A stretch of DNA of 56,529 bases, filler included, from Candidatus Woesearchaeota archaeon (GCA_047603125.1; 4 parts of 4 records of this genome joined end to end with filler, not necessarily neighbours in it); one strand, 5' to 3'; positions 1-56,529 are shown, counted from the first letter of the whole stretch. Notes: generated by a model not told the origin, from the sequence alone. Numbers and translations are program-made.

Positions 1-133
1 TTTTTAATAAAAAATAGCCAACTGTCAAATGAAATTCCCGCACTAAATAGTTGACAAACTGTCAAACTTGGGTTATAGGGGTTGCAAAGACAGAATCGCA
101 GATTTTAGAGTGTGTGAAGAAATTGCGTTTCCA

Positions 134-1099
134 CTAAAACGATTTGAGCTCTTTTAGTATGAGCTTTTTATCGATTTGGTACTCAAGAAGATTTTTTTCA
201 ACTTCGTCTTTACTAAACCCTTGCTTTTTTGCCCAAACGACGTACTTGTGAACAATCTTTGGTTCTAATTGTTGAATTTTCTTTTCGAGATCTTTGACTT
301 TGTGTTCATCCGTCGTATATTTTGATTGAAATTTTGAAAGTGCGTCTTGAGTTCGTCTTGTGCTGTTGAGAATTTTTTTCTCCATTGAATTATCATCATT
401 TTTGCGTGTTTTTACTAAAATGTAGCTGGAAATTAAAAGAATTAAGAGTGTGGCACTTGCGATGATGACAATGTTTCCAATAAGAACAGGGTCAAGACCT
501 TCCATTTGCTGCTCAAACTCCGAGTCGTATGCCTGTGCACCGGCATCAGTTGGTGGCATCGGTGTTTGGTTTGTTTGATTTTGTGATGAGCTTTGATTTT
601 GCTCAGTGTCAGGTAAGTCTAAAGTTCGTTGTTCAATTTTTTGTGCAATGGCAAAATAGCCAAGTTGTGGTGCTTGTGCTCGAAATTGGTAATGTGTTGC
701 TGTGGTGGATGAGAGCGTGGGTACAATTTCTTGCCAGCGTGAATCATAGTAAAATAAGCGAATAGAATCTGAAGAACTCCAGTTTTGTGAAACCTCAAAA
801 TAAATCGTGTAGGGTGCCTGTGGCATAGTTTCACGTGGTTCAACTGCAATGTACTGATATGCGCGTGTTGCCAGTGCAAATCTACTAATGGGCTCATTAA
901 CAAGAGCATGATAATCAATTGTGTATCGATCACTTATTGGTGCGCTGATGCGAGTAATTGCCGTTTGAGCAAATTGTGCGCTTCCATTATCAAACGTTGT
1001 CGTATGAACGGGCTGAAATGTTGCAAATAAAAGAGGCATACTCACAAGAAGAATAAAAAGAGCGCTCCATATAGGCAATTTCATAGATGGTTTTGGCAT
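134..1099 (-). CDS. Secreted, membrane-anchored protein (PGF-pre-PGF-like surface domain, Q/N/T linker, C-terminal TM helix and basic cytoplasmic tail)
   Basis: Hydrophobic N-terminus after MPKP (ATG 1099 preferred over track start 1186); 'AQAPQLGYFAIA' resembles the end of the PGF-pre-PGF domain; TM 'VLIGNIVIIASATLLILLISSYILV'. Confidence 0.55.
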   Translation of the reverse strand: MPKPSMKLPIWSALFILLVSMPLLFATFQPVHTTTFDNGSAQFAQTAITRISAPISDRYTIDYHALVNEPISRFALATRAYQYIAVEPRETMPQAPYTIYFEVSQNWSSSDSIRLFYYDSRWQEIVPTLSSTTATHYQFRAQAPQLGYFAIAQKIEQRTLDLPDTEQNQSSSQNQTNQTPMPPTDAGAQAYDSEFEQQMEGLDPVLIGNIVIIASATLLILLISSYILVKTRKNDDNSMEKKILNSTRRTQDALSKFQSKYTTDEHKVKDLEKKIQQLEPKIVHKYVVWAKKQGFSKDEVEKNLLEYQIDKKLILKELKSF

Positions 1100-1224
1100 T
1101 TGTGAGTATATAAAACTTTTGCATTCGCATACGGGAACAAAGCCGTTTACTCGACGAGTGAGCATCTTCACCCACCAATTTGACATAGTAAACTATTTAA
1201 AAGCAAATCTCTTTTAATTTTTAA

Positions 1225-4053
1225 ATGAAAAGAGAGGGTGTGTTTATTTTTATCGGGTTGTTGTTTCTTGCTCCTATTTTTGGGCTCTCAATTGAGCCGC
1301 TTTTTGATCAGCCCGTTCTCCAACCTCAGGATTTAGCCTACTATAGTTGTGTGCGTTCCGGGCAAGAATTTGATTCAACACAGTTTGTTTGCTTAGATGA
1401 TTATCGCACAGTTGATGTTCAAGCGCAATGGTGGAATGAGTCGTGTTATTATAGTATTATTAATTTACAAGACATTGCCTGTAATAGTGGTTTGATAGAG
1501 TCGTTTTACGTAGAAAACAACAGACTAGAAAAAACAACATTACCCGTTCAAATCAATAAAGTTCTCTTAACGCCAAAAGATGTCATCGCTCAACAACGCT
1601 GGGATGGTGGCTGGGGAACAGCGCGTGATACGGCAGTTGCACTCTGGGCGCTTCATGATGTCTCGCATCACTATCAAGATGAAATTGAAGAAGGAAAATT
1701 ATGGTTAAAAAATAATCGGGATGATCTAACAAAATGTTGGTCTCGTTTACCAAACGGGGGCTGTGATTATACGGATACGGCATTAACCCTTGGGATTTTA
1801 CGCTTATCGCAAATCACAGATGAGCATCGTATTATTAGCGATGGGCAAGTATTTTTATCAAGTATTCAAAATTATATTGAAGAGAATTCCTGGAAAATGC
1901 AAATTCGTGCAATTGATGATGCAACCTGCACAGTCTATTACCAGAATAGCCGCATAGTTGATAATGTGACAATTGAGCAAAATGAACAACGCCGAGTTGA
2001 TTTTACTGCTGATTATTCGAATGTGTTTAATGTAACTTGCTCCCAGAGAGTAGACTTTTCTCTCTATGATCATAGAAACATCGAACGATTTTCGCATAGA
2101 CTTCCTGAAGACGGTCGGCGTGCACTGGGATTTTCAGATTCGTATGACTTTGCTGACAACGCAACATATAATCTTATTCGTATTCCTCCGCCATGCTGGT
2201 CAACAGGTTCTGTTTTTGAGGATGGTTGCTCTGTGCAATTAACAACATATGCGGCAGCACTTAATATTGATGATCAGAGAAGAAATGCTGCAAAAGAGTA
2301 TTTACTCGCAACAGCTGCAAATGATAGTATCATAGGAAGATATCTTCCAACATCAATGCCTGAGTTTGATACAATGTATTATTTATTAACCATTGCTGAT
2401 GATCCTGACGATCAGTTATTATCGTGGGTTTTATTCAATCAAAATAATGATGGGAGTTTTGGCCGAGGTTCAGAGTATGAACGAATATTAAGCACATCAA
2501 TGGCAATAGATGCTCTTTCAAAAAAGGAGTTTGATCAAAAAAATGAAACATTGCGTGATGCAGCTCACTATATTTCAAAAAAATACGCCTTTGAGCCGTT
2601 TGAATCAGTGCAAGCAAATGCAGCAACATTTCGATCATTGTATCAGAATAGACGGCCGTTATTAAAAATTGTTGATCCACAAATTTTTGATATATCTTCT
2701 TCAACAACAGTTCTTGTACACAATCCAACAAATATTGATATTATGGATATTAGGCTATATACGACGGGTCAAGTACGAGCACAAGGACCGGAAACAATTT
2801 TCGCAAACCAAACAGTTGAAGTTCAACTCTCTCCCAATGCAACACAGGCTGGTGATTTTGCAAGTACTGTTACTATTGAAGGGAATCCACAAGGGTTTAG
2901 CAGGCAAAACTTAACAACCATTCATGCTCGAATTCAGTCCCAGCCACAACTAGTCATTGTTCCAGTTGAGCAAACAATTCATGTTTATGAACAAGAATCC
3001 CAGATTCAATTACAAGTTCGCGAGATTAACGGTGAGTTTACTTGTGATATAGAGTGGTCAAGTAATCAGTTCGAGTCGCAAGAACAAGTAACATTGCGCT
3101 CAACAGGTGTGACAACTATTCCATTTACAACTTCCATTGATACAGATGAGGTTTCCAGTGTACTTGTAGAGCTACTTTGTCAAACACCATTGGATCCTAT
3201 TGAAGAATCTCTGTCCTTTACCATCTTGACGCATACTTCTGATCCATTTTTTATTGATATTGATTCTATAACACATACGCGCTATACGCGTCATTCCACA
3301 ATTCCTATTACAAATCTTTTAAATTCACCTATTACTGTGGATGTTGAAGCCATGCCTATTGAGCCATTATTAGAATTTGATTCACAAATATCTTTAGATC
3401 CGGGTCAAACAAAAAATGTTCGTATCAATCATTTATTTACAAGGGAAGAAAATGTTACTATTATAAGCACACTCACATTTAGTGCAAATGGTCGTGAGCA
3501 TGATGTCGAAATTCTTATTAATTTTGATGCGTCTACTCGTTCATTTACGTGGTTAATTATTCTTATTCTAATAATTGTCATTGTAGGTGGCATAGGGACT
3601 GGAGTATATTACTTTAAGGATTCACTCTCACTTCCGACAATTAAAGGCTTATCACTCTCGTCTTTTTCAGGGAAAAAAACATCTGCAATTGATGGAAAAT
3701 ACAAAAAAAATATGATTGAAATTGTTTCTGTTATGAAGCGCCTTGATAAGACTGATGATGAGATTCAAGAAAAACTCAAAGCACAAGGGTTTCCGGATGG
3801 AGCAATTGTGACACTCATGAATGATGTGAGTGAAATTGAAGAAAAACTTGCAACAGTCAAACACGAGGATACAGTTCTTGAAATTGTCAAGCAATTAAAT
3901 GCGGATAGTGATATTATTATTAAAATGCTCAAAGATAAAGGGTTTAAAGAAAATGATATCAATCAAGCACTTAAAGAAATTGCTACAGACACGGATAAAA
4001 AAGATAAACAGTTGCGTAAAGATGCGGGTTTGACAGAAGATGATAAATTATAA
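1225..4053 (+). CDS. Large secreted/membrane-anchored protein with prenyltransferase/squalene-cyclase-type (alpha/alpha toroid) repeats and Ig-like beta domains
   Basis: Signal peptide; 'QRWDGGWG..TAVALWAL' and 'QNNDGSFG..TSMAIDAL' repeats; beta-rich C-half; TM 'WLIILILIIVIVGGIGTGVYYF'. Confidence 0.6.
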   Translation: MKREGVFIFIGLLFLAPIFGLSIEPLFDQPVLQPQDLAYYSCVRSGQEFDSTQFVCLDDYRTVDVQAQWWNESCYYSIINLQDIACNSGLIESFYVENNRLEKTTLPVQINKVLLTPKDVIAQQRWDGGWGTARDTAVALWALHDVSHHYQDEIEEGKLWLKNNRDDLTKCWSRLPNGGCDYTDTALTLGILRLSQITDEHRIISDGQVFLSSIQNYIEENSWKMQIRAIDDATCTVYYQNSRIVDNVTIEQNEQRRVDFTADYSNVFNVTCSQRVDFSLYDHRNIERFSHRLPEDGRRALGFSDSYDFADNATYNLIRIPPPCWSTGSVFEDGCSVQLTTYAAALNIDDQRRNAAKEYLLATAANDSIIGRYLPTSMPEFDTMYYLLTIADDPDDQLLSWVLFNQNNDGSFGRGSEYERILSTSMAIDALSKKEFDQKNETLRDAAHYISKKYAFEPFESVQANAATFRSLYQNRRPLLKIVDPQIFDISSSTTVLVHNPTNIDIMDIRLYTTGQVRAQGPETIFANQTVEVQLSPNATQAGDFASTVTIEGNPQGFSRQNLTTIHARIQSQPQLVIVPVEQTIHVYEQESQIQLQVREINGEFTCDIEWSSNQFESQEQVTLRSTGVTTIPFTTSIDTDEVSSVLVELLCQTPLDPIEESLSFTILTHTSDPFFIDIDSITHTRYTRHSTIPITNLLNSPITVDVEAMPIEPLLEFDSQISLDPGQTKNVRINHLFTREENVTIISTLTFSANGREHDVEILINFDASTRSFTWLIILILIIVIVGGIGTGVYYFKDSLSLPTIKGLSLSSFSGKKTSAIDGKYKKNMIEIVSVMKRLDKTDDEIQEKLKAQGFPDGAIVTLMNDVSEIEEKLATVKHEDTVLEIVKQLNADSDIIIKMLKDKGFKENDINQALKEIATDTDKKDKQLRKDAGLTEDDKL

Positions 4054-4057
4054 TGAG

Positions 4058-5824
4058 CTAATCATCAAGTCCCCAGACAGGATTTAATTCTCGATAAATT
4101 GCAGCTATTTCTTGTAAGAGTTCTTTTTGTTCTGGTGTGAGAAGATTTTTAAATTCTTTAAAGCGCAAGTATTCGCTCTCACTGAGCGCAGAATAATAGA
4201 TTTCTCCTTCGTGAATTTGTCTGCCAATTGTTATATTCTCAATTGCACAGGCAACTTGCATGTCTTTTGTTGCTTTGCTTAATACTTCTTTATTTTCCTG
4301 TAATGCTTTAATGCTACCTACGCGTGAGCCATCTTTTTTAATTAACTGCATTTTTGGTTTTAACTCACCGCTAAGAATTTCCATTCCAAAGATTGCAGGG
4401 TTATTTTGTCGAAATGCGCAGCCTGGAAGAAATTTTGCTTTTCCGATGGTGGCAAGTTTTGCCATGTCTTCTTTATGTTTTTCTTGTTCCTTTTCTTTTT
4501 TGTACTCGACATATTCATCAATGAGCTTATAAATAACTGGTGCAGTAAATATGCGAATATCTTTTGGTACATTTTCTACAGCATCAATATTAAACCCCAA
4601 TATAATTCCGTATTCTGGATGCGCTTCAACATTTGCTTGTGCTTCTAAAATATCTTTTTTTGTAATCGCACCAACACTTGCAACTCTCACAGGTATGGAT
4701 AATTGCGCTAAAAGACAGTGCAGTGCTTCTAGGCTTCCGAGGGTATCTGCTTTGATAATAATCCCTTCTTTTTGTAAATCAAGATTAAAACATGCAACTT
4801 CTTTTTGAACAAATTGTGTTGCCTCATCAGTATTTCCTGAACAAAGTGGCATGCCGCTGACAACTTTTTCTAGATCGGGAGCAACTATGCGAACACCAAT
4901 TGCTGCACTCACTGATTTGACACTTGTATATGCTCCTTTTTGTTCCCGTAAATCTCGCAGAGTCGAAGGTAAAAAGAGTCCACGAACTTTTGTGATGATG
5001 GGTTTTTGTACATCGCCAATGACAAGTGTATCGCCACAATGCAATGTTCCGTCGTAAATAATTGCATCCATGACTGCGCCCTGTCCCTTTTTTTCTTTGA
5101 CTTCTAAGACTGTTCCTCGTGCAGGACCATCTGCAGTTGTTTGTAATTGTTTTTCAAGAAATTTTTGTGCAAGCGCTGAGACAACCATGAGCAGCTCCGC
5201 CATTCCATCTCCATTTACTGCACTTGTTGGAACAATGGCGACTTCTTTAGTAAAGTCAGAGACTCGATCAAATCGCTCTGCGGGAAATCCACGTTCATAG
5301 AGTTGTTGGACAACTTCATAGAGCTTTGTTTCAATGAGTGTTTTACATTGCTCAGTTTGTTTTTCAATATTTTTTAAAATAAGGTCTTCACGTGTCTGTG
5401 CACAGGTTTTATATGATTGAATGCGATCTATTTTATTTGCTGCAACGACAAATGGCGTTTTTGATTCTTTGAGAATTTTAATGGATTCAATTGTTTGAGG
5501 TTGAAATCCTTCATTCATATCAACGACAAGAATGGCAATATCAGCAAGTGACCCACCACGTTTACGAAGAGAACTAAATGCTGCGTGACCCGGTGTGTCA
5601 ATAAATAAAAGACCGGGAATAGTGAACTTGAGGTTCATTGTGTCGATGAGTCTTTGACATTTTGCGCTAATGATACTAATAGGAATGGTGGACGCACCAA
5701 TGGCCTGTGTGATTGCTCCTGCCTCTTTAGAAACGATATTGGTAGACCTAATGTAATCTAAAATACTTGATTTTCCATGGTCAACATGGCCGACAACGAC
5801 GGCAATGGGGCTTCTTGTAGTCAT
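4058..5824 (-). CDS. infB: Translation initiation factor aIF5B (IF2)
   Basis: GHVDHGKS, ITQAIGA, DTPGH, NKID and KADTLGSLEAL motifs; 588 aa, archaeal size. Confidence 0.97.
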   Translation of the reverse strand: MTTRSPIAVVVGHVDHGKSSILDYIRSTNIVSKEAGAITQAIGASTIPISIISAKCQRLIDTMNLKFTIPGLLFIDTPGHAAFSSLRKRGGSLADIAILVVDMNEGFQPQTIESIKILKESKTPFVVAANKIDRIQSYKTCAQTREDLILKNIEKQTEQCKTLIETKLYEVVQQLYERGFPAERFDRVSDFTKEVAIVPTSAVNGDGMAELLMVVSALAQKFLEKQLQTTADGPARGTVLEVKEKKGQGAVMDAIIYDGTLHCGDTLVIGDVQKPIITKVRGLFLPSTLRDLREQKGAYTSVKSVSAAIGVRIVAPDLEKVVSGMPLCSGNTDEATQFVQKEVACFNLDLQKEGIIIKADTLGSLEALHCLLAQLSIPVRVASVGAITKKDILEAQANVEAHPEYGIILGFNIDAVENVPKDIRIFTAPVIYKLIDEYVEYKKEKEQEKHKEDMAKLATIGKAKFLPGCAFRQNNPAIFGMEILSGELKPKMQLIKKDGSRVGSIKALQENKEVLSKATKDMQVACAIENITIGRQIHEGEIYYSALSESEYLRFKEFKNLLTPEQKELLQEIAAIYRELNPVWGLDD

Positions 5825-5957
5825 GATTTTGGCAAAAGCGATTGCCTTTTTAAAGGTTATGGCGTCATTTATCGAGGTTTCGCGAGTGAGAACCTGTGAT
5901 GAGAGTACAAAAATTTATAAATGCTCAATAGGTTTTTAGTAAGGAGAGGGAATACAT

Positions 5958-8900
5958 TTGGCGACAAAAATTCTAAAATTAGCGATGAAGGGGTTTAAGT
6001 CATTTGCCCATCAAACTGAGATGGTTTTCGGGGATGATTTTAATGTTATTCTCGGACCAAATGGAAGTGGAAAGTCAAATGTTATTGATGCTCTCTGTTT
6101 TGTTTTGGGAAAATCTTCCGCAAAGGGTCTTCGGGCAGAAAAGTCTGCAAATCTCATTTATAACGGGGGAAAGTCAAAAACACCTGCAAAAGAGGGTGAG
6201 GTTCGTATTTATTTTGATAATAGTGATGGCGATTTTCCTTTTGATGCAAAAGAAGTCTGTCTTTCTCGAACGATAAAAAATTCAGGTCAGTCCGTCTATC
6301 AAATTAATGGAAAAAAGTACACGAGAACAGAAGTGCTTGAAGTCCTTTCTCATGCACGCATTAATCCGGATGGATATAATATTATTTTACAAGGTGATAT
6401 TGTTCGCTTTGTGGAAATGTCAGGGGATGAACGAAGAAAAATCATTGAAGAGATTGCTGATATTTCTATTTATGAAGAAAAAAAACACAAAGCAATGCTT
6501 GAACTTGATAAAGTAGAGCAGTCCTTAAAGGAAGCTCATATTATTATGAAGGAGCGAAAAAATTACTTAAATGATCTTTCTAAGGAACGCGAGCAAGCAA
6601 AAAAATATGAGCAGTATGAACAAGCAATCCATCAAGGAAAGGCAACGCTCATTCATCGTCAACTCACGCAAAAGCAAGAAAAAGTCGACGGCTATGATTC
6701 ATCCATTCAAGAGCATGCAAAAAAGCAAGAAACAATTTTAACAAAAATATCACAATTAAAAAAAACAACCAAAGAAAAACACGAGCAAGTACAAGATATT
6801 AATCAAACGATTGAATCACAAGGTGATAAAGAACAAGTTGAAATTCACAAACAAGTAGAGCAGCTTAAAGTCGATATTGCAACGCAGAACCAAAAGATTC
6901 AAGGAATTGAAGAAGAAGTTACTCGCGTTCATTCACGAAAAGGGGGCTTGGAAGGTTCGAAAAAAGAGCTGGATCAAAAGATTGCAACTGCAAAAACACA
7001 ATTATCTGCATACATTGATCAAAAACAACAGCTTGAAAAAACACAAAAGGAATTAGAGCAAAAAGTTATTGAGTTCAAAAAGAAAAATAAACTTGATGGC
7101 TCGCAACAATTCGAAGAGCAATTAGAAAAAATTGACTCAGACATTGATCAAATTCAAAAAGTCGTTGATTCACATAGAGAATCCTATCAAGATTTGCTAA
7201 GAAACAAAGATCGTCTAGAAATGCAAATTAAAAATGCTGATGACCAGATTGCAAAAATTTCATCTATTAAAAAAGAGCATAAAAAGGAATTAGACGCACT
7301 TGAGCAAAAGAGAAAAGAGTTCAAAACAGTAACTGTTGACTTGAGTAAAGCACTATCGTCAGATTCATCAATGGCATCACAATTAGCAACGGCGAAGAGT
7401 CGACTACATTCTGTTCAAGAAGAAGTCGCACGACTCCAAGCACGTCAAGCAGTCTTGCAAGAGTCGGCACTTGGGAGTCAAGCGGTTGCAAAAATCTTAG
7501 CAAATAAATCTCTTAAAGGCGTTCATGGAACGGTTGCAACATTAGGAAGTGCAGATAAACAATATTCTCTTGCTCTCGAAGTTGCTGCAGGAGCAAAATT
7601 ACGAGCGCTTGTTGTTGAAACGGATAAGGTTGCACAAGAATGTATTGATTATTTGAAAAAAAATCAACTTGGTGTTGCAACATTTTTACCAATGAATAAA
7701 ATTCGTGTTCCTATCCAATCAGATGTGGCAAAGACGGCTGCAAAGAAAAATGGTTCTCTTGGATTTGCAAAGGATGTTATTACATATAAATCAAAATTTC
7801 GCTCCGTATTTGAGCATGTATTTGGCAATACAGTTATTGTAGATAAACTTGCTACCGCACGTGCAATTGGCATTGGAACAACACGTATGGTAACTTTAGA
7901 AGGGGATGTTGCAGAAACAAGTGGTGTGATGCAGGGTGGTTCAAGAAAGCGCCAAACTGGTGGTGGTGCATTTGTTCAACAAGATATTGTGGAAAAACTT
8001 GAGAAGTTTCAAAAAGACCAAGCAGACCTTGAAGCCGTTGTTTCAAAATTACAACAACAACGACAAGATAATGAACAAACAATCACTCGTTTGCGTGAAC
8101 TCAAAGCAAATTTAGAAGGGGATATAATAAAAACTGAAAAGAGTCTTCATATCGAAGTGGGCGAGTTAGATATGTCTGCGAAAGTGAAAAAAGAGTTTGA
8201 GCAAGAGCTTGAAACGGTGAATAAAGATTATATACAATTACAAAACACCATATCGACAAAAAATCGAGAATTAGCGCAATTAAAAATAGAAAAGCAAAAA
8301 TTACGAACGCAGATTTCCGATGTTCGAAATCCTGCAAAATTAGCAGAACTTCATACTTTTGAAGATAAAATTCGTGAAATTAAAGATGCGCTCATTCGCC
8401 AAGAGAGTGAAGAGCAATCCCTACAAAAGCAGATTGCAAATATGTATGAGCCTGAAATTGAAAATATTACAAAAATCATTAAACAACATGAAAAAGAGGC
8501 AAAAGATTTCCAGGATAAAGCAAAAGTCATACAGGATCAAGTAAAAGAACAAAATAAGAAACTCAAGGAATTAGAAAAACAAGAAAAGGAATTCTATGAA
8601 AAGTTTAAAAAGGCTTTTGATCTTCGAACCAAACTCTTGCGTGAAATTGATTTACTTGAACAAGATATTATCAAACAAGAAGAATTATTGCGCGATCAGG
8701 AGCGACAATCATCAGTAATTTCTGTAGAAGTTGCAAAGCTCAAAGCAGAAATTTCTTATTTACAAGAAGAATTTGATCAATTCAAAAATGTTGAACTTCT
8801 CAAAGAAGAAGATGTAGAAGCGATTAAAAAACTCATTTATACAAATGAACAACGCTTACAAGACATTGGTCCAGTAAATATGAAGGCCGTGGCAATGTAT

Positions 8901-9458
8901 GAGAAGGTTCTTGAAGAGTATGAGCGCTTAGCAAAAAAACAAGAAGTTCTTACACAAGAAAAAGAGCAAGTCTTAGTCATGATAAATGAAATTGAGTCGC
9001 GTAAAAAAGATCTTTTCTTGAAAGTATTTGGAAGAATTGATGAAAACTTCAAACGCATTTTCTCAACAATTTCAACAAAAGGAGAGGCATATTTAGAGCT
9101 TGAAAACAAAGATGATCCGTTTGCTGGTGGGATTAATGTGAAAGTAAAACTCTCAGGTTCTAAATTTATGGATATTCGCTCATTAAGCGGTGGGGAAAAG
9201 ACAATGACAGCACTTGCATTTATTTTTGCGATTCAAGAAAATGATCCGTCTTCATTTTATATTATGGATGAGGTTGATGCTGCCCTAGATAAGCGTAATG
9301 CAGAAAAGCTTGCAGAATTAATTAATCAATATTGTGATCACGCACAGTATGTCGTTATCAGTCATAATGATGGTGTGATTGGTGCTGCAAAACACCTCTA
9401 CGGTGTATCCATGGATCAACAGGCTGGCGTGAGTAAAGTTGTGAGCTTGAAGTTGTAG
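5958..9458 (+). CDS. smc: Chromosome segregation ATPase SMC
   Basis: GPNGSGKS Walker A, long coiled coils, hinge (ATFLPMNKI..GVMQGG), LSGGEK signature, MDEVDAALD; TTG start. Confidence 0.97.
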   Translation: MATKILKLAMKGFKSFAHQTEMVFGDDFNVILGPNGSGKSNVIDALCFVLGKSSAKGLRAEKSANLIYNGGKSKTPAKEGEVRIYFDNSDGDFPFDAKEVCLSRTIKNSGQSVYQINGKKYTRTEVLEVLSHARINPDGYNIILQGDIVRFVEMSGDERRKIIEEIADISIYEEKKHKAMLELDKVEQSLKEAHIIMKERKNYLNDLSKEREQAKKYEQYEQAIHQGKATLIHRQLTQKQEKVDGYDSSIQEHAKKQETILTKISQLKKTTKEKHEQVQDINQTIESQGDKEQVEIHKQVEQLKVDIATQNQKIQGIEEEVTRVHSRKGGLEGSKKELDQKIATAKTQLSAYIDQKQQLEKTQKELEQKVIEFKKKNKLDGSQQFEEQLEKIDSDIDQIQKVVDSHRESYQDLLRNKDRLEMQIKNADDQIAKISSIKKEHKKELDALEQKRKEFKTVTVDLSKALSSDSSMASQLATAKSRLHSVQEEVARLQARQAVLQESALGSQAVAKILANKSLKGVHGTVATLGSADKQYSLALEVAAGAKLRALVVETDKVAQECIDYLKKNQLGVATFLPMNKIRVPIQSDVAKTAAKKNGSLGFAKDVITYKSKFRSVFEHVFGNTVIVDKLATARAIGIGTTRMVTLEGDVAETSGVMQGGSRKRQTGGGAFVQQDIVEKLEKFQKDQADLEAVVSKLQQQRQDNEQTITRLRELKANLEGDIIKTEKSLHIEVGELDMSAKVKKEFEQELETVNKDYIQLQNTISTKNRELAQLKIEKQKLRTQISDVRNPAKLAELHTFEDKIREIKDALIRQESEEQSLQKQIANMYEPEIENITKIIKQHEKEAKDFQDKAKVIQDQVKEQNKKLKELEKQEKEFYEKFKKAFDLRTKLLREIDLLEQDIIKQEELLRDQERQSSVISVEVAKLKAEISYLQEEFDQFKNVELLKEEDVEAIKKLIYTNEQRLQDIGPVNMKAVAMYEKVLEEYERLAKKQEVLTQEKEQVLVMINEIESRKKDLFLKVFGRIDENFKRIFSTISTKGEAYLELENKDDPFAGGINVKVKLSGSKFMDIRSLSGGEKTMTALAFIFAIQENDPSSFYIMDEVDAALDKRNAEKLAELINQYCDHAQYVVISHNDGVIGAAKHLYGVSMDQQAGVSKVVSLKL

Positions 9459-9470
9459 GGTGCTTATTTT

Positions 9471-9883
9471 TTAGTGAATATGTCGTTGCAGTTTTTGTGC
9501 AATGGATTGCATATTCTCAACAGAATTCTTCGGTCGGATTTGTGAGATGGTATTTGTTTGATAGAGCAATTCTCGAATTTTTTGCTCAAGTGCAATAACG
9601 TGCACATGTAAATGATTCTGCGAGATGCGTGTTCCTGTATTTTTCAAAATAATAGGAGAAATCCCATATTCTTTTTCCAGAACGAGTGCCGTTTTTTCAC
9701 ACAAATTCATTAAGTCTTTTATTTCTTCACTTGTTAGCTGAGAAAAGGTTTGCACTTCTTTTTTTGGAAGAATGAGTACATGGCCTTCGCAGAGTGGCTC
9801 AGCAGCGACTATGCAAATTGCATGTTGCGTTTGGTCAACGAAGCGAAATGCATCTTTTTTATAGCTGTTGTTAATTCATTCAT
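9471..9883 (-). CDS. HIT-family nucleotide hydrolase, interrupted by a -1 frameshift after codon 10 (programmed, mutational or assembly error)
   Basis: GHVLILPKK and HLHVHVI motifs lie in one frame that has no upstream start. ATG 9883 overlaps the upstream stop (ATGA) but is in another frame, joined at A_AAA_AAG (9860-9854). Confidence 0.8.
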
Positions 9884-11013
9884 TGTAAGAGTGTTTTGAG
9901 TGTCTGAATTGTTTTTTGTAAATTATAATGCTTGATAACCGTTTCTCTTGCTCGTTTTCCAATCGATTCTTGAATGAGGGGTTCTTTTAATAACCATTCC
10001 AATTTGAGAGCAAGGACAGTGCTATTTGATTTTGGAAAGAAAAATCCGTTTTGTTTTTCTTTGATATATTCTTTTGCTAGACCCACAGGGGTATTAATCA
10101 CAGGTACTTCACAACTCATTGCCTCTAGTGTACAAAGCGAGGTTGTTTCTAAATGTGAAGGAAGTACATGCACATCAAGTGCTTGCATATAGGGAAGCAC
10201 ATCATTTTGTGAGCCAACATGAATAATATTTGCGTGCTTTTCAAACCGACTTTTCAGTTCAGTCGTGCCGTCTCCAACAATGAGCAGTTTGGCATTTGGT
10301 ATGCGTTTTTGGACTTGTAAAAATGCGCGATAGAGTGTGTAGACATCTTTTTCTCGACTTAATCTTCCCACATATCCAATAATCTTGTCGTCTTTTGAAA
10401 ACCCTATTCTTTGCTTTGCTTTTTGCTTATCAACTGCACGAACAAATCGATCAGTATCAACGCCAAGGGAAATGACATGCATGGGTGTTTTTATGGAATT
10501 CCAACGCAAGATTTCATGAACTTCTAAAGACGGAACCATTAAGAGCTGTGCATCCTGGTATCGTTTCAAAACAAAATATTTACTTATATGCATAAGCGCT
10601 TTTCTAAAAACAGTTTTGAGCGCCTTATAAACGAGCATCCAATCAATACTGTGTACGTAAACTAGGTATGGTTTTTTATGGCGCTTTGCCATCTGAGAAG
10701 CAACAAGTCCAATATTTGAGAATGTATGAACCCAAACAATATCGTGTTTTTTGACTTCTTTCTCAATAGTCCTTGCTTCTCTTTTTGCGGGCGTATAATC
10801 CCCAAAATGGAATTGTTTGAGCAGTGGAATTCGTATGATTTTGATTGAATCGATTTGTTCATAGGAGCCAGGAAAATCAGGTGCAATGACTGTTATTTCA
10901 AACATGTCAGTTAATTCGGGGAGAACATCATGTAAAAAACGAGCAATCCCATCCCATCTGGGAGCAAAACAATCGGTTGCAATAAGAATGCGTTTTTTTT
11001 CTTTTTCAGCCAT
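9880..11013 (-). CDS. GT4-family (GT-B) glycosyltransferase
   Basis: 'ILIATDCFAP..GI', 'YVGRLSREK', 'LPSHLETTSLCTLEAMS' (E-x7-E motif). Confidence 0.92.
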   Translation of the reverse strand: MAEKEKKRILIATDCFAPRWDGIARFLHDVLPELTDMFEITVIAPDFPGSYEQIDSIKIIRIPLLKQFHFGDYTPAKREARTIEKEVKKHDIVWVHTFSNIGLVASQMAKRHKKPYLVYVHSIDWMLVYKALKTVFRKALMHISKYFVLKRYQDAQLLMVPSLEVHEILRWNSIKTPMHVISLGVDTDRFVRAVDKQKAKQRIGFSKDDKIIGYVGRLSREKDVYTLYRAFLQVQKRIPNAKLLIVGDGTTELKSRFEKHANIIHVGSQNDVLPYMQALDVHVLPSHLETTSLCTLEAMSCEVPVINTPVGLAKEYIKEKQNGFFFPKSNSTVLALKLEWLLKEPLIQESIGKRARETVIKHYNLQKTIQTLKTLLQ

Positions 11014-11029
11014 CTGTACTTATTTAGAA

Positions 11030-11692
11030 TCATCGAATTTTATAAAACTTTTCAGCATATCGCACTCCAAGGTGCAAGCCCGCGAGAAAAGCCTTTGCAA
11101 TAATAGTTGGCCACAAAAGAGTGAGTGCCACATTTTGACTTTTAAATTCATGAATTGCCTGCTTTTTTAATTCATAGGTTTGACTGATATCCACATAGAG
11201 TTGTGGTCGGTATCGTTTTCGAATATTAATTGCCCAGATATTAAATGTGTAGACATCTATATGCGTATTATGAATTTTTGTGTAATAATCAACTGCTTGT
11301 ACTGTTACTGTGTGAACAGCAAGGTGGTCAGGAAAGAGCATATCGTCATGGGCATGGGTAAATACTTTGGTCGGCTTGTATTTTTCTAATAGGCTGACAA
11401 GTTTATTTTTATGTTTGGGATTATTAATCTCTTTTAAGAGCATTCCATCAGGAAGGGAGAGTCGCTCAATATGCGAGACTCCAAGGAGTTTTCCGGATTT
11501 TTCAATCTCGCTTTTTCGTGTTTTGACAATAAAATGCTTTTTTTTCCAAGGATGGCTCGATTCTCCATCCGTAAATAAAATAACAATAACTCTCTTGCCT
11601 TCTTTTGCATATTTTGCAATAGTTCCACCTGGGCCAATAGCTTCATCATCCGGGTGTGCAACACTAACGAGTACTGTTTCTTTGGGTTTCAT
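11030..11692 (-). CDS. PIG-L/LmbE-family N-acetyl-sugar deacetylase
   Basis: 'AHPDDE..GPGGTI', 'TDGE', 'FPDH' (HPDH variant), 'KKQAI..FKSQ'. Confidence 0.9.
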   Translation of the reverse strand: MKPKETVLVSVAHPDDEAIGPGGTIAKYAKEGKRVIVILFTDGESSHPWKKKHFIVKTRKSEIEKSGKLLGVSHIERLSLPDGMLLKEINNPKHKNKLVSLLEKYKPTKVFTHAHDDMLFPDHLAVHTVTVQAVDYYTKIHNTHIDVYTFNIWAINIRKRYRPQLYVDISQTYELKKQAIHEFKSQNVALTLLWPTIIAKAFLAGLHLGVRYAEKFYKIR

Positions 11693-13490
11693 AAAGCTCC
11701 TCTATAAGGGAAACGCTGCTACAGTCTTGAAGACTCCTTGCAGGTAAAATTGCAATGACTCGCGGAAATCGTAGCGCAAAACCACTTGAATAGGTGGTAC
11801 TTTGTTGAATTTCTTCGTATGCGATTTCTAAGACAATCTCGGGTTTTACAGTAATATCCTTTCCCTCTTCTGTAAGTATATGTGGGGTGAGTAATTGTGT
11901 CATTTGTTCAAATGAAAGATCCCCTGTTTCTTTAAATCCCGTTCCGACCTTTCCAATTTCGCGCAGTTGGTTATCTTCATCGATGCAAGAGAGCGTAAAA
12001 CTAGTCAGAACATTTGCACGCTTTCCTTCTCCCCAGCTTGCTTGTGTGATAACAAGGTCCAATGTTTCCATGATGGGTTTGAGTTTGACCATGTACCCGA
12101 CTCGTGAGCCTGGTTTATAGGGCGCGTCTTTATTTTTGAGCATAAGCCCTTCATGTCCCTGTTGGAGAGCTTTTGTATATAATTGCTCAACTTTTTCAGG
12201 ATCATTTGTTGTCAGAAGTGTTGAAAGTTCAATCAGATATTCTTGTGGTTCAATATTTTGCTCCAATTTTTCTCTCCTTTGTAAAAAGGGAGCATCAAGC
12301 ATATTCTGTGTTTCACAGAGTAAAATGTCAAAGATCATTATTTGCACAGGGAGTTCTTTTGCTGTCTTTTCAATATCGTGAATACGTCTAATTCGTTGTG
12401 AAATTTTTTGAAATGCAGTGAAATTTTTTGTTTGTGGATCAAACCCGACAGCTTCACAATCCAAAATGCACGTGTGCAGGTGAACATGCTTTTGAACTGC
12501 GTGAACAACTTCGGGAAATTGTTTTGTCACATCTTCGAGTTTTCGTGTGAATAGGCTAATGTTTTCTCCTTGCTTGTGAATTTGTAAACGAAATCCGTCA
12601 TATTTGTATTCTGCGCATAGTGGTTTTCCAACAGTATCAAACCCGTCAATTACGGACGCGACTTTTTTTGCCAGCATAACTTGGAGGGGTTGCATAACGC
12701 GTGGTTTTGCATCAATGAGTGGCTCAAATTGCTTTTGTGCAAGTAAACTGGTTACTTCTCCAATGTCATTATAAATATCAACTGCTCGGGTAATCATATC
12801 GCTAATTTGTATGTACGCAGCTCGTTTTTGCTTAGGTATGGAAAAGTTGAGTGCATCGCTATTGCAAAGCTCTATGAGTGAATAAGTGCTTTGCTCGGTT
12901 TGTTCTTGTGTCTCTAGCGCTTCTTCTTGTGTTAATCCGCTTACTGATGGGATGTATGCCCAAATAAGCGCGTCTTTAATAGTTCCAACACCAACTCCTA
13001 TGCGTAAGACTTCAAGCGCTAGTCGAATGATATAAACTGCTTGGCGTTGGTTTGCGTTGGAGAGTAAATCTGCAAGTAGTTTAATTTTTGTATCGGTTGA
13101 ACCATCGCCCTGTGCTTTTGCTGCTTTGTCAAGGTTTGCAAATACTTTTTCAAGTGTGAGTGTTTGAGAAAACAGCGTTTGTTGTCTTTTCTGCGCAAGT
13201 GCCTTATGTGCGACGAGTCCAAGATCGCCTGTTTTTTTCCATAATGTCAGCAGTTCTTTTTTTGCAAACCCTGATGAGATGGAAATTGCCTTGAGTGCAT
13301 TTTGTGCAGCAATTCCCAGATTTTGTGTATTATATAGGGGGTATATTCTGCCCTGTAAAAGTAATACAATGTTTCGTGCTTCTTGCGGCGATGCTTTTTT
13401 GAGTGCTGTGGCTATCAGCGTTGTTTTTTCAAGTCGTTTGGATGTGTTTTCCAGGGATTCTAGTACTTGACAAATATATTCAAAATCCAT
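11664..13490 (-). CDS. lig: ATP-dependent DNA ligase
   Basis: EYKYDGFR (adenylated Lys), EGLMLK, KLKP, ALRFPR motifs. Confidence 0.97.
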   Translation of the reverse strand: MDFEYICQVLESLENTSKRLEKTTLIATALKKASPQEARNIVLLLQGRIYPLYNTQNLGIAAQNALKAISISSGFAKKELLTLWKKTGDLGLVAHKALAQKRQQTLFSQTLTLEKVFANLDKAAKAQGDGSTDTKIKLLADLLSNANQRQAVYIIRLALEVLRIGVGVGTIKDALIWAYIPSVSGLTQEEALETQEQTEQSTYSLIELCNSDALNFSIPKQKRAAYIQISDMITRAVDIYNDIGEVTSLLAQKQFEPLIDAKPRVMQPLQVMLAKKVASVIDGFDTVGKPLCAEYKYDGFRLQIHKQGENISLFTRKLEDVTKQFPEVVHAVQKHVHLHTCILDCEAVGFDPQTKNFTAFQKISQRIRRIHDIEKTAKELPVQIMIFDILLCETQNMLDAPFLQRREKLEQNIEPQEYLIELSTLLTTNDPEKVEQLYTKALQQGHEGLMLKNKDAPYKPGSRVGYMVKLKPIMETLDLVITQASWGEGKRANVLTSFTLSCIDEDNQLREIGKVGTGFKETGDLSFEQMTQLLTPHILTEEGKDITVKPEIVLEIAYEEIQQSTTYSSGFALRFPRVIAILPARSLQDCSSVSLIEELYETQRNSTR

Positions 13491-13532
13491 AGTGTTTGGA
13501 AGATGTTAGTCTTTTTAAAAGTTCATATGCAT

Positions 13533-13730
13533 TAGGCTTCATCCAAAAAATAAGAAAAAAGAGCACCTTGCAGCTAGATTAGAAAATTTGGTGATTGTTT
13601 GAAAGCTTCTTTCAAACTTGAGGATGAGAATCCGAAAAGTTGCAGGCAAATTTTCGCATACTTCTCAAAGCGGGACTCTTGAGCCAAGTCTGCGTGCTCT
13701 TTTTTGAAAACAATTATTGGATGAAGCCTA
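13533..13730. repeat. Structured repeat family A, copy 1 (MITE-like, 14-bp terminal inverted repeats)
   Basis: TAGGCTTCATCCAA...TTGGATGAAGCCTA; closely similar to 28221-28377 and 39139-39335. Confidence 0.9.
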
Positions 13731-13753
13731 TGCAATATTTAAAAAAGAATAAG

Positions 13754-13797
13754 AAATTATAATGCCTTGGCGTACATTCAGAATTTCGTATTATAAT
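13754..13797. repeat. Structured repeat family A, internally deleted copy 2
   Basis: AAATTATAATGCCTTGGCGTA..TCAGAATTTCG matches 16442-16476, then jumps to the closing arm TATTATAAT. Confidence 0.8.
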
Positions 13798-13851
13798 CAC
13801 TTCTGTCTAAAAATACAATTTTAAAAACAATAAGAAAAAAAGAACAAGACC

Positions 13852-14349
13852 TTAGTCTTGATTTTGTAAGCCCATTTCTTCGTCAGGGTTCTCCCCTTCT
13901 CGTCGAATAACTTTTACTGCATCTATTTTCACCGTAATTGGAATAGGAACGGCAGCTTCAAGAAGTTCAACAATAACTTCTTCTTTTTGTTTATCGACAC
14001 GAGAAATCTTCACATGCTCTCGTTTGAACGGACCGCTAATAATTTCAGCAATATCACCTTTTTGAATATTAACTTCAGTTTTGGCAATGTCAAACATATG
14101 CTCAATCTCTTGATAGGTGACTGGTTTATCCAAAACTCCGCGTGCATATGGGACTTGGTATACTGATCGCTGTGCTTCTTGAAGTGAGTCAGTCTCTACA
14201 AAAATATACCCTCGCATTCCGTGAGGTCGAAACGCACTAAAAATATTGAGTTTTTTTTTAGCAACATTACTACTTAAAAAGTCAAGGATTTGTTCTTCTC
14301 TATTTGCTGTACATCGTACTGCATAAATTTGGGTTGCTTGTTCTGTCAT
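13852..14349 (-). CDS. spt5: Transcription elongation factor Spt5 (NusG)
   Basis: NGN domain 'IYAVRCTANRE..GYIFVE' and KOW 'GDIAEIISGPFK'; ftsZ-secE-spt5 order. Confidence 0.95.
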   Translation of the reverse strand: MTEQATQIYAVRCTANREEQILDFLSSNVAKKKLNIFSAFRPHGMRGYIFVETDSLQEAQRSVYQVPYARGVLDKPVTYQEIEHMFDIAKTEVNIQKGDIAEIISGPFKREHVKISRVDKQKEEVIVELLEAAVPIPITVKIDAVKVIRREGENPDEEMGLQNQD

Positions 14350-14354
14350 GTCAT

Positions 14355-14528
14355 TCACCTAAATATAAATAGTTCCATTAATACGAATATTAAAAATCCG
14401 ATCGCGCCAATTGCCAACATTCCAATTGCTGCAATTTTTGCAGTGGCGGTGTATTCTTTTTTATTTGGTTTTTTTGTAACCTTTAATACCCGTAAGCATT
14501 GATTGTAAAATGATTTTAATTTTTGCAT
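14355..14528 (-). CDS. secE: Protein translocase SecE/Sec61-gamma
   Basis: 'RVLKVTKKP..EY..AKI..IG...IG.IGF'; conserved position; AGGTGA SD before ATG 14528. Confidence 0.93.
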   Translation of the reverse strand: MQKLKSFYNQCLRVLKVTKKPNKKEYTATAKIAAIGMLAIGAIGFLIFVLMELFIFR

Positions 14529-14543
14529 ATTATTCACCTATGG

Positions 14544-15641
14544 TTAATCAACAAATTCAATTCCAAGTTCTTGCTCGCGAGCATCATCTTTTTTCTCTCG
14601 AGTTGTGGCACCCACAATTTGTGATGATTTGACTCCAGTTACAATGAGCATTACGCGCAATGTTTTTCCTAGGTCTTCACTAATTTGTGCACCCCAGATA
14701 ATTCTTGCTTCTTCATCAAGTTTATCTGAAATAATTTGAACGACTTTTCGAGCTTCTTCTAGTGAGAGATTTTCACTTCCTGAAACATTAATGAGTGCTC
14801 CCGTGGAGCCAGTAATATCAACATCAAGGAGTGGATTGTTCACCGCTTTATCAACAGCTTCAACCGCTCTATTTTCACTGTCACTTTCTCCAACACCAAT
14901 AAGAGCAACGCCTCCATCACCCATGACGGCACGAATATCAGCAAAGTCAAGGTTTACAAGCCCTGCTTTTGTCACAAGTTCTGCCATTCCTTTTACTGAG
15001 CTTGTTAAAATTTCATCTGCTACTTTAAAGGCAGTTTGTATAGGTAAATCCGGTGCGATTTCTAAGAGTTTATCGTTTGGAATAATAATGAGTGTATCTG
15101 CCCATTGTTGAATTTTCTCAATGCCATAAACCGCATTATCATATCGGCGATTTCCTTCCATCTTAAAGGGCATCGTTACAATGGCAATACTAAGCGCTCC
15201 TATTTTTTTTGCGATTTCGGCGACAACTGGTGCAGAACCAGTACCTGTTCCTCCGCCCATTCCGCAAGTAATAAAGACCATGTCTGCTCCTTGCAAAGAT
15301 TCGCGAATTTCTTTTTCACTTTCTTTTGCAGCCTCTTCACCAACTTTTGGAACACTTCCTGCTCCAAGACCATGCGTCGAGTCTTTTCCGATAAGAATTT
15401 TCTTATCTGCGCTGGCATATAAGAGATCTTGGGCATCCGTATTAATAGCAACTGTTTGAGCGCCATGGATTCCGACTTCAGTCATACGATTAATTGTATT
15501 ATTTCCACCACCACCACAGCCGACGACTTTGATAGTTGCACGATGCTGTGCGAGCAAAGATTCGAGCTCAGCGTCAATTTCATGACGGGAATTTTGTGGT
15601 TTTTCGTGTTGTTGCCCTGCAGTCTGAATGAATGTATCCAT
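14544..15641 (-). CDS. ftsZ: Cell division protein FtsZ
   Basis: [28 protein letters not shown] motifs. Confidence 0.98.
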
Positions 15642-15646
15642 GGTTT

Positions 15647-16327
15647 TTACTCCGGTTTTGCCTGTTTTTGATCTTTTTGATCACTTACAGGTTTAGAGAT
15701 GTCTTTCTTTTTAAATTCAATGGATTCTAGCTCAGGGATGAGACCAGTAATCTTTTTTGAAAATTGTTCTTGAAATTCCTCAGGAAGTGGTGCGGGCGTT
15801 TGAATAATAGCCTTTTTTTCCTTTATTGTAACATCAGGAATACCAACAATTGAGTGCAATTTCTCTTTTGTATCAGTTACAAGATCAAGAATTTTCACTT
15901 GATAATTCACTGTTTTTCCAGACAAGGGATGGTTAAAGTCAACCAATGTTCGACCAGCACCCACCGTTTTTACAATACCTGTTTGATTGTCTACTTGAAC
16001 TTGCATTCCTGGCTGTAATTGGATATTTTGCTCTTGAAATTTTTTAGAAGCAATCAATTTGATGTATTTTGCATCTTTTTTTCCAAATGCCTTTTCTGGC
16101 GCAATATCGGTGGAGAATGTTTGATTTGGTTCTTTTCCAATTAATGCCTCGTCAATTCCAACAAGTACTTGTTTTTCTCCAATACAAACGATCATCGGGC
16201 CGTATTTTTGCGTATTGCTTTCTATTTGATGTTTTTTTGCTACTTCACGATCTGTTGTATCAAAAACAAAGTCTTCAAATTTTCCTGTATATTCAATACG
16301 AACGAAATCGCCTTTTTTTAATGCCAT
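15647..16327 (-). CDS. slyD: FKBP-type peptidyl-prolyl isomerase (SlyD-like, archaeal long type)
   Basis: '[15 protein letters not shown]', 'PEKAFG', '[10 protein letters not shown]'. Confidence 0.9.
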
Positions 16328-16441
16328 GTGTATCACTATATGTACTTCTAGGTCGCATCAAGCTTAAATAGAAGTTCTACAGTAGGAGGCTGTCACCTTA
16401 TTTAAAAAGGTTTTGGTGTGGTTTGGAGTTATCAACAATAA

Positions 16442-16541
16442 AAATTATAATGCCTTGGCGTATAATCAGAATTTCGAGGAGTTGCGCACCGGAGAAATTC
16501 GCAAAATGAACCACTGTTCAAAAATCGCCGCATTATAATTT
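16442..16541. repeat. Structured repeat family A, copy 3 (minimal 100-bp form)
   Basis: 12-bp closing stem AAATTATAATGC/GCATTATAATTT, CTT bulge, GGCG/CGCC stem, two internal hairpins. Confidence 0.85.
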
Positions 16542-16649
16542 AGTTTTGTTTTTTTATTTTGGAATAAATGGCTGACTCCAACCCATACAGGTAAATATAG
16601 GCTTTCAAGTTGCAAAAAGCTTTTATAGGCTCATAGAGAACGTTCAGGT

Positions 16650-17228
16650 ATGCACATAACAATAGGCGGTATGCCTGGTTCAGGAAAGGGAACGGTTGCA
16701 AAATTGCTTGCAAAACAGTTAGGATTCACTCACATTTCGATTGGTCAGCTTCGACGAGACCAAGCCAAAAAGCAACAGATGACAATACAGGAATATAACG
16801 AGTGGTCTCTAAAAAATCCAAAAGTCGGTGATGAATACTTTGACAAATTGCAAGCCAAAATGGCTCGTGAACAAGATAATCTGATTTTTGATGGTCGTAT
16901 GTCTTTTTACATGATCAAACCATCGCTTCGTGTCTATTTAGACGTTGATTTAGAGCAGGCAGCAAAACGCATATTTGCAGATGAGAAAAGAAAAGATGCT
17001 GCTGAGTCACCATATGTTTCGGTTCAGGATGCATACACGCAACTTGTGGAGCGAGTGAAAAATGATACATTTCGATATCAAGAACTCTATGGCATTGATG
17101 TGTATAATAAGAAATATTTTGATGTCTACATTGATACCACTGAATTAACACCTGAGCAAGTTGTGCAAAAGATTATTGACAAGTATACAGAGTTTAGCGC
17201 AAAGCATTTAAATGAGAACACAAGGTAG
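16650..17228 (+). CDS. cmk: Cytidylate kinase (archaeal type)
   Basis: 'ITIGGMPGSGKGT' P-loop, 'IFDGR', 'RYQELYGID'. Confidence 0.9.
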   Translation: MHITIGGMPGSGKGTVAKLLAKQLGFTHISIGQLRRDQAKKQQMTIQEYNEWSLKNPKVGDEYFDKLQAKMAREQDNLIFDGRMSFYMIKPSLRVYLDVDLEQAAKRIFADEKRKDAAESPYVSVQDAYTQLVERVKNDTFRYQELYGIDVYNKKYFDVYIDTTELTPEQVVQKIIDKYTEFSAKHLNENTR

Positions 17229-17244
17229 TCATATGGGGGTGGGG

Positions 17245-18768
17245 ATGACAGACAAACAAATTCAAAGTGCAAAGGTACGTGGGCAGTCACCACAAAAAGC
17301 AAATATTCTCGCGGCACGAATTATTGCACAAACGATACAAACAACACTTGGTCCAAAAGGAATGGATAAAGTTCTTGTTGATAGTCAAAATAATATTATA
17401 ATCACAAATGATGGTGCAACAATTTTACGCGAACTTGCAGTTGATCATCCAGTTGCACGCATGATGATTGAAATTGCACAAACTCAAGAAGAGCAAGTCG
17501 GGGATGGAACGACCACTGCAGTGATTTTAGCAGGTGAGCTCTTAAAATATGCACAGGAATTGCTTGATAAAGGAATTCATCCGACAATAATTTCTCAAGG
17601 GTATCGAATTGGTGCAAAAGAAGCAATTGATTATTTACGAACACATGCACGACAAGCTACTCGCTCACAAATAGAGTCAGTTGCAAAAACAGCAATGACG
17701 GGCAAAGGTGCGCAGACATATAGGGATCATTTAAGTTCGCTATGTACAAAAGCACTGCCTTCAAAAGATGTCATTGTTCAGACAAGAAAGGTAGTAGGAA
17801 ATGACACATTCTCAAGTGAATTATTTGATGGTGTTGTTCTAGATAAATTTAAAGTTCATCCAAACATGCCTGATCAAGTAACAAATGCAAAGGTTGCTTT
17901 TTTAGACTGTGCATTAGAAGTCACAGGGCTTGATTCACGCGCTCGAATTAATATTGCAAACGCAAATGATTTAGAGCAGTTTGTTGCTCATGAAAAACAA
18001 ACATTAACTCGTGCAGTTGAGCAAATAAAACAAGCCAATGTCACAGCGGTGTTTTGCATGAAAGGGATTGATCAATATGTGCAACATCTTTTGGCAAAAC
18101 AGGGTATTTTAGCAATTCGACGCATGTCCTTAAAAGATATGAGCACACTTTCGCAATTATGTGGCGCGCGCATAGTAAATTCTACTCAAGATTTAGATGA
18201 GCAAACGGTTGGAACAATACAATCAATTCAAACTAAAACACAAAAAGAAACGACATTGACGTATCTGAGTGGTTTTGAAAAACACACGGTGAAAACACTC
18301 GTTGTTCATGGCACAACACCACACATTGTTGATGAGATGGAGCGCGCTATTGATGATGCGCTTGGTGATATTTACACATTATTAAAAAATCCCCATGTTC
18401 TTGCGGGTGCGGGTGCAACTGAGAGTATGCTTGCAAAACACATACGTCAATACGCACGAACGCTTGTGGGAAAAGAGCAGCTTGCCGTGGAGGCTTTTGC
18501 ACGCTCATTTGAAATTATTCCTACCATTATAGCACAAAATGCAGGATTAGATGCAATTGAAGTTATGACAAAACTTGCACATAAAGATTGGGTTGGCGTC
18601 AATGTTGAAACTGGAGCTGTCTTAGATCCATATGAGCAAGGGATTATAGAACCATTGCAACTAAAGATTCAAGCAATTACTGGTGCAACAGATGTTGCAA
18701 CAATGATTTTACGAATTGATGATATTATTTTTTCTAGTCCGCCTCCACAAGATTCTTCACAGGATTGA
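17245..18768 (+). CDS. ths: Thermosome (group II chaperonin) subunit, divergent
   Basis: TLGPKGMDK, ITNDGATIL, GDGTTT, ILRIDD; ATG 17245 preferred. Confidence 0.93.
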   Translation: MTDKQIQSAKVRGQSPQKANILAARIIAQTIQTTLGPKGMDKVLVDSQNNIIITNDGATILRELAVDHPVARMMIEIAQTQEEQVGDGTTTAVILAGELLKYAQELLDKGIHPTIISQGYRIGAKEAIDYLRTHARQATRSQIESVAKTAMTGKGAQTYRDHLSSLCTKALPSKDVIVQTRKVVGNDTFSSELFDGVVLDKFKVHPNMPDQVTNAKVAFLDCALEVTGLDSRARINIANANDLEQFVAHEKQTLTRAVEQIKQANVTAVFCMKGIDQYVQHLLAKQGILAIRRMSLKDMSTLSQLCGARIVNSTQDLDEQTVGTIQSIQTKTQKETTLTYLSGFEKHTVKTLVVHGTTPHIVDEMERAIDDALGDIYTLLKNPHVLAGAGATESMLAKHIRQYARTLVGKEQLAVEAFARSFEIIPTIIAQNAGLDAIEVMTKLAHKDWVGVNVETGAVLDPYEQGIIEPLQLKIQAITGATDVATMILRIDDIIFSSPPPQDSSQD

Positions 18769-18849
18769 GAATCATTTTTTCTCGACGAGAAAAGCACATC
18801 CATTCTCGAAACGATACATTTAAATATTTGGGCGTTGTACCTATGGTAA

Positions 18850-18915
18850 CAGGTAAAACCAAGTAGACAGTGTACCTTGAGGTGCACGCTTGAGTTCTAT
18901 TTGGTGCTGTTTTTC
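18850..18915 (+). ncRNA. Candidate small structured RNA convergent with the DUF3800 gene
   Basis: TTTAAATA box at 18819-18826; stem ACCAAGTAGA/TCTATTTGGT enclosing GTGTACC-TTGA-GGTGCAC, with both wobbles G.U on +; T-run follows. Boundaries inferred. Confidence 0.45.
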
Positions 18916-18919
18916 ATCA

Positions 18920-19534
18920 TTAAATGGAGTAAATTTCTTGGTCAGGCACAATATCTGCAAATTCTGAATTATTGAGACAAATTTTTTGATATGCTGACCA
19001 CGCAAGAATGTCTGCAAATTGCAAGCCTGACCATGAATGAGAATAGCTGTGGTAAATTTTTACTTTTAATATTGCTGAGCCTTCTCTGAGTTTTTTTTCA
19101 AAATAATTATTGAAGTCGTTTTGTAATATTTGTTTTCCTTTTGATCTATCTATTCGGACTTCAACAACGCCTCCCTGAATATTAATATTTGCTGCTAGTT
19201 TTCCTGCAATGAAATTATATAATTTGTTTTTTTCTTTTTTTAAGTATTTGCTACGTAATTTTTTCTTCTCAAGAAATGCATGTAATACTTTGATATTTGG
19301 AACTTCACTCAACTTTTTTAGCATGTATGTGATTAACTCGTGGCTTGAATTATTTGCTTTAATTTCTTGTGCTTTTCGTAATTCTTTTTTGAATTTATTT
19401 CTTCGCATATTTTTAATTATTCTGTCTAAAGGAGTATAATCTTTTACTAAAAGAGCTGATAGAATAATATATTGCGAACCTCCTTGTTTATCTCCCAAGT
19501 CCCCACTTTCGTCAATAAATAGGCAATATTGCAT
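18920..19534 (-). CDS. DUF3800-family protein (predicted RNase H-like fold)
   Basis: N-terminal 'LFIDESGDLG' and C-terminal 'SHSWSGLQFADILAW' family motifs; ATG 19534. Confidence 0.85.
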   Translation of the reverse strand: MQYCLFIDESGDLGDKQGGSQYIILSALLVKDYTPLDRIIKNMRRNKFKKELRKAQEIKANNSSHELITYMLKKLSEVPNIKVLHAFLEKKKLRSKYLKKEKNKLYNFIAGKLAANINIQGGVVEVRIDRSKGKQILQNDFNNYFEKKLREGSAILKVKIYHSYSHSWSGLQFADILAWSAYQKICLNNSEFADIVPDQEIYSI

Positions 19535-19640
19535 ATGAAAAGTGTTTGTTAGTGATTTAAGTATTTTTGGAAACAAATTTTGTAAGAAATTCCAAAATAA
19601 ATCCAAATGCATTTAAACATCGAGGGTTTTGTGTGTTTGT

Positions 19641-20120
19641 ATGATGCGATTAAATGCAAAACAGACAAAGAACATGTATGCAATCTTGTATGAGCAGTAT
19701 GCGTATGAACAGAGGCTTTCAGGATCTTTATACATAAACAAAGAACAAAAAATATTTCTCTTTGTTGACCAACCAATTGATTTTGAAAGTCTGCGAGTTA
19801 ATTCTTTTGGGCTCTATATCGGTGAGTATAATGATGACCACACGCAGATGCGACTCAGTATTGAGGGTTCTCAACTCATTGGTCCGCATGCACAAACAAA
19901 TTGTTTAGTTTTAGATGATGAGTATTTTACAAAATGGATTTGTGGCCAAGATATTCAAATTGATGAGTCCCTTGAGCAGCAAGTGCACCAAATGCAAGGC
20001 TATATTATTATTTGCAATAAAAAAAATGATTTTTGTGGTTGTGCACGATTAAAAAATGGAATGCTACTTAATTTTGTTCCAAAAATTCGCCGCTTAAAAA
20101 CAGTTGTCGAATCAGCGTGA
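19641..20120 (+). CDS. NIP7/PUA-domain RNA-binding protein (ribosome biogenesis)
   Basis: 'GLYIGE..RLSIEGSQLIG..N...LD....KWICGQDI..G.....G.LLNFVPK.RR'. Confidence 0.75.
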   Translation: MMRLNAKQTKNMYAILYEQYAYEQRLSGSLYINKEQKIFLFVDQPIDFESLRVNSFGLYIGEYNDDHTQMRLSIEGSQLIGPHAQTNCLVLDDEYFTKWICGQDIQIDESLEQQVHQMQGYIIICNKKNDFCGCARLKNGMLLNFVPKIRRLKTVVESA

Positions 20121-20648
20121 GTGTTGCTCGAGTCGTGTCAGTTCTGTATACATTTCTATAACTGCCTCATCTTCAATACCTAATTGATTTAATTGATAAA
20201 ACATTGTCGTAACATAATCGCTTGGTTTGCCGTTCTGAGGTTGTGAGTTGAGTGCCATATGCGCCTTTTGCTCATTTGTGAGTGTATTTGGTGCGATATA
20301 GAGCTCACTTTGTGTATCGGGAACAAAGACCGTACAGAATCTATTTGTTTGTTTCTCTTGATCAAAAACCGGAAGAGTGACGAGTTTGTATCCATGCTCG
20401 CGTTCTTGTAATTGTGTAAATGCGCTATTAGGAATAGTAATAATTGTACCTTTACAGCAATGTTGTGGGTTTTGCTCCAGTCCGAGAACCAAACCGGGGT
20501 GCATTTTTGTTCCTCTATTCGTTATTGATTTTTTATTATATGAGCGCGACCAGCCTCGCAGAGTTGCTGGAGTTACATTTATTGGAGAAAGATCCTCGTT
20601 GTCCCAGAGTAACGATCCATACGCAAAAATAGACATGTTTTGATTCAT
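20112..20648 (-). CDS. ChaC-like gamma-glutamylcyclotransferase
   Basis: 'IFAYGSLLW', 'RGT..HPGLVLGL', 'LQERE'. Confidence 0.85.
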   Translation of the reverse strand: MNQNMSIFAYGSLLWDNEDLSPINVTPATLRGWSRSYNKKSITNRGTKMHPGLVLGLEQNPQHCCKGTIITIPNSAFTQLQEREHGYKLVTLPVFDQEKQTNRFCTVFVPDTQSELYIAPNTLTNEQKAHMALNSQPQNGKPSDYVTTMFYQLNQLGIEDEAVIEMYTELTRLEQHSR

Positions 20649-20698
20649 AGGACCAAAAAAGATAAACATATTTATGTAAGTTCTGGTTTCCCTTGTTT

Positions 20699-22054
20699 AT
20701 GACACGGGGTTTATCAATAGAAAGTTTGGGGTTACTTATAGGAGAAAATTACTATTCTCCAAGTATATTTGCGCAAGCCTACATTGGTGCAATGACAAGA
20801 AAACAGGTTCAAGAGGCGTTTTCCCAGGTTTGTCAGAAAAGTCTTGATGAAAAGATGACGCCGGTTCTGGCTGCATGCGTTGACCAAAAATTAAATCTTC
20901 GAGACCTCGAATCATTTGCACATAATTTTCGTGGCTCAAAAAAACTCATAAATCGTCATGCGCTCAAACCAACATCCAAAAAACTGCATAGGGGCTCTGT
21001 GGCAGTGACAAACCAGTTTGTTGCATTAGTAGAATCTCGCCATGATGGAAGAAAGCGTCGTGCGCAACAGATAAGTGCAAATCAAGCGCTCATACAAACA
21101 CCAGAAGATGCTCTCGGTATTGAGTTTCATGGTGGAAATCCAGTTTCACATCTTCGTCAACATCGGTTTACACATTTGAGTGAATTAACTGATCATGACA
21201 GGGATTTTTATAGAAGTATTCAACCAGCACTTCCAAAACTCAATTTTGTTGATTATCCACAAGCAGTCATGCTTTTTGGTTTGGAGCAAGGATTAAAAAA
21301 AGAGATTTTACTTCAATTTCAAAGCGATGTCTCTTCTTTTCGAGCATTTATTCCTTTTGCCTTTTCAAAAACACCCGAGCTTGCTTTTGAATCGGTATTG
21401 CGTGCATATGCACCAAATGATATGATAAAGGATGCAACTGGTGATGTAGAAAGAAATCAGGCTGCAATTGATCAGTACTTACTTGGAAAGGTTTTGCTCT
21501 CCTCGGACGCTAACGCATTGCTGAGAAAAAATCTTGCACGTCGCGGTATTACTCGCAGCAGTCGATACTTTGAATCTCGCCCCGCTGCTATTATTCGATC
21601 CCTTGAAGAGCATATGCTTGAAAGAAATCGAGTTTGTCGAGGTCTCTCGCTTGAATATGCAAATACTCCATTTCAAACAGCATCCATTGTCTATGATTTT
21701 CCCGATAGTTTTGCTGGCGGTGTGCGAATTTTATATGGCGATTCATTTCCCATGCCACTAGTCAAGTATGTTATTAGTGAAGACCAACCGCCCCAAGGTG
21801 AGTCCCGGCCGTTTGAGTATGTACGTACAAAAAATCCTACAACGCGTATTAATTGGGCAAGGGATAGAAATAGTAGAAAACCAATAAAAGTTGCAAGAGA
21901 AGTTGATTTTGCAACGGGAAAAAAGGTTCGAACAGTATTATATGAACCAACAGATGCTGTTTTAGATCGTGCTGCGCAATTGTTATCTCAACGAGGAATT
22001 TTAACGACTGCCTACGCTCTTCGTAGTGGATATATTTACGGGAGTGCAAAGTGA
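20699..22054 (+). CDS. Hypothetical protein (~450 aa)
   Basis: Long ORF filling the intergenic space; no family recognised. Confidence 0.7.
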   Translation: MTRGLSIESLGLLIGENYYSPSIFAQAYIGAMTRKQVQEAFSQVCQKSLDEKMTPVLAACVDQKLNLRDLESFAHNFRGSKKLINRHALKPTSKKLHRGSVAVTNQFVALVESRHDGRKRRAQQISANQALIQTPEDALGIEFHGGNPVSHLRQHRFTHLSELTDHDRDFYRSIQPALPKLNFVDYPQAVMLFGLEQGLKKEILLQFQSDVSSFRAFIPFAFSKTPELAFESVLRAYAPNDMIKDATGDVERNQAAIDQYLLGKVLLSSDANALLRKNLARRGITRSSRYFESRPAAIIRSLEEHMLERNRVCRGLSLEYANTPFQTASIVYDFPDSFAGGVRILYGDSFPMPLVKYVISEDQPPQGESRPFEYVRTKNPTTRINWARDRNSRKPIKVAREVDFATGKKVRTVLYEPTDAVLDRAAQLLSQRGILTTAYALRSGYIYGSAK

Positions 22055-22068
22055 GGCTAAAGATTGAT

Positions 22069-22269
22069 TCATTTTGACAGGTCTCGCTTTTGTAAGATTT
22101 CTTCAATTGAGACACAGTCGGACGTATCTAGTAGGAGTTTAGCGATCATATTCTCAGTTGTCTGTTTATACATCCGTTGAATAACATCATCGTATGTTTC
22201 TCCCATTTTTCCTAGAGATTTTATGAGATCTCTTGTTCGAGAATCCACTTGAATCATTGTTTTTGTCAT
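22069..22269 (-). CDS. Small ribbon-helix-helix/antitoxin-like DNA-binding protein
   Basis: 'TMIQVDSRTRDLIKSLGKMGETYDDVIQRM' is a typical archaeal RHH antitoxin-like pattern. Confidence 0.7.
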   Translation of the reverse strand: MTKTMIQVDSRTRDLIKSLGKMGETYDDVIQRMYKQTTENMIAKLLLDTSDCVSIEEILQKRDLSK

Positions 22270-22410
22270 TTTAAATTATTATATAATATATGTCTATTAA
22301 TTCGTCACCCATACTGTTTTTTTTGAGCATTCTCATTTAAAATATTTTAGTAATTAATTTATAAATTAAGTAATAACCTGAAAAAAACTGTCACATCAAT
22401 CAACAAGAAC

Positions 22411-22420
22411 CTTTATAAAC
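22411..22420 (+). promoter_or_regulatory. BRE/TATA promoter of rps3ae
   Basis: AAGAAC-CTTTATAAAC about 70 bp upstream of the ATG. Confidence 0.55.
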
Positions 22421-22490
22421 CCCTTCCAAATTCTCTCATCCACTCATTGGTAAATAAATAACTGGCAATGCCAATGAATAAGGTAAAAAA

Positions 22491-23078
22491 ATGGCAAAAA
22501 AAGATTCAAATACACAACTTGCATGGAAAAAGAAAAAATGGTATGAACTCATCGCACCAGAATTATTTGCAAGACAAAGTATCGGATTTTCTTTATTAGC
22601 TGATCCAAAATCGCTTCTAGGAAAATCAGTCAAAGTTAATTTAATGAACTTGACAAAGAACATTAAAAAACAACATATCAATGTTACATTCAAAGTTACA
22701 GATATCATTGAAAACAAGGGACAAACAACACCTGTTTTATATGAAATCGTTCCTTCGTCCATTAAGCGACTCGTTCGAAGTGGTCGAGATAGAATTGATG
22801 ATTCATTTTTAGTAAAAACACAAGATGAGCAATATGTGCGAATAAAGCCGCTTTTGATAACTCGTTCTCATGAACCTGCTGCACTTATTAGTGAAGCACG
22901 ACGAATTGCAGTTACAACACTTCGAGAGAGCGCAAAAGAAATTACGTATGAACAATTGTTCAAACAAATTGTTGAAGGCACAATGCAAAAACAACTCAAA
23001 GATGCTGTGCAAAAAAAAGTATTCTTACGCACAGCTGAAATTCGAGTTGTCAGTCTTGTTCAAGACAAGAAAAAATAA
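22491..23078 (+). CDS. rps3ae: 30S ribosomal protein S3Ae (eS1)
   Basis: 'WKKKKWYELIAPELF', 'SIKRLVR', 'AEIR'. Confidence 0.92.
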   Translation: MAKKDSNTQLAWKKKKWYELIAPELFARQSIGFSLLADPKSLLGKSVKVNLMNLTKNIKKQHINVTFKVTDIIENKGQTTPVLYEIVPSSIKRLVRSGRDRIDDSFLVKTQDEQYVRIKPLLITRSHEPAALISEARRIAVTTLRESAKEITYEQLFKQIVEGTMQKQLKDAVQKKVFLRTAEIRVVSLVQDKKK

Positions 23079-23246
23079 ATTTTTACAAATCTCGTGCCAT
23101 AATGGTCGTTCGACCATTATTTTGTGCACGATTTTTTGATTTCTCAATTAACTGCGTCACCAACTCTTCAAGTTGCGGGTAGTAGTCTTTCGAGACAGAC
23201 ATCTGGCCAGCTAATTCTTTGACCTTTTGTCGAACTATAACACCAC

Positions 23247-23573
23247 TCATCGCTTTTTCTTGCGTCGGATTGCTGCTGAAGCTGCTGCGCCAATTGCTGC
23301 TGCTGCTCCCACTGCTACTGCTGCTGCTTGTTTCGGGTGCTTTTTAACAAAGTTTTTCACTTTACTCGCTGTTGAGCTTGTTTTTTTCTTTGCCACAGTC
23401 GCTGTTTTTGCAGTTGTTTTCTTTGCCTTTTTCACAACTGATTTTGCAGTTTTTTTTGCACTCTTTACTGTTTTTTTCACAGCTTTTTTTGCAGCTTTCG
23501 CTGGGGATGTTGTTGATTTTTTTACTGCTTTAGTTGATTTTTTCGCAGCCTTTTTTGTAACTTTTTTTACCAT
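23247..23573 (-). CDS. Lys/Ala/Thr-rich histone H1-like basic protein with hydrophobic C-terminal segment
   Basis: Repeated KKA/AKK/VKK units; GAGGT SD upstream; ends AAAVAVGAAAAIGAAASAAIRRKKKR. Confidence 0.7.
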   Translation of the reverse strand: MVKKVTKKAAKKSTKAVKKSTTSPAKAAKKAVKKTVKSAKKTAKSVVKKAKKTTAKTATVAKKKTSSTASKVKNFVKKHPKQAAAVAVGAAAAIGAAASAAIRRKKKR

Positions 23574-23668
23574 GAGTATTACCTCGCTTGTATTTGAGTA
23601 GTTAGGGTTTATAAACGTATATCTTTTTTGTGAGAAAACTTATAAAAAACCGGACTTTTTTGGCAACT

Positions 23669-25273
23669 ATGAACATTACGATTATTGATTGTTATACGGA
23701 TGAGCCGTCAGGATTTGGTGTACCTCCTTATATGGGTGTCTATCCTCGATATTTGGCGGGCTTTTTGAAAAAAAAGTATCCGCAGGCAACGATCACTTTT
23801 TTGACAATTGATGACATCCGCTATTTTGATCCGACATATATTCCAAAAAAAGTCAAACCGGGTATGCCCAAAGATTCAGATATTTTTGTATTAAATAGAA
23901 CTGGTGCGCATGTCCCTTCCGTTCTTAAAAACACCGATCAATTATACACTATTGTTGGTGTACAAGTTCCGGGAAAGTACTTGAGTGCTGTTCCAGGAAC
24001 ATTTAAAGAAATAACGACGCTTTTAGAGCGCTATGGTATTTTTCGTGATGTATCGGGAATAAAAAAACATTCTTTGGATATTTGCGCATTTGCAGGACCT
24101 GCCATGTCTGAATTTGGTACGCAGGTGCAGGGAGGAAAGTTTGCTGAAGCTGCCTTAAAGATAATTGATAAAACAATGGAGAACATTCAAATTCTTTGCG
24201 AGGATTTTTTTATTGATTATTCAAAACTCAACGAGTATGCGGTCTTAGGTGCACAAATAATTACGCCTCAATTTCCAAAACCTTGCATCGTTGAAATGGA
24301 GACCAGTCGCGGGTGCTATAGGACGAAAAATTGTTCATTTTGTACTGAACCCCTCTCTGACAGACAGTCTTTTCGGGAACAGATGGATATAGTAAGTGAG
24401 ATGAAAACATTTTATGATTTAGGTATACGTCATTTTCGTTTTGGCCGTCAGACGTGTTTTTTCTCTTATAAGCGTCACAATGCAAAAGAACTAGAGCAAT
24501 TATTTGAATTGACGTGGAAGGCAATGCCGGACATAAAAGTCTTACACATAGATAATGTTGATCCGGTTCGAGTAATCACACCAATTGGTATTGAAATGAC
24601 AAAGCTTACAGTAAAATATTGCACGCCAGGAAATATTGCACCCTTTGGTGTGGAAACATTTGATGCACAAGTTTGTAAGAAAAATGATCTTAATTCCTAT
24701 CCGCAAACATCAATGCGTGCAATTCAGATTATAAATGAACATGGGAAGGAACGTGGCGAGAACGGCATGCCAAAATTATTACCGGGGATAAATATTCTTT
24801 TCGGGTTAATTGGAGAGAGCAAGCAAACACACCAACAAAACATGGAGCATTTTAGCCAGATTGTAAAAAATGATTGGTGGCTTCGAAGAATTAATATTCG
24901 TCAAGTTGTTCCTTATTATGGAACAAAATTATATGCTGAGGCAAAAAATAAATTTATAAAAAAGAATAAACAATATTATTTTTCCTGGAGAAGACAAATT
25001 CGAGAAGAGATTGATCAAAAACTTCTCGAACAAGTTTTTCCTGTTGGAATTGTCATAAAAGATTGCATGGCAGAAGTGCACAAGCGCGGGGTTACTTACT
25101 TTCGTCAACTTGCAACATATCCAATTATTATTGGTGTGAAAGGCGAGTATGATCTCAAAAAATTTTATGACATCAAAATTACAGATAATATGCTACGAAG
25201 TCTCAAAGGAGAAGTCGTACAATTATCGGAGGATCAATTTGAAGCATATCCGAAAACATATAGTGAGCGGTGA
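23669..25273 (+). CDS. Radical SAM protein (archaeal, with C-terminal TRAM-like region)
   Basis: 'IIDCYTDEPSGFGVPPY', 'ETSRGCYRTKNCSFCTEP' (Cx5Cx2C), 'LLPGINILFGLIGE'. Confidence 0.88.
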   Translation: MNITIIDCYTDEPSGFGVPPYMGVYPRYLAGFLKKKYPQATITFLTIDDIRYFDPTYIPKKVKPGMPKDSDIFVLNRTGAHVPSVLKNTDQLYTIVGVQVPGKYLSAVPGTFKEITTLLERYGIFRDVSGIKKHSLDICAFAGPAMSEFGTQVQGGKFAEAALKIIDKTMENIQILCEDFFIDYSKLNEYAVLGAQIITPQFPKPCIVEMETSRGCYRTKNCSFCTEPLSDRQSFREQMDIVSEMKTFYDLGIRHFRFGRQTCFFSYKRHNAKELEQLFELTWKAMPDIKVLHIDNVDPVRVITPIGIEMTKLTVKYCTPGNIAPFGVETFDAQVCKKNDLNSYPQTSMRAIQIINEHGKERGENGMPKLLPGINILFGLIGESKQTHQQNMEHFSQIVKNDWWLRRINIRQVVPYYGTKLYAEAKNKFIKKNKQYYFSWRRQIREEIDQKLLEQVFPVGIVIKDCMAEVHKRGVTYFRQLATYPIIIGVKGEYDLKKFYDIKITDNMLRSLKGEVVQLSEDQFEAYPKTYSER

Positions 25274-25400
25274 GTTTACGCTTAAACAAAAAGATGAGAA
25301 TGGACGGGAAAACCCAACAATAACACCTCCTCGGTATTCTCCCCATGATAAATATGGAAAATATCGAAGGCTTGCAAAGCGTCAATCTTGGCAGGAATAG
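25239..25400 (+). CDS. nop10: H/ACA RNP protein Nop10
   Basis: GGAGG SD then TTG; 'FTLK....G.......PPRYSPHDKYGKYRR'. Confidence 0.88.
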   Translation: MKHIRKHIVSGEFTLKQKDENGRENPTITPPRYSPHDKYGKYRRLAKRQSWQE

Positions 25401-25403
25401 AAA

Positions 25404-25766
25404 TTAAAAATTAAGTGTTTTTAAGGCATTCAACAGAGATATGCTTGCATTTTCCTGCTCTTTTTTCTTGAATTGAGCTCGTGTTTCAAGTGATGCATAT
25501 GTTCCGTGTCCGACAAGATAATATCGTTCTCCACAAACCAAGCGTTCTTTTAGAGCGCGGCTCATATGGGTTTGAGTTGGAGTTGTTTTGTATACGCCAA
25601 TAAGTGAACCTGGTACCTGAGAAGCGTTTTCTCCAAGAATATGCGATGCACAGTAAAGTGTGTCATTATTTTGATGAAAAAAGAGTCCTAATTGTGCAAA
25701 TGAGGGCAGACCGTGGAGTCGACGACCGTCAAAACGTACTGGTGTTGTACCAATGTATGCATTCAT
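25404..25766 (-). CDS. Hypothetical protein
   Basis: 120-aa ORF with an upstream TATA-like motif; no family recognised. Confidence 0.55.
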   Translation of the reverse strand: MNAYIGTTPVRFDGRRLHGLPSFAQLGLFFHQNNDTLYCASHILGENASQVPGSLIGVYKTTPTQTHMSRALKERLVCGERYYLVGHGTYASLETRAQFKKKEQENASISLLNALKTLNF

Positions 25767-25834
25767 CTATGTTAAACCTCGCATGTTTTTATAGCTTTTC
25801 ATTTTTTGTTTGTATTTTTCCAAATACCTCTCAC

Positions 25835-25934
25835 NNNNNNNNNNNNNNNNNNNNNNNNNNNNNNNNNNNNNNNNNNNNTTAATTAATTAANNNNNNNNNN
25901 NNNNNNNNNNNNNNNNNNNNNNNNNNNNNNNNNN
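25835..25934. other. Artificial contig spacer
   Basis: 44 N + TTAATTAATTAA + 44 N; identical at three positions. Confidence 0.98.
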
Positions 25935-26242
25935 CGAAGTTGAATAAAGCGCTCAGGAGAGCTATGCCCCCCTTGCAACCAACATCGACGGCCATCAATA
26001 TACACATCGTCAACACGAATCATATATGGCTCGTTATTTCGAATAGTAAACACCGTCTTAAACGTATCAACCGAATAATCAGTAATCGCAACTGGTTGTG
26101 AAGACAATGCCGCGCGAGCAGCCTGCTCGCTAATTCCGCCACCAATACCAGGAATCCCACCTAAAGAACCGACGACTATCAGAGCGATAATAATAACAAC
26201 AGCAGTTATTACAAGATACTCAGTAGCAGTTTGCGATTTCAT
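25935..26242 (-). CDS. Class III signal peptide (archaeal pilin-like) protein, truncated by the contig end
   Basis: 'MKSQTATEYLVITAVVIIIALIVV' fits the K-S/Q-x-x-x-E-Y prepilin pattern. Confidence 0.8.
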
Positions 26243-26276
26243 AGACAATTTATAGTGCCCTGCGCCGTTTATAAAA

Positions 26277-27050
26277 CTATTTTCGAGAAAATTGTAGCTC
26301 TGCAACTAAATCCTTATGCAAGTCAAGTAACTCTTGATGAATGCGATTCTTATCATGTTTGGATAATTGTGCATACGCTTGACGTAGTTGTGCATATTGC
26401 TGCTGCGCTTTGTTAATATCATGGCGAATGAGATGATGATAAATATAAAAAATCTCTTGTTGCATATGACGAACTGTTGGGCGAATACTTGTAGAAAAAA
26501 CATCTTTTGCACTTTTTTGTCCATCATCAGTTGCTTTTTGTGCAAAACGTTTTTGTAAATACGCAATATCATGATCAAAAGTAAGCAATTTTTCATCAGC
26601 ATGGTCAAATGTTAAAAGTGCTTGCGAAGACTGAGTCTGTTCTTTTACTTGCACCTCTTGATGACGAGCATCCAAGTTCTGTTCTTTTTCAAGTAATTGC
26701 GCATGCAATTCTTTTATTTCTCTTCGCAACTGCCCTAATTCTTGTTGTTGGTATGATATCGTAATCGTTTTATTTTCTAATTCTTCACGCAATCGCAAAA
26801 TTTCACGATATTCTTTTTCTTTAGAAACAATGTCTTTTTCTCTAGTCAAAATTCTTTGATGAAGTGCCTCTAATTCCTGTTCTTTTTTTTGTGCCATCTG
26901 TTCTCGTTCTTTGACTTGTTGATGGCGTTCACGCATATCATAATCTAAACGGCGATACTTCGTATCTAAGAATTCTTGGTGACGTTGTAGATGATCTTGT
27001 GAAGCTTGTTCAGGTAAAGGCGGCAAATCATTTCCAGGCATACTACGCAT
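26277..27050 (-). CDS. Hypothetical coiled-coil protein
   Basis: E/Q/K/R-rich heptads; 257 aa. Confidence 0.7.
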   Translation of the reverse strand: MRSMPGNDLPPLPEQASQDHLQRHQEFLDTKYRRLDYDMRERHQQVKEREQMAQKKEQELEALHQRILTREKDIVSKEKEYREILRLREELENKTITISYQQQELGQLRREIKELHAQLLEKEQNLDARHQEVQVKEQTQSSQALLTFDHADEKLLTFDHDIAYLQKRFAQKATDDGQKSAKDVFSTSIRPTVRHMQQEIFYIYHHLIRHDINKAQQQYAQLRQAYAQLSKHDKNRIHQELLDLHKDLVAELQFSRK

Positions 27051-27073
27051 ATACCAGTTCCCATATAAAAACC

Positions 27074-28162
27074 TTAGTTATCATTACTTAATACTAAATC
27101 TTTTGCCCAACCCTTTGGAGCAGGCTTCCAATCTACCAAGTTGTGTAATGCCTCAACTTCAACTTTGCTCAAACCTGAAGCATCTATCGTTTCCAAGGTT
27201 AATTTATTGGCACTAGTCTTATTTTGCTTAATTTTTTCTTTAATAGGCCCATCATAATTCAAATCAAACTCTTTTTGTTCTATTACCGGCGCATACGTAT
27301 ACACTATTTTCTCTAAAAGCGAAACTGCTCTGGCACGCTGCTTCATTACCAGCTCGATTTGTGGCACAGACTGTTGAAAATGAGGTAATAACTGATCCTC
27401 AAAAAGGTGCGTATCCTGAGGTCTTGCAAGAACAGACAGCGTATGCCCATTATAGCTTGGAAGAGAATATCTAATAAATCCCGAAGTTTTCAAAAATGTT
27501 TGTAAGTGCCGAACACGGCGCGAACCCATGTTTGTTGCAATTTGCGGATTCTCTTCAAAAATACCTTGCATGTCGCGAATAGGAATTGAATGCCAAGTTT
27601 TCCCAGTTTTTCGCTCAGAAAAATTGCTTGTTCCATTCGTATAACCTCGCCATGCGGCCCGTCTCACATATTTTTTTGCATTTCTCAGCGTACGAATGGT
27701 ATTATTTTTAGAGCGATTACGAAATAATTGAACCGCTAAAAAGGCATTAACAATTTGACTCGGCACAACAACCATATCCCCATACGTTAATTTAATACTC
27801 TGCGCCTCCCCAGGCATTTTTTTACATGGAGTCCTGTCCGTTCTGTCAATTATACAATAATACAAAGGAATACGACTCTGAGCAGGCAAAACTGTTGAAT
27901 TTGAAAGATGAACATCATAATCCCCACATGTTGCAAAACCATAGGCTGATTGTTCCAAATTTAACTCTCCTTTCCCGTCACTTGATTTGAATTCAAAAGC
28001 AAGAAATCTACCTTCATCCCCGTAAGGCCGAGAAACCGCATCCGGAAGTCTGTTTCCATCATCAATTTGAACTAAATCAAACAATCTTCTCCCTAAACCC
28101 TCACTTACCACACCTAAGGCCAAATGTTTTTTATAAATATTAGAATAATGCGTATATGCCAC
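27074..28162 (-). CDS. Hypothetical protein with a possible PD-(D/E)xK nuclease motif
   Basis: 'VSE..GRRLF...RLPDAV...FLAFEFKSS' near the N-terminus. Confidence 0.55.
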   Translation of the reverse strand: MAYTHYSNIYKKHLALGVVSEGLGRRLFDLVQIDDGNRLPDAVSRPYGDEGRFLAFEFKSSDGKGELNLEQSAYGFATCGDYDVHLSNSTVLPAQSRIPLYYCIIDRTDRTPCKKMPGEAQSIKLTYGDMVVVPSQIVNAFLAVQLFRNRSKNNTIRTLRNAKKYVRRAAWRGYTNGTSNFSERKTGKTWHSIPIRDMQGIFEENPQIATNMGSRRVRHLQTFLKTSGFIRYSLPSYNGHTLSVLARPQDTHLFEDQLLPHFQQSVPQIELVMKQRARAVSLLEKIVYTYAPVIEQKEFDLNYDGPIKEKIKQNKTSANKLTLETIDASGLSKVEVEALHNLVDWKPAPKGWAKDLVLSNDN

Positions 28163-28220
28163 TGTTACTTCTCCCCAAAAGCAACGGAAAAAAACCTTAT
28201 TTATATATGTTCACATAATT

Positions 28221-28377
28221 TAGGCTTCATCCAAAAAATAAGAAAAAAAAGCACCTTGCAGTAAAGTCAGAAAATTCAACGATTTATGTAGTTGAATTTT
28301 CGCATAATTCTCAAAGCGGGACTCTTGAGCCAAGTCTGCGTGCTTTTTTTTGAAAAACAATTATTGGATGAAGCCTA
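28221..28377. repeat. Structured repeat family A, copy 4 (MITE-like; lacks the internal module)
   Basis: Same 14-bp TIR as copy 1; flanked on both sides by TAATT. Confidence 0.9.
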
Positions 28378-28421
28378 TAATTTAAAAAAACTACAGAAAA
28401 ATAGAAAGTAAAATAAAAAAA

Positions 28422-28676
28422 TTAAATATGCTCTTGTTTTTGTGCAACACGAGCTTCCTGATCATCAAACTCATCCATACTTGGCATATCACGAATAACA
28501 CGAAGAGGAATAACACCTTGCTCAAGTTCTAATTTTGCAATTTCAATCGGACTATATTTTATTTTTTCTAATAATTCCTCAGTCAATTCAATCTTTACAG
28601 GCGCACCCATAGAAATTTGCAATGCTCTTGCTCCAATTAACTTTGCTCGCTCATATTTTGTATATTGTTCTGTCAT
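28422..28676 (-). CDS. rpoK: RNA polymerase subunit Rpo6 (K)
   Basis: 'YTKYERAKLIGARALQISMGAP..IAKLEL..IPL'. Confidence 0.96.
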   Translation of the reverse strand: MTEQYTKYERAKLIGARALQISMGAPVKIELTEELLEKIKYSPIEIAKLELEQGVIPLRVIRDMPSMDEFDDQEARVAQKQEHI

Positions 28677-28722
28677 AGTCCTAACCAAGTATAAATATAA
28701 TAAAAAGGCAAATGCTGCCCTT

Positions 28723-29499
28723 TTATAAATGTTTTCTCAAATCCTGTGCAGACTTTGTTGCCAAGTCAACCATTGCACCAACATCTTCTAATGACAATGT
28801 GCCTGAGCCACCCTTTTGCATAGCAACAATAGTTCCATCCTCAATTGTCGTAATTGTCAATCGAGAATCTGCAGCAACTTCTTCTGCTTCTGTCGGATCT
28901 ACATAGAGTTGATCTTTTATTTTATAAACAGTCACAGCAATTGGTTGCTTGACAAGAGGCATTTTCTCTTTTGAAGGATTTTTGTAGTCAATTTGTTGTG
29001 TTTTTTCATCATATGTTGGAAATCGTGCATCTTTAAGCGCAGCCATAACTGCCAAAGACGCCAAATCTAAAATATTTCCATCAGCATTTAATGTACACAC
29101 ATCAAGTGAGACCATCCATACTTTTTCTCCTTCTTGAATACAGAGTTTTTTCATATCAATGCAATGACTCTCACGAACACCACGATCAACAACCCGGGAA
29201 AGTTCAATTGCCTCTACTCCAGGCGGCCCTACATCATAAGAAGGATTTGATAATGGAAGCAATTGTACATCAACCATCAGCATTCCTTGATCCGCTGCAT
29301 CAGCATATGGCGTTGCAGTACTTAATTTAACACCAGCAATAACAGTTGAGTTTCCAAATGTCACTTTAGCTGAGCCTTCTGCGTTTTTGGAAACGCCTGT
29401 CTCCACGCTCACAGTCCGATATTGATCAGCCTTTCGACCATCGTAGCGCAAATTTTGCGTAATTGCTCGCGTTACATGATTTTTAAAAGAGTGTTTCAT
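28723..29499 (-). CDS. rrp42: Exosome subunit Rrp42
   Basis: 'RYDGR....YR', 'AEGSAKV', 'ELSRVVDRGVRES'; operon context. Confidence 0.95.
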   Translation of the reverse strand: MKHSFKNHVTRAITQNLRYDGRKADQYRTVSVETGVSKNAEGSAKVTFGNSTVIAGVKLSTATPYADAADQGMLMVDVQLLPLSNPSYDVGPPGVEAIELSRVVDRGVRESHCIDMKKLCIQEGEKVWMVSLDVCTLNADGNILDLASLAVMAALKDARFPTYDEKTQQIDYKNPSKEKMPLVKQPIAVTVYKIKDQLYVDPTEAEEVAADSRLTITTIEDGTIVAMQKGGSGTLSLEDVGAMVDLATKSAQDLRKHL

Positions 29500-29500
29500 T

Positions 29501-30205
29501 TTATTCTACCTCGTACTTTGCTTTAATCGCAGCAATTTGCGTTTGCTTTATTGTCTCACAAGCATCTTTTGCAAGTGCGAGTGCTTTGAGCAAAATATCT
29601 TTGTCAACTTCACCATCAAGTTGAAGAAGTGAAAGTTCTTGAGTAATTGGAAGCATTGCCACCGGAATATCAGCAACAGGACCGCCCTCATATGCTTCTT
29701 CAGCATAGTCTAGATCAACAACCACTTGGTTATCAACTCGACCAACAGAAACTGCAGCTACCATGTCTTTCATAATAATTCCTGCATCAGCTAATGCAAT
29801 CGCCGCTGCACAAATACTCGCACATCGAGAACCTGCATCTGTTTCTGGAAGTTCAATAAATACATCAATCATCGAACCCTGATACTGTGTCAAATCAACT
29901 GCTGCACTGAGTGCTTTTTGGATTACTAAATTCAATTCTCGTGAACGTCTATTTGGTCCCGGTCGAACACGATCACCCATTCCTGAAAATGGCATCATCG
30001 TATAATTCACCCGAAGAACACCTTTACCAGGTTCTTCTAAAAATCGAGGATGAACATCCTTAGGTCCAAATACTGTTGCATATGCAGCTGTATTTCCAAT
30101 CTTAAAAAAGCCAGAACCATCAGCCTCGCCAATTACTCCTGCTTTTGCTTGCATCGGACGTAACTCTTCAAATGTTCGCCCATCAATTCGTTTTTTATAA
30201 GCCAT
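29501..30205 (-). CDS. rrp41: Exosome subunit Rrp41
   Basis: 'RIDGR...ELRP', 'ADGS', 'RRSRE', 'DAGSR'. Confidence 0.95.
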   Translation of the reverse strand: MAYKKRIDGRTFEELRPMQAKAGVIGEADGSGFFKIGNTAAYATVFGPKDVHPRFLEEPGKGVLRVNYTMMPFSGMGDRVRPGPNRRSRELNLVIQKALSAAVDLTQYQGSMIDVFIELPETDAGSRCASICAAAIALADAGIIMKDMVAAVSVGRVDNQVVVDLDYAEEAYEGGPVADIPVAMLPITQELSLLQLDGEVDKDILLKALALAKDACETIKQTQIAAIKAKYEVE

Positions 30206-30207
30206 AA

Positions 30208-30954
30208 TTAATCACCATCCTCTTGTTTTTGTTCGTCCTGAGGTGCTGAGCCAACTTGACCATCCCACTCAGGGCATTGTTCTTGTAAGAATGCTTTGAC
30301 ACGGTCAGTTAAACCACTCGTATGTGCTTTTTGTTCAATCATTTCAAATGCTTGCTTTGCAACATATTCCATATCAGGCTCTCCGCTTATCCAAATAAGA
30401 CCGTTTTGCCCAACAAAAATTTGACATTTTGTTGCATGTTTTATCATTGAAACCATGCTTCCAGCACGACCGATAATTCGTGGAAATTTATTCGGACTAT
30501 ATCGAAGGATCATTCCATCCTTTAACTTATGTAAACCCTGTCCACGTAAACTCAAATCAATTGTTTTTGTTCCCATGATGTTAAAAATTCGTGCACAGAC
30601 ATAGTCACCCATATCAAGAATTTTTGTTAGATTTGTACTTCGTGAAACAAATGTATTCGATGCATCGCGAACATTTAATAGTCCACTAATAGAACAATTT
30701 GTATCGATTCTCCAACCATTTGGAGTTACTTCTGTTACTTTTCCAATAACAACATCATCACGCTTTGGCATGTATGGTCCACATAATGGTATGAGTTTTA
30801 ATGCTCGTCCATTTATGGAAACAAGTCCAACGCGATTTGCGTATATTTTGTCTTCTTTTCGGTATGCCCCCATTCCTGGAATATAATCCATTCCTGTTGC
30901 CAGGAGTTCTCCAGGGACACAGACATCCTTATCTTTTATATGTAGTTGTGTCAT
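30208..30954 (-). CDS. rrp4: Exosome RNA-binding subunit Rrp4
   Basis: 'VPGELL', S1 domain, KH 'PRIIGRAGSM', 'GQNGLIW', 'AHTSGLTD'. Confidence 0.95.
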   Translation of the reverse strand: MTQLHIKDKDVCVPGELLATGMDYIPGMGAYRKEDKIYANRVGLVSINGRALKLIPLCGPYMPKRDDVVIGKVTEVTPNGWRIDTNCSISGLLNVRDASNTFVSRSTNLTKILDMGDYVCARIFNIMGTKTIDLSLRGQGLHKLKDGMILRYSPNKFPRIIGRAGSMVSMIKHATKCQIFVGQNGLIWISGEPDMEYVAKQAFEMIEQKAHTSGLTDRVKAFLQEQCPEWDGQVGSAPQDEQKQEDGD

Positions 30955-30965
30955 TTTTTTCCTCA

Positions 30966-31700
30966 CTAATATTTTTTGATTGTTAATACAGTTGCTTGCA
31001 CTGTTCCATGCGTCGCTGAATTGAGCGCATCATATAACTCTTGCTCTAGCCCCGCAGGTATTTCGATTACCCCTATAAATGAACCATCTGCAAGCCATTG
31101 TGTTTTTGAAACTGCACCATATTTTTGTAATACCCCGTATGCTTTATGTGCATATTGAGGAGTAAATGTTATTTGTATCTCTTTTTTTTCAAACCGAATA
31201 GGAATAATTGGTTGTAATTGACGCAAAATTGTTTTGAGTTGATTACTTGGGCGCGTATACTCGTCAATTTTTACTTTTGCTTGCTCCATTGCACTTTCTA
31301 TTCTCGAGAGTGGATGTGGCGTATCTGTTCTTGGATCAACTCCATTTTTATGAATAAGCTCTAAAATGCGCTTTCGTTTATTTTCGCGAACCGTTCGCTT
31401 AAACTCAGCTCCTAATTGAATTAATCCAGAATCTAAAATTGCCTTTGCAATAACAAGTGCATCAGTTGTTTGAAACGTTGATTCCAATTTTGTTTGTGAC
31501 GCCAATAAACCTTTTTGTGCGTCTGCAAAAATATCCTGAGAAGTGATTACCTGTCCAATCTCAACATCCCGACCTTCTTTATATGCAATTGCTTTATCAG
31601 GTTCAATCGTTACTTCAAACGATTCTCCACCTTTTTTCAGTCGCGCTAGCGGCAATTGAAATTTCTCCGGATCAAATTTTAATTCTCGTCTTCCGCTCAT
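30966..31700 (-). CDS. Ribosome maturation factor SBDS/Sdo1
   Basis: 'ARLKKGGESFEV', 'DPRT..PHP..RIE.AM'. Confidence 0.95.
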   Translation of the reverse strand: MSGRRELKFDPEKFQLPLARLKKGGESFEVTIEPDKAIAYKEGRDVEIGQVITSQDIFADAQKGLLASQTKLESTFQTTDALVIAKAILDSGLIQLGAEFKRTVRENKRKRILELIHKNGVDPRTDTPHPLSRIESAMEQAKVKIDEYTRPSNQLKTILRQLQPIIPIRFEKKEIQITFTPQYAHKAYGVLQKYGAVSKTQWLADGSFIGVIEIPAGLEQELYDALNSATHGTVQATVLTIKKY

Positions 31701-31707
31701 ATTATCA

Positions 31708-32397
31708 CTATCTTACTCGCACCAAAACAGGATTGTCTGTCTTAATATATGCGCAATCGATTCTTTTTTGATCATATTGATCACCAAGCACTTCTTTTAA
31801 TGCCTTATGACCTAATTTAATACAATCATCAACCGTCAAATCATCCGAATAATCACGCTGTAAAATTTCATCAACATCTCGATCATGCTCACCAATTGCA
31901 ACTGCTTTATACTGAAAATAAATACCTGTTGGGTCAGTTACATACACTTTTGGACCACTATGATCAATACCACCAATAATTAAGGACACTCCAAATGGAC
32001 GAAGACCACCTGATTGTGTTGTCATTTGTTTTAAATTTGCAATATCTTTTACAACTTCTAATACATCTATTGATGAATCATATTGCACCATGTATTGCTG
32101 AGTCTTTAATTGTGCACGCTCAACTAAAATACGTGCATCACTAATAATTCCTGCAGAAGTTAACGCTATATGACTATCAACTTCAAAAATTTTCTCAACA
32201 GATTCTGGAATAATTAATTTGTTTGCAATGCGTTTATCTGCAATCAAAACAATTCCATCTTTTGCACAAATTCCAATCGCTGTACTTCCTTGTTTTACTG
32301 TTTTTTTTGCATATTCTACTTGCAATAAGCGCCCGTCGGGCGAGAACATTGTTATGGCTCGGTCATAACCCATCATTTGGTGGTTTAATGTTTGCAT
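31708..32397 (-). CDS. psmA: Proteasome alpha subunit
   Basis: 'GYDRAITMFSPDGRLLQVEYA', 'RPFGVS'. Confidence 0.97.
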   Translation of the reverse strand: MQTLNHQMMGYDRAITMFSPDGRLLQVEYAKKTVKQGSTAIGICAKDGIVLIADKRIANKLIIPESVEKIFEVDSHIALTSAGIISDARILVERAQLKTQQYMVQYDSSIDVLEVVKDIANLKQMTTQSGGLRPFGVSLIIGGIDHSGPKVYVTDPTGIYFQYKAVAIGEHDRDVDEILQRDYSDDLTVDDCIKLGHKALKEVLGDQYDQKRIDCAYIKTDNPVLVRVR

Positions 32398-32756
32398 ATT
32401 GATTCACCTATTTGTTTTTTTTCAATTAATTGTTTGATTGTGAGTAGCGACCCCGAAACACGCAAACTTTTGCAATGGACGGGAACGCCTTGAACTGATC
32501 GAATAAATGGAAGGACACTGCGAATGTGCGCGGCATATGTGCTTACACATTGTAAAACAAATTGCGTTTGCTCTAATCCAGTTATTTTTGAAACCTGCTT
32601 ACATGCAGCTTTTTGATAAACAATTTGACCAAGAAGTGCTTTTGCCTGTGTCTCAAACTCTTTGACGACTTGCGCTTTTGCAACTTTTTGCTCGCTGACA
32701 ATTTGACAAAGCACATAGCGATTACTATGTCTTTGCGACTTAGGTAATGGTTTCAT
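32385..32756 (-). CDS. rnp2: RNase P protein Rpp14/Pop5
   Basis: 'LPKSQR..NRYV', 'LRVSGSL'; canonical position upstream of psmA. Confidence 0.8.
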   Translation of the reverse strand: MKPLPKSQRHSNRYVLCQIVSEQKVAKAQVVKEFETQAKALLGQIVYQKAACKQVSKITGLEQTQFVLQCVSTYAAHIRSVLPFIRSVQGVPVHCKSLRVSGSLLTIKQLIEKKQIGESICKH

Positions 32757-32970
32757 TTCTTCTGTTCTCTAGGAGTGGCAAGTCTGATAGTATATAAATC
32801 TTGTGACTGAGGGGAAAAGACGAGGCTGTTTCCTTAAAAATGTTCATTTAAAAAGGAAGATAGATCATTTATCTTGTATACTCCGCAGAAACTATACCAG
32901 AAAATGTTAAACGACATTTTAGTATTACTATTCGAAATATTTATATTAATGCAAAATGTATGTATTTTAA

Positions 32971-33498
32971 ATGGAATATGAATATTATAATCAATTTATC
33001 AACAAAGAAACAAAAGGAAGGTATGACGTAACTCCGATTTTTGAGAATCCTAAAGTGTTTTCAAATTTAATTGAGGATTTAATTAAACCCTTTAAAAATG
33101 CAGATTTTAATAAAATTGCAGGACTTGATGCTTTAGGTTTTGTAATCGGCGGAGCATTAGCGCAAAAGATAAATAAAGGATTTATTTGCATTAGAAAAGG
33201 AGGAAAACTTCCAGGAATCAAAAATACAGTTTTAAAAACTTCAGATTTCATCGATTATACAAATACATCAAAATCATTTGAAATAAATAAATCATCAGTC
33301 AATAAAGGAGATAAAATACTCCTTGTTGATGAATGGATTGAAACTGGAACTCAAATGAAAGCTTCTATACAATTAATTGAAGAATTAGGTGGAGAGATAA
33401 TTGGAATATCATCACTTTGTTCTCATAAAAATAAACAAACGCAAATTCTATTTGAAAAATATAATCTTAAAGCAATTAGAATAATCGATGAAATGTAA
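32971..33498 (+). CDS. Adenine/purine phosphoribosyltransferase-like protein
   Basis: 'IAGLDALGF', 'IRKGGKLPG', PRPP loop 'ILLVDEWIETGTQ'. Confidence 0.88.
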   Translation: MEYEYYNQFINKETKGRYDVTPIFENPKVFSNLIEDLIKPFKNADFNKIAGLDALGFVIGGALAQKINKGFICIRKGGKLPGIKNTVLKTSDFIDYTNTSKSFEINKSSVNKGDKILLVDEWIETGTQMKASIQLIEELGGEIIGISSLCSHKNKQTQILFEKYNLKAIRIIDEM

Positions 33499-33546
33499 CA
33501 TGTCAAGAATTAAACGCTCCAAGATATAACACTTCTCAAAAAAACT

Positions 33547-35103
33547 CTATTTATAGTGTTTTTTTAGCAAACTCTCAATAATAACCGCATATGCTGGTCG
33601 AGCAATAAATACCCCAATAGAAAGTCCGACAATTGTTGTAATTGCAAACGCATTCAAAATACCAATACCACCACCAAAAATCAAAATTGCAATCATTGCA
33701 AAGACCGTTGTTGCATACGATGTAAATATAAGATTCAACGCTTTTTTCAAACGACCCCGCCAACTCAAATGCCCCCTATTTTTTGAGAGCAATTCATCAG
33801 TAATAATGATCTGATGATCCACTCCGGTTCCCAGCATAATGATAATCGAACCAATTGCCGCTAAATCAATATTGACAAATGGTGTTATGGAGGCTAAAAA
33901 CAGCAACAAGATGACTTCCGCAAATGCAGTAAGCAGCATGGGAATAACTACTTTAAATGTTCTGTATCGAATATACACAAATGTTGATACAGCAATTGCT
34001 GCAACAAGTGCAACTAAAAAGGCATTTGCTATAAATTCTTGTCCTAAAAGCGGCGAGATTGTATCTTTACGCACGACTTCTAAGCGTGCAGGAAGATCAC
34101 CCGAGCGCAATAATGTTTGAATTTCTCGCATTCTGGACAATGCATTTTCTTGCGCACTTACTCGACCAGGACCGACACCACTCCCTGAAATCGAAATAGA
34201 TTGAGTCACTCGCCCTTGTAAATCTGCGGATATACTCAGCTCATCCACAAGAACATCATCCAAGAATAATTGTATGGGTGCAGAGAGTGAATCGCCAACA
34301 ACATCAAGTTCACGCGTTGCATCTGCCTGTGCGCGCGCAGCTTGCAAACTCAATTGGATAGGAAAATTATATCGACAAACAAACTCACCATTTGCTTGAG
34401 AACATTGCGTAATACCGCCTTGCTGTGAGCTTGTAATGACAGTAATATCTGAACCAGTAAATATTGTTTGATTAAGAATTTTCGCTTCAAAACGCCCTTG
34501 TTGTGTAACAAGTTGCTCAACTTCATCAGGCGATTGTCCGGCAATTTCAATAACAATAAATTGGGATACATCCCCTAAAAAGGAATCTGTTACTTGACGA
34601 ACAGTTATGTCTGAAAGACCATACACATTTAGTCGTCGCTCAATACTATCTCGAAGAGTGCTAAATTCTTCTGCGTCTAGAATGCGAACCGGTTCTAAAA
34701 CAAGTCTGCTCCCGCCCTGAATATCAAGACCAAAACGAATATTTGACGTTGGTGCAAATGATACACGAATGCCTGCATCATCCCCATCATTTTCTAAATA
34801 ATAAACTTGTTCTTGTGAAAAGGGCCACAGAAGGAATCGTTGTTGTTGCGTAATAATAATGGAGTCTCCCGATAAATTCGCCCGATAAAAATCACGCACG
34901 GTTTTTATAGGCTCACCATTTACTTCAACAATACGCTCACGCAACGTAGGAAATCTATCCGTGTCCGCACTCATACCTGCCACTTGTGCAGGAGTATTTT
35001 GAACGACTTCTTGGATAATAACTCCATCTCGCCAAGGCTGAAATTGAATAACGACAAGAGAGATAATAACTAATACAAGTAATAACCACACTCGCCACTT
35101 CAT
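33547..35103 (-). CDS. secD: Protein translocase subunit SecD
   Basis: 'GLDIQGGSR', 'LRSGDLP', 'GTGVDHQIIITDE'. Confidence 0.93.
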   Translation of the reverse strand: MKWRVWLLLVLVIISLVVIQFQPWRDGVIIQEVVQNTPAQVAGMSADTDRFPTLRERIVEVNGEPIKTVRDFYRANLSGDSIIITQQQRFLLWPFSQEQVYYLENDGDDAGIRVSFAPTSNIRFGLDIQGGSRLVLEPVRILDAEEFSTLRDSIERRLNVYGLSDITVRQVTDSFLGDVSQFIVIEIAGQSPDEVEQLVTQQGRFEAKILNQTIFTGSDITVITSSQQGGITQCSQANGEFVCRYNFPIQLSLQAARAQADATRELDVVGDSLSAPIQLFLDDVLVDELSISADLQGRVTQSISISGSGVGPGRVSAQENALSRMREIQTLLRSGDLPARLEVVRKDTISPLLGQEFIANAFLVALVAAIAVSTFVYIRYRTFKVVIPMLLTAFAEVILLLFLASITPFVNIDLAAIGSIIIMLGTGVDHQIIITDELLSKNRGHLSWRGRLKKALNLIFTSYATTVFAMIAILIFGGGIGILNAFAITTIVGLSIGVFIARPAYAVIIESLLKKHYK

Positions 35104-35975
35104 TTTTTCTCACCTTTCTTTTCTAAATACCAACGTAAAAGTCCTGCGTTTGTAATCCACGTATTAATAATATCAGCAAGTAAACCAAATAATAATACAA
35201 GCATAATTTGGAAAATAATTTCCGAATTAGTAAAGAAGAGTCCAAGTGATAAAGCTATAACAGTCGTCCCCGACATCATCAAACCCGTTCTTGCTGCTTG
35301 CGTGAACCGATCATAGAGAGGTATTTCTCCGAGTTTGAGCATTTTATTTGTCAACAAAATATTTGTATCTACCGAATATCCAATAATCATCAAAAATGCC
35401 GCCAAACCACCAACTCCAAGACGCTGGGAAGTAAGATCAAATAAACCAACTGCAATAACAATATCTGTTATTACGGCAAGAATGATAATACCTGCAGGCA
35501 CAAGACTTCTATAGGTAATGTAGACAATGATGCTCATAAACACAAATGCTGCCAACAGTGCAGTTAAAATTTGTAAAAAGAATCGCTCACTTAATGATGG
35601 CTGAATGCTTTGAACAGATAAATCTTCTTGAGAAACACTATATTGCTCAACAATCAAAGCAACAAACTCATCTTGCGGCGCATCGCTTTCAAACGTATAC
35701 CCTACGGTTCTTCCGCGATCCAATAAATCTCGCACAACAAGTTCATTTTCAGGAAATTGCTCTAAAAAAATGGGCTCTAAATCAAGCGGAGAATCTGTTT
35801 GTATAGTCACTACAGTTCCACCTTTGAGCGTAATGCTTCGCTCAATAATCTCGCCCGTTGTTTGATATTGATAAAATTGAGCACCTAGTGAAATTAATAA
35901 TAAGAATATAGGGATAAATAGCAAAATCTTATAGTTTTTCTTATAAAATTTTTCAAACTTTTTTTTGTCAATCAC
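35100..35975 (-). CDS. secF: Protein translocase subunit SecF
   Basis: 'LKGGT', 'IGYSVDTNILL'; adjacent to secD. Confidence 0.93.
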   Translation of the reverse strand: MIDKKKFEKFYKKNYKILLFIPIFLLLISLGAQFYQYQTTGEIIERSITLKGGTVVTIQTDSPLDLEPIFLEQFPENELVVRDLLDRGRTVGYTFESDAPQDEFVALIVEQYSVSQEDLSVQSIQPSLSERFFLQILTALLAAFVFMSIIVYITYRSLVPAGIIILAVITDIVIAVGLFDLTSQRLGVGGLAAFLMIIGYSVDTNILLTNKMLKLGEIPLYDRFTQAARTGLMMSGTTVIALSLGLFFTNSEIIFQIMLVLLFGLLADIINTWITNAGLLRWYLEKKGEKK

Positions 35976-37602
35976 AAATAATTTCGCATGCGCACACCGG
36001 CATACTCAAACCCCAATTTTCTAATACATCTGGGTGTATTTCCCCAAAAAAAGCAAGTTGCTTGCCCTTATACATAACGCGGGCACATCGGCCTTTTATA
36101 AAACTTTTGTGCTCAAATGAATCAATTTGCACATCGTAGCCAAAAGTCGCAAAAATACTATCAATAAGTTGGCGAATTTGCGTATAAGGAGCCGTATCTG
36201 CACAAAGTGCTATTGCAACATGGAGTTGATTTTTCGAACAAACATCAGTTTTTGCAGGAATAATAACATCCCCAACCTCAAAAATCATTTGAGGATACAC
36301 CACACTTCTATTATAATGAAGCGTCTTTAATAATTCAGGCAAAAGCCATGTGCGCAACATATTGATATTTCGCTCGGCCGTACTTCCAAGTGCAATAAAT
36401 TCAGACGCAACTACGGGCAAATTCATTTTTGTAAACTGATCATCTTTATCTGTTACTCCCAAAGTTTTTACTTCTTGCAAGCCAAAACCGATTAAATGAC
36501 GCGTTATTTGCTCAATGAAATGATTTTGCTTTGTCATTGAACCCTTTGTATAAGAATGTGAATATTGTAACTCTATCGAATTTGCTCCCAGCGCACGCAA
36601 AACATCATCAATTAAATCAACAGCATGCCAAATATCGTAGCGATATGGCAACACATGAATTTGCAACATCTCACCATCAATGACAACTCGATGACCCATT
36701 TTTTCCAATAAATTTGCAGCCTGTTTTGCTGTCAGCGATGTTCCTAAATGCGCATTTATTTTTTGCACGCTTACAGCGTATGATTGTTCTTCAAGCTTTG
36801 GCGTTGCTCTTTTTTGCTTTCCGTCTATTACTGTCACCTGATGGACTTTTCCACCCATATCAATAAATAGACAACTTAACAAAACAAGAATGTGCTCAAG
36901 CACCGGTATATCAAACCCACTAACTTCAATAAAAATTCCCGTCGTTGTTTGATCGACTTTTCCAACGGTGTGTGAATTAATAATTGGAGGCATGGAAAGA
37001 ATTTGCCCGTCTGCATCCGTAAAAAGAGGGAAAACCTTTGCTCCTTCTAGTAAATGTGCATATTTTTTTCCCGCAGGATGTTCTTGCAAAATTTGCAACC
37101 CTGACATTTGTTTTGTCCCTTCGAGAGGCTCAAAAGCAATGTCATTTGGCTTTTTTGCACAAAACGTAATTGGCCACGAAATTTTTTCAAGTGGGTACAC
37201 ACCAATTGCCGCACGTTTTCGTTCTTTTCCAATCGTTGCATGCAATTTCTCTTGCACCCAGATGATGTCTTTAATTGTTTGATCAGTAAAGTTAAGATTT
37301 GTCACAACCGCACAAACTGTTTGCGGACGAACAGCCTTGACTGAAGAATCAATATGGAGTTCATACAATGACGGATTACTCACATACACAGGATTTTTCT
37401 TTTTTTCAAATGAGCGCAAAATTCGAATAATTCCTTGCGTACTTAATGCATCAAGTCGCTCAGGTGTAATATCTATCTTTAATTCATCACCATCCAGATG
37501 ATCAATATCAAAACCAATCTGTGTCAATATATCTTGTAATTGTTTTTCAGACAGCTTTGTTTGCTGTTGAATTGAGCGCAGTGATGTTTCTAAGACTACC
37601 AT
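35968..37602 (-). CDS. pheT: Phenylalanyl-tRNA synthetase beta subunit
   Basis: 'QEKLH..IGKER', 'SMPPIINS', 'R.DIWH..DLIDD', 'GEIHP'. Confidence 0.95.
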   Translation of the reverse strand: MVVLETSLRSIQQQTKLSEKQLQDILTQIGFDIDHLDGDELKIDITPERLDALSTQGIIRILRSFEKKKNPVYVSNPSLYELHIDSSVKAVRPQTVCAVVTNLNFTDQTIKDIIWVQEKLHATIGKERKRAAIGVYPLEKISWPITFCAKKPNDIAFEPLEGTKQMSGLQILQEHPAGKKYAHLLEGAKVFPLFTDADGQILSMPPIINSHTVGKVDQTTTGIFIEVSGFDIPVLEHILVLLSCLFIDMGGKVHQVTVIDGKQKRATPKLEEQSYAVSVQKINAHLGTSLTAKQAANLLEKMGHRVVIDGEMLQIHVLPYRYDIWHAVDLIDDVLRALGANSIELQYSHSYTKGSMTKQNHFIEQITRHLIGFGLQEVKTLGVTDKDDQFTKMNLPVVASEFIALGSTAERNINMLRTWLLPELLKTLHYNRSVVYPQMIFEVGDVIIPAKTDVCSKNQLHVAIALCADTAPYTQIRQLIDSIFATFGYDVQIDSFEHKSFIKGRCARVMYKGKQLAFFGEIHPDVLENWGLSMPVCACEIICD

Positions 37603-39095
37603 GGCGCCACCTTTTTAATTTCTTTATAGGATTTTAACCACTCCAAATCACACTGAGGACCAATAATATCCTTTAATTTATCTTGCTCTAATAACAGCAT
37701 TGCTAATCGTTCTAAACCCAAACCCCAAGCAATCACTGGTTTTTTAATTCCATACGGTTCTAGCGATTCTGGGCGAAAAATTCCAGAGTTAATAAGCTCA
37801 AGCCATTTATTTTTTTCTTTATCAAAATACAATGCTTCAATTGATGGCTCCGTATACGGATTATATGTTGGTTTAAAGCTAATAGTATCAAAACCTAATT
37901 TTGCATAAAATTCTTTTATAATTGCAAGTAAATGTCCTAGTGTCAAATCATCATCCATAACAAAACCCTCAACCTGGTAAAACTCGGGAAGGTGCGTTGC
38001 ATCAATTGCTTCGTTTCGAAACACTTTCCCTATGTAAAAATATTTTGCAGGTGTTTTCACACCAGAAGCCAGCGTTCTATACGTTGTTGCAGTAGTATGC
38101 GTTCGTAGCACAAGTTCTTTTGCAATAGTTTCATTCCAAGGCACACTATACCCTCGATAGCCATCTTTTGCTCCATGTTCATGCACTTGTTTTATTTTTT
38201 TTAGTAGTTCTTTTGACGGTAACTGTCCTTGTTTGTTTAAGTAGAATGTATCTTGGACATCACGCGCAGGATGATCTTGAGGAATCCACATCGAATCCAT
38301 GCACCAAAAGGCAGTTTCAACCCATGGACCCTTCATTTCTGTAAAACCCATCTCTAAAAAGATCTGGCGAACATACTCTATTACTGCAGTCATAGGATGC
38401 ATTCGACCAGGGTGCTTTTTTGGCACAGGGCTTCTCACATCAATCGGACGAACAGTTTGTGATTTGTATGTTTTTTGAACCAGCATCTCGCTTGTCAATG
38501 TATTAATGGTTTTTGTGTTCGTTAATGATTTCAAGGATATTTTTTTTGCTTGCGCAGTAAGTTTTACAGAAGGTTTTGTTTTTGTTTCAACCAGCACTAA
38601 TTGCTTTCTTTTCTTTAATGACTCTAGCTGATCTTTTTGTTCACTTGATAAAGAATCAACCATTGCAGGAAATGTCAAATTAAAAAACGATTGTTCTGAA
38701 ATGTCGATGTCTTTTATTTTAGAAATAATCAATTCCTTGCCCTTTTGCACATCAATTGCACCTTTTTGTTTAAGAATGCCAATGCATGCCCCAATTTCTT
38801 GCATACTAAATCCTTTCTTGAGTAATTGTGATTGTGATTGTGGTTTATCCAGTGCTTTTAATAAGCGAACTTCGGGCAAACCTTGTTTTTTTGCAATCTC
38901 CCCATTTTCATCCAAGCGCACAACTTGATATTTCATATACGCTAAATCAATGAGTTTTTTATTGGAAAGCCATTGGAGCGCACGAGAAATTTGCACTTCA
39001 TCTAAGGAAATTTTCTGCGAATCAAAAGTTTTATGCTCGAGAAGATAACTCAGCACTACCACCTCATATTCATGCAATTGCGAAACGTCAACCAT
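37596..39095 (-). CDS. pheS: Phenylalanyl-tRNA synthetase alpha subunit
   Basis: 'QDHPARDVQDTF', 'LRTHTT', 'FRNEAIDATHLPEFYQ', 'YTEPS', 'WGLGLER'; probable start ATG 39095 (MVDVSQL), since the longer track ORF runs through repeat copy 5. Confidence 0.95.
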   Translation of the reverse strand: MVDVSQLHEYEVVVLSYLLEHKTFDSQKISLDEVQISRALQWLSNKKLIDLAYMKYQVVRLDENGEIAKKQGLPEVRLLKALDKPQSQSQLLKKGFSMQEIGACIGILKQKGAIDVQKGKELIISKIKDIDISEQSFFNLTFPAMVDSLSSEQKDQLESLKKRKQLVLVETKTKPSVKLTAQAKKISLKSLTNTKTINTLTSEMLVQKTYKSQTVRPIDVRSPVPKKHPGRMHPMTAVIEYVRQIFLEMGFTEMKGPWVETAFWCMDSMWIPQDHPARDVQDTFYLNKQGQLPSKELLKKIKQVHEHGAKDGYRGYSVPWNETIAKELVLRTHTTATTYRTLASGVKTPAKYFYIGKVFRNEAIDATHLPEFYQVEGFVMDDDLTLGHLLAIIKEFYAKLGFDTISFKPTYNPYTEPSIEALYFDKEKNKWLELINSGIFRPESLEPYGIKKPVIAWGLGLERLAMLLLEQDKLKDIIGPQCDLEWLKSYKEIKKVAPW

Positions 39096-39138
39096 GCGTT
39101 TTTGTAATATGAAATGCTTTTTAAACGTTTGGGTATGA

Positions 39139-39335
39139 TAAGTTTCATCTAAAAAATAAGAAAAAAGAGCACCTTGCAGCCAGATCAGAAAATTTGGCGA
39201 TTGTTTGAAAGCTTCTTTCAAACTTGAGGATGATAATCCGAAAAGATGCAGCCAAATTTTCGCTTTATTCTCAAAGCGGGACTCTTGAGCTGAATCTGCG
39301 TGCTCTTTTGAAAGATAATGTTTTGATAGAGCCGG
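39139..39335. repeat. Structured repeat family A, copy 5 (decayed TIRs)
   Basis: Colinear with 13533-13730 including the internal module; outer arms have diverged. Confidence 0.9.
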
Positions 39336-39353
39336 CATTAAACAAGTAATATT

Positions 39354-41123
39354 CTAGACAATTCTCTTAAACAACTTATCCAAATCAGTACGCGATAGTG
39401 AAATCATTGTTGGACGACCATGCGGACACGCGTATTTCATTTTACTACAAAGCATAAAGCGCATAATCTTTTTTGCCATCTCATCGCTAATGTCATCACC
39501 TGAACGCGCACTTGCCTTACAAGCTTTTGAGGCAATAAGACTTATTATTTTTTTCTCAAATACATCTTTTGATTTACTCATATCTTGAATAATATCAAGT
39601 AAAAACTCCTTTTGAATTGTCTTTCCTAAAATACTCGGGATGGTCTTTACTGCCAAACTTAACGGACCAAATTGATCAATTTCAATTCCCATTTGATCTA
39701 AAACTTCCTGATATTCAATTGCTGTTTGATAATTTACTTGTGACAGTTCAATGATAATTGGCTCTAATAGTTGTTGTTTTTGCACTGTTTTTTGTGTAAA
39801 TGCCTCCATGAATAATTCATAATGATACCGTTCATGTGCACCATGAAAATCAATGAGAACCATTTCGTCTTGTTTTTGGCAAACAATATATGTTTTTAGT
39901 ACAACTCCAATGTATAAATACGCATCAGCAATAGTAGTTTGTGAATTTGTAGAGTCTGCACCAATAAACGATGATGTTTTTTCTAACACACCCTGTGTAC
40001 TCGATGTTTGCGACGCTTGGCTTTCAATTTTCTGTCCACCGGTTGTTTTTGTAAACGAATTTTTCTCCAGTACCTCTGACCCCTTTTGCGAATACACATG
40101 TGCACGATCATAAAGTGTATCTTGAGATATTTTTGGAGTCAGTGTAGTTTGTAAAAATATTTTCTTAATATGACCTCGAATTGTCCCATATAATTGCGAC
40201 TCATTTTCAAATTTAACAACGTCTTTTTTTGGATGAACATTCACATCTATGATTTGAGGATCAACCTCAATATTGAGCAATGCATAAGGATATCGCTGTT
40301 TCATTAAAAGTGTCTCATAACCGTCAACTAACGCTTGAACAAGCGTATAGTTAGTCACAAGCCTTCCATTAACATGAATAACGATACCTGTCTTATCTGA
40401 TCGGGTTTGTTCAGGTTTAGAAACAACGCCTTCAATAACCAATCCATCTTGAGAGTAGGAGAGTGCCACCATGCTTTTTGCAATCTCACGAGAATAGGCA
40501 TACTGAAACTTTTCTTGAAAAGAACGGGCATTTGGAGAGGTAAACACAACATTGCCATTATGCGAAACGGTAAAATGTACTTGTGTTCGCGCAAGAGAAT
40601 AACTAGAAATAAGTTTTAAACAGCGTGCAAACTCAGTTGATTGCGTTTTTAAAAATTTCTTTCGTGCCGGAGTATTGTAGAATAAATCTGAAACAGTAAT
40701 CGTTGTTCCTGTTGTTGATGCAACTGTTTGTAATGAATCTTTGAAAACATCATAACAAATACCTGCATTCATAGACTGCGTTTTTGATACTATTTGAACT
40801 TTACTCACTGCACAAATACTTGCAAGTGCCTCTCCTCTAAATCCGAGCGTTTGAACACGATTCAAATCTTCAATTGAAGAAATTTTACTTGTTGCATGAC
40901 GCTCCACGCATAACTTTAGATCAGACTCGTCCATCCCAATACCATTATCTTGTATCTGTATTTTTTTCAAACCACCCTGCTCTAATTGTATAGAGATGTT
41001 GGTTGCATTTGCATCCAAACTATTTTCTAACAATTCCTTTAATATATTTGCTGGGCGTTCTATAACTTCGCCTGCCGCAATTTTTTCAATTGTTTCTTTT
41101 TCTAATTTATGTATTGTTGCCAT
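39354..41123 (-). CDS. mutL: DNA mismatch repair protein MutL
   Basis: IAAGEVIERP, ENSLDA, GFRGEAL, DVNVHP, DFHGAHER, CPHGRP. Confidence 0.96.
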   Translation of the reverse strand: MATIHKLEKETIEKIAAGEVIERPANILKELLENSLDANATNISIQLEQGGLKKIQIQDNGIGMDESDLKLCVERHATSKISSIEDLNRVQTLGFRGEALASICAVSKVQIVSKTQSMNAGICYDVFKDSLQTVASTTGTTITVSDLFYNTPARKKFLKTQSTEFARCLKLISSYSLARTQVHFTVSHNGNVVFTSPNARSFQEKFQYAYSREIAKSMVALSYSQDGLVIEGVVSKPEQTRSDKTGIVIHVNGRLVTNYTLVQALVDGYETLLMKQRYPYALLNIEVDPQIIDVNVHPKKDVVKFENESQLYGTIRGHIKKIFLQTTLTPKISQDTLYDRAHVYSQKGSEVLEKNSFTKTTGGQKIESQASQTSSTQGVLEKTSSFIGADSTNSQTTIADAYLYIGVVLKTYIVCQKQDEMVLIDFHGAHERYHYELFMEAFTQKTVQKQQLLEPIIIELSQVNYQTAIEYQEVLDQMGIEIDQFGPLSLAVKTIPSILGKTIQKEFLLDIIQDMSKSKDVFEKKIISLIASKACKASARSGDDISDEMAKKIMRFMLCSKMKYACPHGRPTMISLSRTDLDKLFKRIV

Positions 41124-43590
41124 GTATATCTAAAAGTGTTTGTTGTTTGAGTTTTGCAAACTTTTTTTCTAATTTTTCTACAATGATTTTATCATTCATC
41201 GCATCATCTGCTTCCAATTTTAATTGAACTTTTTTTGCATTTTCAACTACGCGAGCAGGAACTCCAGCAAGGGATGCCACATGCAAGCCATAACTTTTAT
41301 CTGTTCCCCCACGCTCAATTTTTCGCAAAAACGTAATGTGGTCATCTTTTTCTTCAACAGCGACATTATAATTTACCACACCTTGTAACGAGTCAAGTTT
41401 TGTTAAAACATGATAATGTGTTGAGAAGAGTGTTTTTGATTTTTGATTTGTTGCCAATTCTTGAGCAACCGCCCAGGCAATTGCAACACCATCATAGGTA
41501 CTTGTCCCCGAACCAATTTCATCAAGTATAATAAAACTTTTTTTTGTAGCATTTGATAAAATATATGCTGTTTGAGTCATCTCAACCATAAATGTCGATT
41601 GTCCTCTTGCTAAATTATCATGGGAACCTACACGAGTAAATAATTTATCTACAATACCAATTGTCGCTTTATTTGCAGGAACAAAACAACCCATTTGTGC
41701 CAGAATAATTGTGAGCGCGCATTGACGCATAAAAGTGGACTTTCCAGCCATATTCGGACCAGTTATAATCATCATGTGTTCTTGTTCATCCAAGCGTAAA
41801 TCATTGGGTATGAACTGGTGTTCTTGCAATTCAATTACAGGATGACGAGATTGCTCTAAATGTAGTGCATAATCGTTTGTAATAGAAGGTTTTGTATAAT
41901 TATTATCCAAACTCACTCTTGCAAATGAACTCAAACAATCAATTTGCGCAATTTGTTTTGAAATATCTTGTATAATAGTAATATTTTTTTGAATAAATGA
42001 GCAAAGATCTAAAAATAGTGTGTATTCTAAATCCCGTATTTTCTCTTCAGCACTTAATATTTTCACCTCAAGTTCTTTTAATTCATCCGTTATAAAACGC
42101 TCCGCATTCACCGTACTTTGTTTTCGCTGGTAATGTGAAGGAACTGAGTCTGAGAATCGCTTTGTTATTTCAATAAAATAACCAAAGACTTTGTTGTATT
42201 TTACTTTCAATGTTGAAATCTTTGTTTTTTCAATTTCACTTTTTTCTAAATTTAAAAGGTACTTTTGTGCATTTTCTTTAATGTCCCAATACGAATCTAA
42301 TTGGCTATGAAAACCTCGCTTAATAAAATTCCCCTCTCGAACACTCAATGGACACTCATCTTTAAGCGTTTTATCAATTTGCTCGATTATTTTATGATTG
42401 TCTGCAAAATCAATGAGTTTAGAAATATATTGACTGTGAATTTGATCATCTGAGAGTAATTGTTGTATTTGAGCAAGCAATGTTAAAGAGTCTTTGAGTG
42501 TCACCAAATCACGAGGGTTTGCATTCCCATACCCGATTTTGCTTGCAATCCGCTCAATGTCAGACATTTGAGATAATATATCCCTTGTATCTTCAAGAGT
42601 TATTGTTTGAAAAGAAAGTTGCTCGACTGCATTTTGACGCTCCAAAATCGTATGTGTTTGTGCAAGTGGTCGCACAATCCATTGACGCAGTAATCGCGCA
42701 CCCATATTTGTTTTTGTTTTGTCAATAACTGACAATAAGCTTCCTTGTTTATCTTGATCATAAGCTGTCTTTAACAGTTCAAGATTGCGAATTGTTGTCT
42801 CATCAAGTTGCATTGTTTGCAGCGGTGTATCGGATGCATAACGCAGGTAGGAAAGCTGAGTTTTTTGTGTTTGATTTAAGTACCATAACAACGCCCCTGC
42901 ACTACACACAGCTAAATCATATTGGTGTAATTGCAATTCAACAAGTGTTTGTGAAAATTGTGATTCCAAACGCTCCTTTGCACGCTCATATATAAATTGT
43001 TCAAGTCCGACAGTGTTACAAGCAATCTTTTGCGTTTGCGCATAGTTTTCGAAAAGCTGTTTTTGACTGCTACAAACTAATAATTCACTCGGTGAAATTC
43101 TTGCAAGCTCATCAAAAAAATCTTGACTTGACTTGCATTCCTTACTAGAAAATTCTCCTGTAGAAATATCACAATAGCTCAAACCAAATTGGCCATTATC
43201 CTCAAACACACACGCAATAAAATTATTTGTTTTATCATCTAAAAGCGCATTTTCAACCAATGTCCCCGCCGTGACAACCCGAGTCACTGCTCGCTTGACA
43301 ATTCCTTTTGCTTGCTTTGGGTCTTCTATTTGCTCACAAATAGCAACTTTTCTGCCAGTCGCAACTAAACCTTTTAGATATTTTTCTAAAGCATGATAGG
43401 GTATTCCTGCAAGTGGCGCCTTTGCTTGATCTTTGCCCCGGGACGTTAAGGCAATTCCCAGCGTTTTTGAGACAAAAATTGCATCATCGTAGAAACATTC
43501 GTAAAAATCACCCATACGAAATAAAATAAGTGCATCAGGATATTGCTCCTTTACTTCCATAAACTGTCTCATTGCTGGTGTCAGCTTCAT
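41107..43590 (-). CDS. mutS: DNA mismatch repair protein MutS (MutS1)
   Basis: FRMGDFYE, TGPNMAGKST, STFMVEM, DEIG, THYH, SYGL. Confidence 0.97.
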   Translation of the reverse strand: MKLTPAMRQFMEVKEQYPDALILFRMGDFYECFYDDAIFVSKTLGIALTSRGKDQAKAPLAGIPYHALEKYLKGLVATGRKVAICEQIEDPKQAKGIVKRAVTRVVTAGTLVENALLDDKTNNFIACVFEDNGQFGLSYCDISTGEFSSKECKSSQDFFDELARISPSELLVCSSQKQLFENYAQTQKIACNTVGLEQFIYERAKERLESQFSQTLVELQLHQYDLAVCSAGALLWYLNQTQKTQLSYLRYASDTPLQTMQLDETTIRNLELLKTAYDQDKQGSLLSVIDKTKTNMGARLLRQWIVRPLAQTHTILERQNAVEQLSFQTITLEDTRDILSQMSDIERIASKIGYGNANPRDLVTLKDSLTLLAQIQQLLSDDQIHSQYISKLIDFADNHKIIEQIDKTLKDECPLSVREGNFIKRGFHSQLDSYWDIKENAQKYLLNLEKSEIEKTKISTLKVKYNKVFGYFIEITKRFSDSVPSHYQRKQSTVNAERFITDELKELEVKILSAEEKIRDLEYTLFLDLCSFIQKNITIIQDISKQIAQIDCLSSFARVSLDNNYTKPSITNDYALHLEQSRHPVIELQEHQFIPNDLRLDEQEHMMIITGPNMAGKSTFMRQCALTIILAQMGCFVPANKATIGIVDKLFTRVGSHDNLARGQSTFMVEMTQTAYILSNATKKSFIILDEIGSGTSTYDGVAIAWAVAQELATNQKSKTLFSTHYHVLTKLDSLQGVVNYNVAVEEKDDHITFLRKIERGGTDKSYGLHVASLAGVPARVVENAKKVQLKLEADDAMNDKIIVEKLEKKFAKLKQQTLLDIHGNNT

Positions 43591-43710
43591 CTCATCCCCC
43601 TAGAAAAAGGTCAATTTTTGAGTATTTATATACTTTATGGGGATTTATAAATGAGAAATCAGCTAAAAAAGAGCGCAAAGTATTTAATCACCTACCTCTA
43701 TAAAAAGTGT

Positions 43711-44148
43711 ATGCGAGTCGCAATTATTCCTGAGCAAACACTTGATACCATACAAGAATTTATACAAAACCCACCAAAGAACATTTCTGATTACAGCATC
43801 GTTTATGAACCATTGGCAAAACAACATAGTGTTTTTTTTGACGAACCCTTTTTTACAAATATGCTAGACATTATAAAAAAAGGCGCATGTTTGCAAGAGT
43901 ATGTAGTTCTCTGTCAAGATCTCAAAAATGACTGGCTCAGACCATTTCTCAAAGAGCTTAATCAAGAAAGCAAGAAGCAATCTTCTCAACTAGAACTCTT
44001 TGCAGAACAACCACAAACAAAACATACACAACTATCTTCTCTTTCAAGAGAAATTATTGAAAATCTGCAAATTACAGTAACATATCACATACAAATCCTT
44101 GAAAAACTCATCACTATTTATCAACATGGCGCAAACACACGTTACTAA
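43711..44148 (+). CDS. Hypothetical protein
   Basis: ORF with TATTTAA motif upstream of ATG 43711. Confidence 0.6.
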   Translation: MRVAIIPEQTLDTIQEFIQNPPKNISDYSIVYEPLAKQHSVFFDEPFFTNMLDIIKKGACLQEYVVLCQDLKNDWLRPFLKELNQESKKQSSQLELFAEQPQTKHTQLSSLSREIIENLQITVTYHIQILEKLITIYQHGANTRY

Positions 44149-44497
44149 GCAAAAACCTGTACGATTTATCTTCTATGGCAATCTAAAGCACAAAAAACGC
44201 TTCTCTTCGTTTCTTCCACAAGGAACATTTCAAAAAGTCAAAGTCTATGGCTTACAGATGCATAAATTACGAACATGTCCGGCAGTCGTGAAAAAAAACA
44301 ACTATATTTATGCACAACTCTGGACATTTGTGCTTTCTCCTTGGCAAAAACGACTCTTGTTATTCATACTTGACCTTATAGAAGGTGTCTACATTACAAG
44401 ATTTACAAGACAAACAATGATGATTCAAAATCAAAAAGCCTACATCTACATATACAATTGGTCTGTTCAAAATAAACCAATTATTCATGAATGGTAG
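44126..44497 (+). CDS. Gamma-glutamylcyclotransferase (AIG2-like) family protein, divergent
   Basis: 'FIFYGNLK', 'CPAVV', 'LDLIEG', 'AYIYIYN' match the GGCT pattern. Confidence 0.65.
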   Translation: MAQTHVTKQKPVRFIFYGNLKHKKRFSSFLPQGTFQKVKVYGLQMHKLRTCPAVVKKNNYIYAQLWTFVLSPWQKRLLLFILDLIEGVYITRFTRQTMMIQNQKAYIYIYNWSVQNKPIIHEW

Positions 44498-44539
44498 ATT
44501 GAATATAAAAAAGAGCACGTGTCAAGAAACAAAAATAAC

Positions 44540-44666
44540 AAAAGTTCGCTGCTCGAAGCTAATTGAAAAACACAAGTTTTTCAAACCCAGAAAACTAGGA
44601 CGTTTTCTAGGTACCCCCGCCCCGAAGGGACGGGGTATTACGCTTCTCACCTAATCGCGAACTTTT
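44540..44666. repeat. Multibranched palindromic element containing an IS200/IS605-end-like hairpin
   Basis: AAAAGTTCGC/GCGAACTTTT outer stem; internal hairpins TGAAAAAC/GTTTTTCA, AGAAAAC/GTTTTCT and TACCCCCGCCCCGAAGGGACGGGGTA. Confidence 0.6.
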
Positions 44667-44668
44667 GA

Positions 44669-44721
44669 ATTGAGAGTTTGCGGACTGAAGTCCGGAGTTT
44701 TATACCCGCGAAACTCTCAAT
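44669..44721. repeat. REP-like palindrome
   Basis: ATTGAGAGTTT/AAACTCTCAAT arms enclosing CGGAC-TGAA-GTCCG. Confidence 0.55.
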
Positions 44722-44724
44722 AAA

Positions 44725-44864
44725 TGCTACTGCACCTTGGCGCGAAATCAGAAGAAGCACCAATTGTTTGAGAGCCTCTTTCAAACTTGAGGATGAAAAT
44801 CCGAAAATATGCAGGTGCTTCGGCGCAAAATTGACAACCATCCCAAAATCGCCGCGCAGTAGCA
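44725..44864. repeat. Structured repeat family A, copy 6 (GGCG subtype with internal module)
   Basis: TGCTACTGCAC-CTT-GGCG ... CAAAAT-CGCC-GCGCAGTAGCA; shares the ~52-bp module with copies 1 and 5. Confidence 0.85.
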
Positions 44865-44948
44865 ATAATGACAATATACTTTTTCAAATAATTCCGGACA
44901 CGATCGAAAAAAATCAGATTTATAAACTAACCATTTGTTCACAATTCT

Positions 44949-46007
44949 ATGTATCAACCACAATTCATTCATCACAAAGATATCAAACTATCAGAAAAAA
45001 CACGCAATCTTCTCAAACAGGCAAATGAAATATATCTGAAAAATTTTTCAAATACCATTTGGTATGGAAGATGTATTTTTTTTTCGTGGTTTTGTAAAAA
45101 AGCAACCTGTACATTTTGCTATCGAAGTACGCTCAAACATAAAATTGCTCATCAAAAGAATCACCATCGCTCCATCGGCTCCATGCTCAGCGAGGCTCTT
45201 CTTTGCAAGGAATTAGGCTGGCGAATTGAATTTCTCACAGGCGGCTATCAAGAAGATAATGTTTTTAACGATATTGTTTTGTATGCAAAACTTATAACAA
45301 AAGTATATGGTGAAAAAATTTGGGTAAATATTGGATGGATGACCAAAGAACAAGTCGAACAACTTCGCCCTTATATTAAAGGAATTTGCGCATCCATTGA
45401 AACACCAACACCACATTTACACAAACAAGTTTGCCCAGATAAACCAATTAAGCCATATGAGAATATGTTTGCAAACGCCTCAGACGTAAAAAAAAGTGCA
45501 GCTTTTATTGTTGGTCTTGGAGATACTGATGAAGATTTCCAATACTGGGTTGATTTTATCCAAAAACAAAAACTTGACAGAATCACTGTATACGCACTCA
45601 AACCAATTAAAGGGGGAGCATTCACACAAGGTCCAACAAGTGATCAGTATTTGCAATGGTTGGCAAAACTTCGCATTGCGTTTCCCAAATTAGAAATTAT
45701 TGGAGGAACAAATCTTCGCAGAAGTGAAGAAGTTGGGTATATGATTCGGGCGGGTGTGAATGCAATCACAAAATTTCCTGCAACAAAACAATTTGCAACA
45801 AAAAAAGCTCACAAAATAACTGACCTCATTACAGAGCAAGACAGAATATTTACGAGCAATCTCACAACGCTTCCCCCTATCAACTGGGATGAAAAAATAG
45901 ACCAACTCGATATTGAACCAGAATATAAAAAACAACTCAAAGAAACATTTCCCGTATACCTCAAACAATTACAGAACCCTCAAGATATCGACTCCTGTAT
46001 GGAATAA
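44949..46007 (+). CDS. Biotin-synthase-like radical SAM protein
   Basis: 'SWFCKKATCTFC' (Cx4Cx2C), 'LTGG', 'IVGLGDT', 'AGVNAITKFP'. Confidence 0.85.
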   Translation: MYQPQFIHHKDIKLSEKTRNLLKQANEIYLKNFSNTIWYGRCIFFSWFCKKATCTFCYRSTLKHKIAHQKNHHRSIGSMLSEALLCKELGWRIEFLTGGYQEDNVFNDIVLYAKLITKVYGEKIWVNIGWMTKEQVEQLRPYIKGICASIETPTPHLHKQVCPDKPIKPYENMFANASDVKKSAAFIVGLGDTDEDFQYWVDFIQKQKLDRITVYALKPIKGGAFTQGPTSDQYLQWLAKLRIAFPKLEIIGGTNLRRSEEVGYMIRAGVNAITKFPATKQFATKKAHKITDLITEQDRIFTSNLTTLPPINWDEKIDQLDIEPEYKKQLKETFPVYLKQLQNPQDIDSCME

Positions 46008-46429
46008 TGACTTTTATAATCCCATTCTTTGAAAATCATCCCGACTATGACGCACAAAAAAGTAGCGATATCTACACACTATATTCTCGCTATTTTCATC
46101 AAAGAATGAAAAGAACGACGCCATTTATGGATTCTCGTATTGCCGTTTTAAATAGTTCACAGAACCGAGACGATGTCTACTTTATTGCAAGCCCATCTTT
46201 TTTTCAAAAATTTAAACGTCCCGCTCTCAAAGTTGGATCAATACATTATGTCTCTCAAAATACGTATTTTCAATTAGACGTACAAGCAAACCCTGCCACG
46301 CCAAGGGCTGTGCATGAAGATACAACCTATGTTTTTTACGAAAGACTTTTATTACCCACTTACACACTTTTGGAGAGAAACCAAAAAAACGATGATAAAA
46401 AACAACATTCTTCAACTACCCGAATTTGA
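46007..46429 (+). CDS. Hypothetical protein
   Basis: ATG overlaps the upstream stop (TAATG). Confidence 0.55.
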   Translation: MTFIIPFFENHPDYDAQKSSDIYTLYSRYFHQRMKRTTPFMDSRIAVLNSSQNRDDVYFIASPSFFQKFKRPALKVGSIHYVSQNTYFQLDVQANPATPRAVHEDTTYVFYERLLLPTYTLLERNQKNDDKKQHSSTTRI

Positions 46430-46982
46430 AAAAGATACCTATTATGTACTTTTTCTTGAATCTGAAACATCACTTCCCGTTCGATTCATCACACATACGT
46501 GGATTGTCACCGTTTACAATGGACAAACTGATAGATGGGATATTTTACATAAAAAAAATCTCTCAAAAGATAGCTGGCAACATCTTCACAAAAACTTCAT
46601 ACCCGCATTTCAAGGACTACCAAAGTATTATTTTGGCAATAAAAAACATTGGCCTGCAAAAATCATCGGCATTGTGAAAGGGAAAAAAAATTCAAAAGCG
46701 CACAAACTCTGCTTACAAATACAAGATGCACAAAAATCATACCCATTTATTGATAAATACAAATTTGTACCAGGACCGAATTGCAACTCGTTTACACAAT
46801 GGTTTTTAGATAAAAATAATATCAAATCGTTTCGTATTTCTAAAACATCTCTTGGAAGAGAATTCTGGGAGCTTCAACGGTTTAAAGAAAACGCACACAA
46901 AAAAATTCTCAATTATTGGATTAAAGAACAAAAAGAGACTACTTCACAGAAAAACAAGAGTGTTTTTGGAAAACAAAAATAG
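46392..46982 (+). CDS. DUF3750-like protein (His/Asn-Cys motifs; permuted papain-like by inference)
   Basis: 'THTWIV....RWD' and 'YKFVPGPNCNSFTQW'. Confidence 0.7.
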   Translation: MIKNNILQLPEFEKDTYYVLFLESETSLPVRFITHTWIVTVYNGQTDRWDILHKKNLSKDSWQHLHKNFIPAFQGLPKYYFGNKKHWPAKIIGIVKGKKNSKAHKLCLQIQDAQKSYPFIDKYKFVPGPNCNSFTQWFLDKNNIKSFRISKTSLGREFWELQRFKENAHKKILNYWIKEQKETTSQKNKSVFGKQK

Positions 46983-46983
46983 C

Positions 46984-47111
46984 TGCTATTGCACCTTGGC
47001 GCCAATAATAACGTATCACCAAATTTTTTATTTGTACCAGAAATTGAGTTGATTCTTGCAGACTCAATTTTGCAAAAAAGACAACCGTCCCAAAATCGCC
47101 GTGCAATAGCA
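46984..47111. repeat. Structured repeat family A, copy 7
   Basis: TGCTATTGCAC-CTT-GGCG ... GACAACCGTC-CCAAAAT-CGCC-GTGCAATAGCA; arms nearly identical to copy 6. Confidence 0.85.
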
Positions 47112-47165
47112 ATAATACTCGTATACATTTTCATCTAATTTCAAAGATGTCCAAAAACAAGTAAC

Positions 47166-47174
47166 TTTTATAAA
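47166..47174 (+). promoter_or_regulatory. TATA box of the tRNA-Leu gene
   Basis: TTTTATAAA about 23 bp upstream of the tRNA 5' end. Confidence 0.6.
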
Positions 47175-47196
47175 GTAGCCAGTTTCGCACAATCCT

Positions 47197-47280
47197 GCGG
47201 AGGTGCCGGAGCGGTCAAACGGGCTACCTTGAGGGGGTAGTAGGCTAAGCCTTACGCGGGTTCGAACCCCGTCCTTCGCA
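47197..47280 (+). tRNA. tRNA-Leu(GAG), no intron, CCA not encoded
   Basis: Acceptor GCGGAGG/CCTTCGC + A; anticodon arm CTACC-TTGAGGG-GGTAG; long variable arm AGGC-TAA-GCCT; T arm GGTTCGAACC. Confidence 0.97.
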
Positions 47281-47307
47281 TTTTTTCTTATAACCAATCC
47301 TTTTGAT

Positions 47308-47328
47308 CAACCTTTTAGGAAAAGGTTG
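47308..47328. terminator. Perfect hairpin downstream of the tRNA (terminator-like or small palindromic repeat)
   Basis: CAACCTTTT-AGG-AAAAGGTTG. Confidence 0.35.
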
Positions 47329-47440
47329 CGTGTTGTTTCAAACCCCGCCCTTCGTATTCTTATTTTCATGCAAACATATACTGTATCTCTTTGAAAGTAA
47401 TCACTAAAAGTATTTAAATACAGATTGAGAAAAATCACTT

Positions 47441-48709
47441 ATGGATGTTGTTATCGTATTTAGTGTCATTGGCGCAATTTTAGTTCTTGGTTTTCTTGCA
47501 GAAATACTCTTTCGAAAAACAGGTATCCCTGATGTAACACTCCTCATGTTTATCGGTATTGCACTCAATTTATTTTTCTTTCCAGAGGGATTTGAATTGC
47601 ACGGTATTGCAGAAGTGTTTACCACCTTTGCGCTGATTTACATTTTATTTCAAGGATCACTCAATATTCATTTTCAAACAATTATAAAATCCATGAGTAA
47701 AACACTCATGCTCACCTTTTCAAGCTTTATTCTCACTATTGTTGGAACAACAATTGTTATGTACTATCTTGGCTTTGACATAATTCTTGGAATTCTTTTA
47801 GGAGCAATTATCGGCGGAGCATCTTCAACTGTTGTCATCCCTTTACTAAAATATGTAAATGTTGATGAGAAAACAAAATCCTATCTGACACTCGAATCAG
47901 CAATTAATGATGTTTTATGCGTCGTTGTTTCACTTGCCATATTACAATTAATTGTTACTGGAGAACTTGTCGCAACCGGAATTTTTCAAACACTTCTCTT
48001 ATCACTCTCAGTAGGAATCTTTCTTGGAAGTATCGCAGCACTCCTGTGGATTCTTCTCATGTATCGCTTCAAATCACTTTCACAAGCGTACATGCTTACC
48101 ATTGGAATTATCATACTCTTATATGCTTTTGTTGAAAGTGATCTTGTCGGTGCCAATGGCGCAATTGCCTGTCTTGCATTTGGGCTCGTTTTAGGAAACT
48201 CTCGACTTCTCTTAGCACATGTACACGCAAGAACCGTTCGAAACCTTCTCACACCAAGCGCACTAACATTTTTCTCTGAAATTTCATTTTTCTTAAAAGT
48301 AACATTTTTTGTGTACTTAGGACTCATCATTGATTTTTCAAACTGGCAAACGATTGTTTTAGGCCTACTTCTCACCATCGCGATTTTTATTACGCGACCT
48401 GCTCTTATTCGAATTATCTTTGGAAAAGATATAAAAGACTTCGACCGAACACTACTCGAAGTCGTGATTCCAAAAGGACTTGCAGCAGCCGTACTTGCAC
48501 AATTTGCAGGTGCAACGCTTATCACTCATCCAACATACCAATATATCGCTCTCGAATTAGCAAATATTGCTTTTGCAGTTGTCTTTTTTAGCATGGTTTT
48601 CACATCCCTTCTGGTATTCTTAGCGAAAAACGAAAAGTTCCACGGATTATATCATAAGGAAGCAAAAGAGCAAGAAAAACCAAAGGCGCATACAAATCAT
48701 ACAAATTGA
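47441..48709 (+). CDS. Cation:proton antiporter (CPA1/NhaP-like)
   Basis: About 12 TM helices; 'IPDV..LM..G', 'ESAIND', 'PKGLAAAVLA'. Confidence 0.92.
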   Translation: MDVVIVFSVIGAILVLGFLAEILFRKTGIPDVTLLMFIGIALNLFFFPEGFELHGIAEVFTTFALIYILFQGSLNIHFQTIIKSMSKTLMLTFSSFILTIVGTTIVMYYLGFDIILGILLGAIIGGASSTVVIPLLKYVNVDEKTKSYLTLESAINDVLCVVVSLAILQLIVTGELVATGIFQTLLLSLSVGIFLGSIAALLWILLMYRFKSLSQAYMLTIGIIILLYAFVESDLVGANGAIACLAFGLVLGNSRLLLAHVHARTVRNLLTPSALTFFSEISFFLKVTFFVYLGLIIDFSNWQTIVLGLLLTIAIFITRPALIRIIFGKDIKDFDRTLLEVVIPKGLAAAVLAQFAGATLITHPTYQYIALELANIAFAVVFFSMVFTSLLVFLAKNEKFHGLYHKEAKEQEKPKAHTNHTN

Positions 48710-49020
48710 CGCAATTTTTTCTTTAAAATATCTGGTTCAATCGGTTTGACTAAATGTGCACCCGGAGGCGTATCACCGCGCACAGTTAAAAAAATAGTTG
48801 GAATGTCACGGTTTTGCAATCGTAATTGACGATAAACTTCTAGCCCACTCACATCGGGCATCCGAATATCAAGTAATAATAAATCTGGCGTAAATGATTT
48901 GAGTTTTTCAAGCGCCTCACGGCCACTATTTGCAACAATGGGAAAATACTCTTGCGAGAGCGTGAGTTTTAAAAAATTCGCCGTATGGGCATCATCATCA
49001 ACAATGAGAATAGTCTTCAT
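48697..49020 (-). CDS. Stand-alone response regulator receiver (CheY-like)
   Basis: 'ILIVDDD', 'PDLLLLDIRMPDVSG', 'IFLT', 'KP'. Confidence 0.92.
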   Translation of the reverse strand: MKTILIVDDDAHTANFLKLTLSQEYFPIVANSGREALEKLKSFTPDLLLLDIRMPDVSGLEVYRQLRLQNRDIPTIFLTVRGDTPPGAHLVKPIEPDILKKKLRQFV

Positions 49021-49121
49021 GCAACCACCCTACACCAGTGTAAGCAACCTAACTATATAAACCCTCTGAAAAATAAAGGTCTTTATTTATAAAGAAACGA
49101 GAGCAATGCCCTTTAGAAAAA

Positions 49122-50201
49122 CTATTTCTTAATGCTAATTTTTCCCTTCGAAACTTCAAATGTTGCTTCATCTCCGTCTTTAATCTGGGATAATGATGTA
49201 ACAAACTCAGGTAAAAGAATCCTGTTTGCCCGAAAGTCCACATTCGTGATAATTTGGTTCGTACTTTGCACACCCTCGGATGTTAATTCAGCTAAAATTT
49301 CATTTGCAGAAACTGCATTTTGCTTTTTAGACTCTTTAAATTCCAATGTTTTTTGATATAAAAATTCAGCAATCTTTCCTGCAACATCAATATTTGTCAC
49401 CTTTGTAATCCCTTGTAACCCAGGAGAAACATTCGCCTCAATGACAAAAGGCCCTCTTGGCCCTTCTAAAATATCAACTCCACAAATATCACAGTTAAGC
49501 GCTTTTGCCGTCTGTATCGCTATTTTTTTCGTTTTTGCATCTAAAAGCACGGGCTCCCCTGTTCCTCCTGCATGCATATTTGAACGCTTTTCATCGGACT
49601 TTGCAATTCGTTTATATGATGCAATGATTTTATCCCCTGCAACAATTGCTCGAATATCCACACCCGACGTTTCAACATATTCTTGAATTAAAAAAGGCTG
49701 TTTTAAGGAAACGAGTGCATCAAGTAGTGAAGATGCAGCCGCATACGACTCTGCAAACATAACTCCCTTTCCTTGTGTTCCTTGCGGGAATTTCAAAATA
49801 ACAGGATATTGTATGGACTGAAGTATTGATTTTGCAGCAATTGGAGTTGCCGAAAGATATGTTTTAGGACTGGGAATATGTTTTTTTTGTAATGAAATAT
49901 GTGTCAATAATTTATCGTGAACAGTAGTAAAAGCATCTTCTGCAACAGGAACATATGTTTTTGGAGATAAGTAGGCAGTTATTGCCTTTGCAACAGCTGC
50001 ATAATTAAAGGAACCTTTTACGTATGCACAATCATAAGAATCCAAAGGCTTTCCTTCATAAAGAATATTTGCATCATTTGAACCAAACTGAACCTCTATT
50101 TTTTTAATATTAATCAAGTCAACAACATCAAAATACTTTTCGAGCGCTTGCGCAGTCATTTTGCTACTCTGACTTCCAAGGCTAATAATTGCTGCTTTCA
50201 T
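49122..50201 (-). CDS. rimK: RimK/LysX-family ATP-grasp glutamate ligase with a C-terminal AbrB-like extension
   Basis: 'DK', 'K..QGTQGKGV', 'QEYV', 'DIR', 'RSNMHAGG', 'GVD', 'EANVSPG'. Confidence 0.88.
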   Translation of the reverse strand: MKAAIISLGSQSSKMTAQALEKYFDVVDLINIKKIEVQFGSNDANILYEGKPLDSYDCAYVKGSFNYAAVAKAITAYLSPKTYVPVAEDAFTTVHDKLLTHISLQKKHIPSPKTYLSATPIAAKSILQSIQYPVILKFPQGTQGKGVMFAESYAAASSLLDALVSLKQPFLIQEYVETSGVDIRAIVAGDKIIASYKRIAKSDEKRSNMHAGGTGEPVLLDAKTKKIAIQTAKALNCDICGVDILEGPRGPFVIEANVSPGLQGITKVTNIDVAGKIAEFLYQKTLEFKESKKQNAVSANEILAELTSEGVQSTNQIITNVDFRANRILLPEFVTSLSQIKDGDEATFEVSKGKISIKK

Positions 50202-50632
50202 TGCGCATTCCCCCTTTTTTGTTGCTCTGGTGATGGTTGCTTTGCTGATTCCACCGGCTTTTCTTTAGACGGATCAACTAAAAACCCCTTTTTTAAAAGA
50301 CTACAACCAATTAACACTTTGTATTTCATATGACTTCTATTATAGAGTGTGAAATTTTCTTTGACAATTTTCCCACCAATTTCTGTTTCCAATGTCACAA
50401 CAGGACGTAAACTTCTCCCATGACTTGAAACAATGCTTTTTGTCGTAATAATTGGCCCAAGAGACAATGTTGTTGCTAAATTAATATCAAGTGAACTGCT
50501 ATCCGCTCCCGTATCAACTTTTGCGAAAATTCTTGCTTCTTTTCCATTTGTATCTTTAAGTACAACTGGCTCAATTAAACCAACAATACTTTTTTCTTTT
50601 AGCGCATCATCAATCTTGTTTTGTTCTGACAT
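50198..50632 (-). CDS. RimK-associated retropepsin-like protein (putative ATP-dependent Zn protease family)
   Basis: 'VGLIE', 'AKVDTGADSSS', 'RPVV', 'FTL.NRSHMKY.VLIG'; directly upstream of rimK. Confidence 0.85.
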   Translation of the reverse strand: MSEQNKIDDALKEKSIVGLIEPVVLKDTNGKEARIFAKVDTGADSSSLDINLATTLSLGPIITTKSIVSSHGRSLRPVVTLETEIGGKIVKENFTLYNRSHMKYKVLIGCSLLKKGFLVDPSKEKPVESAKQPSPEQQKRGNAQ

Positions 50633-50725
50633 GGAAAGGCACTAAGCGACTCCCCTTTAAAAGAATTGTGTTACAACTAAAAAGTTAGATACATATTGCA
50701 TACCAAGTCTCGATGACACGAACAG

Positions 50726-50825
50726 NNNNNNNNNNNNNNNNNNNNNNNNNNNNNNNNNNNNNNNNNNNNTTAATTAATTAANNNNNNNNNNNNNNNNNNN
50801 NNNNNNNNNNNNNNNNNNNNNNNNN
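50726..50825. other. Artificial contig spacer
   Basis: N-TTAATTAATTAA-N, 100 bp. Confidence 0.98.
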
Positions 50826-51547
50826 ACGTTGCCTCATACTTAAAAGAGCAAACTACTTGCCCAAAAGGGTACTGGTATGATGGAGCTGAGTGTGTGAAAG
50901 AAGCAGACTATCAACCTTTCACATTTGAAATTGTTCCAAACTCTTTTACGATTAATGCAGATCAATCAAGTGCAACTATTATCAGCAACTTGTCCAAGTT
51001 TGTTAATCAAAGCACAACGCAAAGTATTGAGTTTTCTCTACTACACCAAACAAACACACAAAATATCCAGTGTTCAATAGAAGACGTGCGTATTACATGT
51101 GCAATTCAAGAGAATGAAAACTCAAATACATTGGTGCAAATTTTAGCAAACGATAGCAAAACTGCTCTTAATCAAACAATTAATGTATCAAGTCTTTTTG
51201 TGGCTCCACAAAGTCAGAATCAACCAACCCAGAATACATTTACGGGTGGAACAAGAACGACTCAAACAAATGTCGGTGACGTTTTCGTTGTCCAAGAAGA
51301 AGAACCTGCACAAGAGTTTACACAAAATACAACAACACAAGAAACCGAGCAACCTGAAGAGCCAAGTCTTGAAGTTGAAACGCCATTTGGACCTGGCAAT
51401 CAAACAGAGGACGAGCCTGATAATCTGATTACAGGACAAATTACTGGGCCGCTTGGTGCTCAAGCAATAACAATTGCCTCAATTTTTATTGGTTTGTTGC
51501 TTATTGTTAGTATTATTCTCATCGTTATTTTTATGAGAAAAAACTAA
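50826..51547 (+). CDS. C-terminal part of a membrane-anchored surface protein (5' truncated by the contig end)
   Basis: T/Q/E-rich linker, 'LITGQITG', C-terminal TM followed by RKN. Confidence 0.65.
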
Positions 51548-51662
51548 TTTTTTTCTTTTTTCTTTTTTCTAGAAAATTTGCTTTAAGTATCGGAATATTT
51601 GTTGCCACTAGGTAGGAACTAATTTCGAAACACTTATAAATGACTTTTGTTTCACCCCTGTC

Positions 51663-52217
51663 ATGAAACCAGAAAACCCAATTGAAACAATTCCAATTCC
51701 AGACACATATGCAGCTGATGAACGACTCCGCACAGCATATGTGACAGGTGTTCTTGCAACAAGACAACCAGAACTCTTAAAAGAGCCGTTTTTTTCTGAA
51801 TATCGAGAAACAAGAAGCCGGCTTGAACCTTTACGTAAAGAAGCTTACAAAAGTGGTACTCCTTATGAAACAACAAAAGAATCATTTCGATTTCAACATG
51901 GACAAAAGACTCTTCGAGAAATTCGCGCATATGCAGATGGTTTGAGTATCGATCAACCAATGAGTACTGTTCGAATCGGAAAAGGTTTTGTCTCATTTAC
52001 ACATTCGTCAGAGAATATGCCTTCAGGAAGAAAAAACCACCCAATGGCTCTTGATGCGTTACTTACTAAAATTCATGATAATCCTTCAATGGCCTCGTGG
52101 GGACTACTAAATACGGATGAAGCCTTTGACATCTATCAAGACGGTGCTCGTGGTGGAGCATTTAGAGGACGTATGTCAGAAATGCCTGAAATTCCTAGTG
52201 AAAGAAAATATGAATAA
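51663..52217 (+). CDS. Hypothetical protein
   Basis: 184-aa ORF; TTATAAAT box about 22 bp upstream (leaderless-type). Confidence 0.65.
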   Translation: MKPENPIETIPIPDTYAADERLRTAYVTGVLATRQPELLKEPFFSEYRETRSRLEPLRKEAYKSGTPYETTKESFRFQHGQKTLREIRAYADGLSIDQPMSTVRIGKGFVSFTHSSENMPSGRKNHPMALDALLTKIHDNPSMASWGLLNTDEAFDIYQDGARGGAFRGRMSEMPEIPSERKYE

Positions 52218-52264
52218 TGAGAATTCGCCGTTTTGCACTAATTAAAAACAAATTTTTTTCTTTT

Positions 52265-52729
52265 TTATCCTATTAACGAGTCATTTCGAGAAACGGATAT
52301 GTTCATATCGCAAACGTCAACAACTTGTTTGAGTAAACGTTCTAAACCCTGGATTTCATGTGTTGAAATTCCCGTCAACGTAATCTGAGAAATGGAGTCG
52401 TTTTGTGTATCTTCTAGAGCTTGTAAAACATCAAATTGTAATGGTCCTTGCGAATAAGTTCCAGTTTTTATTCCTAATTGCGTAAATTCAGTTATGACAT
52501 AATCTCCATTTGGGCAAAATAAAGCAACATACCCTACGTTTGCATTGTTTATTATTTCTTTTCTAATATTTGAGAATAGTCGTACATTTTCTCGTGCAAT
52601 ATCTTCATTAATAATATACCCGTCCGGAGTTACTGCATGGACTGAAGGGTTAAAGATAAAATACGCTTGCGATCCTTTTTCTTGTCTATATAGGGTGGAG
52701 AGTCTCCTGTGCGAGTTCAATCGATCCAT
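52265..52729 (-). CDS. Hypothetical protein
   Basis: 154-aa ORF; TATATAAA box upstream on the minus strand. Confidence 0.6.
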   Translation of the reverse strand: MDRLNSHRRLSTLYRQEKGSQAYFIFNPSVHAVTPDGYIINEDIARENVRLFSNIRKEIINNANVGYVALFCPNGDYVITEFTQLGIKTGTYSQGPLQFDVLQALEDTQNDSISQITLTGISTHEIQGLERLLKQVVDVCDMNISVSRNDSLIG

Positions 52730-52844
52730 ACTTCCGGAAATAGTTCATCATTTATATAGTTACTTTTCTTTAGTGACTACTTTCCAGGATGAGGAAATGT
52801 TTTCACACAAACCTTTATAAGATTGTTTCGAGTTCTCCGTAAAT

Positions 52845-53498
52845 ATGGGAGCAGGAATACCATTTGCAATTTACGGATTTAATCCAGATTTACTTCAAAA
52901 ACACCACGAATCCTTTACATCTGTTTTATTTGGAGATGTAAATAAATCATTTTGGAAAAAATTTGCAACTGATTCAAAAAGTTTCAGACTCAATAGATTT
53001 GAGTATATAGACTCAGGTTGCCAGTCTGTTTTTCTTGCAAAAGAAGGAAAAATGTATGACTTGCGACGAACAGTACCTGCGCGAGATAGAATCGAAGTTC
53101 GCCTCCACAGAGATCGTATGAGAATACAAGAGACTGGAACTACATCACCCGTATATAGACCACACTTTACACCTATTAATCCCGTCGGAGCAACTATTTT
53201 CGGGTACTTAAAAGCTGATTTTACAAGCGACTACAAGTCTAATTCACAAGAATTTGTTGATTCAATTGTATATACGTTAACTGAAGGATGGGATAAAAAA
53301 CATAAATTGGAAATTTCAGGACAAGGACAATTGTTTGTACCTATAAAAGAGCCAGCAGTCTATATTGGCGATGGTTCATCAGCTATATGGTATGATTCAA
53401 ACAGTCCTGATGTTGAAGTAATGAAGCGTATTAACTCAAAATATAATATAGATTTGCGACGAATTCTCGATAGGGAAGCTGATAGGGCTTTGAGATAG
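52845..53498 (+). CDS. Hypothetical protein
   Basis: 217-aa ORF; AAACCTTTATAA BRE/TATA about 25 bp upstream. Confidence 0.65.
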   Translation: MGAGIPFAIYGFNPDLLQKHHESFTSVLFGDVNKSFWKKFATDSKSFRLNRFEYIDSGCQSVFLAKEGKMYDLRRTVPARDRIEVRLHRDRMRIQETGTTSPVYRPHFTPINPVGATIFGYLKADFTSDYKSNSQEFVDSIVYTLTEGWDKKHKLEISGQGQLFVPIKEPAVYIGDGSSAIWYDSNSPDVEVMKRINSKYNIDLRRILDREADRALR

Positions 53499-53651
53499 GT
53501 GACTACATTTTTACAGTTTGTAGACACCTGCAGAACATTAGCAACCTTTATATATGAACTATAGTTACTATATAATATGATTGTATGTTAAACCCCGCAT
53601 TTTTTATTATAGTTTAAAAAACTATAATTGGTGATAAAAAATGACAGGGAT

Positions 53652-53751
53652 NNNNNNNNNNNNNNNNNNNNNNNNNNNNNNNNNNNNNNNNNNNNTTAAT
53701 TAATTAANNNNNNNNNNNNNNNNNNNNNNNNNNNNNNNNNNNNNNNNNNNN
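53652..53751. other. Artificial contig spacer
   Basis: N-TTAATTAATTAA-N, 100 bp. Confidence 0.98.
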
Positions 53752-53885
53752 TAAATTTTAGATTCTCAACCATATTATATTTAAAGTAATTACTGCTTTA
53801 TATAAATTTTGTTAGTTCGTGTCCAGTGAAGCGATGAGAATTCTTTTATATTTGTTTTGCCGTAAATTAACTCGAGGTGGTGTTT

Positions 53886-54890
53886 ATGGATTTGTATGTT
53901 GGTTTGGATGTGCATGAGAAATTTACTTATGCGACTTTTGTTGATGAAAAAGGTAATGCTATGGGTGAGATGAAAGTTCCAACGTCTGAGCAAGGTTTTT
54001 TAACGCTTTTTGCGTCTAAAAAACAACATGTTTTGCATGTTGTTTATGAGGCTAGTAAGAATTGGAGTCATATTCGTTTTTTGCTTGAGAATGCAGGTGT
54101 TAAAAATATCGTTCTTGCTCATCCTCGTAAGCTTAAAGCTATAGCGAGCGCTAGAATTAAAACCGATAGGCTTGATAGTAAGATTCTTGCGGATCTTCTT
54201 AGAGCCAATCTTATTCCTGAGAGTTTTATGCCAACAGAAGAGATTATTCGTTTGAGAAATCTTTGCAGATTTAGGGCAACATTATCTCAAGAGCATACAA
54301 GAACTTCTAATCGTATTAGAAGTTTACTTGCACGTTACGGTTACAAAAGCGATTACAAAAATCCAACATGTAGTCGTGCTAGAATTTGGCTTGTTAATTT
54401 GCCTTTATCTGTTCATGAAAAAGCAGAACTTAATCATTTATTAAATACGCTCGATACATTAAGCAAAGAGCGTGATGATATAAGCCAAGCTATTAAAGAA
54501 GAAGCAGATAAAAGACCTGAGTGCAAATTGCTTTGCACAATTCCTGGATTTGCTGATTATAGTAGCTTATTAATATTATCTGAAATTGGAAATGTGAAAC
54601 GTTTTCAAACACCACAACAACTAGCAAGCTACGCAGGGCTAGTTCCTAGCACTTATCAAAGCGGTGAAACCGCAAGATCAGGACGTATAACAAAACAAGG
54701 AAGCACCTGGCTTCGTTGGATAGTTATACAATGCACTTGGCAAACTGTGAAAAGAGATAATAGAATCGCGAGATTCTATCACAAAATGGCTAAGAAAAAA
54801 GGTCCGCAAAAAGCAATTATTGCAGCGGCAAGAAAAACACTAACTATTATGTGGAGCATGCTCCAAAAAGAGCAAGCTTTCAAAGCATAA
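53886..54890 (+). CDS. IS110-family DEDD recombinase/transposase
   Basis: RuvC-like 'GLDVH', 'YEA', 'KTDRLD'; C-terminal 'IPGF..EIG..RF..LASYAGLVP..QSG..ITKQG'; GAGGTG SD before ATG 53886. Confidence 0.96.
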   Translation: MDLYVGLDVHEKFTYATFVDEKGNAMGEMKVPTSEQGFLTLFASKKQHVLHVVYEASKNWSHIRFLLENAGVKNIVLAHPRKLKAIASARIKTDRLDSKILADLLRANLIPESFMPTEEIIRLRNLCRFRATLSQEHTRTSNRIRSLLARYGYKSDYKNPTCSRARIWLVNLPLSVHEKAELNHLLNTLDTLSKERDDISQAIKEEADKRPECKLLCTIPGFADYSSLLILSEIGNVKRFQTPQQLASYAGLVPSTYQSGETARSGRITKQGSTWLRWIVIQCTWQTVKRDNRIARFYHKMAKKKGPQKAIIAAARKTLTIMWSMLQKEQAFKA

Positions 54891-54893
54891 TTG

Positions 54894-55024
54894 GGCTGTA
54901 GGCAACCGCGATGTACGCACTAAACCCATCAAGGAGTTTCATCCAGTGAATGCGGCGCCCCCAACCCGACGACGCTACATGAGGCACAACGACCTCGAAT
55001 ACCTGCATGTCGTCACAGCCTACA
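54894..55024 (+). ncRNA. Predicted bridge/seek RNA of the IS1111-type element
   Basis: Two stem/internal-loop/stem arms carrying TCCAGTG (54942-54948; equals left flank plus core) and ATACCTG (54999-55005; equals right end plus core), closed by GGCTGT/ACAGCC or TGTAGGC/GCCTACA. Confidence 0.8.
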
Positions 55025-55202
55025 ATAACGAAACGAAAAATTTAAATGTTTCGGAGGTTTAACAAGATGTAACGGAAAACAAAATTATTGGTTTGAGCAA
55101 GGAATATTTTTCCTTGTTCTACCAAGAATTCTCATACCTGAGACACATCACTTTACCAAAAGTAAAATGACAAACATACGAAAAAAAGAAAAACTTTTCG
55201 CC

Positions 55203-55254
55203 ATTCATCCCATACCTAAAGGTACGCTCTGCAACGCAGAGCTATGGGATTTCT
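55203..55254. mobile_element. Orphan IS200/IS605-type end hairpin interrupted by a 20-bp palindromic insert
   Basis: ATTCATCCCATACC-TAAA-GGTA[CGCTCTGCAACGCAGAGCTA]TGGGATTTCT. Confidence 0.5.
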
Positions 55255-55265
55255 AGCTAGCTTTC

Positions 55266-55472
55266 TTAAACAATTTCTATGTCTTTTTCTTCTTTTATTT
55301 TTAGTTTCTTTTTTATTTGGATTATTTTGTGTGCTTCTTTTATTTTTTTGAGAGCGTTTCTCTCAAAGTGCGATACTGCTGCTTGTGAAATATTCAACTT
55401 TTCAGCTATTTGCGTTTGATTTAAATTTTTTTGTTTCAACTTCAAAACTTCATATTCTTTTTTTGTTAACAA
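55266..55472 (-). CDS. Small HTH DNA-binding protein (sigma70-r4/Tfx-like)
   Basis: 'LTKKEYEVLKL....NQTQIAEKLNISQAAVS.FE..ALKKI'. Confidence 0.85.
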   Translation of the reverse strand: MLTKKEYEVLKLKQKNLNQTQIAEKLNISQAAVSHFERNALKKIKEAHKIIQIKKKLKIKEEKDIEIV

Positions 55473-55534
55473 TTTAAATCAACTTTTAGTTTTTTAATTT
55501 TTTATTTTTCAATATTATTTTTCATTTTTATTTC

Positions 55535-56529
55535 TTATTTTTTCTTGGTTTTATTTTTTAACACGAATTTGTACACAAATAATGCGTTAAGCAATGCTAA
55601 AATAAAAATAACTATTATTAATAATGTTAATGTTTCATTTGTATCTTCTTCGTCTTTTATTACTTTGCCTGTTCCAATAACACTTACTTTATCTGTTTCA
55701 AGTCTTATTTTTTTGTTTGTTGTATCTTTTTTATCTAAGTAGTTCAGATTGATTATCATGTCGTATGTTCCTGCAGGTAGTCCTGATGTGTCCCAGAATG
55801 CTTGTAGTCTTCCTCTTGACATTCCTTCTATTTTCGTTGTTGATGTCGTGGTTTCCCATAAGTTTTCGTTTTCTTTTTTGAATTCGATATCTGCGAAAAC
55901 GTTTAATTCTTCTCCCCAATTATTTATTAATAATATGTCAAATCCTGCGATTCCTCCGAGTTTAAATGTTGATGTTGATATGTCATCTATTATTATCTCA
56001 GGGCTGCCTACTGTGAATGTTTTCTCATCACTATTACTTTGTCCTGAATAGAGCATTGATGCTTTTGCAAAGTATTTTCCATTTTGTAAATCTTCATTTA
56101 GTGGCAGAGCAAAATTTGCCATCTCTCCTTTTTTTATTAGTTTAGAATCTCCTTTTATTGTTGCTATTTTGTTATTTGTTTGGGAGTAAATATCTATTAT
56201 TGGTATTGCATTTATTGCGTTTTTTGCTCCTTTATTTTGTGCTTGTATTATGAAATTTCCTCCTTCATCTTTTTTGAAATTAGGCGCGTATAAAGAAATA
56301 TCAAGGTATGCATCATCATACGGCACGACTATTTTTAATTTGTATGTCAAGGTTATTTTTGCAGACATATGTCCTTCGTTTTTAGTAATATCCAATAATA
56401 CTATTTTTATTATGTGCTCTCCGGGTTCAATGTTTTGAGGCAATTTTTTTAATCTTAATTTTACTTTTTCTCTATCTTGGTTTTTTAATAGAGAAATTTT
56501 TTCATTTTCAATATCGACAAAATTTGAAA
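55535..56529 (-). CDS. Membrane-anchored Ig-like-domain surface protein (5' end outside the window)
   Basis: Beta-rich repeats ('L.PGEH', 'LQNGKY', 'LPAGTY'), C-terminal TM followed by a K-rich tail. Confidence 0.7.
   Translation of the reverse strand, partial: SNFVDIENEKISLLKNQDREKVKLRLKKLPQNIEPGEHIIKIVLLDITKNEGHMSAKITLTYKLKIVVPYDDAYLDISLYAPNFKKDEGGNFIIQAQNKGAKNAINAIPIIDIYSQTNNKIATIKGDSKLIKKGEMANFALPLNEDLQNGKYFAKASMLYSGQSNSDEKTFTVGSPEIIIDDISTSTFKLGGIAGFDILLINNWGEELNVFADIEFKKENENLWETTTSTTKIEGMSRGRLQAFWDTSGLPAGTYDMIINLNYLDKKDTTNKKIRLETDKVSVIGTGKVIKDEEDTNETLTLLIIVIFILALLNALFVYKFVLKNKTKKK

Follow-up and report, generated by a model that had tools for sequence, protein, structure and literature searches.

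The folded elements dispersed through this DNA are very probably the cores of transposons, either MITEs or insertion sequences (IS). We tentatively propose that they are the cores of MITEs and of ISH3/IS4-like IS of Woesearchaeota, and that the core may serve the transposon as a folded antisense RNA. The window, meaning the whole stretch of 56,529 nucleotides analysed (Candidatus Woesearchaeota archaeon, GCA_047603125.1), consists of four contigs joined by N spacers, so the shared + orientation of copies across 25834/25950 is uninformative. Six full copies and one deleted copy were located where the preliminary description had placed them, and a covariance model (R1) matched all six full copies (E 2.8e-20 to 3.6e-08). 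A dispersed family of independent RNA genes is not supported: every well-preserved copy lies inside a transposon with inverted repeats and duplications. ARAGORN returned a tRNA-Leu as its sole match in the window. The features are listed below.

13512..13521, -: TATA-like box, a putative promoter by position, belonging to the adjacent minus-strand gene (ORF 11664-13490); it lies 13 nt beyond where the MITE 13535..13728 starts on the left
13535..13728, +: MITE, subfamily A, long form; core 13559-13701; left arm with its inverted end 13535-13558, right arm with its end 13702-13728; 9-bp duplication 13526-13534 TATGCATTA / 13729-13737 TATGCAATA, 8/9 match
13597..13638, +: 42-nt two-hairpin cassette at the tip of P3, made up of a 9-bp hairpin, TTGA, a 4-bp hairpin with a GNRA loop, and GAAAA; same cassette also at 39203-39244 and 44766-44807
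13754..13800, +: internally deleted subfamily-C copy, in which P1, CTT bulge, P2, linker and the start of P3 are retained and fused to the P1 3' strand
16446..16537, +: core, subfamily C, 92 nt, model score 87.5 bits; outer ends uncertain (candidates near 16425 and 16579, 8/12 complementary, no clear duplication)
28223..28375, +: MITE, subfamily A, short form; core 28247-28347; 9-bp duplication 28214-28222 CATAATTTA / 28376-28384 TATAATTTA, 8/9 match
39141..39333, +: MITE, subfamily A, long form, decayed ends; core 39165-39307; flanking 9-mers agree at 6/9; ORF 37596-39338, a long one, is probably called too far and so runs into this MITE
44728..44861, +: core, subfamily E, long form; another hairpin repeat (44655-44718) in place of the left arm
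46987..47108, +: core, E-like variant, model score 41.8 bits; P2-P3 linker longer by about 30 nt; ORF 46314-46982 takes its final codons from the left arm

The insert that had been described in P3 is indeed present, but as a discrete 42-nt two-hairpin cassette (13597-13638, 39203-39244, 44766-44807) and not as variable sequence.

Transposon ends, duplications and insertion sites

The elements show several features by which MITEs are recognized: they are small (about 150-195 bp), non-coding and multicopy, they have terminal inverted repeats, with ends decayed or unclear in some copies (16446, 39141, 46987), and they are flanked by target-site duplications of 9, 8 or 3 bp. The inverted repeats read GGCTTCATCC.../...GGATGAAGCC in subfamily A and TAGTTAGCGG.../...CGTCGACTA in subfamily B; subfamilies D and F have terminal ends of their own. 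Duplications were perfect in 18/18 subfamily-B copies (3 bp) and in all three anchored copies of subfamily F (8 bp), while the 9-bp duplication of subfamily D was perfect in two of three anchored copies and had one mismatch in the third. Twelve of about 40 subfamily-A copies could be anchored at both ends, and their duplications were perfect in five, had one mismatch in two and at least three mismatches in the other five; both window copies of this subfamily with intact ends match at 8/9. Copies in another family (G037) share the same TAGTTAGCGAC ends and have 3-bp duplications.

The core starts 22-24 nt from the left inverted end, and the elements mostly lie about 10-14 bp from a TATA-like box. 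In subfamily B a TATA-like 8-mer begins 8-13 nt from an end in 15/18 copies, at either end about equally often, and no motif complementary to a core loop was found at the target sites of this subfamily beyond the TATA-like box itself. Among 103 copies the gene context was divergent for 31, tandem for 47 and convergent for 3, and orientation relative to the neighbouring genes in tandem contexts was unbiased (21 sense, 26 antisense). On visual inspection subfamily A had seemed strongly biased to face the promoter of the adjacent gene, a reading set aside when called ORFs gave 12 versus 6 (tandem), which is not significant. No empty-site alleles were seen at the seven window copies in 7 lake-water DNA runs, whose contigs break at the repeats.

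The 1.116-Mb MAG contains at least 107 model matches (150 of 658 candidates scored, with subfamily D absent from the model seed) in at least nine subfamilies, and the elements make up roughly 1.5-2% of it. The core is also present in other families of the same archaeal order, where unpaired loops and linkers are more conserved than stems, and a single genome can hold many copies with different stems. A scan of IMG/VR gave 4 pattern matches, none fitting the model at that place. Inverted pairs of cores were considered as IS ends and rejected, as those in G078, L139, L132 and L148 flank ordinary genes (encoding an IVP protein, Kae1, an SDR and ribosomal P1), not transposases.

A conserved and covarying fold

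The fold that had been described, running through P1, CTT bulge, P2, linker, P3, linker, P4 and linker, was borne out. The CTT bulge is invariant and placed between C and G, P2 is always exactly 4 bp, and the linkers are, in order, an A-rich one ending in ATCA before the long P3, a GC-led one before the small P4, and a last one ending in AAT or AGT. In an alignment of 26 short-form copies (A4, 691 cells), 88.6% of cells were paired versus 62.4% after shuffling, with 0/500 shuffles reaching the observed value; pairing dropped to 32-46% when the partners were slid. Both sides change in 24/27 pairs, which agrees with one conserved, covarying three-way junction with conserved unpaired bases. Copies from other genomes gave 93.1% of cells paired versus 61.5% shuffled and 412 double-change cells versus 115. 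With so many different stems elsewhere paired to this degree, the earlier suggestion of selection on a folded single strand, and not just of recent copying, is upheld: stems covary and loops stay fixed. Across 40 subfamily-A copies, only a few linker positions vary, together with compensated pairs atop P3, and we count this pattern as a sign of long-term selection. A pseudoknot between GATT in the P3 loop and AATC in the linkers was dropped, since variants on either side are uncompensated.

The core matches no named Rfam family, as anticipated: there were 0 matches at gathering score across the whole window, and three stretches searched at E up to 10 gave nothing relevant and no ribozyme. Inspection of the conserved motifs by eye revealed no hammerhead core, K-turn, C/D boxes or T-loop, and literature searches found no description of the same three-way-junction core.

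The strand that carries the fold

Structural marks, namely tandem G.A pairs and GNRA loops, occur on the CTT strand only, which is a new finding. Mismatches in P1-P3 were G.A or A.G in 29 cases and C.T or T.C in 0 in the home genome, and 47 versus 2 in other genomes. At the base of P3, tandem GGAG/CGAC substitutes for two A-T pairs in 16/48, the cassette loops are GNRA in 35/37, and the CTT strand has A-rich unpaired linkers. We consider it likely that the fold is selected on this strand. Wobble pairs give no strand call, as had been noted (G.T 40 versus A.C 30; as G.U versus A.C, 15 versus 15 in other genomes and 32 versus 22 in the home genome), and neither does folding energy, both strands folding about equally well in 13 examples. 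That G.U is as rare as A.C is unusual for a long-selected RNA, and folded DNA would account for it equally well or better. Tandem G.A pairs and loops of GNRA type are stable in DNA too.

Full insertion sequences that carry the core

Two genomes of the same family have the core at the 3' end of the transposase gene of a full ISH3/IS4-like IS, which it overlaps in antisense. The full element in L159 (= G313) has 15-nt perfect inverted ends 1240 nt apart and a 390-aa ORF with a DDE_Tnp_1 match (E 2.8e-15) and ISH3 as best NCBIfam match (E 5e-31); its core (+, 2994-3093) is within the ORF (-, 2979-4151). L192 is a second full element with 54% identity and the same layout. In both, the CTT strand runs antisense to the transposase gene over about the last 35-40 codons. 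The left arm of subfamily I matches the end of the L159 IS, and the IS in L159/L191 shares left end and core with this subfamily.

Like ISH3 and IS4 elements, the L159/L191 element has a single PF01609 ORF and short perfect inverted ends in about 1.27 kb, and its best family model is ISH3, matched over profile positions 30-295 of 298. We filed it as ISH3/IS4-like because its score for NF033541 (ISH3), 107.9 bits, is far below the cut-off of 225 and the next best models are IS4. It differs from ISH3 in that the L159 ORF extends about 90 residues beyond the family model, through the core. ISH3 duplications are 4-5 bp; those of the MITE subfamilies here are 3, 8 and 9 bp, and none was visible at the two full copies.

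A DDE transposase accompanies the core in two related genomes, as part of a full IS. In the MAG there is no PF01609 or PF13359 match, and no intact transposase was found; its transposase traces are P0001-like fragments at C58 and a core-encoded tail at C42. We found no autonomous partner for subfamilies A, B, C, D, E and F. Two full core-bearing elements were found in all, and none in 25 genomes with more distant transposase homologues; G078 has three DDE_Tnp_1 genes with no core nearby, and a metagenome scan for P0001 relatives gave 117 pattern matches and 0 confirmed. The suggested role as substrate of an HUH or tyrosine recombinase does not fit, as elements of that kind have neither inverted ends nor duplications, both of which are present here; the sole Y1 gene, which is the only PF01797 match in the MAG, is a 56-aa remnant with the HUH part alone.

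Possible roles of the core

An antisense-RNA mechanism is a possible, if doubtful, account of this layout. The CTT strand would be transcribed inward, from a neighbouring host TATA box or from the left end, and the transcript would fold into a closed, stable RNA. Once folded, the RNA might base-pair with the transposase mRNA at its 3' end, or the transposition machinery might bind it; MITEs might keep the core by descent from such elements or through a need in cis. The antisense RNA RNA-OUT of IS10 has a comparable layout to that of the core opposite the transposase gene, both being compact, stem-rich and encoded near one IS end. According to the accessible part of a study of Sulfolobus solfataricus (PMC3674436), most cis-antisense RNAs there are opposite transposase genes. 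The core differs from IS antisense RNAs in overlapping the 3' end of the gene and not the 5' end, in having no own promoter that we could see (none was found inside the left arm), and in persisting in MITEs without a transposase gene, for which an antisense regulator gives no reason. Because orientation relative to neighbouring genes is unbiased, one fixed outside promoter cannot serve all copies. An RNA library (X8), of unstranded contigs that give no strand, ends or level and in which DNA carry-over is possible, contained a small share (0.10) of sampled words, and stretches it leaves uncovered are uninformative. Its contigs include element sequence from three copies, among them a 502-nt contig that spans a whole C-type copy, and they cross the core and bulge uncut and unspliced, although contigs drop rare forms.

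It is unlikely that the core is instead a single-stranded DNA site, the CTT strand folding as DNA (for example, when unwound at replication) to be bound by transposase or a host factor near the left end. Transposition, or the choice of targets next to TATA-like boxes, would then depend on the core in cis. Such a site would suit the finding that all nine subfamilies, whose ends are unrelated and whose duplications measure 9, 8 or 3 bp, have a complete core and one target habit. The distance of only 22-24 nt to the left inverted end, wobble pairs not favoured over A.C, and G.A tandems and GNRA-type loops compatible with DNA hairpins point the same way. Functional imperfect hairpins of one strand with extrahelical bases are likewise found in IS200/IS605 ends, REP/RAYT and integron attC, but these are without the inverted ends and duplications that the elements here have. 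We know of no DDE transposon that uses a folded subterminal single strand, which counts against such a site, as do the A-rich linkers and the three-way junction with conserved unpaired bases, which are typical of RNA.

A role as terminator, insulator or transcript stabiliser is distinctly unlikely. The fold and T-runs would stop or stabilise read-through, making promoter-side insertions harmless or useful in an 88%-coding genome, and selection would act via host tolerance. Copies are intergenic, 47/103 of them tandem; the left arms, A-rich on the CTT strand, put T4-T6 runs immediately behind P1 on the opposite strand (subfamilies A-E), and in subfamily A a T6 follows P1 on the CTT strand as well. 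Archaeal termination, however, needs oligo-T and not a three-way junction with conserved loops. The best T-runs are on the strand without the structural marks, CTT-strand T-runs are absent from subfamilies B, F and I, and the 502-nt contig reads through a whole copy. Bacterial MITEs that act as terminators or RNase sites are known (from the part of PMC10969869 available to us), in favour of such a role.

That the core has no function of its own, its pairing arising by arm-against-arm correction of hairpin or cruciform DNA in young copies of few recent masters, seems improbable. Nearly identical subfamily-B copies, the balance of G.T and A.C mismatches and the invariance of most columns within subfamily A would all be expected; loops and linkers better conserved than stems between families of the order, a single genome holding many copies whose stems differ, and strand-asymmetric G.A (47 versus 2) and GNRA would not.

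There is a slim prospect that the core is a nucleic-acid cofactor, a folded RNA or DNA of the same strand at the element's end, and the required binding partner of the DDE transposase. This would explain why every chassis, unrelated as their ends are, inserts at a distance of about one helical turn from a TATA-like box.

A self-cleaving ribozyme, or another free-standing structured RNA hitch-hiking in transposons, is very improbable. Unpaired bases that stay fixed in a three-way junction of exchangeable stems would suit one, and the GNRA loop could dock, but there was no Rfam ribozyme match even at E up to 10 and no hammerhead core by eye in junction or cassette motifs; where ends are preserved, no copy was seen outside a transposon. 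The uncut RNA-library contigs argue weakly in the same direction, being contigs.

Scarcely credible, and rejected, is a BHB or BHL substrate of the tRNA-splicing endonuclease on the AAG strand, whose interior would be excised and circularised: that strand does read as half a BHB (helix, 4-bp helix, 3-nt bulge, long outer helix closing), with a constant 4-bp P2 and a constant 3-nt bulge, and the polarity of a true BHB in the MAG (tRNA at C32:5178, bulges 3' of the 4-bp helix, both strands) fits this strand alone, but a second 3-nt bulge and an inner helix are both lacking, a multiloop with a 6-nt strand takes up the 5' side, the structural marks are on the opposite (CTT) strand, RNA-library contigs cross the bulge unspliced with no spliced or circular form seen among them, and the one endonuclease gene in the MAG has a 173-aa frame, the size of the homotetramer type, which needs a strict BHB.

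Implications and relation to known MITEs

Genomes of Woesearchaeota and other DPANN are tiny and gene-dense, yet roughly 1.5-2% of this MAG consists of these elements. If the transposon needs the core, this would be a rare DDE element dependent on a folded single strand, which could account for insertions being directed to a set position upstream of the archaeal core promoter; were the core a transposase cofactor, it would be an archaeal counterpart to the recent RNA-dependent transposons of other IS families. If the core serves the host through termination or insulation, a streamlined genome would be tolerating about one insertion per 10 kb. The covariance model offers a marker separating these repeats from true ncRNA genes in DPANN annotation, and the TATA-proximal insertion sites a free promoter map in an uncultured lineage.

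Prokaryotic MITEs with folded bodies include Correia/NEMIS of Neisseria, ERIC, RUP/BOX of pneumococcus and SM1-SM4 of Sulfolobus. The elements here resemble them, as far as the part of PMC10969869 consulted describes such MITEs, in being short, non-coding, multicopy and intergenic, with inverted repeats, duplications and stable predicted folds. Unlike known MITEs, they have one covarying core common to chassis with unrelated ends and 9-, 8- and 3-bp duplications, a core kept across families of an archaeal order, strand-specific G.A/GNRA marks and a fixed spacing to TATA-like boxes. Their density, roughly 100 per Mb, compares with 105 MITEs per Mb given for a Woesearchaea genome in the accessible portion of PMC11602168.

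A family of three-way-junction elements in one archaeal genome

The window consists of four contigs of a 70-contig, 1.116-Mb metagenome-assembled genome (MAG G000) pasted together with N spacers, so its parts stand in arbitrary order and relative orientation. Contig C51 (window 1-25834) is followed by C53, C63 and C64, with N runs around the TTAATTAATTAA spacer at 25835-25949, 50726-50840 and 53652-53766. All six full copies of the core (13533, 16442, 28221, 39139, 44725, 46984) and the deleted copy (13754) claimed in the preliminary description were recovered in place and aligned with an invariant C-CTT-G; repeat finding within the window alone already connects them (repeat families D2-D9, D14 and D17). 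That description had recognised no named RNA family, and the Rfam comparison agreed: the whole window gave 0 matches at gathering scores, and three stretches compared at E up to 10 gave nothing relevant.

A search of the MAG for the pattern "stem, CTT, 4-bp stem ... complementary 3' side" returned 114 matches of 85-150 nt, about 110 of them clear family members. These form at least nine subfamilies, named by P1-P2.

Subfamilies of the core in the MAG (P1-P2; copies)
A: AAGAGCAC-GCAG; about 40
B: CATAACTC-GGCG; 18
C: TATAATGC-GGCG; about 18
D: AATATTAC-GATG; 8
E: TACTGCAC-GGCG; about 5
F: ACTATT[TG]C-GGTG; 5
G, H and I: 2 each

A covariance model, R1, was seeded with 26 short-form copies (subfamily D absent). 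With 150 of 658 candidates scored, it gave at least 107 MAG matches at E up to 0.001, and element density is about one per 10 kb. Two "empty" cores (G000:C11:162-190 and C55:11392-11420) consist of P1, CTT bulge and P2 joined straight to P2' and P1', the interior between the two linker AATC repeats being gone.

The fold covaries within and beyond the genome

The claim that the copies share one covarying fold was borne out: 88.6% of 691 cells were paired in the 26 seed copies compared to 62.4% in shuffles, a level reached by 0 of 500 shuffles, and pairing dropped to 32-46% when partners were slid by 1-3 columns. Both-side changes occurred in 24 of 27 pairs. P2, for which covariation had been claimed specifically, was paired in 100% of seed cells, with four pair types at its inner positions. 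Copies in other genomes, being independent of this MAG, provide the stronger evidence: among 48 distinct sequences, in an alignment that was fitted to the model and leans towards it, 93.1% of 1268 cells were paired (61.5% shuffled), with both-side changes in 412 cells (115 shuffled). This set was found by a pattern fixing CCTTG, ATCA and GATTNATGCA, such that conservation of those letters is by construction. Four genomes found by the model alone keep the unpaired motifs of the core, namely the CTT bulge, the linker ending A(A/T)CA, the P3 loop GATT(C/T)ATGCA, CG(C/T)AA after P3 and AAAT before P2'.

Within the P3 loop, copies of subfamilies A, B, D, E, G and H either carry a 42-nt two-hairpin cassette between GATT and YATGCAG or lack it precisely, and the cassette sequence is near-identical across subfamilies with differing stems.

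Locations of the 42-nt cassette
Window 13597-13638
Window 39203-39244
Window 44766-44807
Loci L004, L009, L011, L018 and L020 (fetched loci)

At the same P3-loop point, subfamily F has a two-hairpin cassette of another kind, 52 nt long, and subfamily I has a similar cassette within P4. The 42-nt pattern could reflect a mobile mini-insert, gene conversion or recurrent precise loss.

The cores lie within small non-coding transposons

Inspection of flanks placed the cores within transposons. Subfamily A elements have GGCTTCATCC.../...GGATGAAGCC ends and 9-bp duplications, matching at 8 of 9 positions in two window copies (13526-13534 with 13729-13737; 28214-28222 with 28376-28384). Subfamily D has ends unlike those of A, with 9-bp duplications, and subfamily F has 8-bp duplications. 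Subfamily B has TAG...CTA ends, with 3-bp duplications that are perfect in all 18 copies; copies with the same TAGTTAGCGAC ends and 3-bp duplications also occur in genome G037, which belongs to another family. The 12 of about 40 subfamily A copies anchored by end pattern showed 5 perfect duplications, 2 with one mismatch and 5 worse; A is the older, more decayed subfamily. With cores inside elements that have inverted ends and duplications, these elements are therefore MITEs. It had been suggested earlier, as one of several possibilities, that they are single-strand substrates of an HUH or tyrosine recombinase; the HUH reading is rejected, duplications of 3, 8 and 9 bp being present. Unlike known MITEs, one covarying three-way junction here spans chassis with different ends and duplication lengths, and the strand-specific marks and fixed spacing to TATA-like boxes are also unusual.

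Several other features were seen in passing. A 56-aa remnant of an IS200/IS605-type Y1 transposase, with the HUH part kept and the tyrosine part gone, lies on the minus strand at G000:C25:38117-38290 (L221:1483-1653). A 64-nt hairpin repeat (window 44655-44718; arms TTGAGAGTTTGCGG / CCGCGAAACTCTCAA), found also before G000:C21 2370, C55 3298 and C45 299, takes the place of the left arm in copies of three subfamilies, its end always just before the extended P1. MITE sequence supplies first or last codons of two window ORFs: the start of 37596-39338 is probably over-extended into a MITE, and 46314-46982 ends inside a MITE arm.

A full insertion sequence carries the core antisense to its transposase gene

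A Pfam scan of 117 ORFs of at least 170 aa from 37 related loci identified one transposase, in locus L159 (DDE_Tnp_1, E 2.8e-15).

Features of the L159 element
L159:2979-4151 (-), transposase ORF, 390 aa
L159:2956-2970 and 4211-4225, perfect 15-nt inverted repeats flanking the ORF
L159:2994-3093, core, CTT strand = +, 23 nt from the left end

Judged by its sequence, the element is ISH3/IS4-like: the best NCBIfam model was ISH3, with a score of 107.9 bits, which is under the family cut-off of 225, and IS4 models came next. The core falls within approximately the final 35-40 codons of this minus-strand ORF; its CTT strand is thus antisense to the gene for the transposase. The left arm and core of subfamily I match this IS end, and a TTTATAAA box lies 13-16 nt outside the end in all three (the L159 IS and two subfamily I copies).

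Of 400 other genomes of the order covered by a protein search, 27 hold transposase homologues, among them the unpublished G448. Among the 30 homologue loci listed, an R1 core stood beside only the two closest transposase genes, L191, which is 100% identical and represents the L159 element itself, and L192, at 54% identity and with two in-frame TGA. Both come from this MAG's family and show the antisense layout. The core is a module carried by transposons, and its fold is very probably under selection on the strand that runs antisense to the transposase gene.

Profile and protein searches found no intact transposase of the L159 kind in this MAG. Its completeness is 100% by marker genes, and because it is in 70 contigs, insertion sequences may be unassembled. 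R1 also finds two copies in contig C42, which has no transposase gene. Inverted core pairs elsewhere were considered as IS ends and rejected, with ordinary genes lying between them, and no core accompanied the three DDE genes of genome G078.

Structural marks single out the CTT strand

Folding energies compared for both strands gave no decision, and wobble pairs, as had been stated previously, do not settle the strand (G.T 40 versus A.C 30 over all helices in this MAG; 15 versus 15 in P1-P3 of other genomes). Three features do mark the CTT strand: purine-purine mismatches, GNRA loops and A-rich unpaired linkers. In P1-P3, G.A plus A.G mismatches numbered 29 versus 0 for C.T plus T.C in this MAG, and 47 versus 2 in other genomes. 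The majority belong to a tandem GGAG/CGAC, found in 16 of 48 sequences in place of two A-T pairs at the P3 base, and the neighbouring pairs on both sides covary normally. Of 37 copies of the 42-nt cassette, 35 have a GNRA loop on the small hairpin (GAAA 13, GAGA 12, GGGA 6, GGAA 3, GTGA 1; the others GATA 2), variation being confined to positions 2 and 3. On the opposite strand, the equivalents of these marks are tandem pyrimidine mismatches and UYNC loops.

Wobble pairs are scarcer than is usual in an RNA under long selection, and DNA is likewise stabilised by G.A tandems and GNRA-type loops; RNA and single-stranded DNA therefore both remain candidates. That the core works as a folded-DNA cis site, read on the marked strand, is a reading we consider unlikely.

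Copies border gene starts and TATA-like boxes

Genomic context of 103 copies, scored against simple ORF calls
Between divergent genes: 31
Between genes in tandem: 47 (21 one way round, 26 the other)
Between convergent genes: 3
Within a called ORF: 3
At contig ends: 19

Given 31 divergent and 47 tandem contexts versus 3 convergent ones, nearly every copy borders a gene start. No orientation bias relative to neighbouring genes was found in the tandem contexts (21 versus 26). A terminator or insulator role for the core appears doubtful. In 15 of 18 copies of the young subfamily B, a TATA-like 8-mer begins 8-13 nt from one end, and the two ends are used about equally often. Two B elements are inserted 3-4 nt from the A-rich left arm of A elements (G000:C29:6470-6712 and C16:68-352), which suggests that the A/T-rich box itself is the feature recognised, the A-rich arm serving as a TATA-like landmark. 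In the window, the copy at 13535 is 13 nt away from the TATA-like box (13512-13521) of the gene starting at 13490.

Distribution and public reads

R1 matched 4 of 150 other genomes of the order and 2 of 150 other genomes in a class-wide sample, both of the same order, with 28 candidates per genome scored under strict filters. A pattern scan of one genome per species gave at least 104 stretches; 40 of the 80 loci fetched from these carry 50 model matches, all in MAGs titled Woesearchaeota, Nanoarchaeota, Methanosarcinales or Methanomicrobia, and the remaining loci, among the matches listed, are chance matches in bacteria. The Methanosarcinales and Methanomicrobia titles are perhaps mislabelled. 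An IMG/VR scan for the core found none. A woesearchaeal genome with 105 MITEs per Mb has been reported, and the available portions of that report make no mention of a shared fold (PMC11602168). Our literature search found no description of the core; the supplementary MITE lists of PMC11602168 may contain these sequences. This work adds the assignment of the strand, the antisense placement seen in two full elements and the rejection of the HUH and bulge-helix-bulge (BHB) readings.

The population is present, as contigs, in seven lake-water DNA runs and one metatranscriptome. Across the seven DNA runs no contig joins across an empty site at the copies; contigs stop at repeats. Element sequence from three copies is represented in the RNA library, one C-type copy being spanned in full by a 502-nt contig; these contigs are unstranded, lack transcript ends and may include DNA carry-over.

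Possible working of the core

We tentatively propose, as the most probable of several readings, that the core is an inward-made antisense RNA of the transposon. A TATA box about 10-14 bp outside the end would set a start site just inside the inverted repeat, and an inward-reading RNA would follow; in subfamily A, the A-run before P1 and T6 after P1' would yield a closed RNA of about 150-190 nt. Such an RNA might target the transposase mRNA at its 3' end, or the transposition machinery might bind it. In Sulfolobus, RNAs opposite transposase genes are reported to be the commonest cis-antisense class (PMC3674436).

Across 40 subfamily A copies, P1, the bulge, P2, lower P3 and P4 are mostly invariant columns, while a few linker positions and top P3 pairs differ in up to 18 copies, the changes at the top of P3 being compensated. 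This pattern does not fit neutral decay of one burst; it is consistent with several master lineages that diverged long ago, are under structural constraint and each have few recent copies. Of the further readings, a core with no function of its own is improbable and a ribozyme very improbable.

Least credible is a BHB substrate of the archaeal tRNA-splicing endonuclease. The AAG strand of the core does have the polarity of such a site, which was checked on the true intron of tRNA C32:5178 (helix CTTG/CAAG, bulges AAA and CAA, both 3' of the helix, on both strands). However, the core has no second bulge and no inner helix, its structural marks lie on the CTT rather than the AAG strand, RNA-library contigs traverse the bulge unspliced, and the genome has one endonuclease gene, whose 173-aa frame matches the strict homotetramer type in size; we therefore rejected this reading.

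Three tRNA genes merit a remark. For the intron-bearing tRNA at G000:C32:5178-5307, which ARAGORN gives as Ala(tgc), the long variable arm and BHB geometry favour Ser(UGA) instead, its intron being at the canonical 37/38 position. The only tRNA that ARAGORN called in the window, tRNA-Leu at 47196-47281, is followed about 50 nt behind by a second, diverged copy of its 3' end (within 47282-47360; GTTTCAAACCCCGCCCTTCGTA versus GGTTCGAACCCCGTCCTTCGCA), which resembles a scar left by an element that integrated at this tRNA gene. Archaeal tRNA-Trp introns house a C/D-box guide RNA, and the expected boxes, GATGAG and GATGAT, are present in the 50-nt tRNA-Trp intron at G000:C23:534-657.

Follow-up and report, generated by a model that had tools for sequence, protein, structure and literature searches.

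The window analysed here, a stretch of 56,529 nucleotides, contains at positions 53829-55140 a 1312-bp insertion sequence of the IS1111 group that, judged by its anatomy and by covariation among relatives, is very probably a complete RNA-guided 'bridge' recombination element of the IS110 family. Guide RNAs of the IS1111 group have been shown experimentally as seekRNAs (Siddiquee 2024, PMC11187229), right-end bridge RNAs are predicted for 93% of the ISfinder members of the group (Durrant 2024, PMC11208160), and 662 archaeal IS110-family recombinases have been catalogued in a 2024 preprint. The element is a good new example of this RNA-guided mechanism, known since 2024, and not a new mechanism. 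Its anatomy, its conserved RNA structure and the way in which three of the four guides covary with ends or flanks are shown here; the RNA-protein complex, the circular intermediate and the strand exchange are what we infer from IS621, ISEc11 and the related literature.

Element boundaries and recombinase

The element lies in an archaeal bin of 70 contigs (1.1 Mb), on contig C64 (2778 bases, window 53752-56529), which is separated from the remaining window sequence by N and TTAATTAA spacers. The original prediction had read the ends as TCCAG-TG-AAGCG followed by an inverted repeat and, on the right, the repeat followed by ACC-TG-AGACAC, and all of these are present where it placed them. The features of the gene and of the two ends are:

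53822..53826, + strand: TCCAG of the left flank, the left target (LT), which recurs in the RNA loop at 54942-46; TCCAG also precedes TG in L090 and L098, which have the same guide, and at the uninterrupted site of run X8
53827..53828, + strand: core TG, left copy; TG is found at both junctions in the window and in all 16 close loci
53829..53833, + strand: right donor (RD) AAGCG, the left repeat's terminal extension, unchanged in 13 of the 16 close loci
53834..53845, + strand: left subterminal inverted repeat ATGAGAATTCTT, 12 nt, 100% complementary to 55124-35
53843..53850, + strand: TATA-like box TTTTATAT beside the repeat; a TTTAWA-like run follows the left repeat in relatives
53873..53881, + strand: ribosome-binding site GAGGTGGTG, 5 nt upstream of the ATG at 53886; GGAGGTG-like sites have the same position in relatives
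53886..54890, + strand: recombinase gene, 334 aa, with a DEDD RuvC-like domain and a Tnp domain (PF01548 and PF02371 matches)
55054..55072, + strand: GGAGGT and, 7 nt on, ATG-TAA, which make up a ribosome site and a start-stop mini-frame within the right end; seen by eye in relatives
55124..55135, + strand: right subterminal inverted repeat AAGAATTCTCAT, 12 nt, the complement of the left repeat
55136..55140, + strand: left donor tip ACC (55136-38) and core TG (55139-40, right copy); the element ends at 55140
55141..55147, + strand: AGACACA of the right flank, the actual right target, which the guide does not fit (1/7)

The left end measures 57 nt and the right end 248 nt, and the spacing from repeat to core is 5 nt on the left and 3 nt on the right. 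Variants of RD among the close loci are AAGTG (L100), TAGCC (L094) and AGCG (L011). The first 10 nt of the left repeat (ATGAGAATTC) are shared by 25 other fetched loci, of which 3 are copies of the window's contig. The TATA-like box is a possible archaeal promoter of the recombinase gene. The ribosome-binding site had been described as an 'archaeal-style SD', which we do not retain, as GGAGG-type ribosome sites are not archaea-specific. The mini-frame arrangement in the right end also occurs in L091, L098, L099, L100 and L102, with a weaker site in L101 (all by eye); its region also overlaps an inverted repeat with 53851-67. There is one copy only in the 1.1-Mb bin, in which neither a second copy nor partial element ends at contig ends were found.

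Both recombinase domains score far above their cut-offs (PF01548, 89.2 bits, 3e-25, cut-off 29; PF02371, 89.5 bits, 2e-25, cut-off 21.3), and D8, E55, D94, D97 and S259 do not vary among the 37 sequences aligned. They probably correspond to the catalytic residues D11, E60, D102, D105 and S241 given for IS621 (PMC11208158), to judge by the published residues; in the alignment with ISCro4 the E, D, D and S are aligned. The invariant serine lies in GLVPSTYQSG, which fits the IS1111 motif GL-P----S(T)G, and IS1111-group enzymes are described as 330-350 aa proteins with the motif GL-P----SG (Siddiquee 2024, PMC11187229), a range in which 334 aa is ordinary and not 'compact', as it had been called. 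Among solved structures, relatives were found only in the bridge recombinases ISCro4 (1.3e-14) and IS621 (8.1e-13). Membership of the IS110 family is given by both domains and the catalytic residues, while the subterminal repeats, the downstream RNA, the short left end, the size and the motif point to the IS1111 group, for which subterminal inverted repeats of 7-17 bp are described (Durrant 2024, PMC11208160). The IS110 domains, the nearest structures and the IS1111-type layout uphold the call of an IS1111-type bridge recombinase. With its 334-aa gene and its RNA the element apparently looks intact; 'intact' and 'programmable', both used in the original prediction, express what we infer about it.

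In the protein collection, 6121 of the 8000 scored candidates are relatives at E<=1e-10; the best of those scored are 99%, 73% and 71% identical, followed by matches of at most 55%, and most lie on 1.2-1.8-kb contigs. The nearest named transposase in the plasmid collection is of the ISHvo10 family (Haloferax), with 36% identity over 99% of the protein.

The 2.8-kb contig may have been mis-binned into the archaeal genome, with the element coming from another organism, a reading that we consider possible but unlikely. C64 is the second shortest of the 70 contigs, its right flank has 28.6% G+C against 36.4% for the bin, and close relatives of the recombinase occur in both archaeal and bacterial bins (L010, Woesearchaeota; L011, Patescibacteria, on a 1.3-kb contig). 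Against this, the bin itself is archaeal, as shown by a TATA-binding protein gene in which both repeats score above the Pfam cut-off, and the nearest named transposases are haloarchaeal (ISHvo10-like). The 330-aa protein encoded in the flank has relatives (21-30% identity) in 3/4 searched genomes of the same order, but in 0/8 genomes of the same family.

Guide RNA structure

Directly after the gene lies the guide RNA, which forms a three-way junction and has these features:

54892..55022, + strand: structured core of the bridge/seek RNA, ~130 nt, with a basal stem (54892-99/55015-22) and two arms; from the fold, the covariance model and paired changes
54906..54955, + strand: target-binding arm, outer stem 54906-10/54951-55 and inner hairpin 54922-39; from the fold, with 98% and 97% of cells paired in helices 2 and 3
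54913..54920, + strand: right target guide GUACGCA (54913-19) with C54920 facing the core G, predicting the right target TGCGTAC; position set by relatives
54942..54950, + strand: left target guide UCCAG, core UG and AA (the first 2 nt of RD), 9/9 to the left junction
54968..55014, + strand: donor-binding arm, outer stem 54968-74/55008-14 and inner hairpin 54981-96; 100% of cells paired in helix 7
54973..54979, + strand: right donor guide CGCUACA, 6/7 complementary to TG and AAGCG
54999..55005, + strand: left donor guide AUACC and core UG, identical to ATACCTG at 55134-40

The original prediction of two parallel arms downstream of the gene is recovered both in the minimum-energy fold and by RNAalifold. 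The fold of 54891-55030 contains CCGC/GCGG with AAACCC/GGAGUUU in one arm, GACGACG/UGUCGUC with GAGG/CCUC in the other, and a basal stem that closes both. In each arm an internal loop separates the outer stem from the inner hairpin, and it is on the 3' sides of these loops that the repeated end words are found. The G+C content of the RNA stretch is 56%, compared with 31-44% in the gene. The fold has an energy of -39 kcal/mol (z = -1.9), which is equalled in 6 of 200 shuffles. Such single-window statistics are modest; the case that the structure exceeds chance comes from the relatives.

Relatives were obtained by alignment-based scans, in which 80 genome loci and 80 metagenome loci were listed; a search of genome contigs with the single protein gave none. 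The comparison sets comprise 15 close relatives and 31 more distant ones, the former being loci with 45-71% protein identity that carry window-type ends and a readily alignable RNA. RNAalifold on 15 sequences recovers both arms; of its 29 pairs, 8 show compensatory changes, and the basal stem covaries by eye (GGCUGU/ACAGCC in the window, GGCUUU/AAAGCC in L099, GGGUUU/AAACCC in L095). A covariance model built from 15 sequences matches the window at 54876-55037 with 106.9 bits, beginning 14 nt before the end of the stop codon, and finds the RNA in 37 further loci among the 167 sources searched, directly after the gene in 34 of them and just before it in 3 (L017, L050, L066). The same search gave one minus-strand match, which is likely spurious. 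Among the 47 aligned matches (44 distinct), 94.4% of cells are paired, compared with 76.4% when shuffled and at most 44.1% when slid; the alignment is fitted to the covariance model and hence favours the structure, although the margin is still large. Both sides have changed in 22 of the 29 pairs over the 44 distinct sequences, a number reached in 0 of 500 shuffles, and in helix 7 of the donor arm this holds for 3 of 5 pairs. The two-arm internal-loop structure of a bridge RNA is thus conserved.

A search of the contig against Rfam in E-value mode gave no curated family, only a sub-threshold snoR64 match on the other strand, inside the gene. Among viral contigs, the alignment search returned 39 pattern matches and 0 relatives. 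Of 401 genomes from the phylum, 3 contain the pattern AACCCGACGRCRCT, one of them being the window's own genome; the new loci with this pattern, L171 and L172, are without the repeats typical of the element's relatives and were set aside.

The internal copies of the ends could in principle act as DNA sites, for example for extra recombinase binding, with the downstream region being a protein-binding or terminator region and not a guide RNA. The matches are same-sense DNA repeats that such sites could explain, and the contigs of RNA run X13 provide no RNA evidence, as they fall only on 55158-55400 (flank, T-rich low-complexity matches) and have no bearing on the guide RNA. DNA sites do not predict stems that stay paired through two-sided changes, however, and the matched segments are found in the internal loops, outside the stems, in the layout of experimentally shown seekRNAs and bridge RNAs. 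We therefore regard this explanation as highly improbable and read the downstream region as a guide RNA.

Donor loop

The guides of the donor loop match both tips of the element. The left donor guide, predicted as ATACCTG at 54999-55005, is identical to the right end of the element and covaries with it: the three variable nucleotides and the core equal the right end in 15/15 loci, at a cross-pair rate of 0.30, and the right-end triplets among these loci are five in number, ACC, ACA, AGA, AGG and GGA. L010 was left out of this count because its contig ends 3 nt past the repeat. In the wider family, where 26 of 47 rows are usable, matches of 7-9 nt between loop and end are found in 26/26 usable rows, compared with a cross-pair mean of 4.9.

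The 6/7 complementarity of the right donor guide, also predicted earlier, was confirmed. CGCU is constant where RD is AAGCG and faces the AGCG of the left tip; L100, with CACUU and an RD of AAGTG, is the single compensatory case for this guide.

Target loop and insertion site

In the target loop, the left guide fits the window 7/7 and covaries in relatives, while the right guide is supported in relatives and fits 1/7 here.

The original prediction of TCCAGTG as the left target guide was borne out, both by its complete match to left target and core and by its covariation with the flanks of relatives. The match extends to the 9-mer TCCAGTGAA, which is found at 54942-50 and at 53822-30 and nowhere else in the 56.5-kb window; its expected count is 0.51, and 10 of 100 shuffles give at least 2. 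Over 13 loci, the left guide matches the flank at a mean of 3.77/5, compared with 1.87/5 for cross-pairs (five loci at 5/5, three at 4/5, three at 3/5, L096 at 2/5 and L094 at 1/5); as the related sequences are not independent, cross-pair contrasts of this kind overstate significance. The signal is limited to the 5 nt before the core, with none further out. The guide UCCAG occurs in the elements of the window, L090 and L098, all of which follow TCCAG-TG, and their flanks are otherwise non-homologous. A common TG 2-3 nt to the left of TCCAG in these three is absent at the X8 site and not coded in the loop, and was treated as chance.

The right target guide had been called weak. Its position (54913-54920) was right, as relatives show, and the guide itself is real by the same evidence; what stood of the weakness is the poor fit to the window's own flank. 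In the 37 unique rows of the wider family, this guide matches the seven nucleotides to the right of the core, taken as their reverse complement, at a mean of 4.1-4.3/7, compared with 2.1/7 for cross-pairs, and reaches 7/7 in L012, L167, L151 and L141. Ungapped registers among the 13 close loci are weak in the window's subgroup, and the register was fixed through the wider family; the column rule mis-registers L102 (0/7; 9/9 by eye) and L077 (2/7; 8/9 by eye). As the guide fits 1/7 at its own flank AGACACA, the window copy sits at a half-matching site, one that fits the left guide and the core only. A discontinuous pairing of GAUGU (54910-14) with ACATC (55145-49) and the core was considered and rejected as post hoc and absent in L090.

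Both guides together predict the site TCCAG-TG-TGCGTAC. It is not found in the host bin, where the best match is 12/14 and the 28 matches at 11 or more equal the shuffled-genome count. Nor is there an exact empty site in the element's own genome; 3 one-mismatch matches compare with 2 in the reversed control. L090, the nearest relative, has the guide UACGCA in common with the window and also fits its own flank 1/7, and the two right flanks are unrelated. It could be that landing is no longer constrained by the 5' right-target guide in the sub-lineage formed by the window element and L090, so that insertion occurs wherever TCCAG-TG, a 7-bp half-site read by one guide and the core, is present, but we consider this quite unlikely.

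Parts of the stretch are present as contigs in 19 public runs, of which X5, X7, X8 and X13 were compared. Run X8, from another study and another habitat, has a 646-nt contig that corresponds to 55139-55270 with 4 differences, its homology to the right flank beginning exactly at 55139 and being directly preceded by ...CACC-TCCAG. It thus reads uninterrupted TCCAG-TG-AGACAC, and the empty target predicted as TCCAG-TG-AGACA was found intact in an unrelated metagenome. The part upstream of this site is unlike the left flank of the window; either flanks from two copies have been joined in the contig of the window, or neighbourhoods differ between organisms.

This bears on a reading under which the element is real but the copy is a stranded or off-target insertion, or the product of recombination between two copies, with contig flanks that were never neighbours. 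In its favour are the X8 contig, where the right flank follows TCCAG and no joint of 53826 with 55139 was found, the misfit of the right flank to the right target guide, and a left flank with just 75 nt to the contig end. A contig of X5 terminates exactly at 53822, which is weak evidence and weakly suggests that flanks diverge there. The source-study runs, on the other hand, contain 97-98% of the sampled words of the whole stretch, and X8 comes from another organism in another habitat, in which a different neighbour is possible. We regard such a history of the copy as a real possibility, a little short of an even chance; it leaves the identity of the element unchanged.

The expectation that other insertions follow TCCAG-TG was supported in large part. 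The window's left flank, the X8 site, L090 and L098 agree with it, whereas, of the two independent left-flank tests outside the window, one X7 contig joins the left end to CCCTA-TG, which is 2/5 to the guide and not assignable to a specific RNA variant; the balance favours TCCAG-TG. Two further X7 contigs run past the right core into unrelated sequences. A circle junction joining right end to left end was not found in the contigs of X5, X7, X8 and X13, which cannot exclude it.

Handshake-like positions

In IS621, the 3' guide of each loop is adjoined by two nucleotides that, once strands have been exchanged, base-pair with the other DNA partner (PMC11208158). In the target loop, the core is followed by the same two nucleotides that begin RD, and this is so in each of the 16 close loci (AA in 14, TA in L094, AG in L011); L011 was scored as a miss by the fixed offset because its tip is one nucleotide shorter, and the match was read by eye. 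In the wider family, this dinucleotide is AT or GT. In the donor loop, the dinucleotide that follows the core is identical to the beginning of the right flank in 10 of 38 rows, compared with 6.9% of cross-pairs, and the first position alone agrees in 22 of 38, compared with 26%, in rows that are not independent. The window fits the rule for the target loop, not that for the donor loop.

Through these handshake-like positions, the architecture of the RNA becomes that of IS621, with a long 5' guide, a shorter 3' guide and two handshake nucleotides in a loop. In IS1111 seekRNAs, the complement of the top strand lies 5' of that of the bottom strand (Siddiquee 2024, PMC11187229), and the 'reversed order' described by Siddiquee et al. 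is the reading of IS1111-type DNA in the opposite orientation to IS621. No statement of handshake-like positions for IS1111-type RNAs was seen in the passages of the literature consulted.

Discussion

Taken together with what has been described for related systems, the arrangement suggests how the element would work. A 334-aa DEDD/serine recombinase would be made together with the same-strand ~130-nt RNA with its two internal-loop arms. The 3' side of the target arm (UCCAG-UG), which has the top-strand sense of the site, would pair with the bottom strand, and the 5' side (GUACGCA-C) with the top strand on the right-hand side of the core. In the donor arm, AUACC-UG on the 3' side and CGCU... 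on the 5' side would read both element tips, which in the circular form would abut as ...CAT-ACC-TG-AAGCG-ATG..., and recombination at the common TG core would insert the circle.

The closest parallel is with the seekRNA elements ISEc11, ISPa11, ISKpn4 and ISPst6 (PMC11187229), which are likewise described with a DEDD recombinase of 330-350 aa with GL-P----SG, subterminal repeats with short terminal extensions, a long downstream non-coding region, and a top-strand segment 5' of the bottom-strand one, the two overlapping at the insertion point. The element differs from them in the archaeal bin that hosts it, in an RNA without Rfam similarity, in a copy whose right flank does not suit the 5' guide, and in being known here from sequence alone. 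IS621 and ISCro4 (PMC11208160, PMC11208158; PDB 8wt6, 9t56), as described there, have in common with it a two-loop bispecific RNA, one guide per strand in each loop with the core dinucleotide in both, the DEDD and serine active-site residues, and a dinucleotide beside the 3' guide of each loop that matches the non-cognate DNA (handshake guides). In contrast, their proteins are distantly similar to that of the element (E 1e-13 to 1e-14, for the most part over the C-terminal domain), their RNA lies before the gene and not after it, the order of their guides relative to the DNA is reversed, and their repeats are 2-3 bp with a CT core, compared with 12 bp and TG here. The best named relative, ISHvo10 of Haloferax volcanii, is also archaeal but only 36% identical; it is listed among diverged IS1111 relatives with long non-coding regions on both sides of the gene (Siddiquee 2024, PMC11187229), whereas the element has its short left and long right end.

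Engineers of such systems may be interested in the handshake-like nucleotides in IS1111-type RNAs and in natural copies at sites that fit only one target guide, neither of which changes the view of how such elements work. With this element the RNA-guided IS110/IS1111 recombinases gain a cleanly annotated member from an archaeal bin that is apparently intact, and it brings with it ~45 related RNAs with loops that can be read against their own junctions.

Genomic context of the element

The contig sequence to the right of the IS1111-group insertion sequence (53829-55140) encodes two proteins.

Proteins encoded in the right flank of the element
55266-55472, (-) strand: 68-aa helix-turn-helix protein, GerE/sigma-70 region 4-like (3e-08)
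55535-56527, (-) strand: 330-aa protein, truncated where the contig ends; it has a hydrophobic stretch in its C-terminal part and matches WxLIP below threshold only

Relatives of the 330-aa protein were found in three of the four genomes of the same order that were searched, and in none of the eight searched from the same family.

Architecture of the ends and of related loci

Inside the element, a second, imperfect inverted repeat of 17 nt (53851-53867 and 55067-55083, 76%) has one arm in the left end and the other at the ATGTAACGG region within the right end, and a similar pair was seen by eye in L102, a related locus. The right end also carries, in the interval from the guide RNA to the right repeat, a strong ribosome-binding site followed after 7-9 nt by an ATG-TAA start-stop mini-frame (55054-55072). 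By eye, this arrangement is conserved at the equivalent place in the related loci L091 and L098-L102, and in three others (L095, L096 and L010) the ATG-TAA is replaced by a short frame that follows the ribosome-binding site and exits through the end of the element.

In three more distant loci (L017, L050 and L066), the covariance model of the guide RNA places the homologous RNA directly upstream, not downstream, of the recombinase gene, with matches at approximately 1020-1183 and the gene beginning at 1201. These loci could have the arrangement of IS110-type elements, or the RNA could belong to the tail of another copy that lies before the gene.

Possible rearrangements in related sequences

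In L090, the closest relative among those with available DNA, the terminal 27 nt, which comprise right repeat, tip and core, are duplicated in tandem at approximately 1786-1840. The final five nucleotides of the sequence preceding the duplication are identical to the tip plus core, as though recombination had taken place between the donor site and a similar internal sequence.

A single contig of 1973 nt in the public metagenome run X8 joins 53858 to 55030, so that approximately 29 nt of left end run directly into the distal right end, and the 1171 nt with the recombinase gene and guide RNA are omitted. This contig may be a miniature non-autonomous derivative of the element; given 13 differing letters in the 75 nt of its right-end part and a short side of 29 nt, the joint could just as well reflect a match by chance or to a repeat.

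Mosaic composition

DNA comparison of the window element with L102 gave 87% identity for the left end (53834-53888) and 91% for the distal right end (55025-55135), whereas the recombinase genes share only 64%. The guide RNA is instead closest to that of L090 (83%), the ends of which diverge from those of the window element (71% and 48%). Judged from these identities, the element is a mosaic of L102-like ends and an L090-like guide RNA, which suggests that end modules have been exchanged between related elements.
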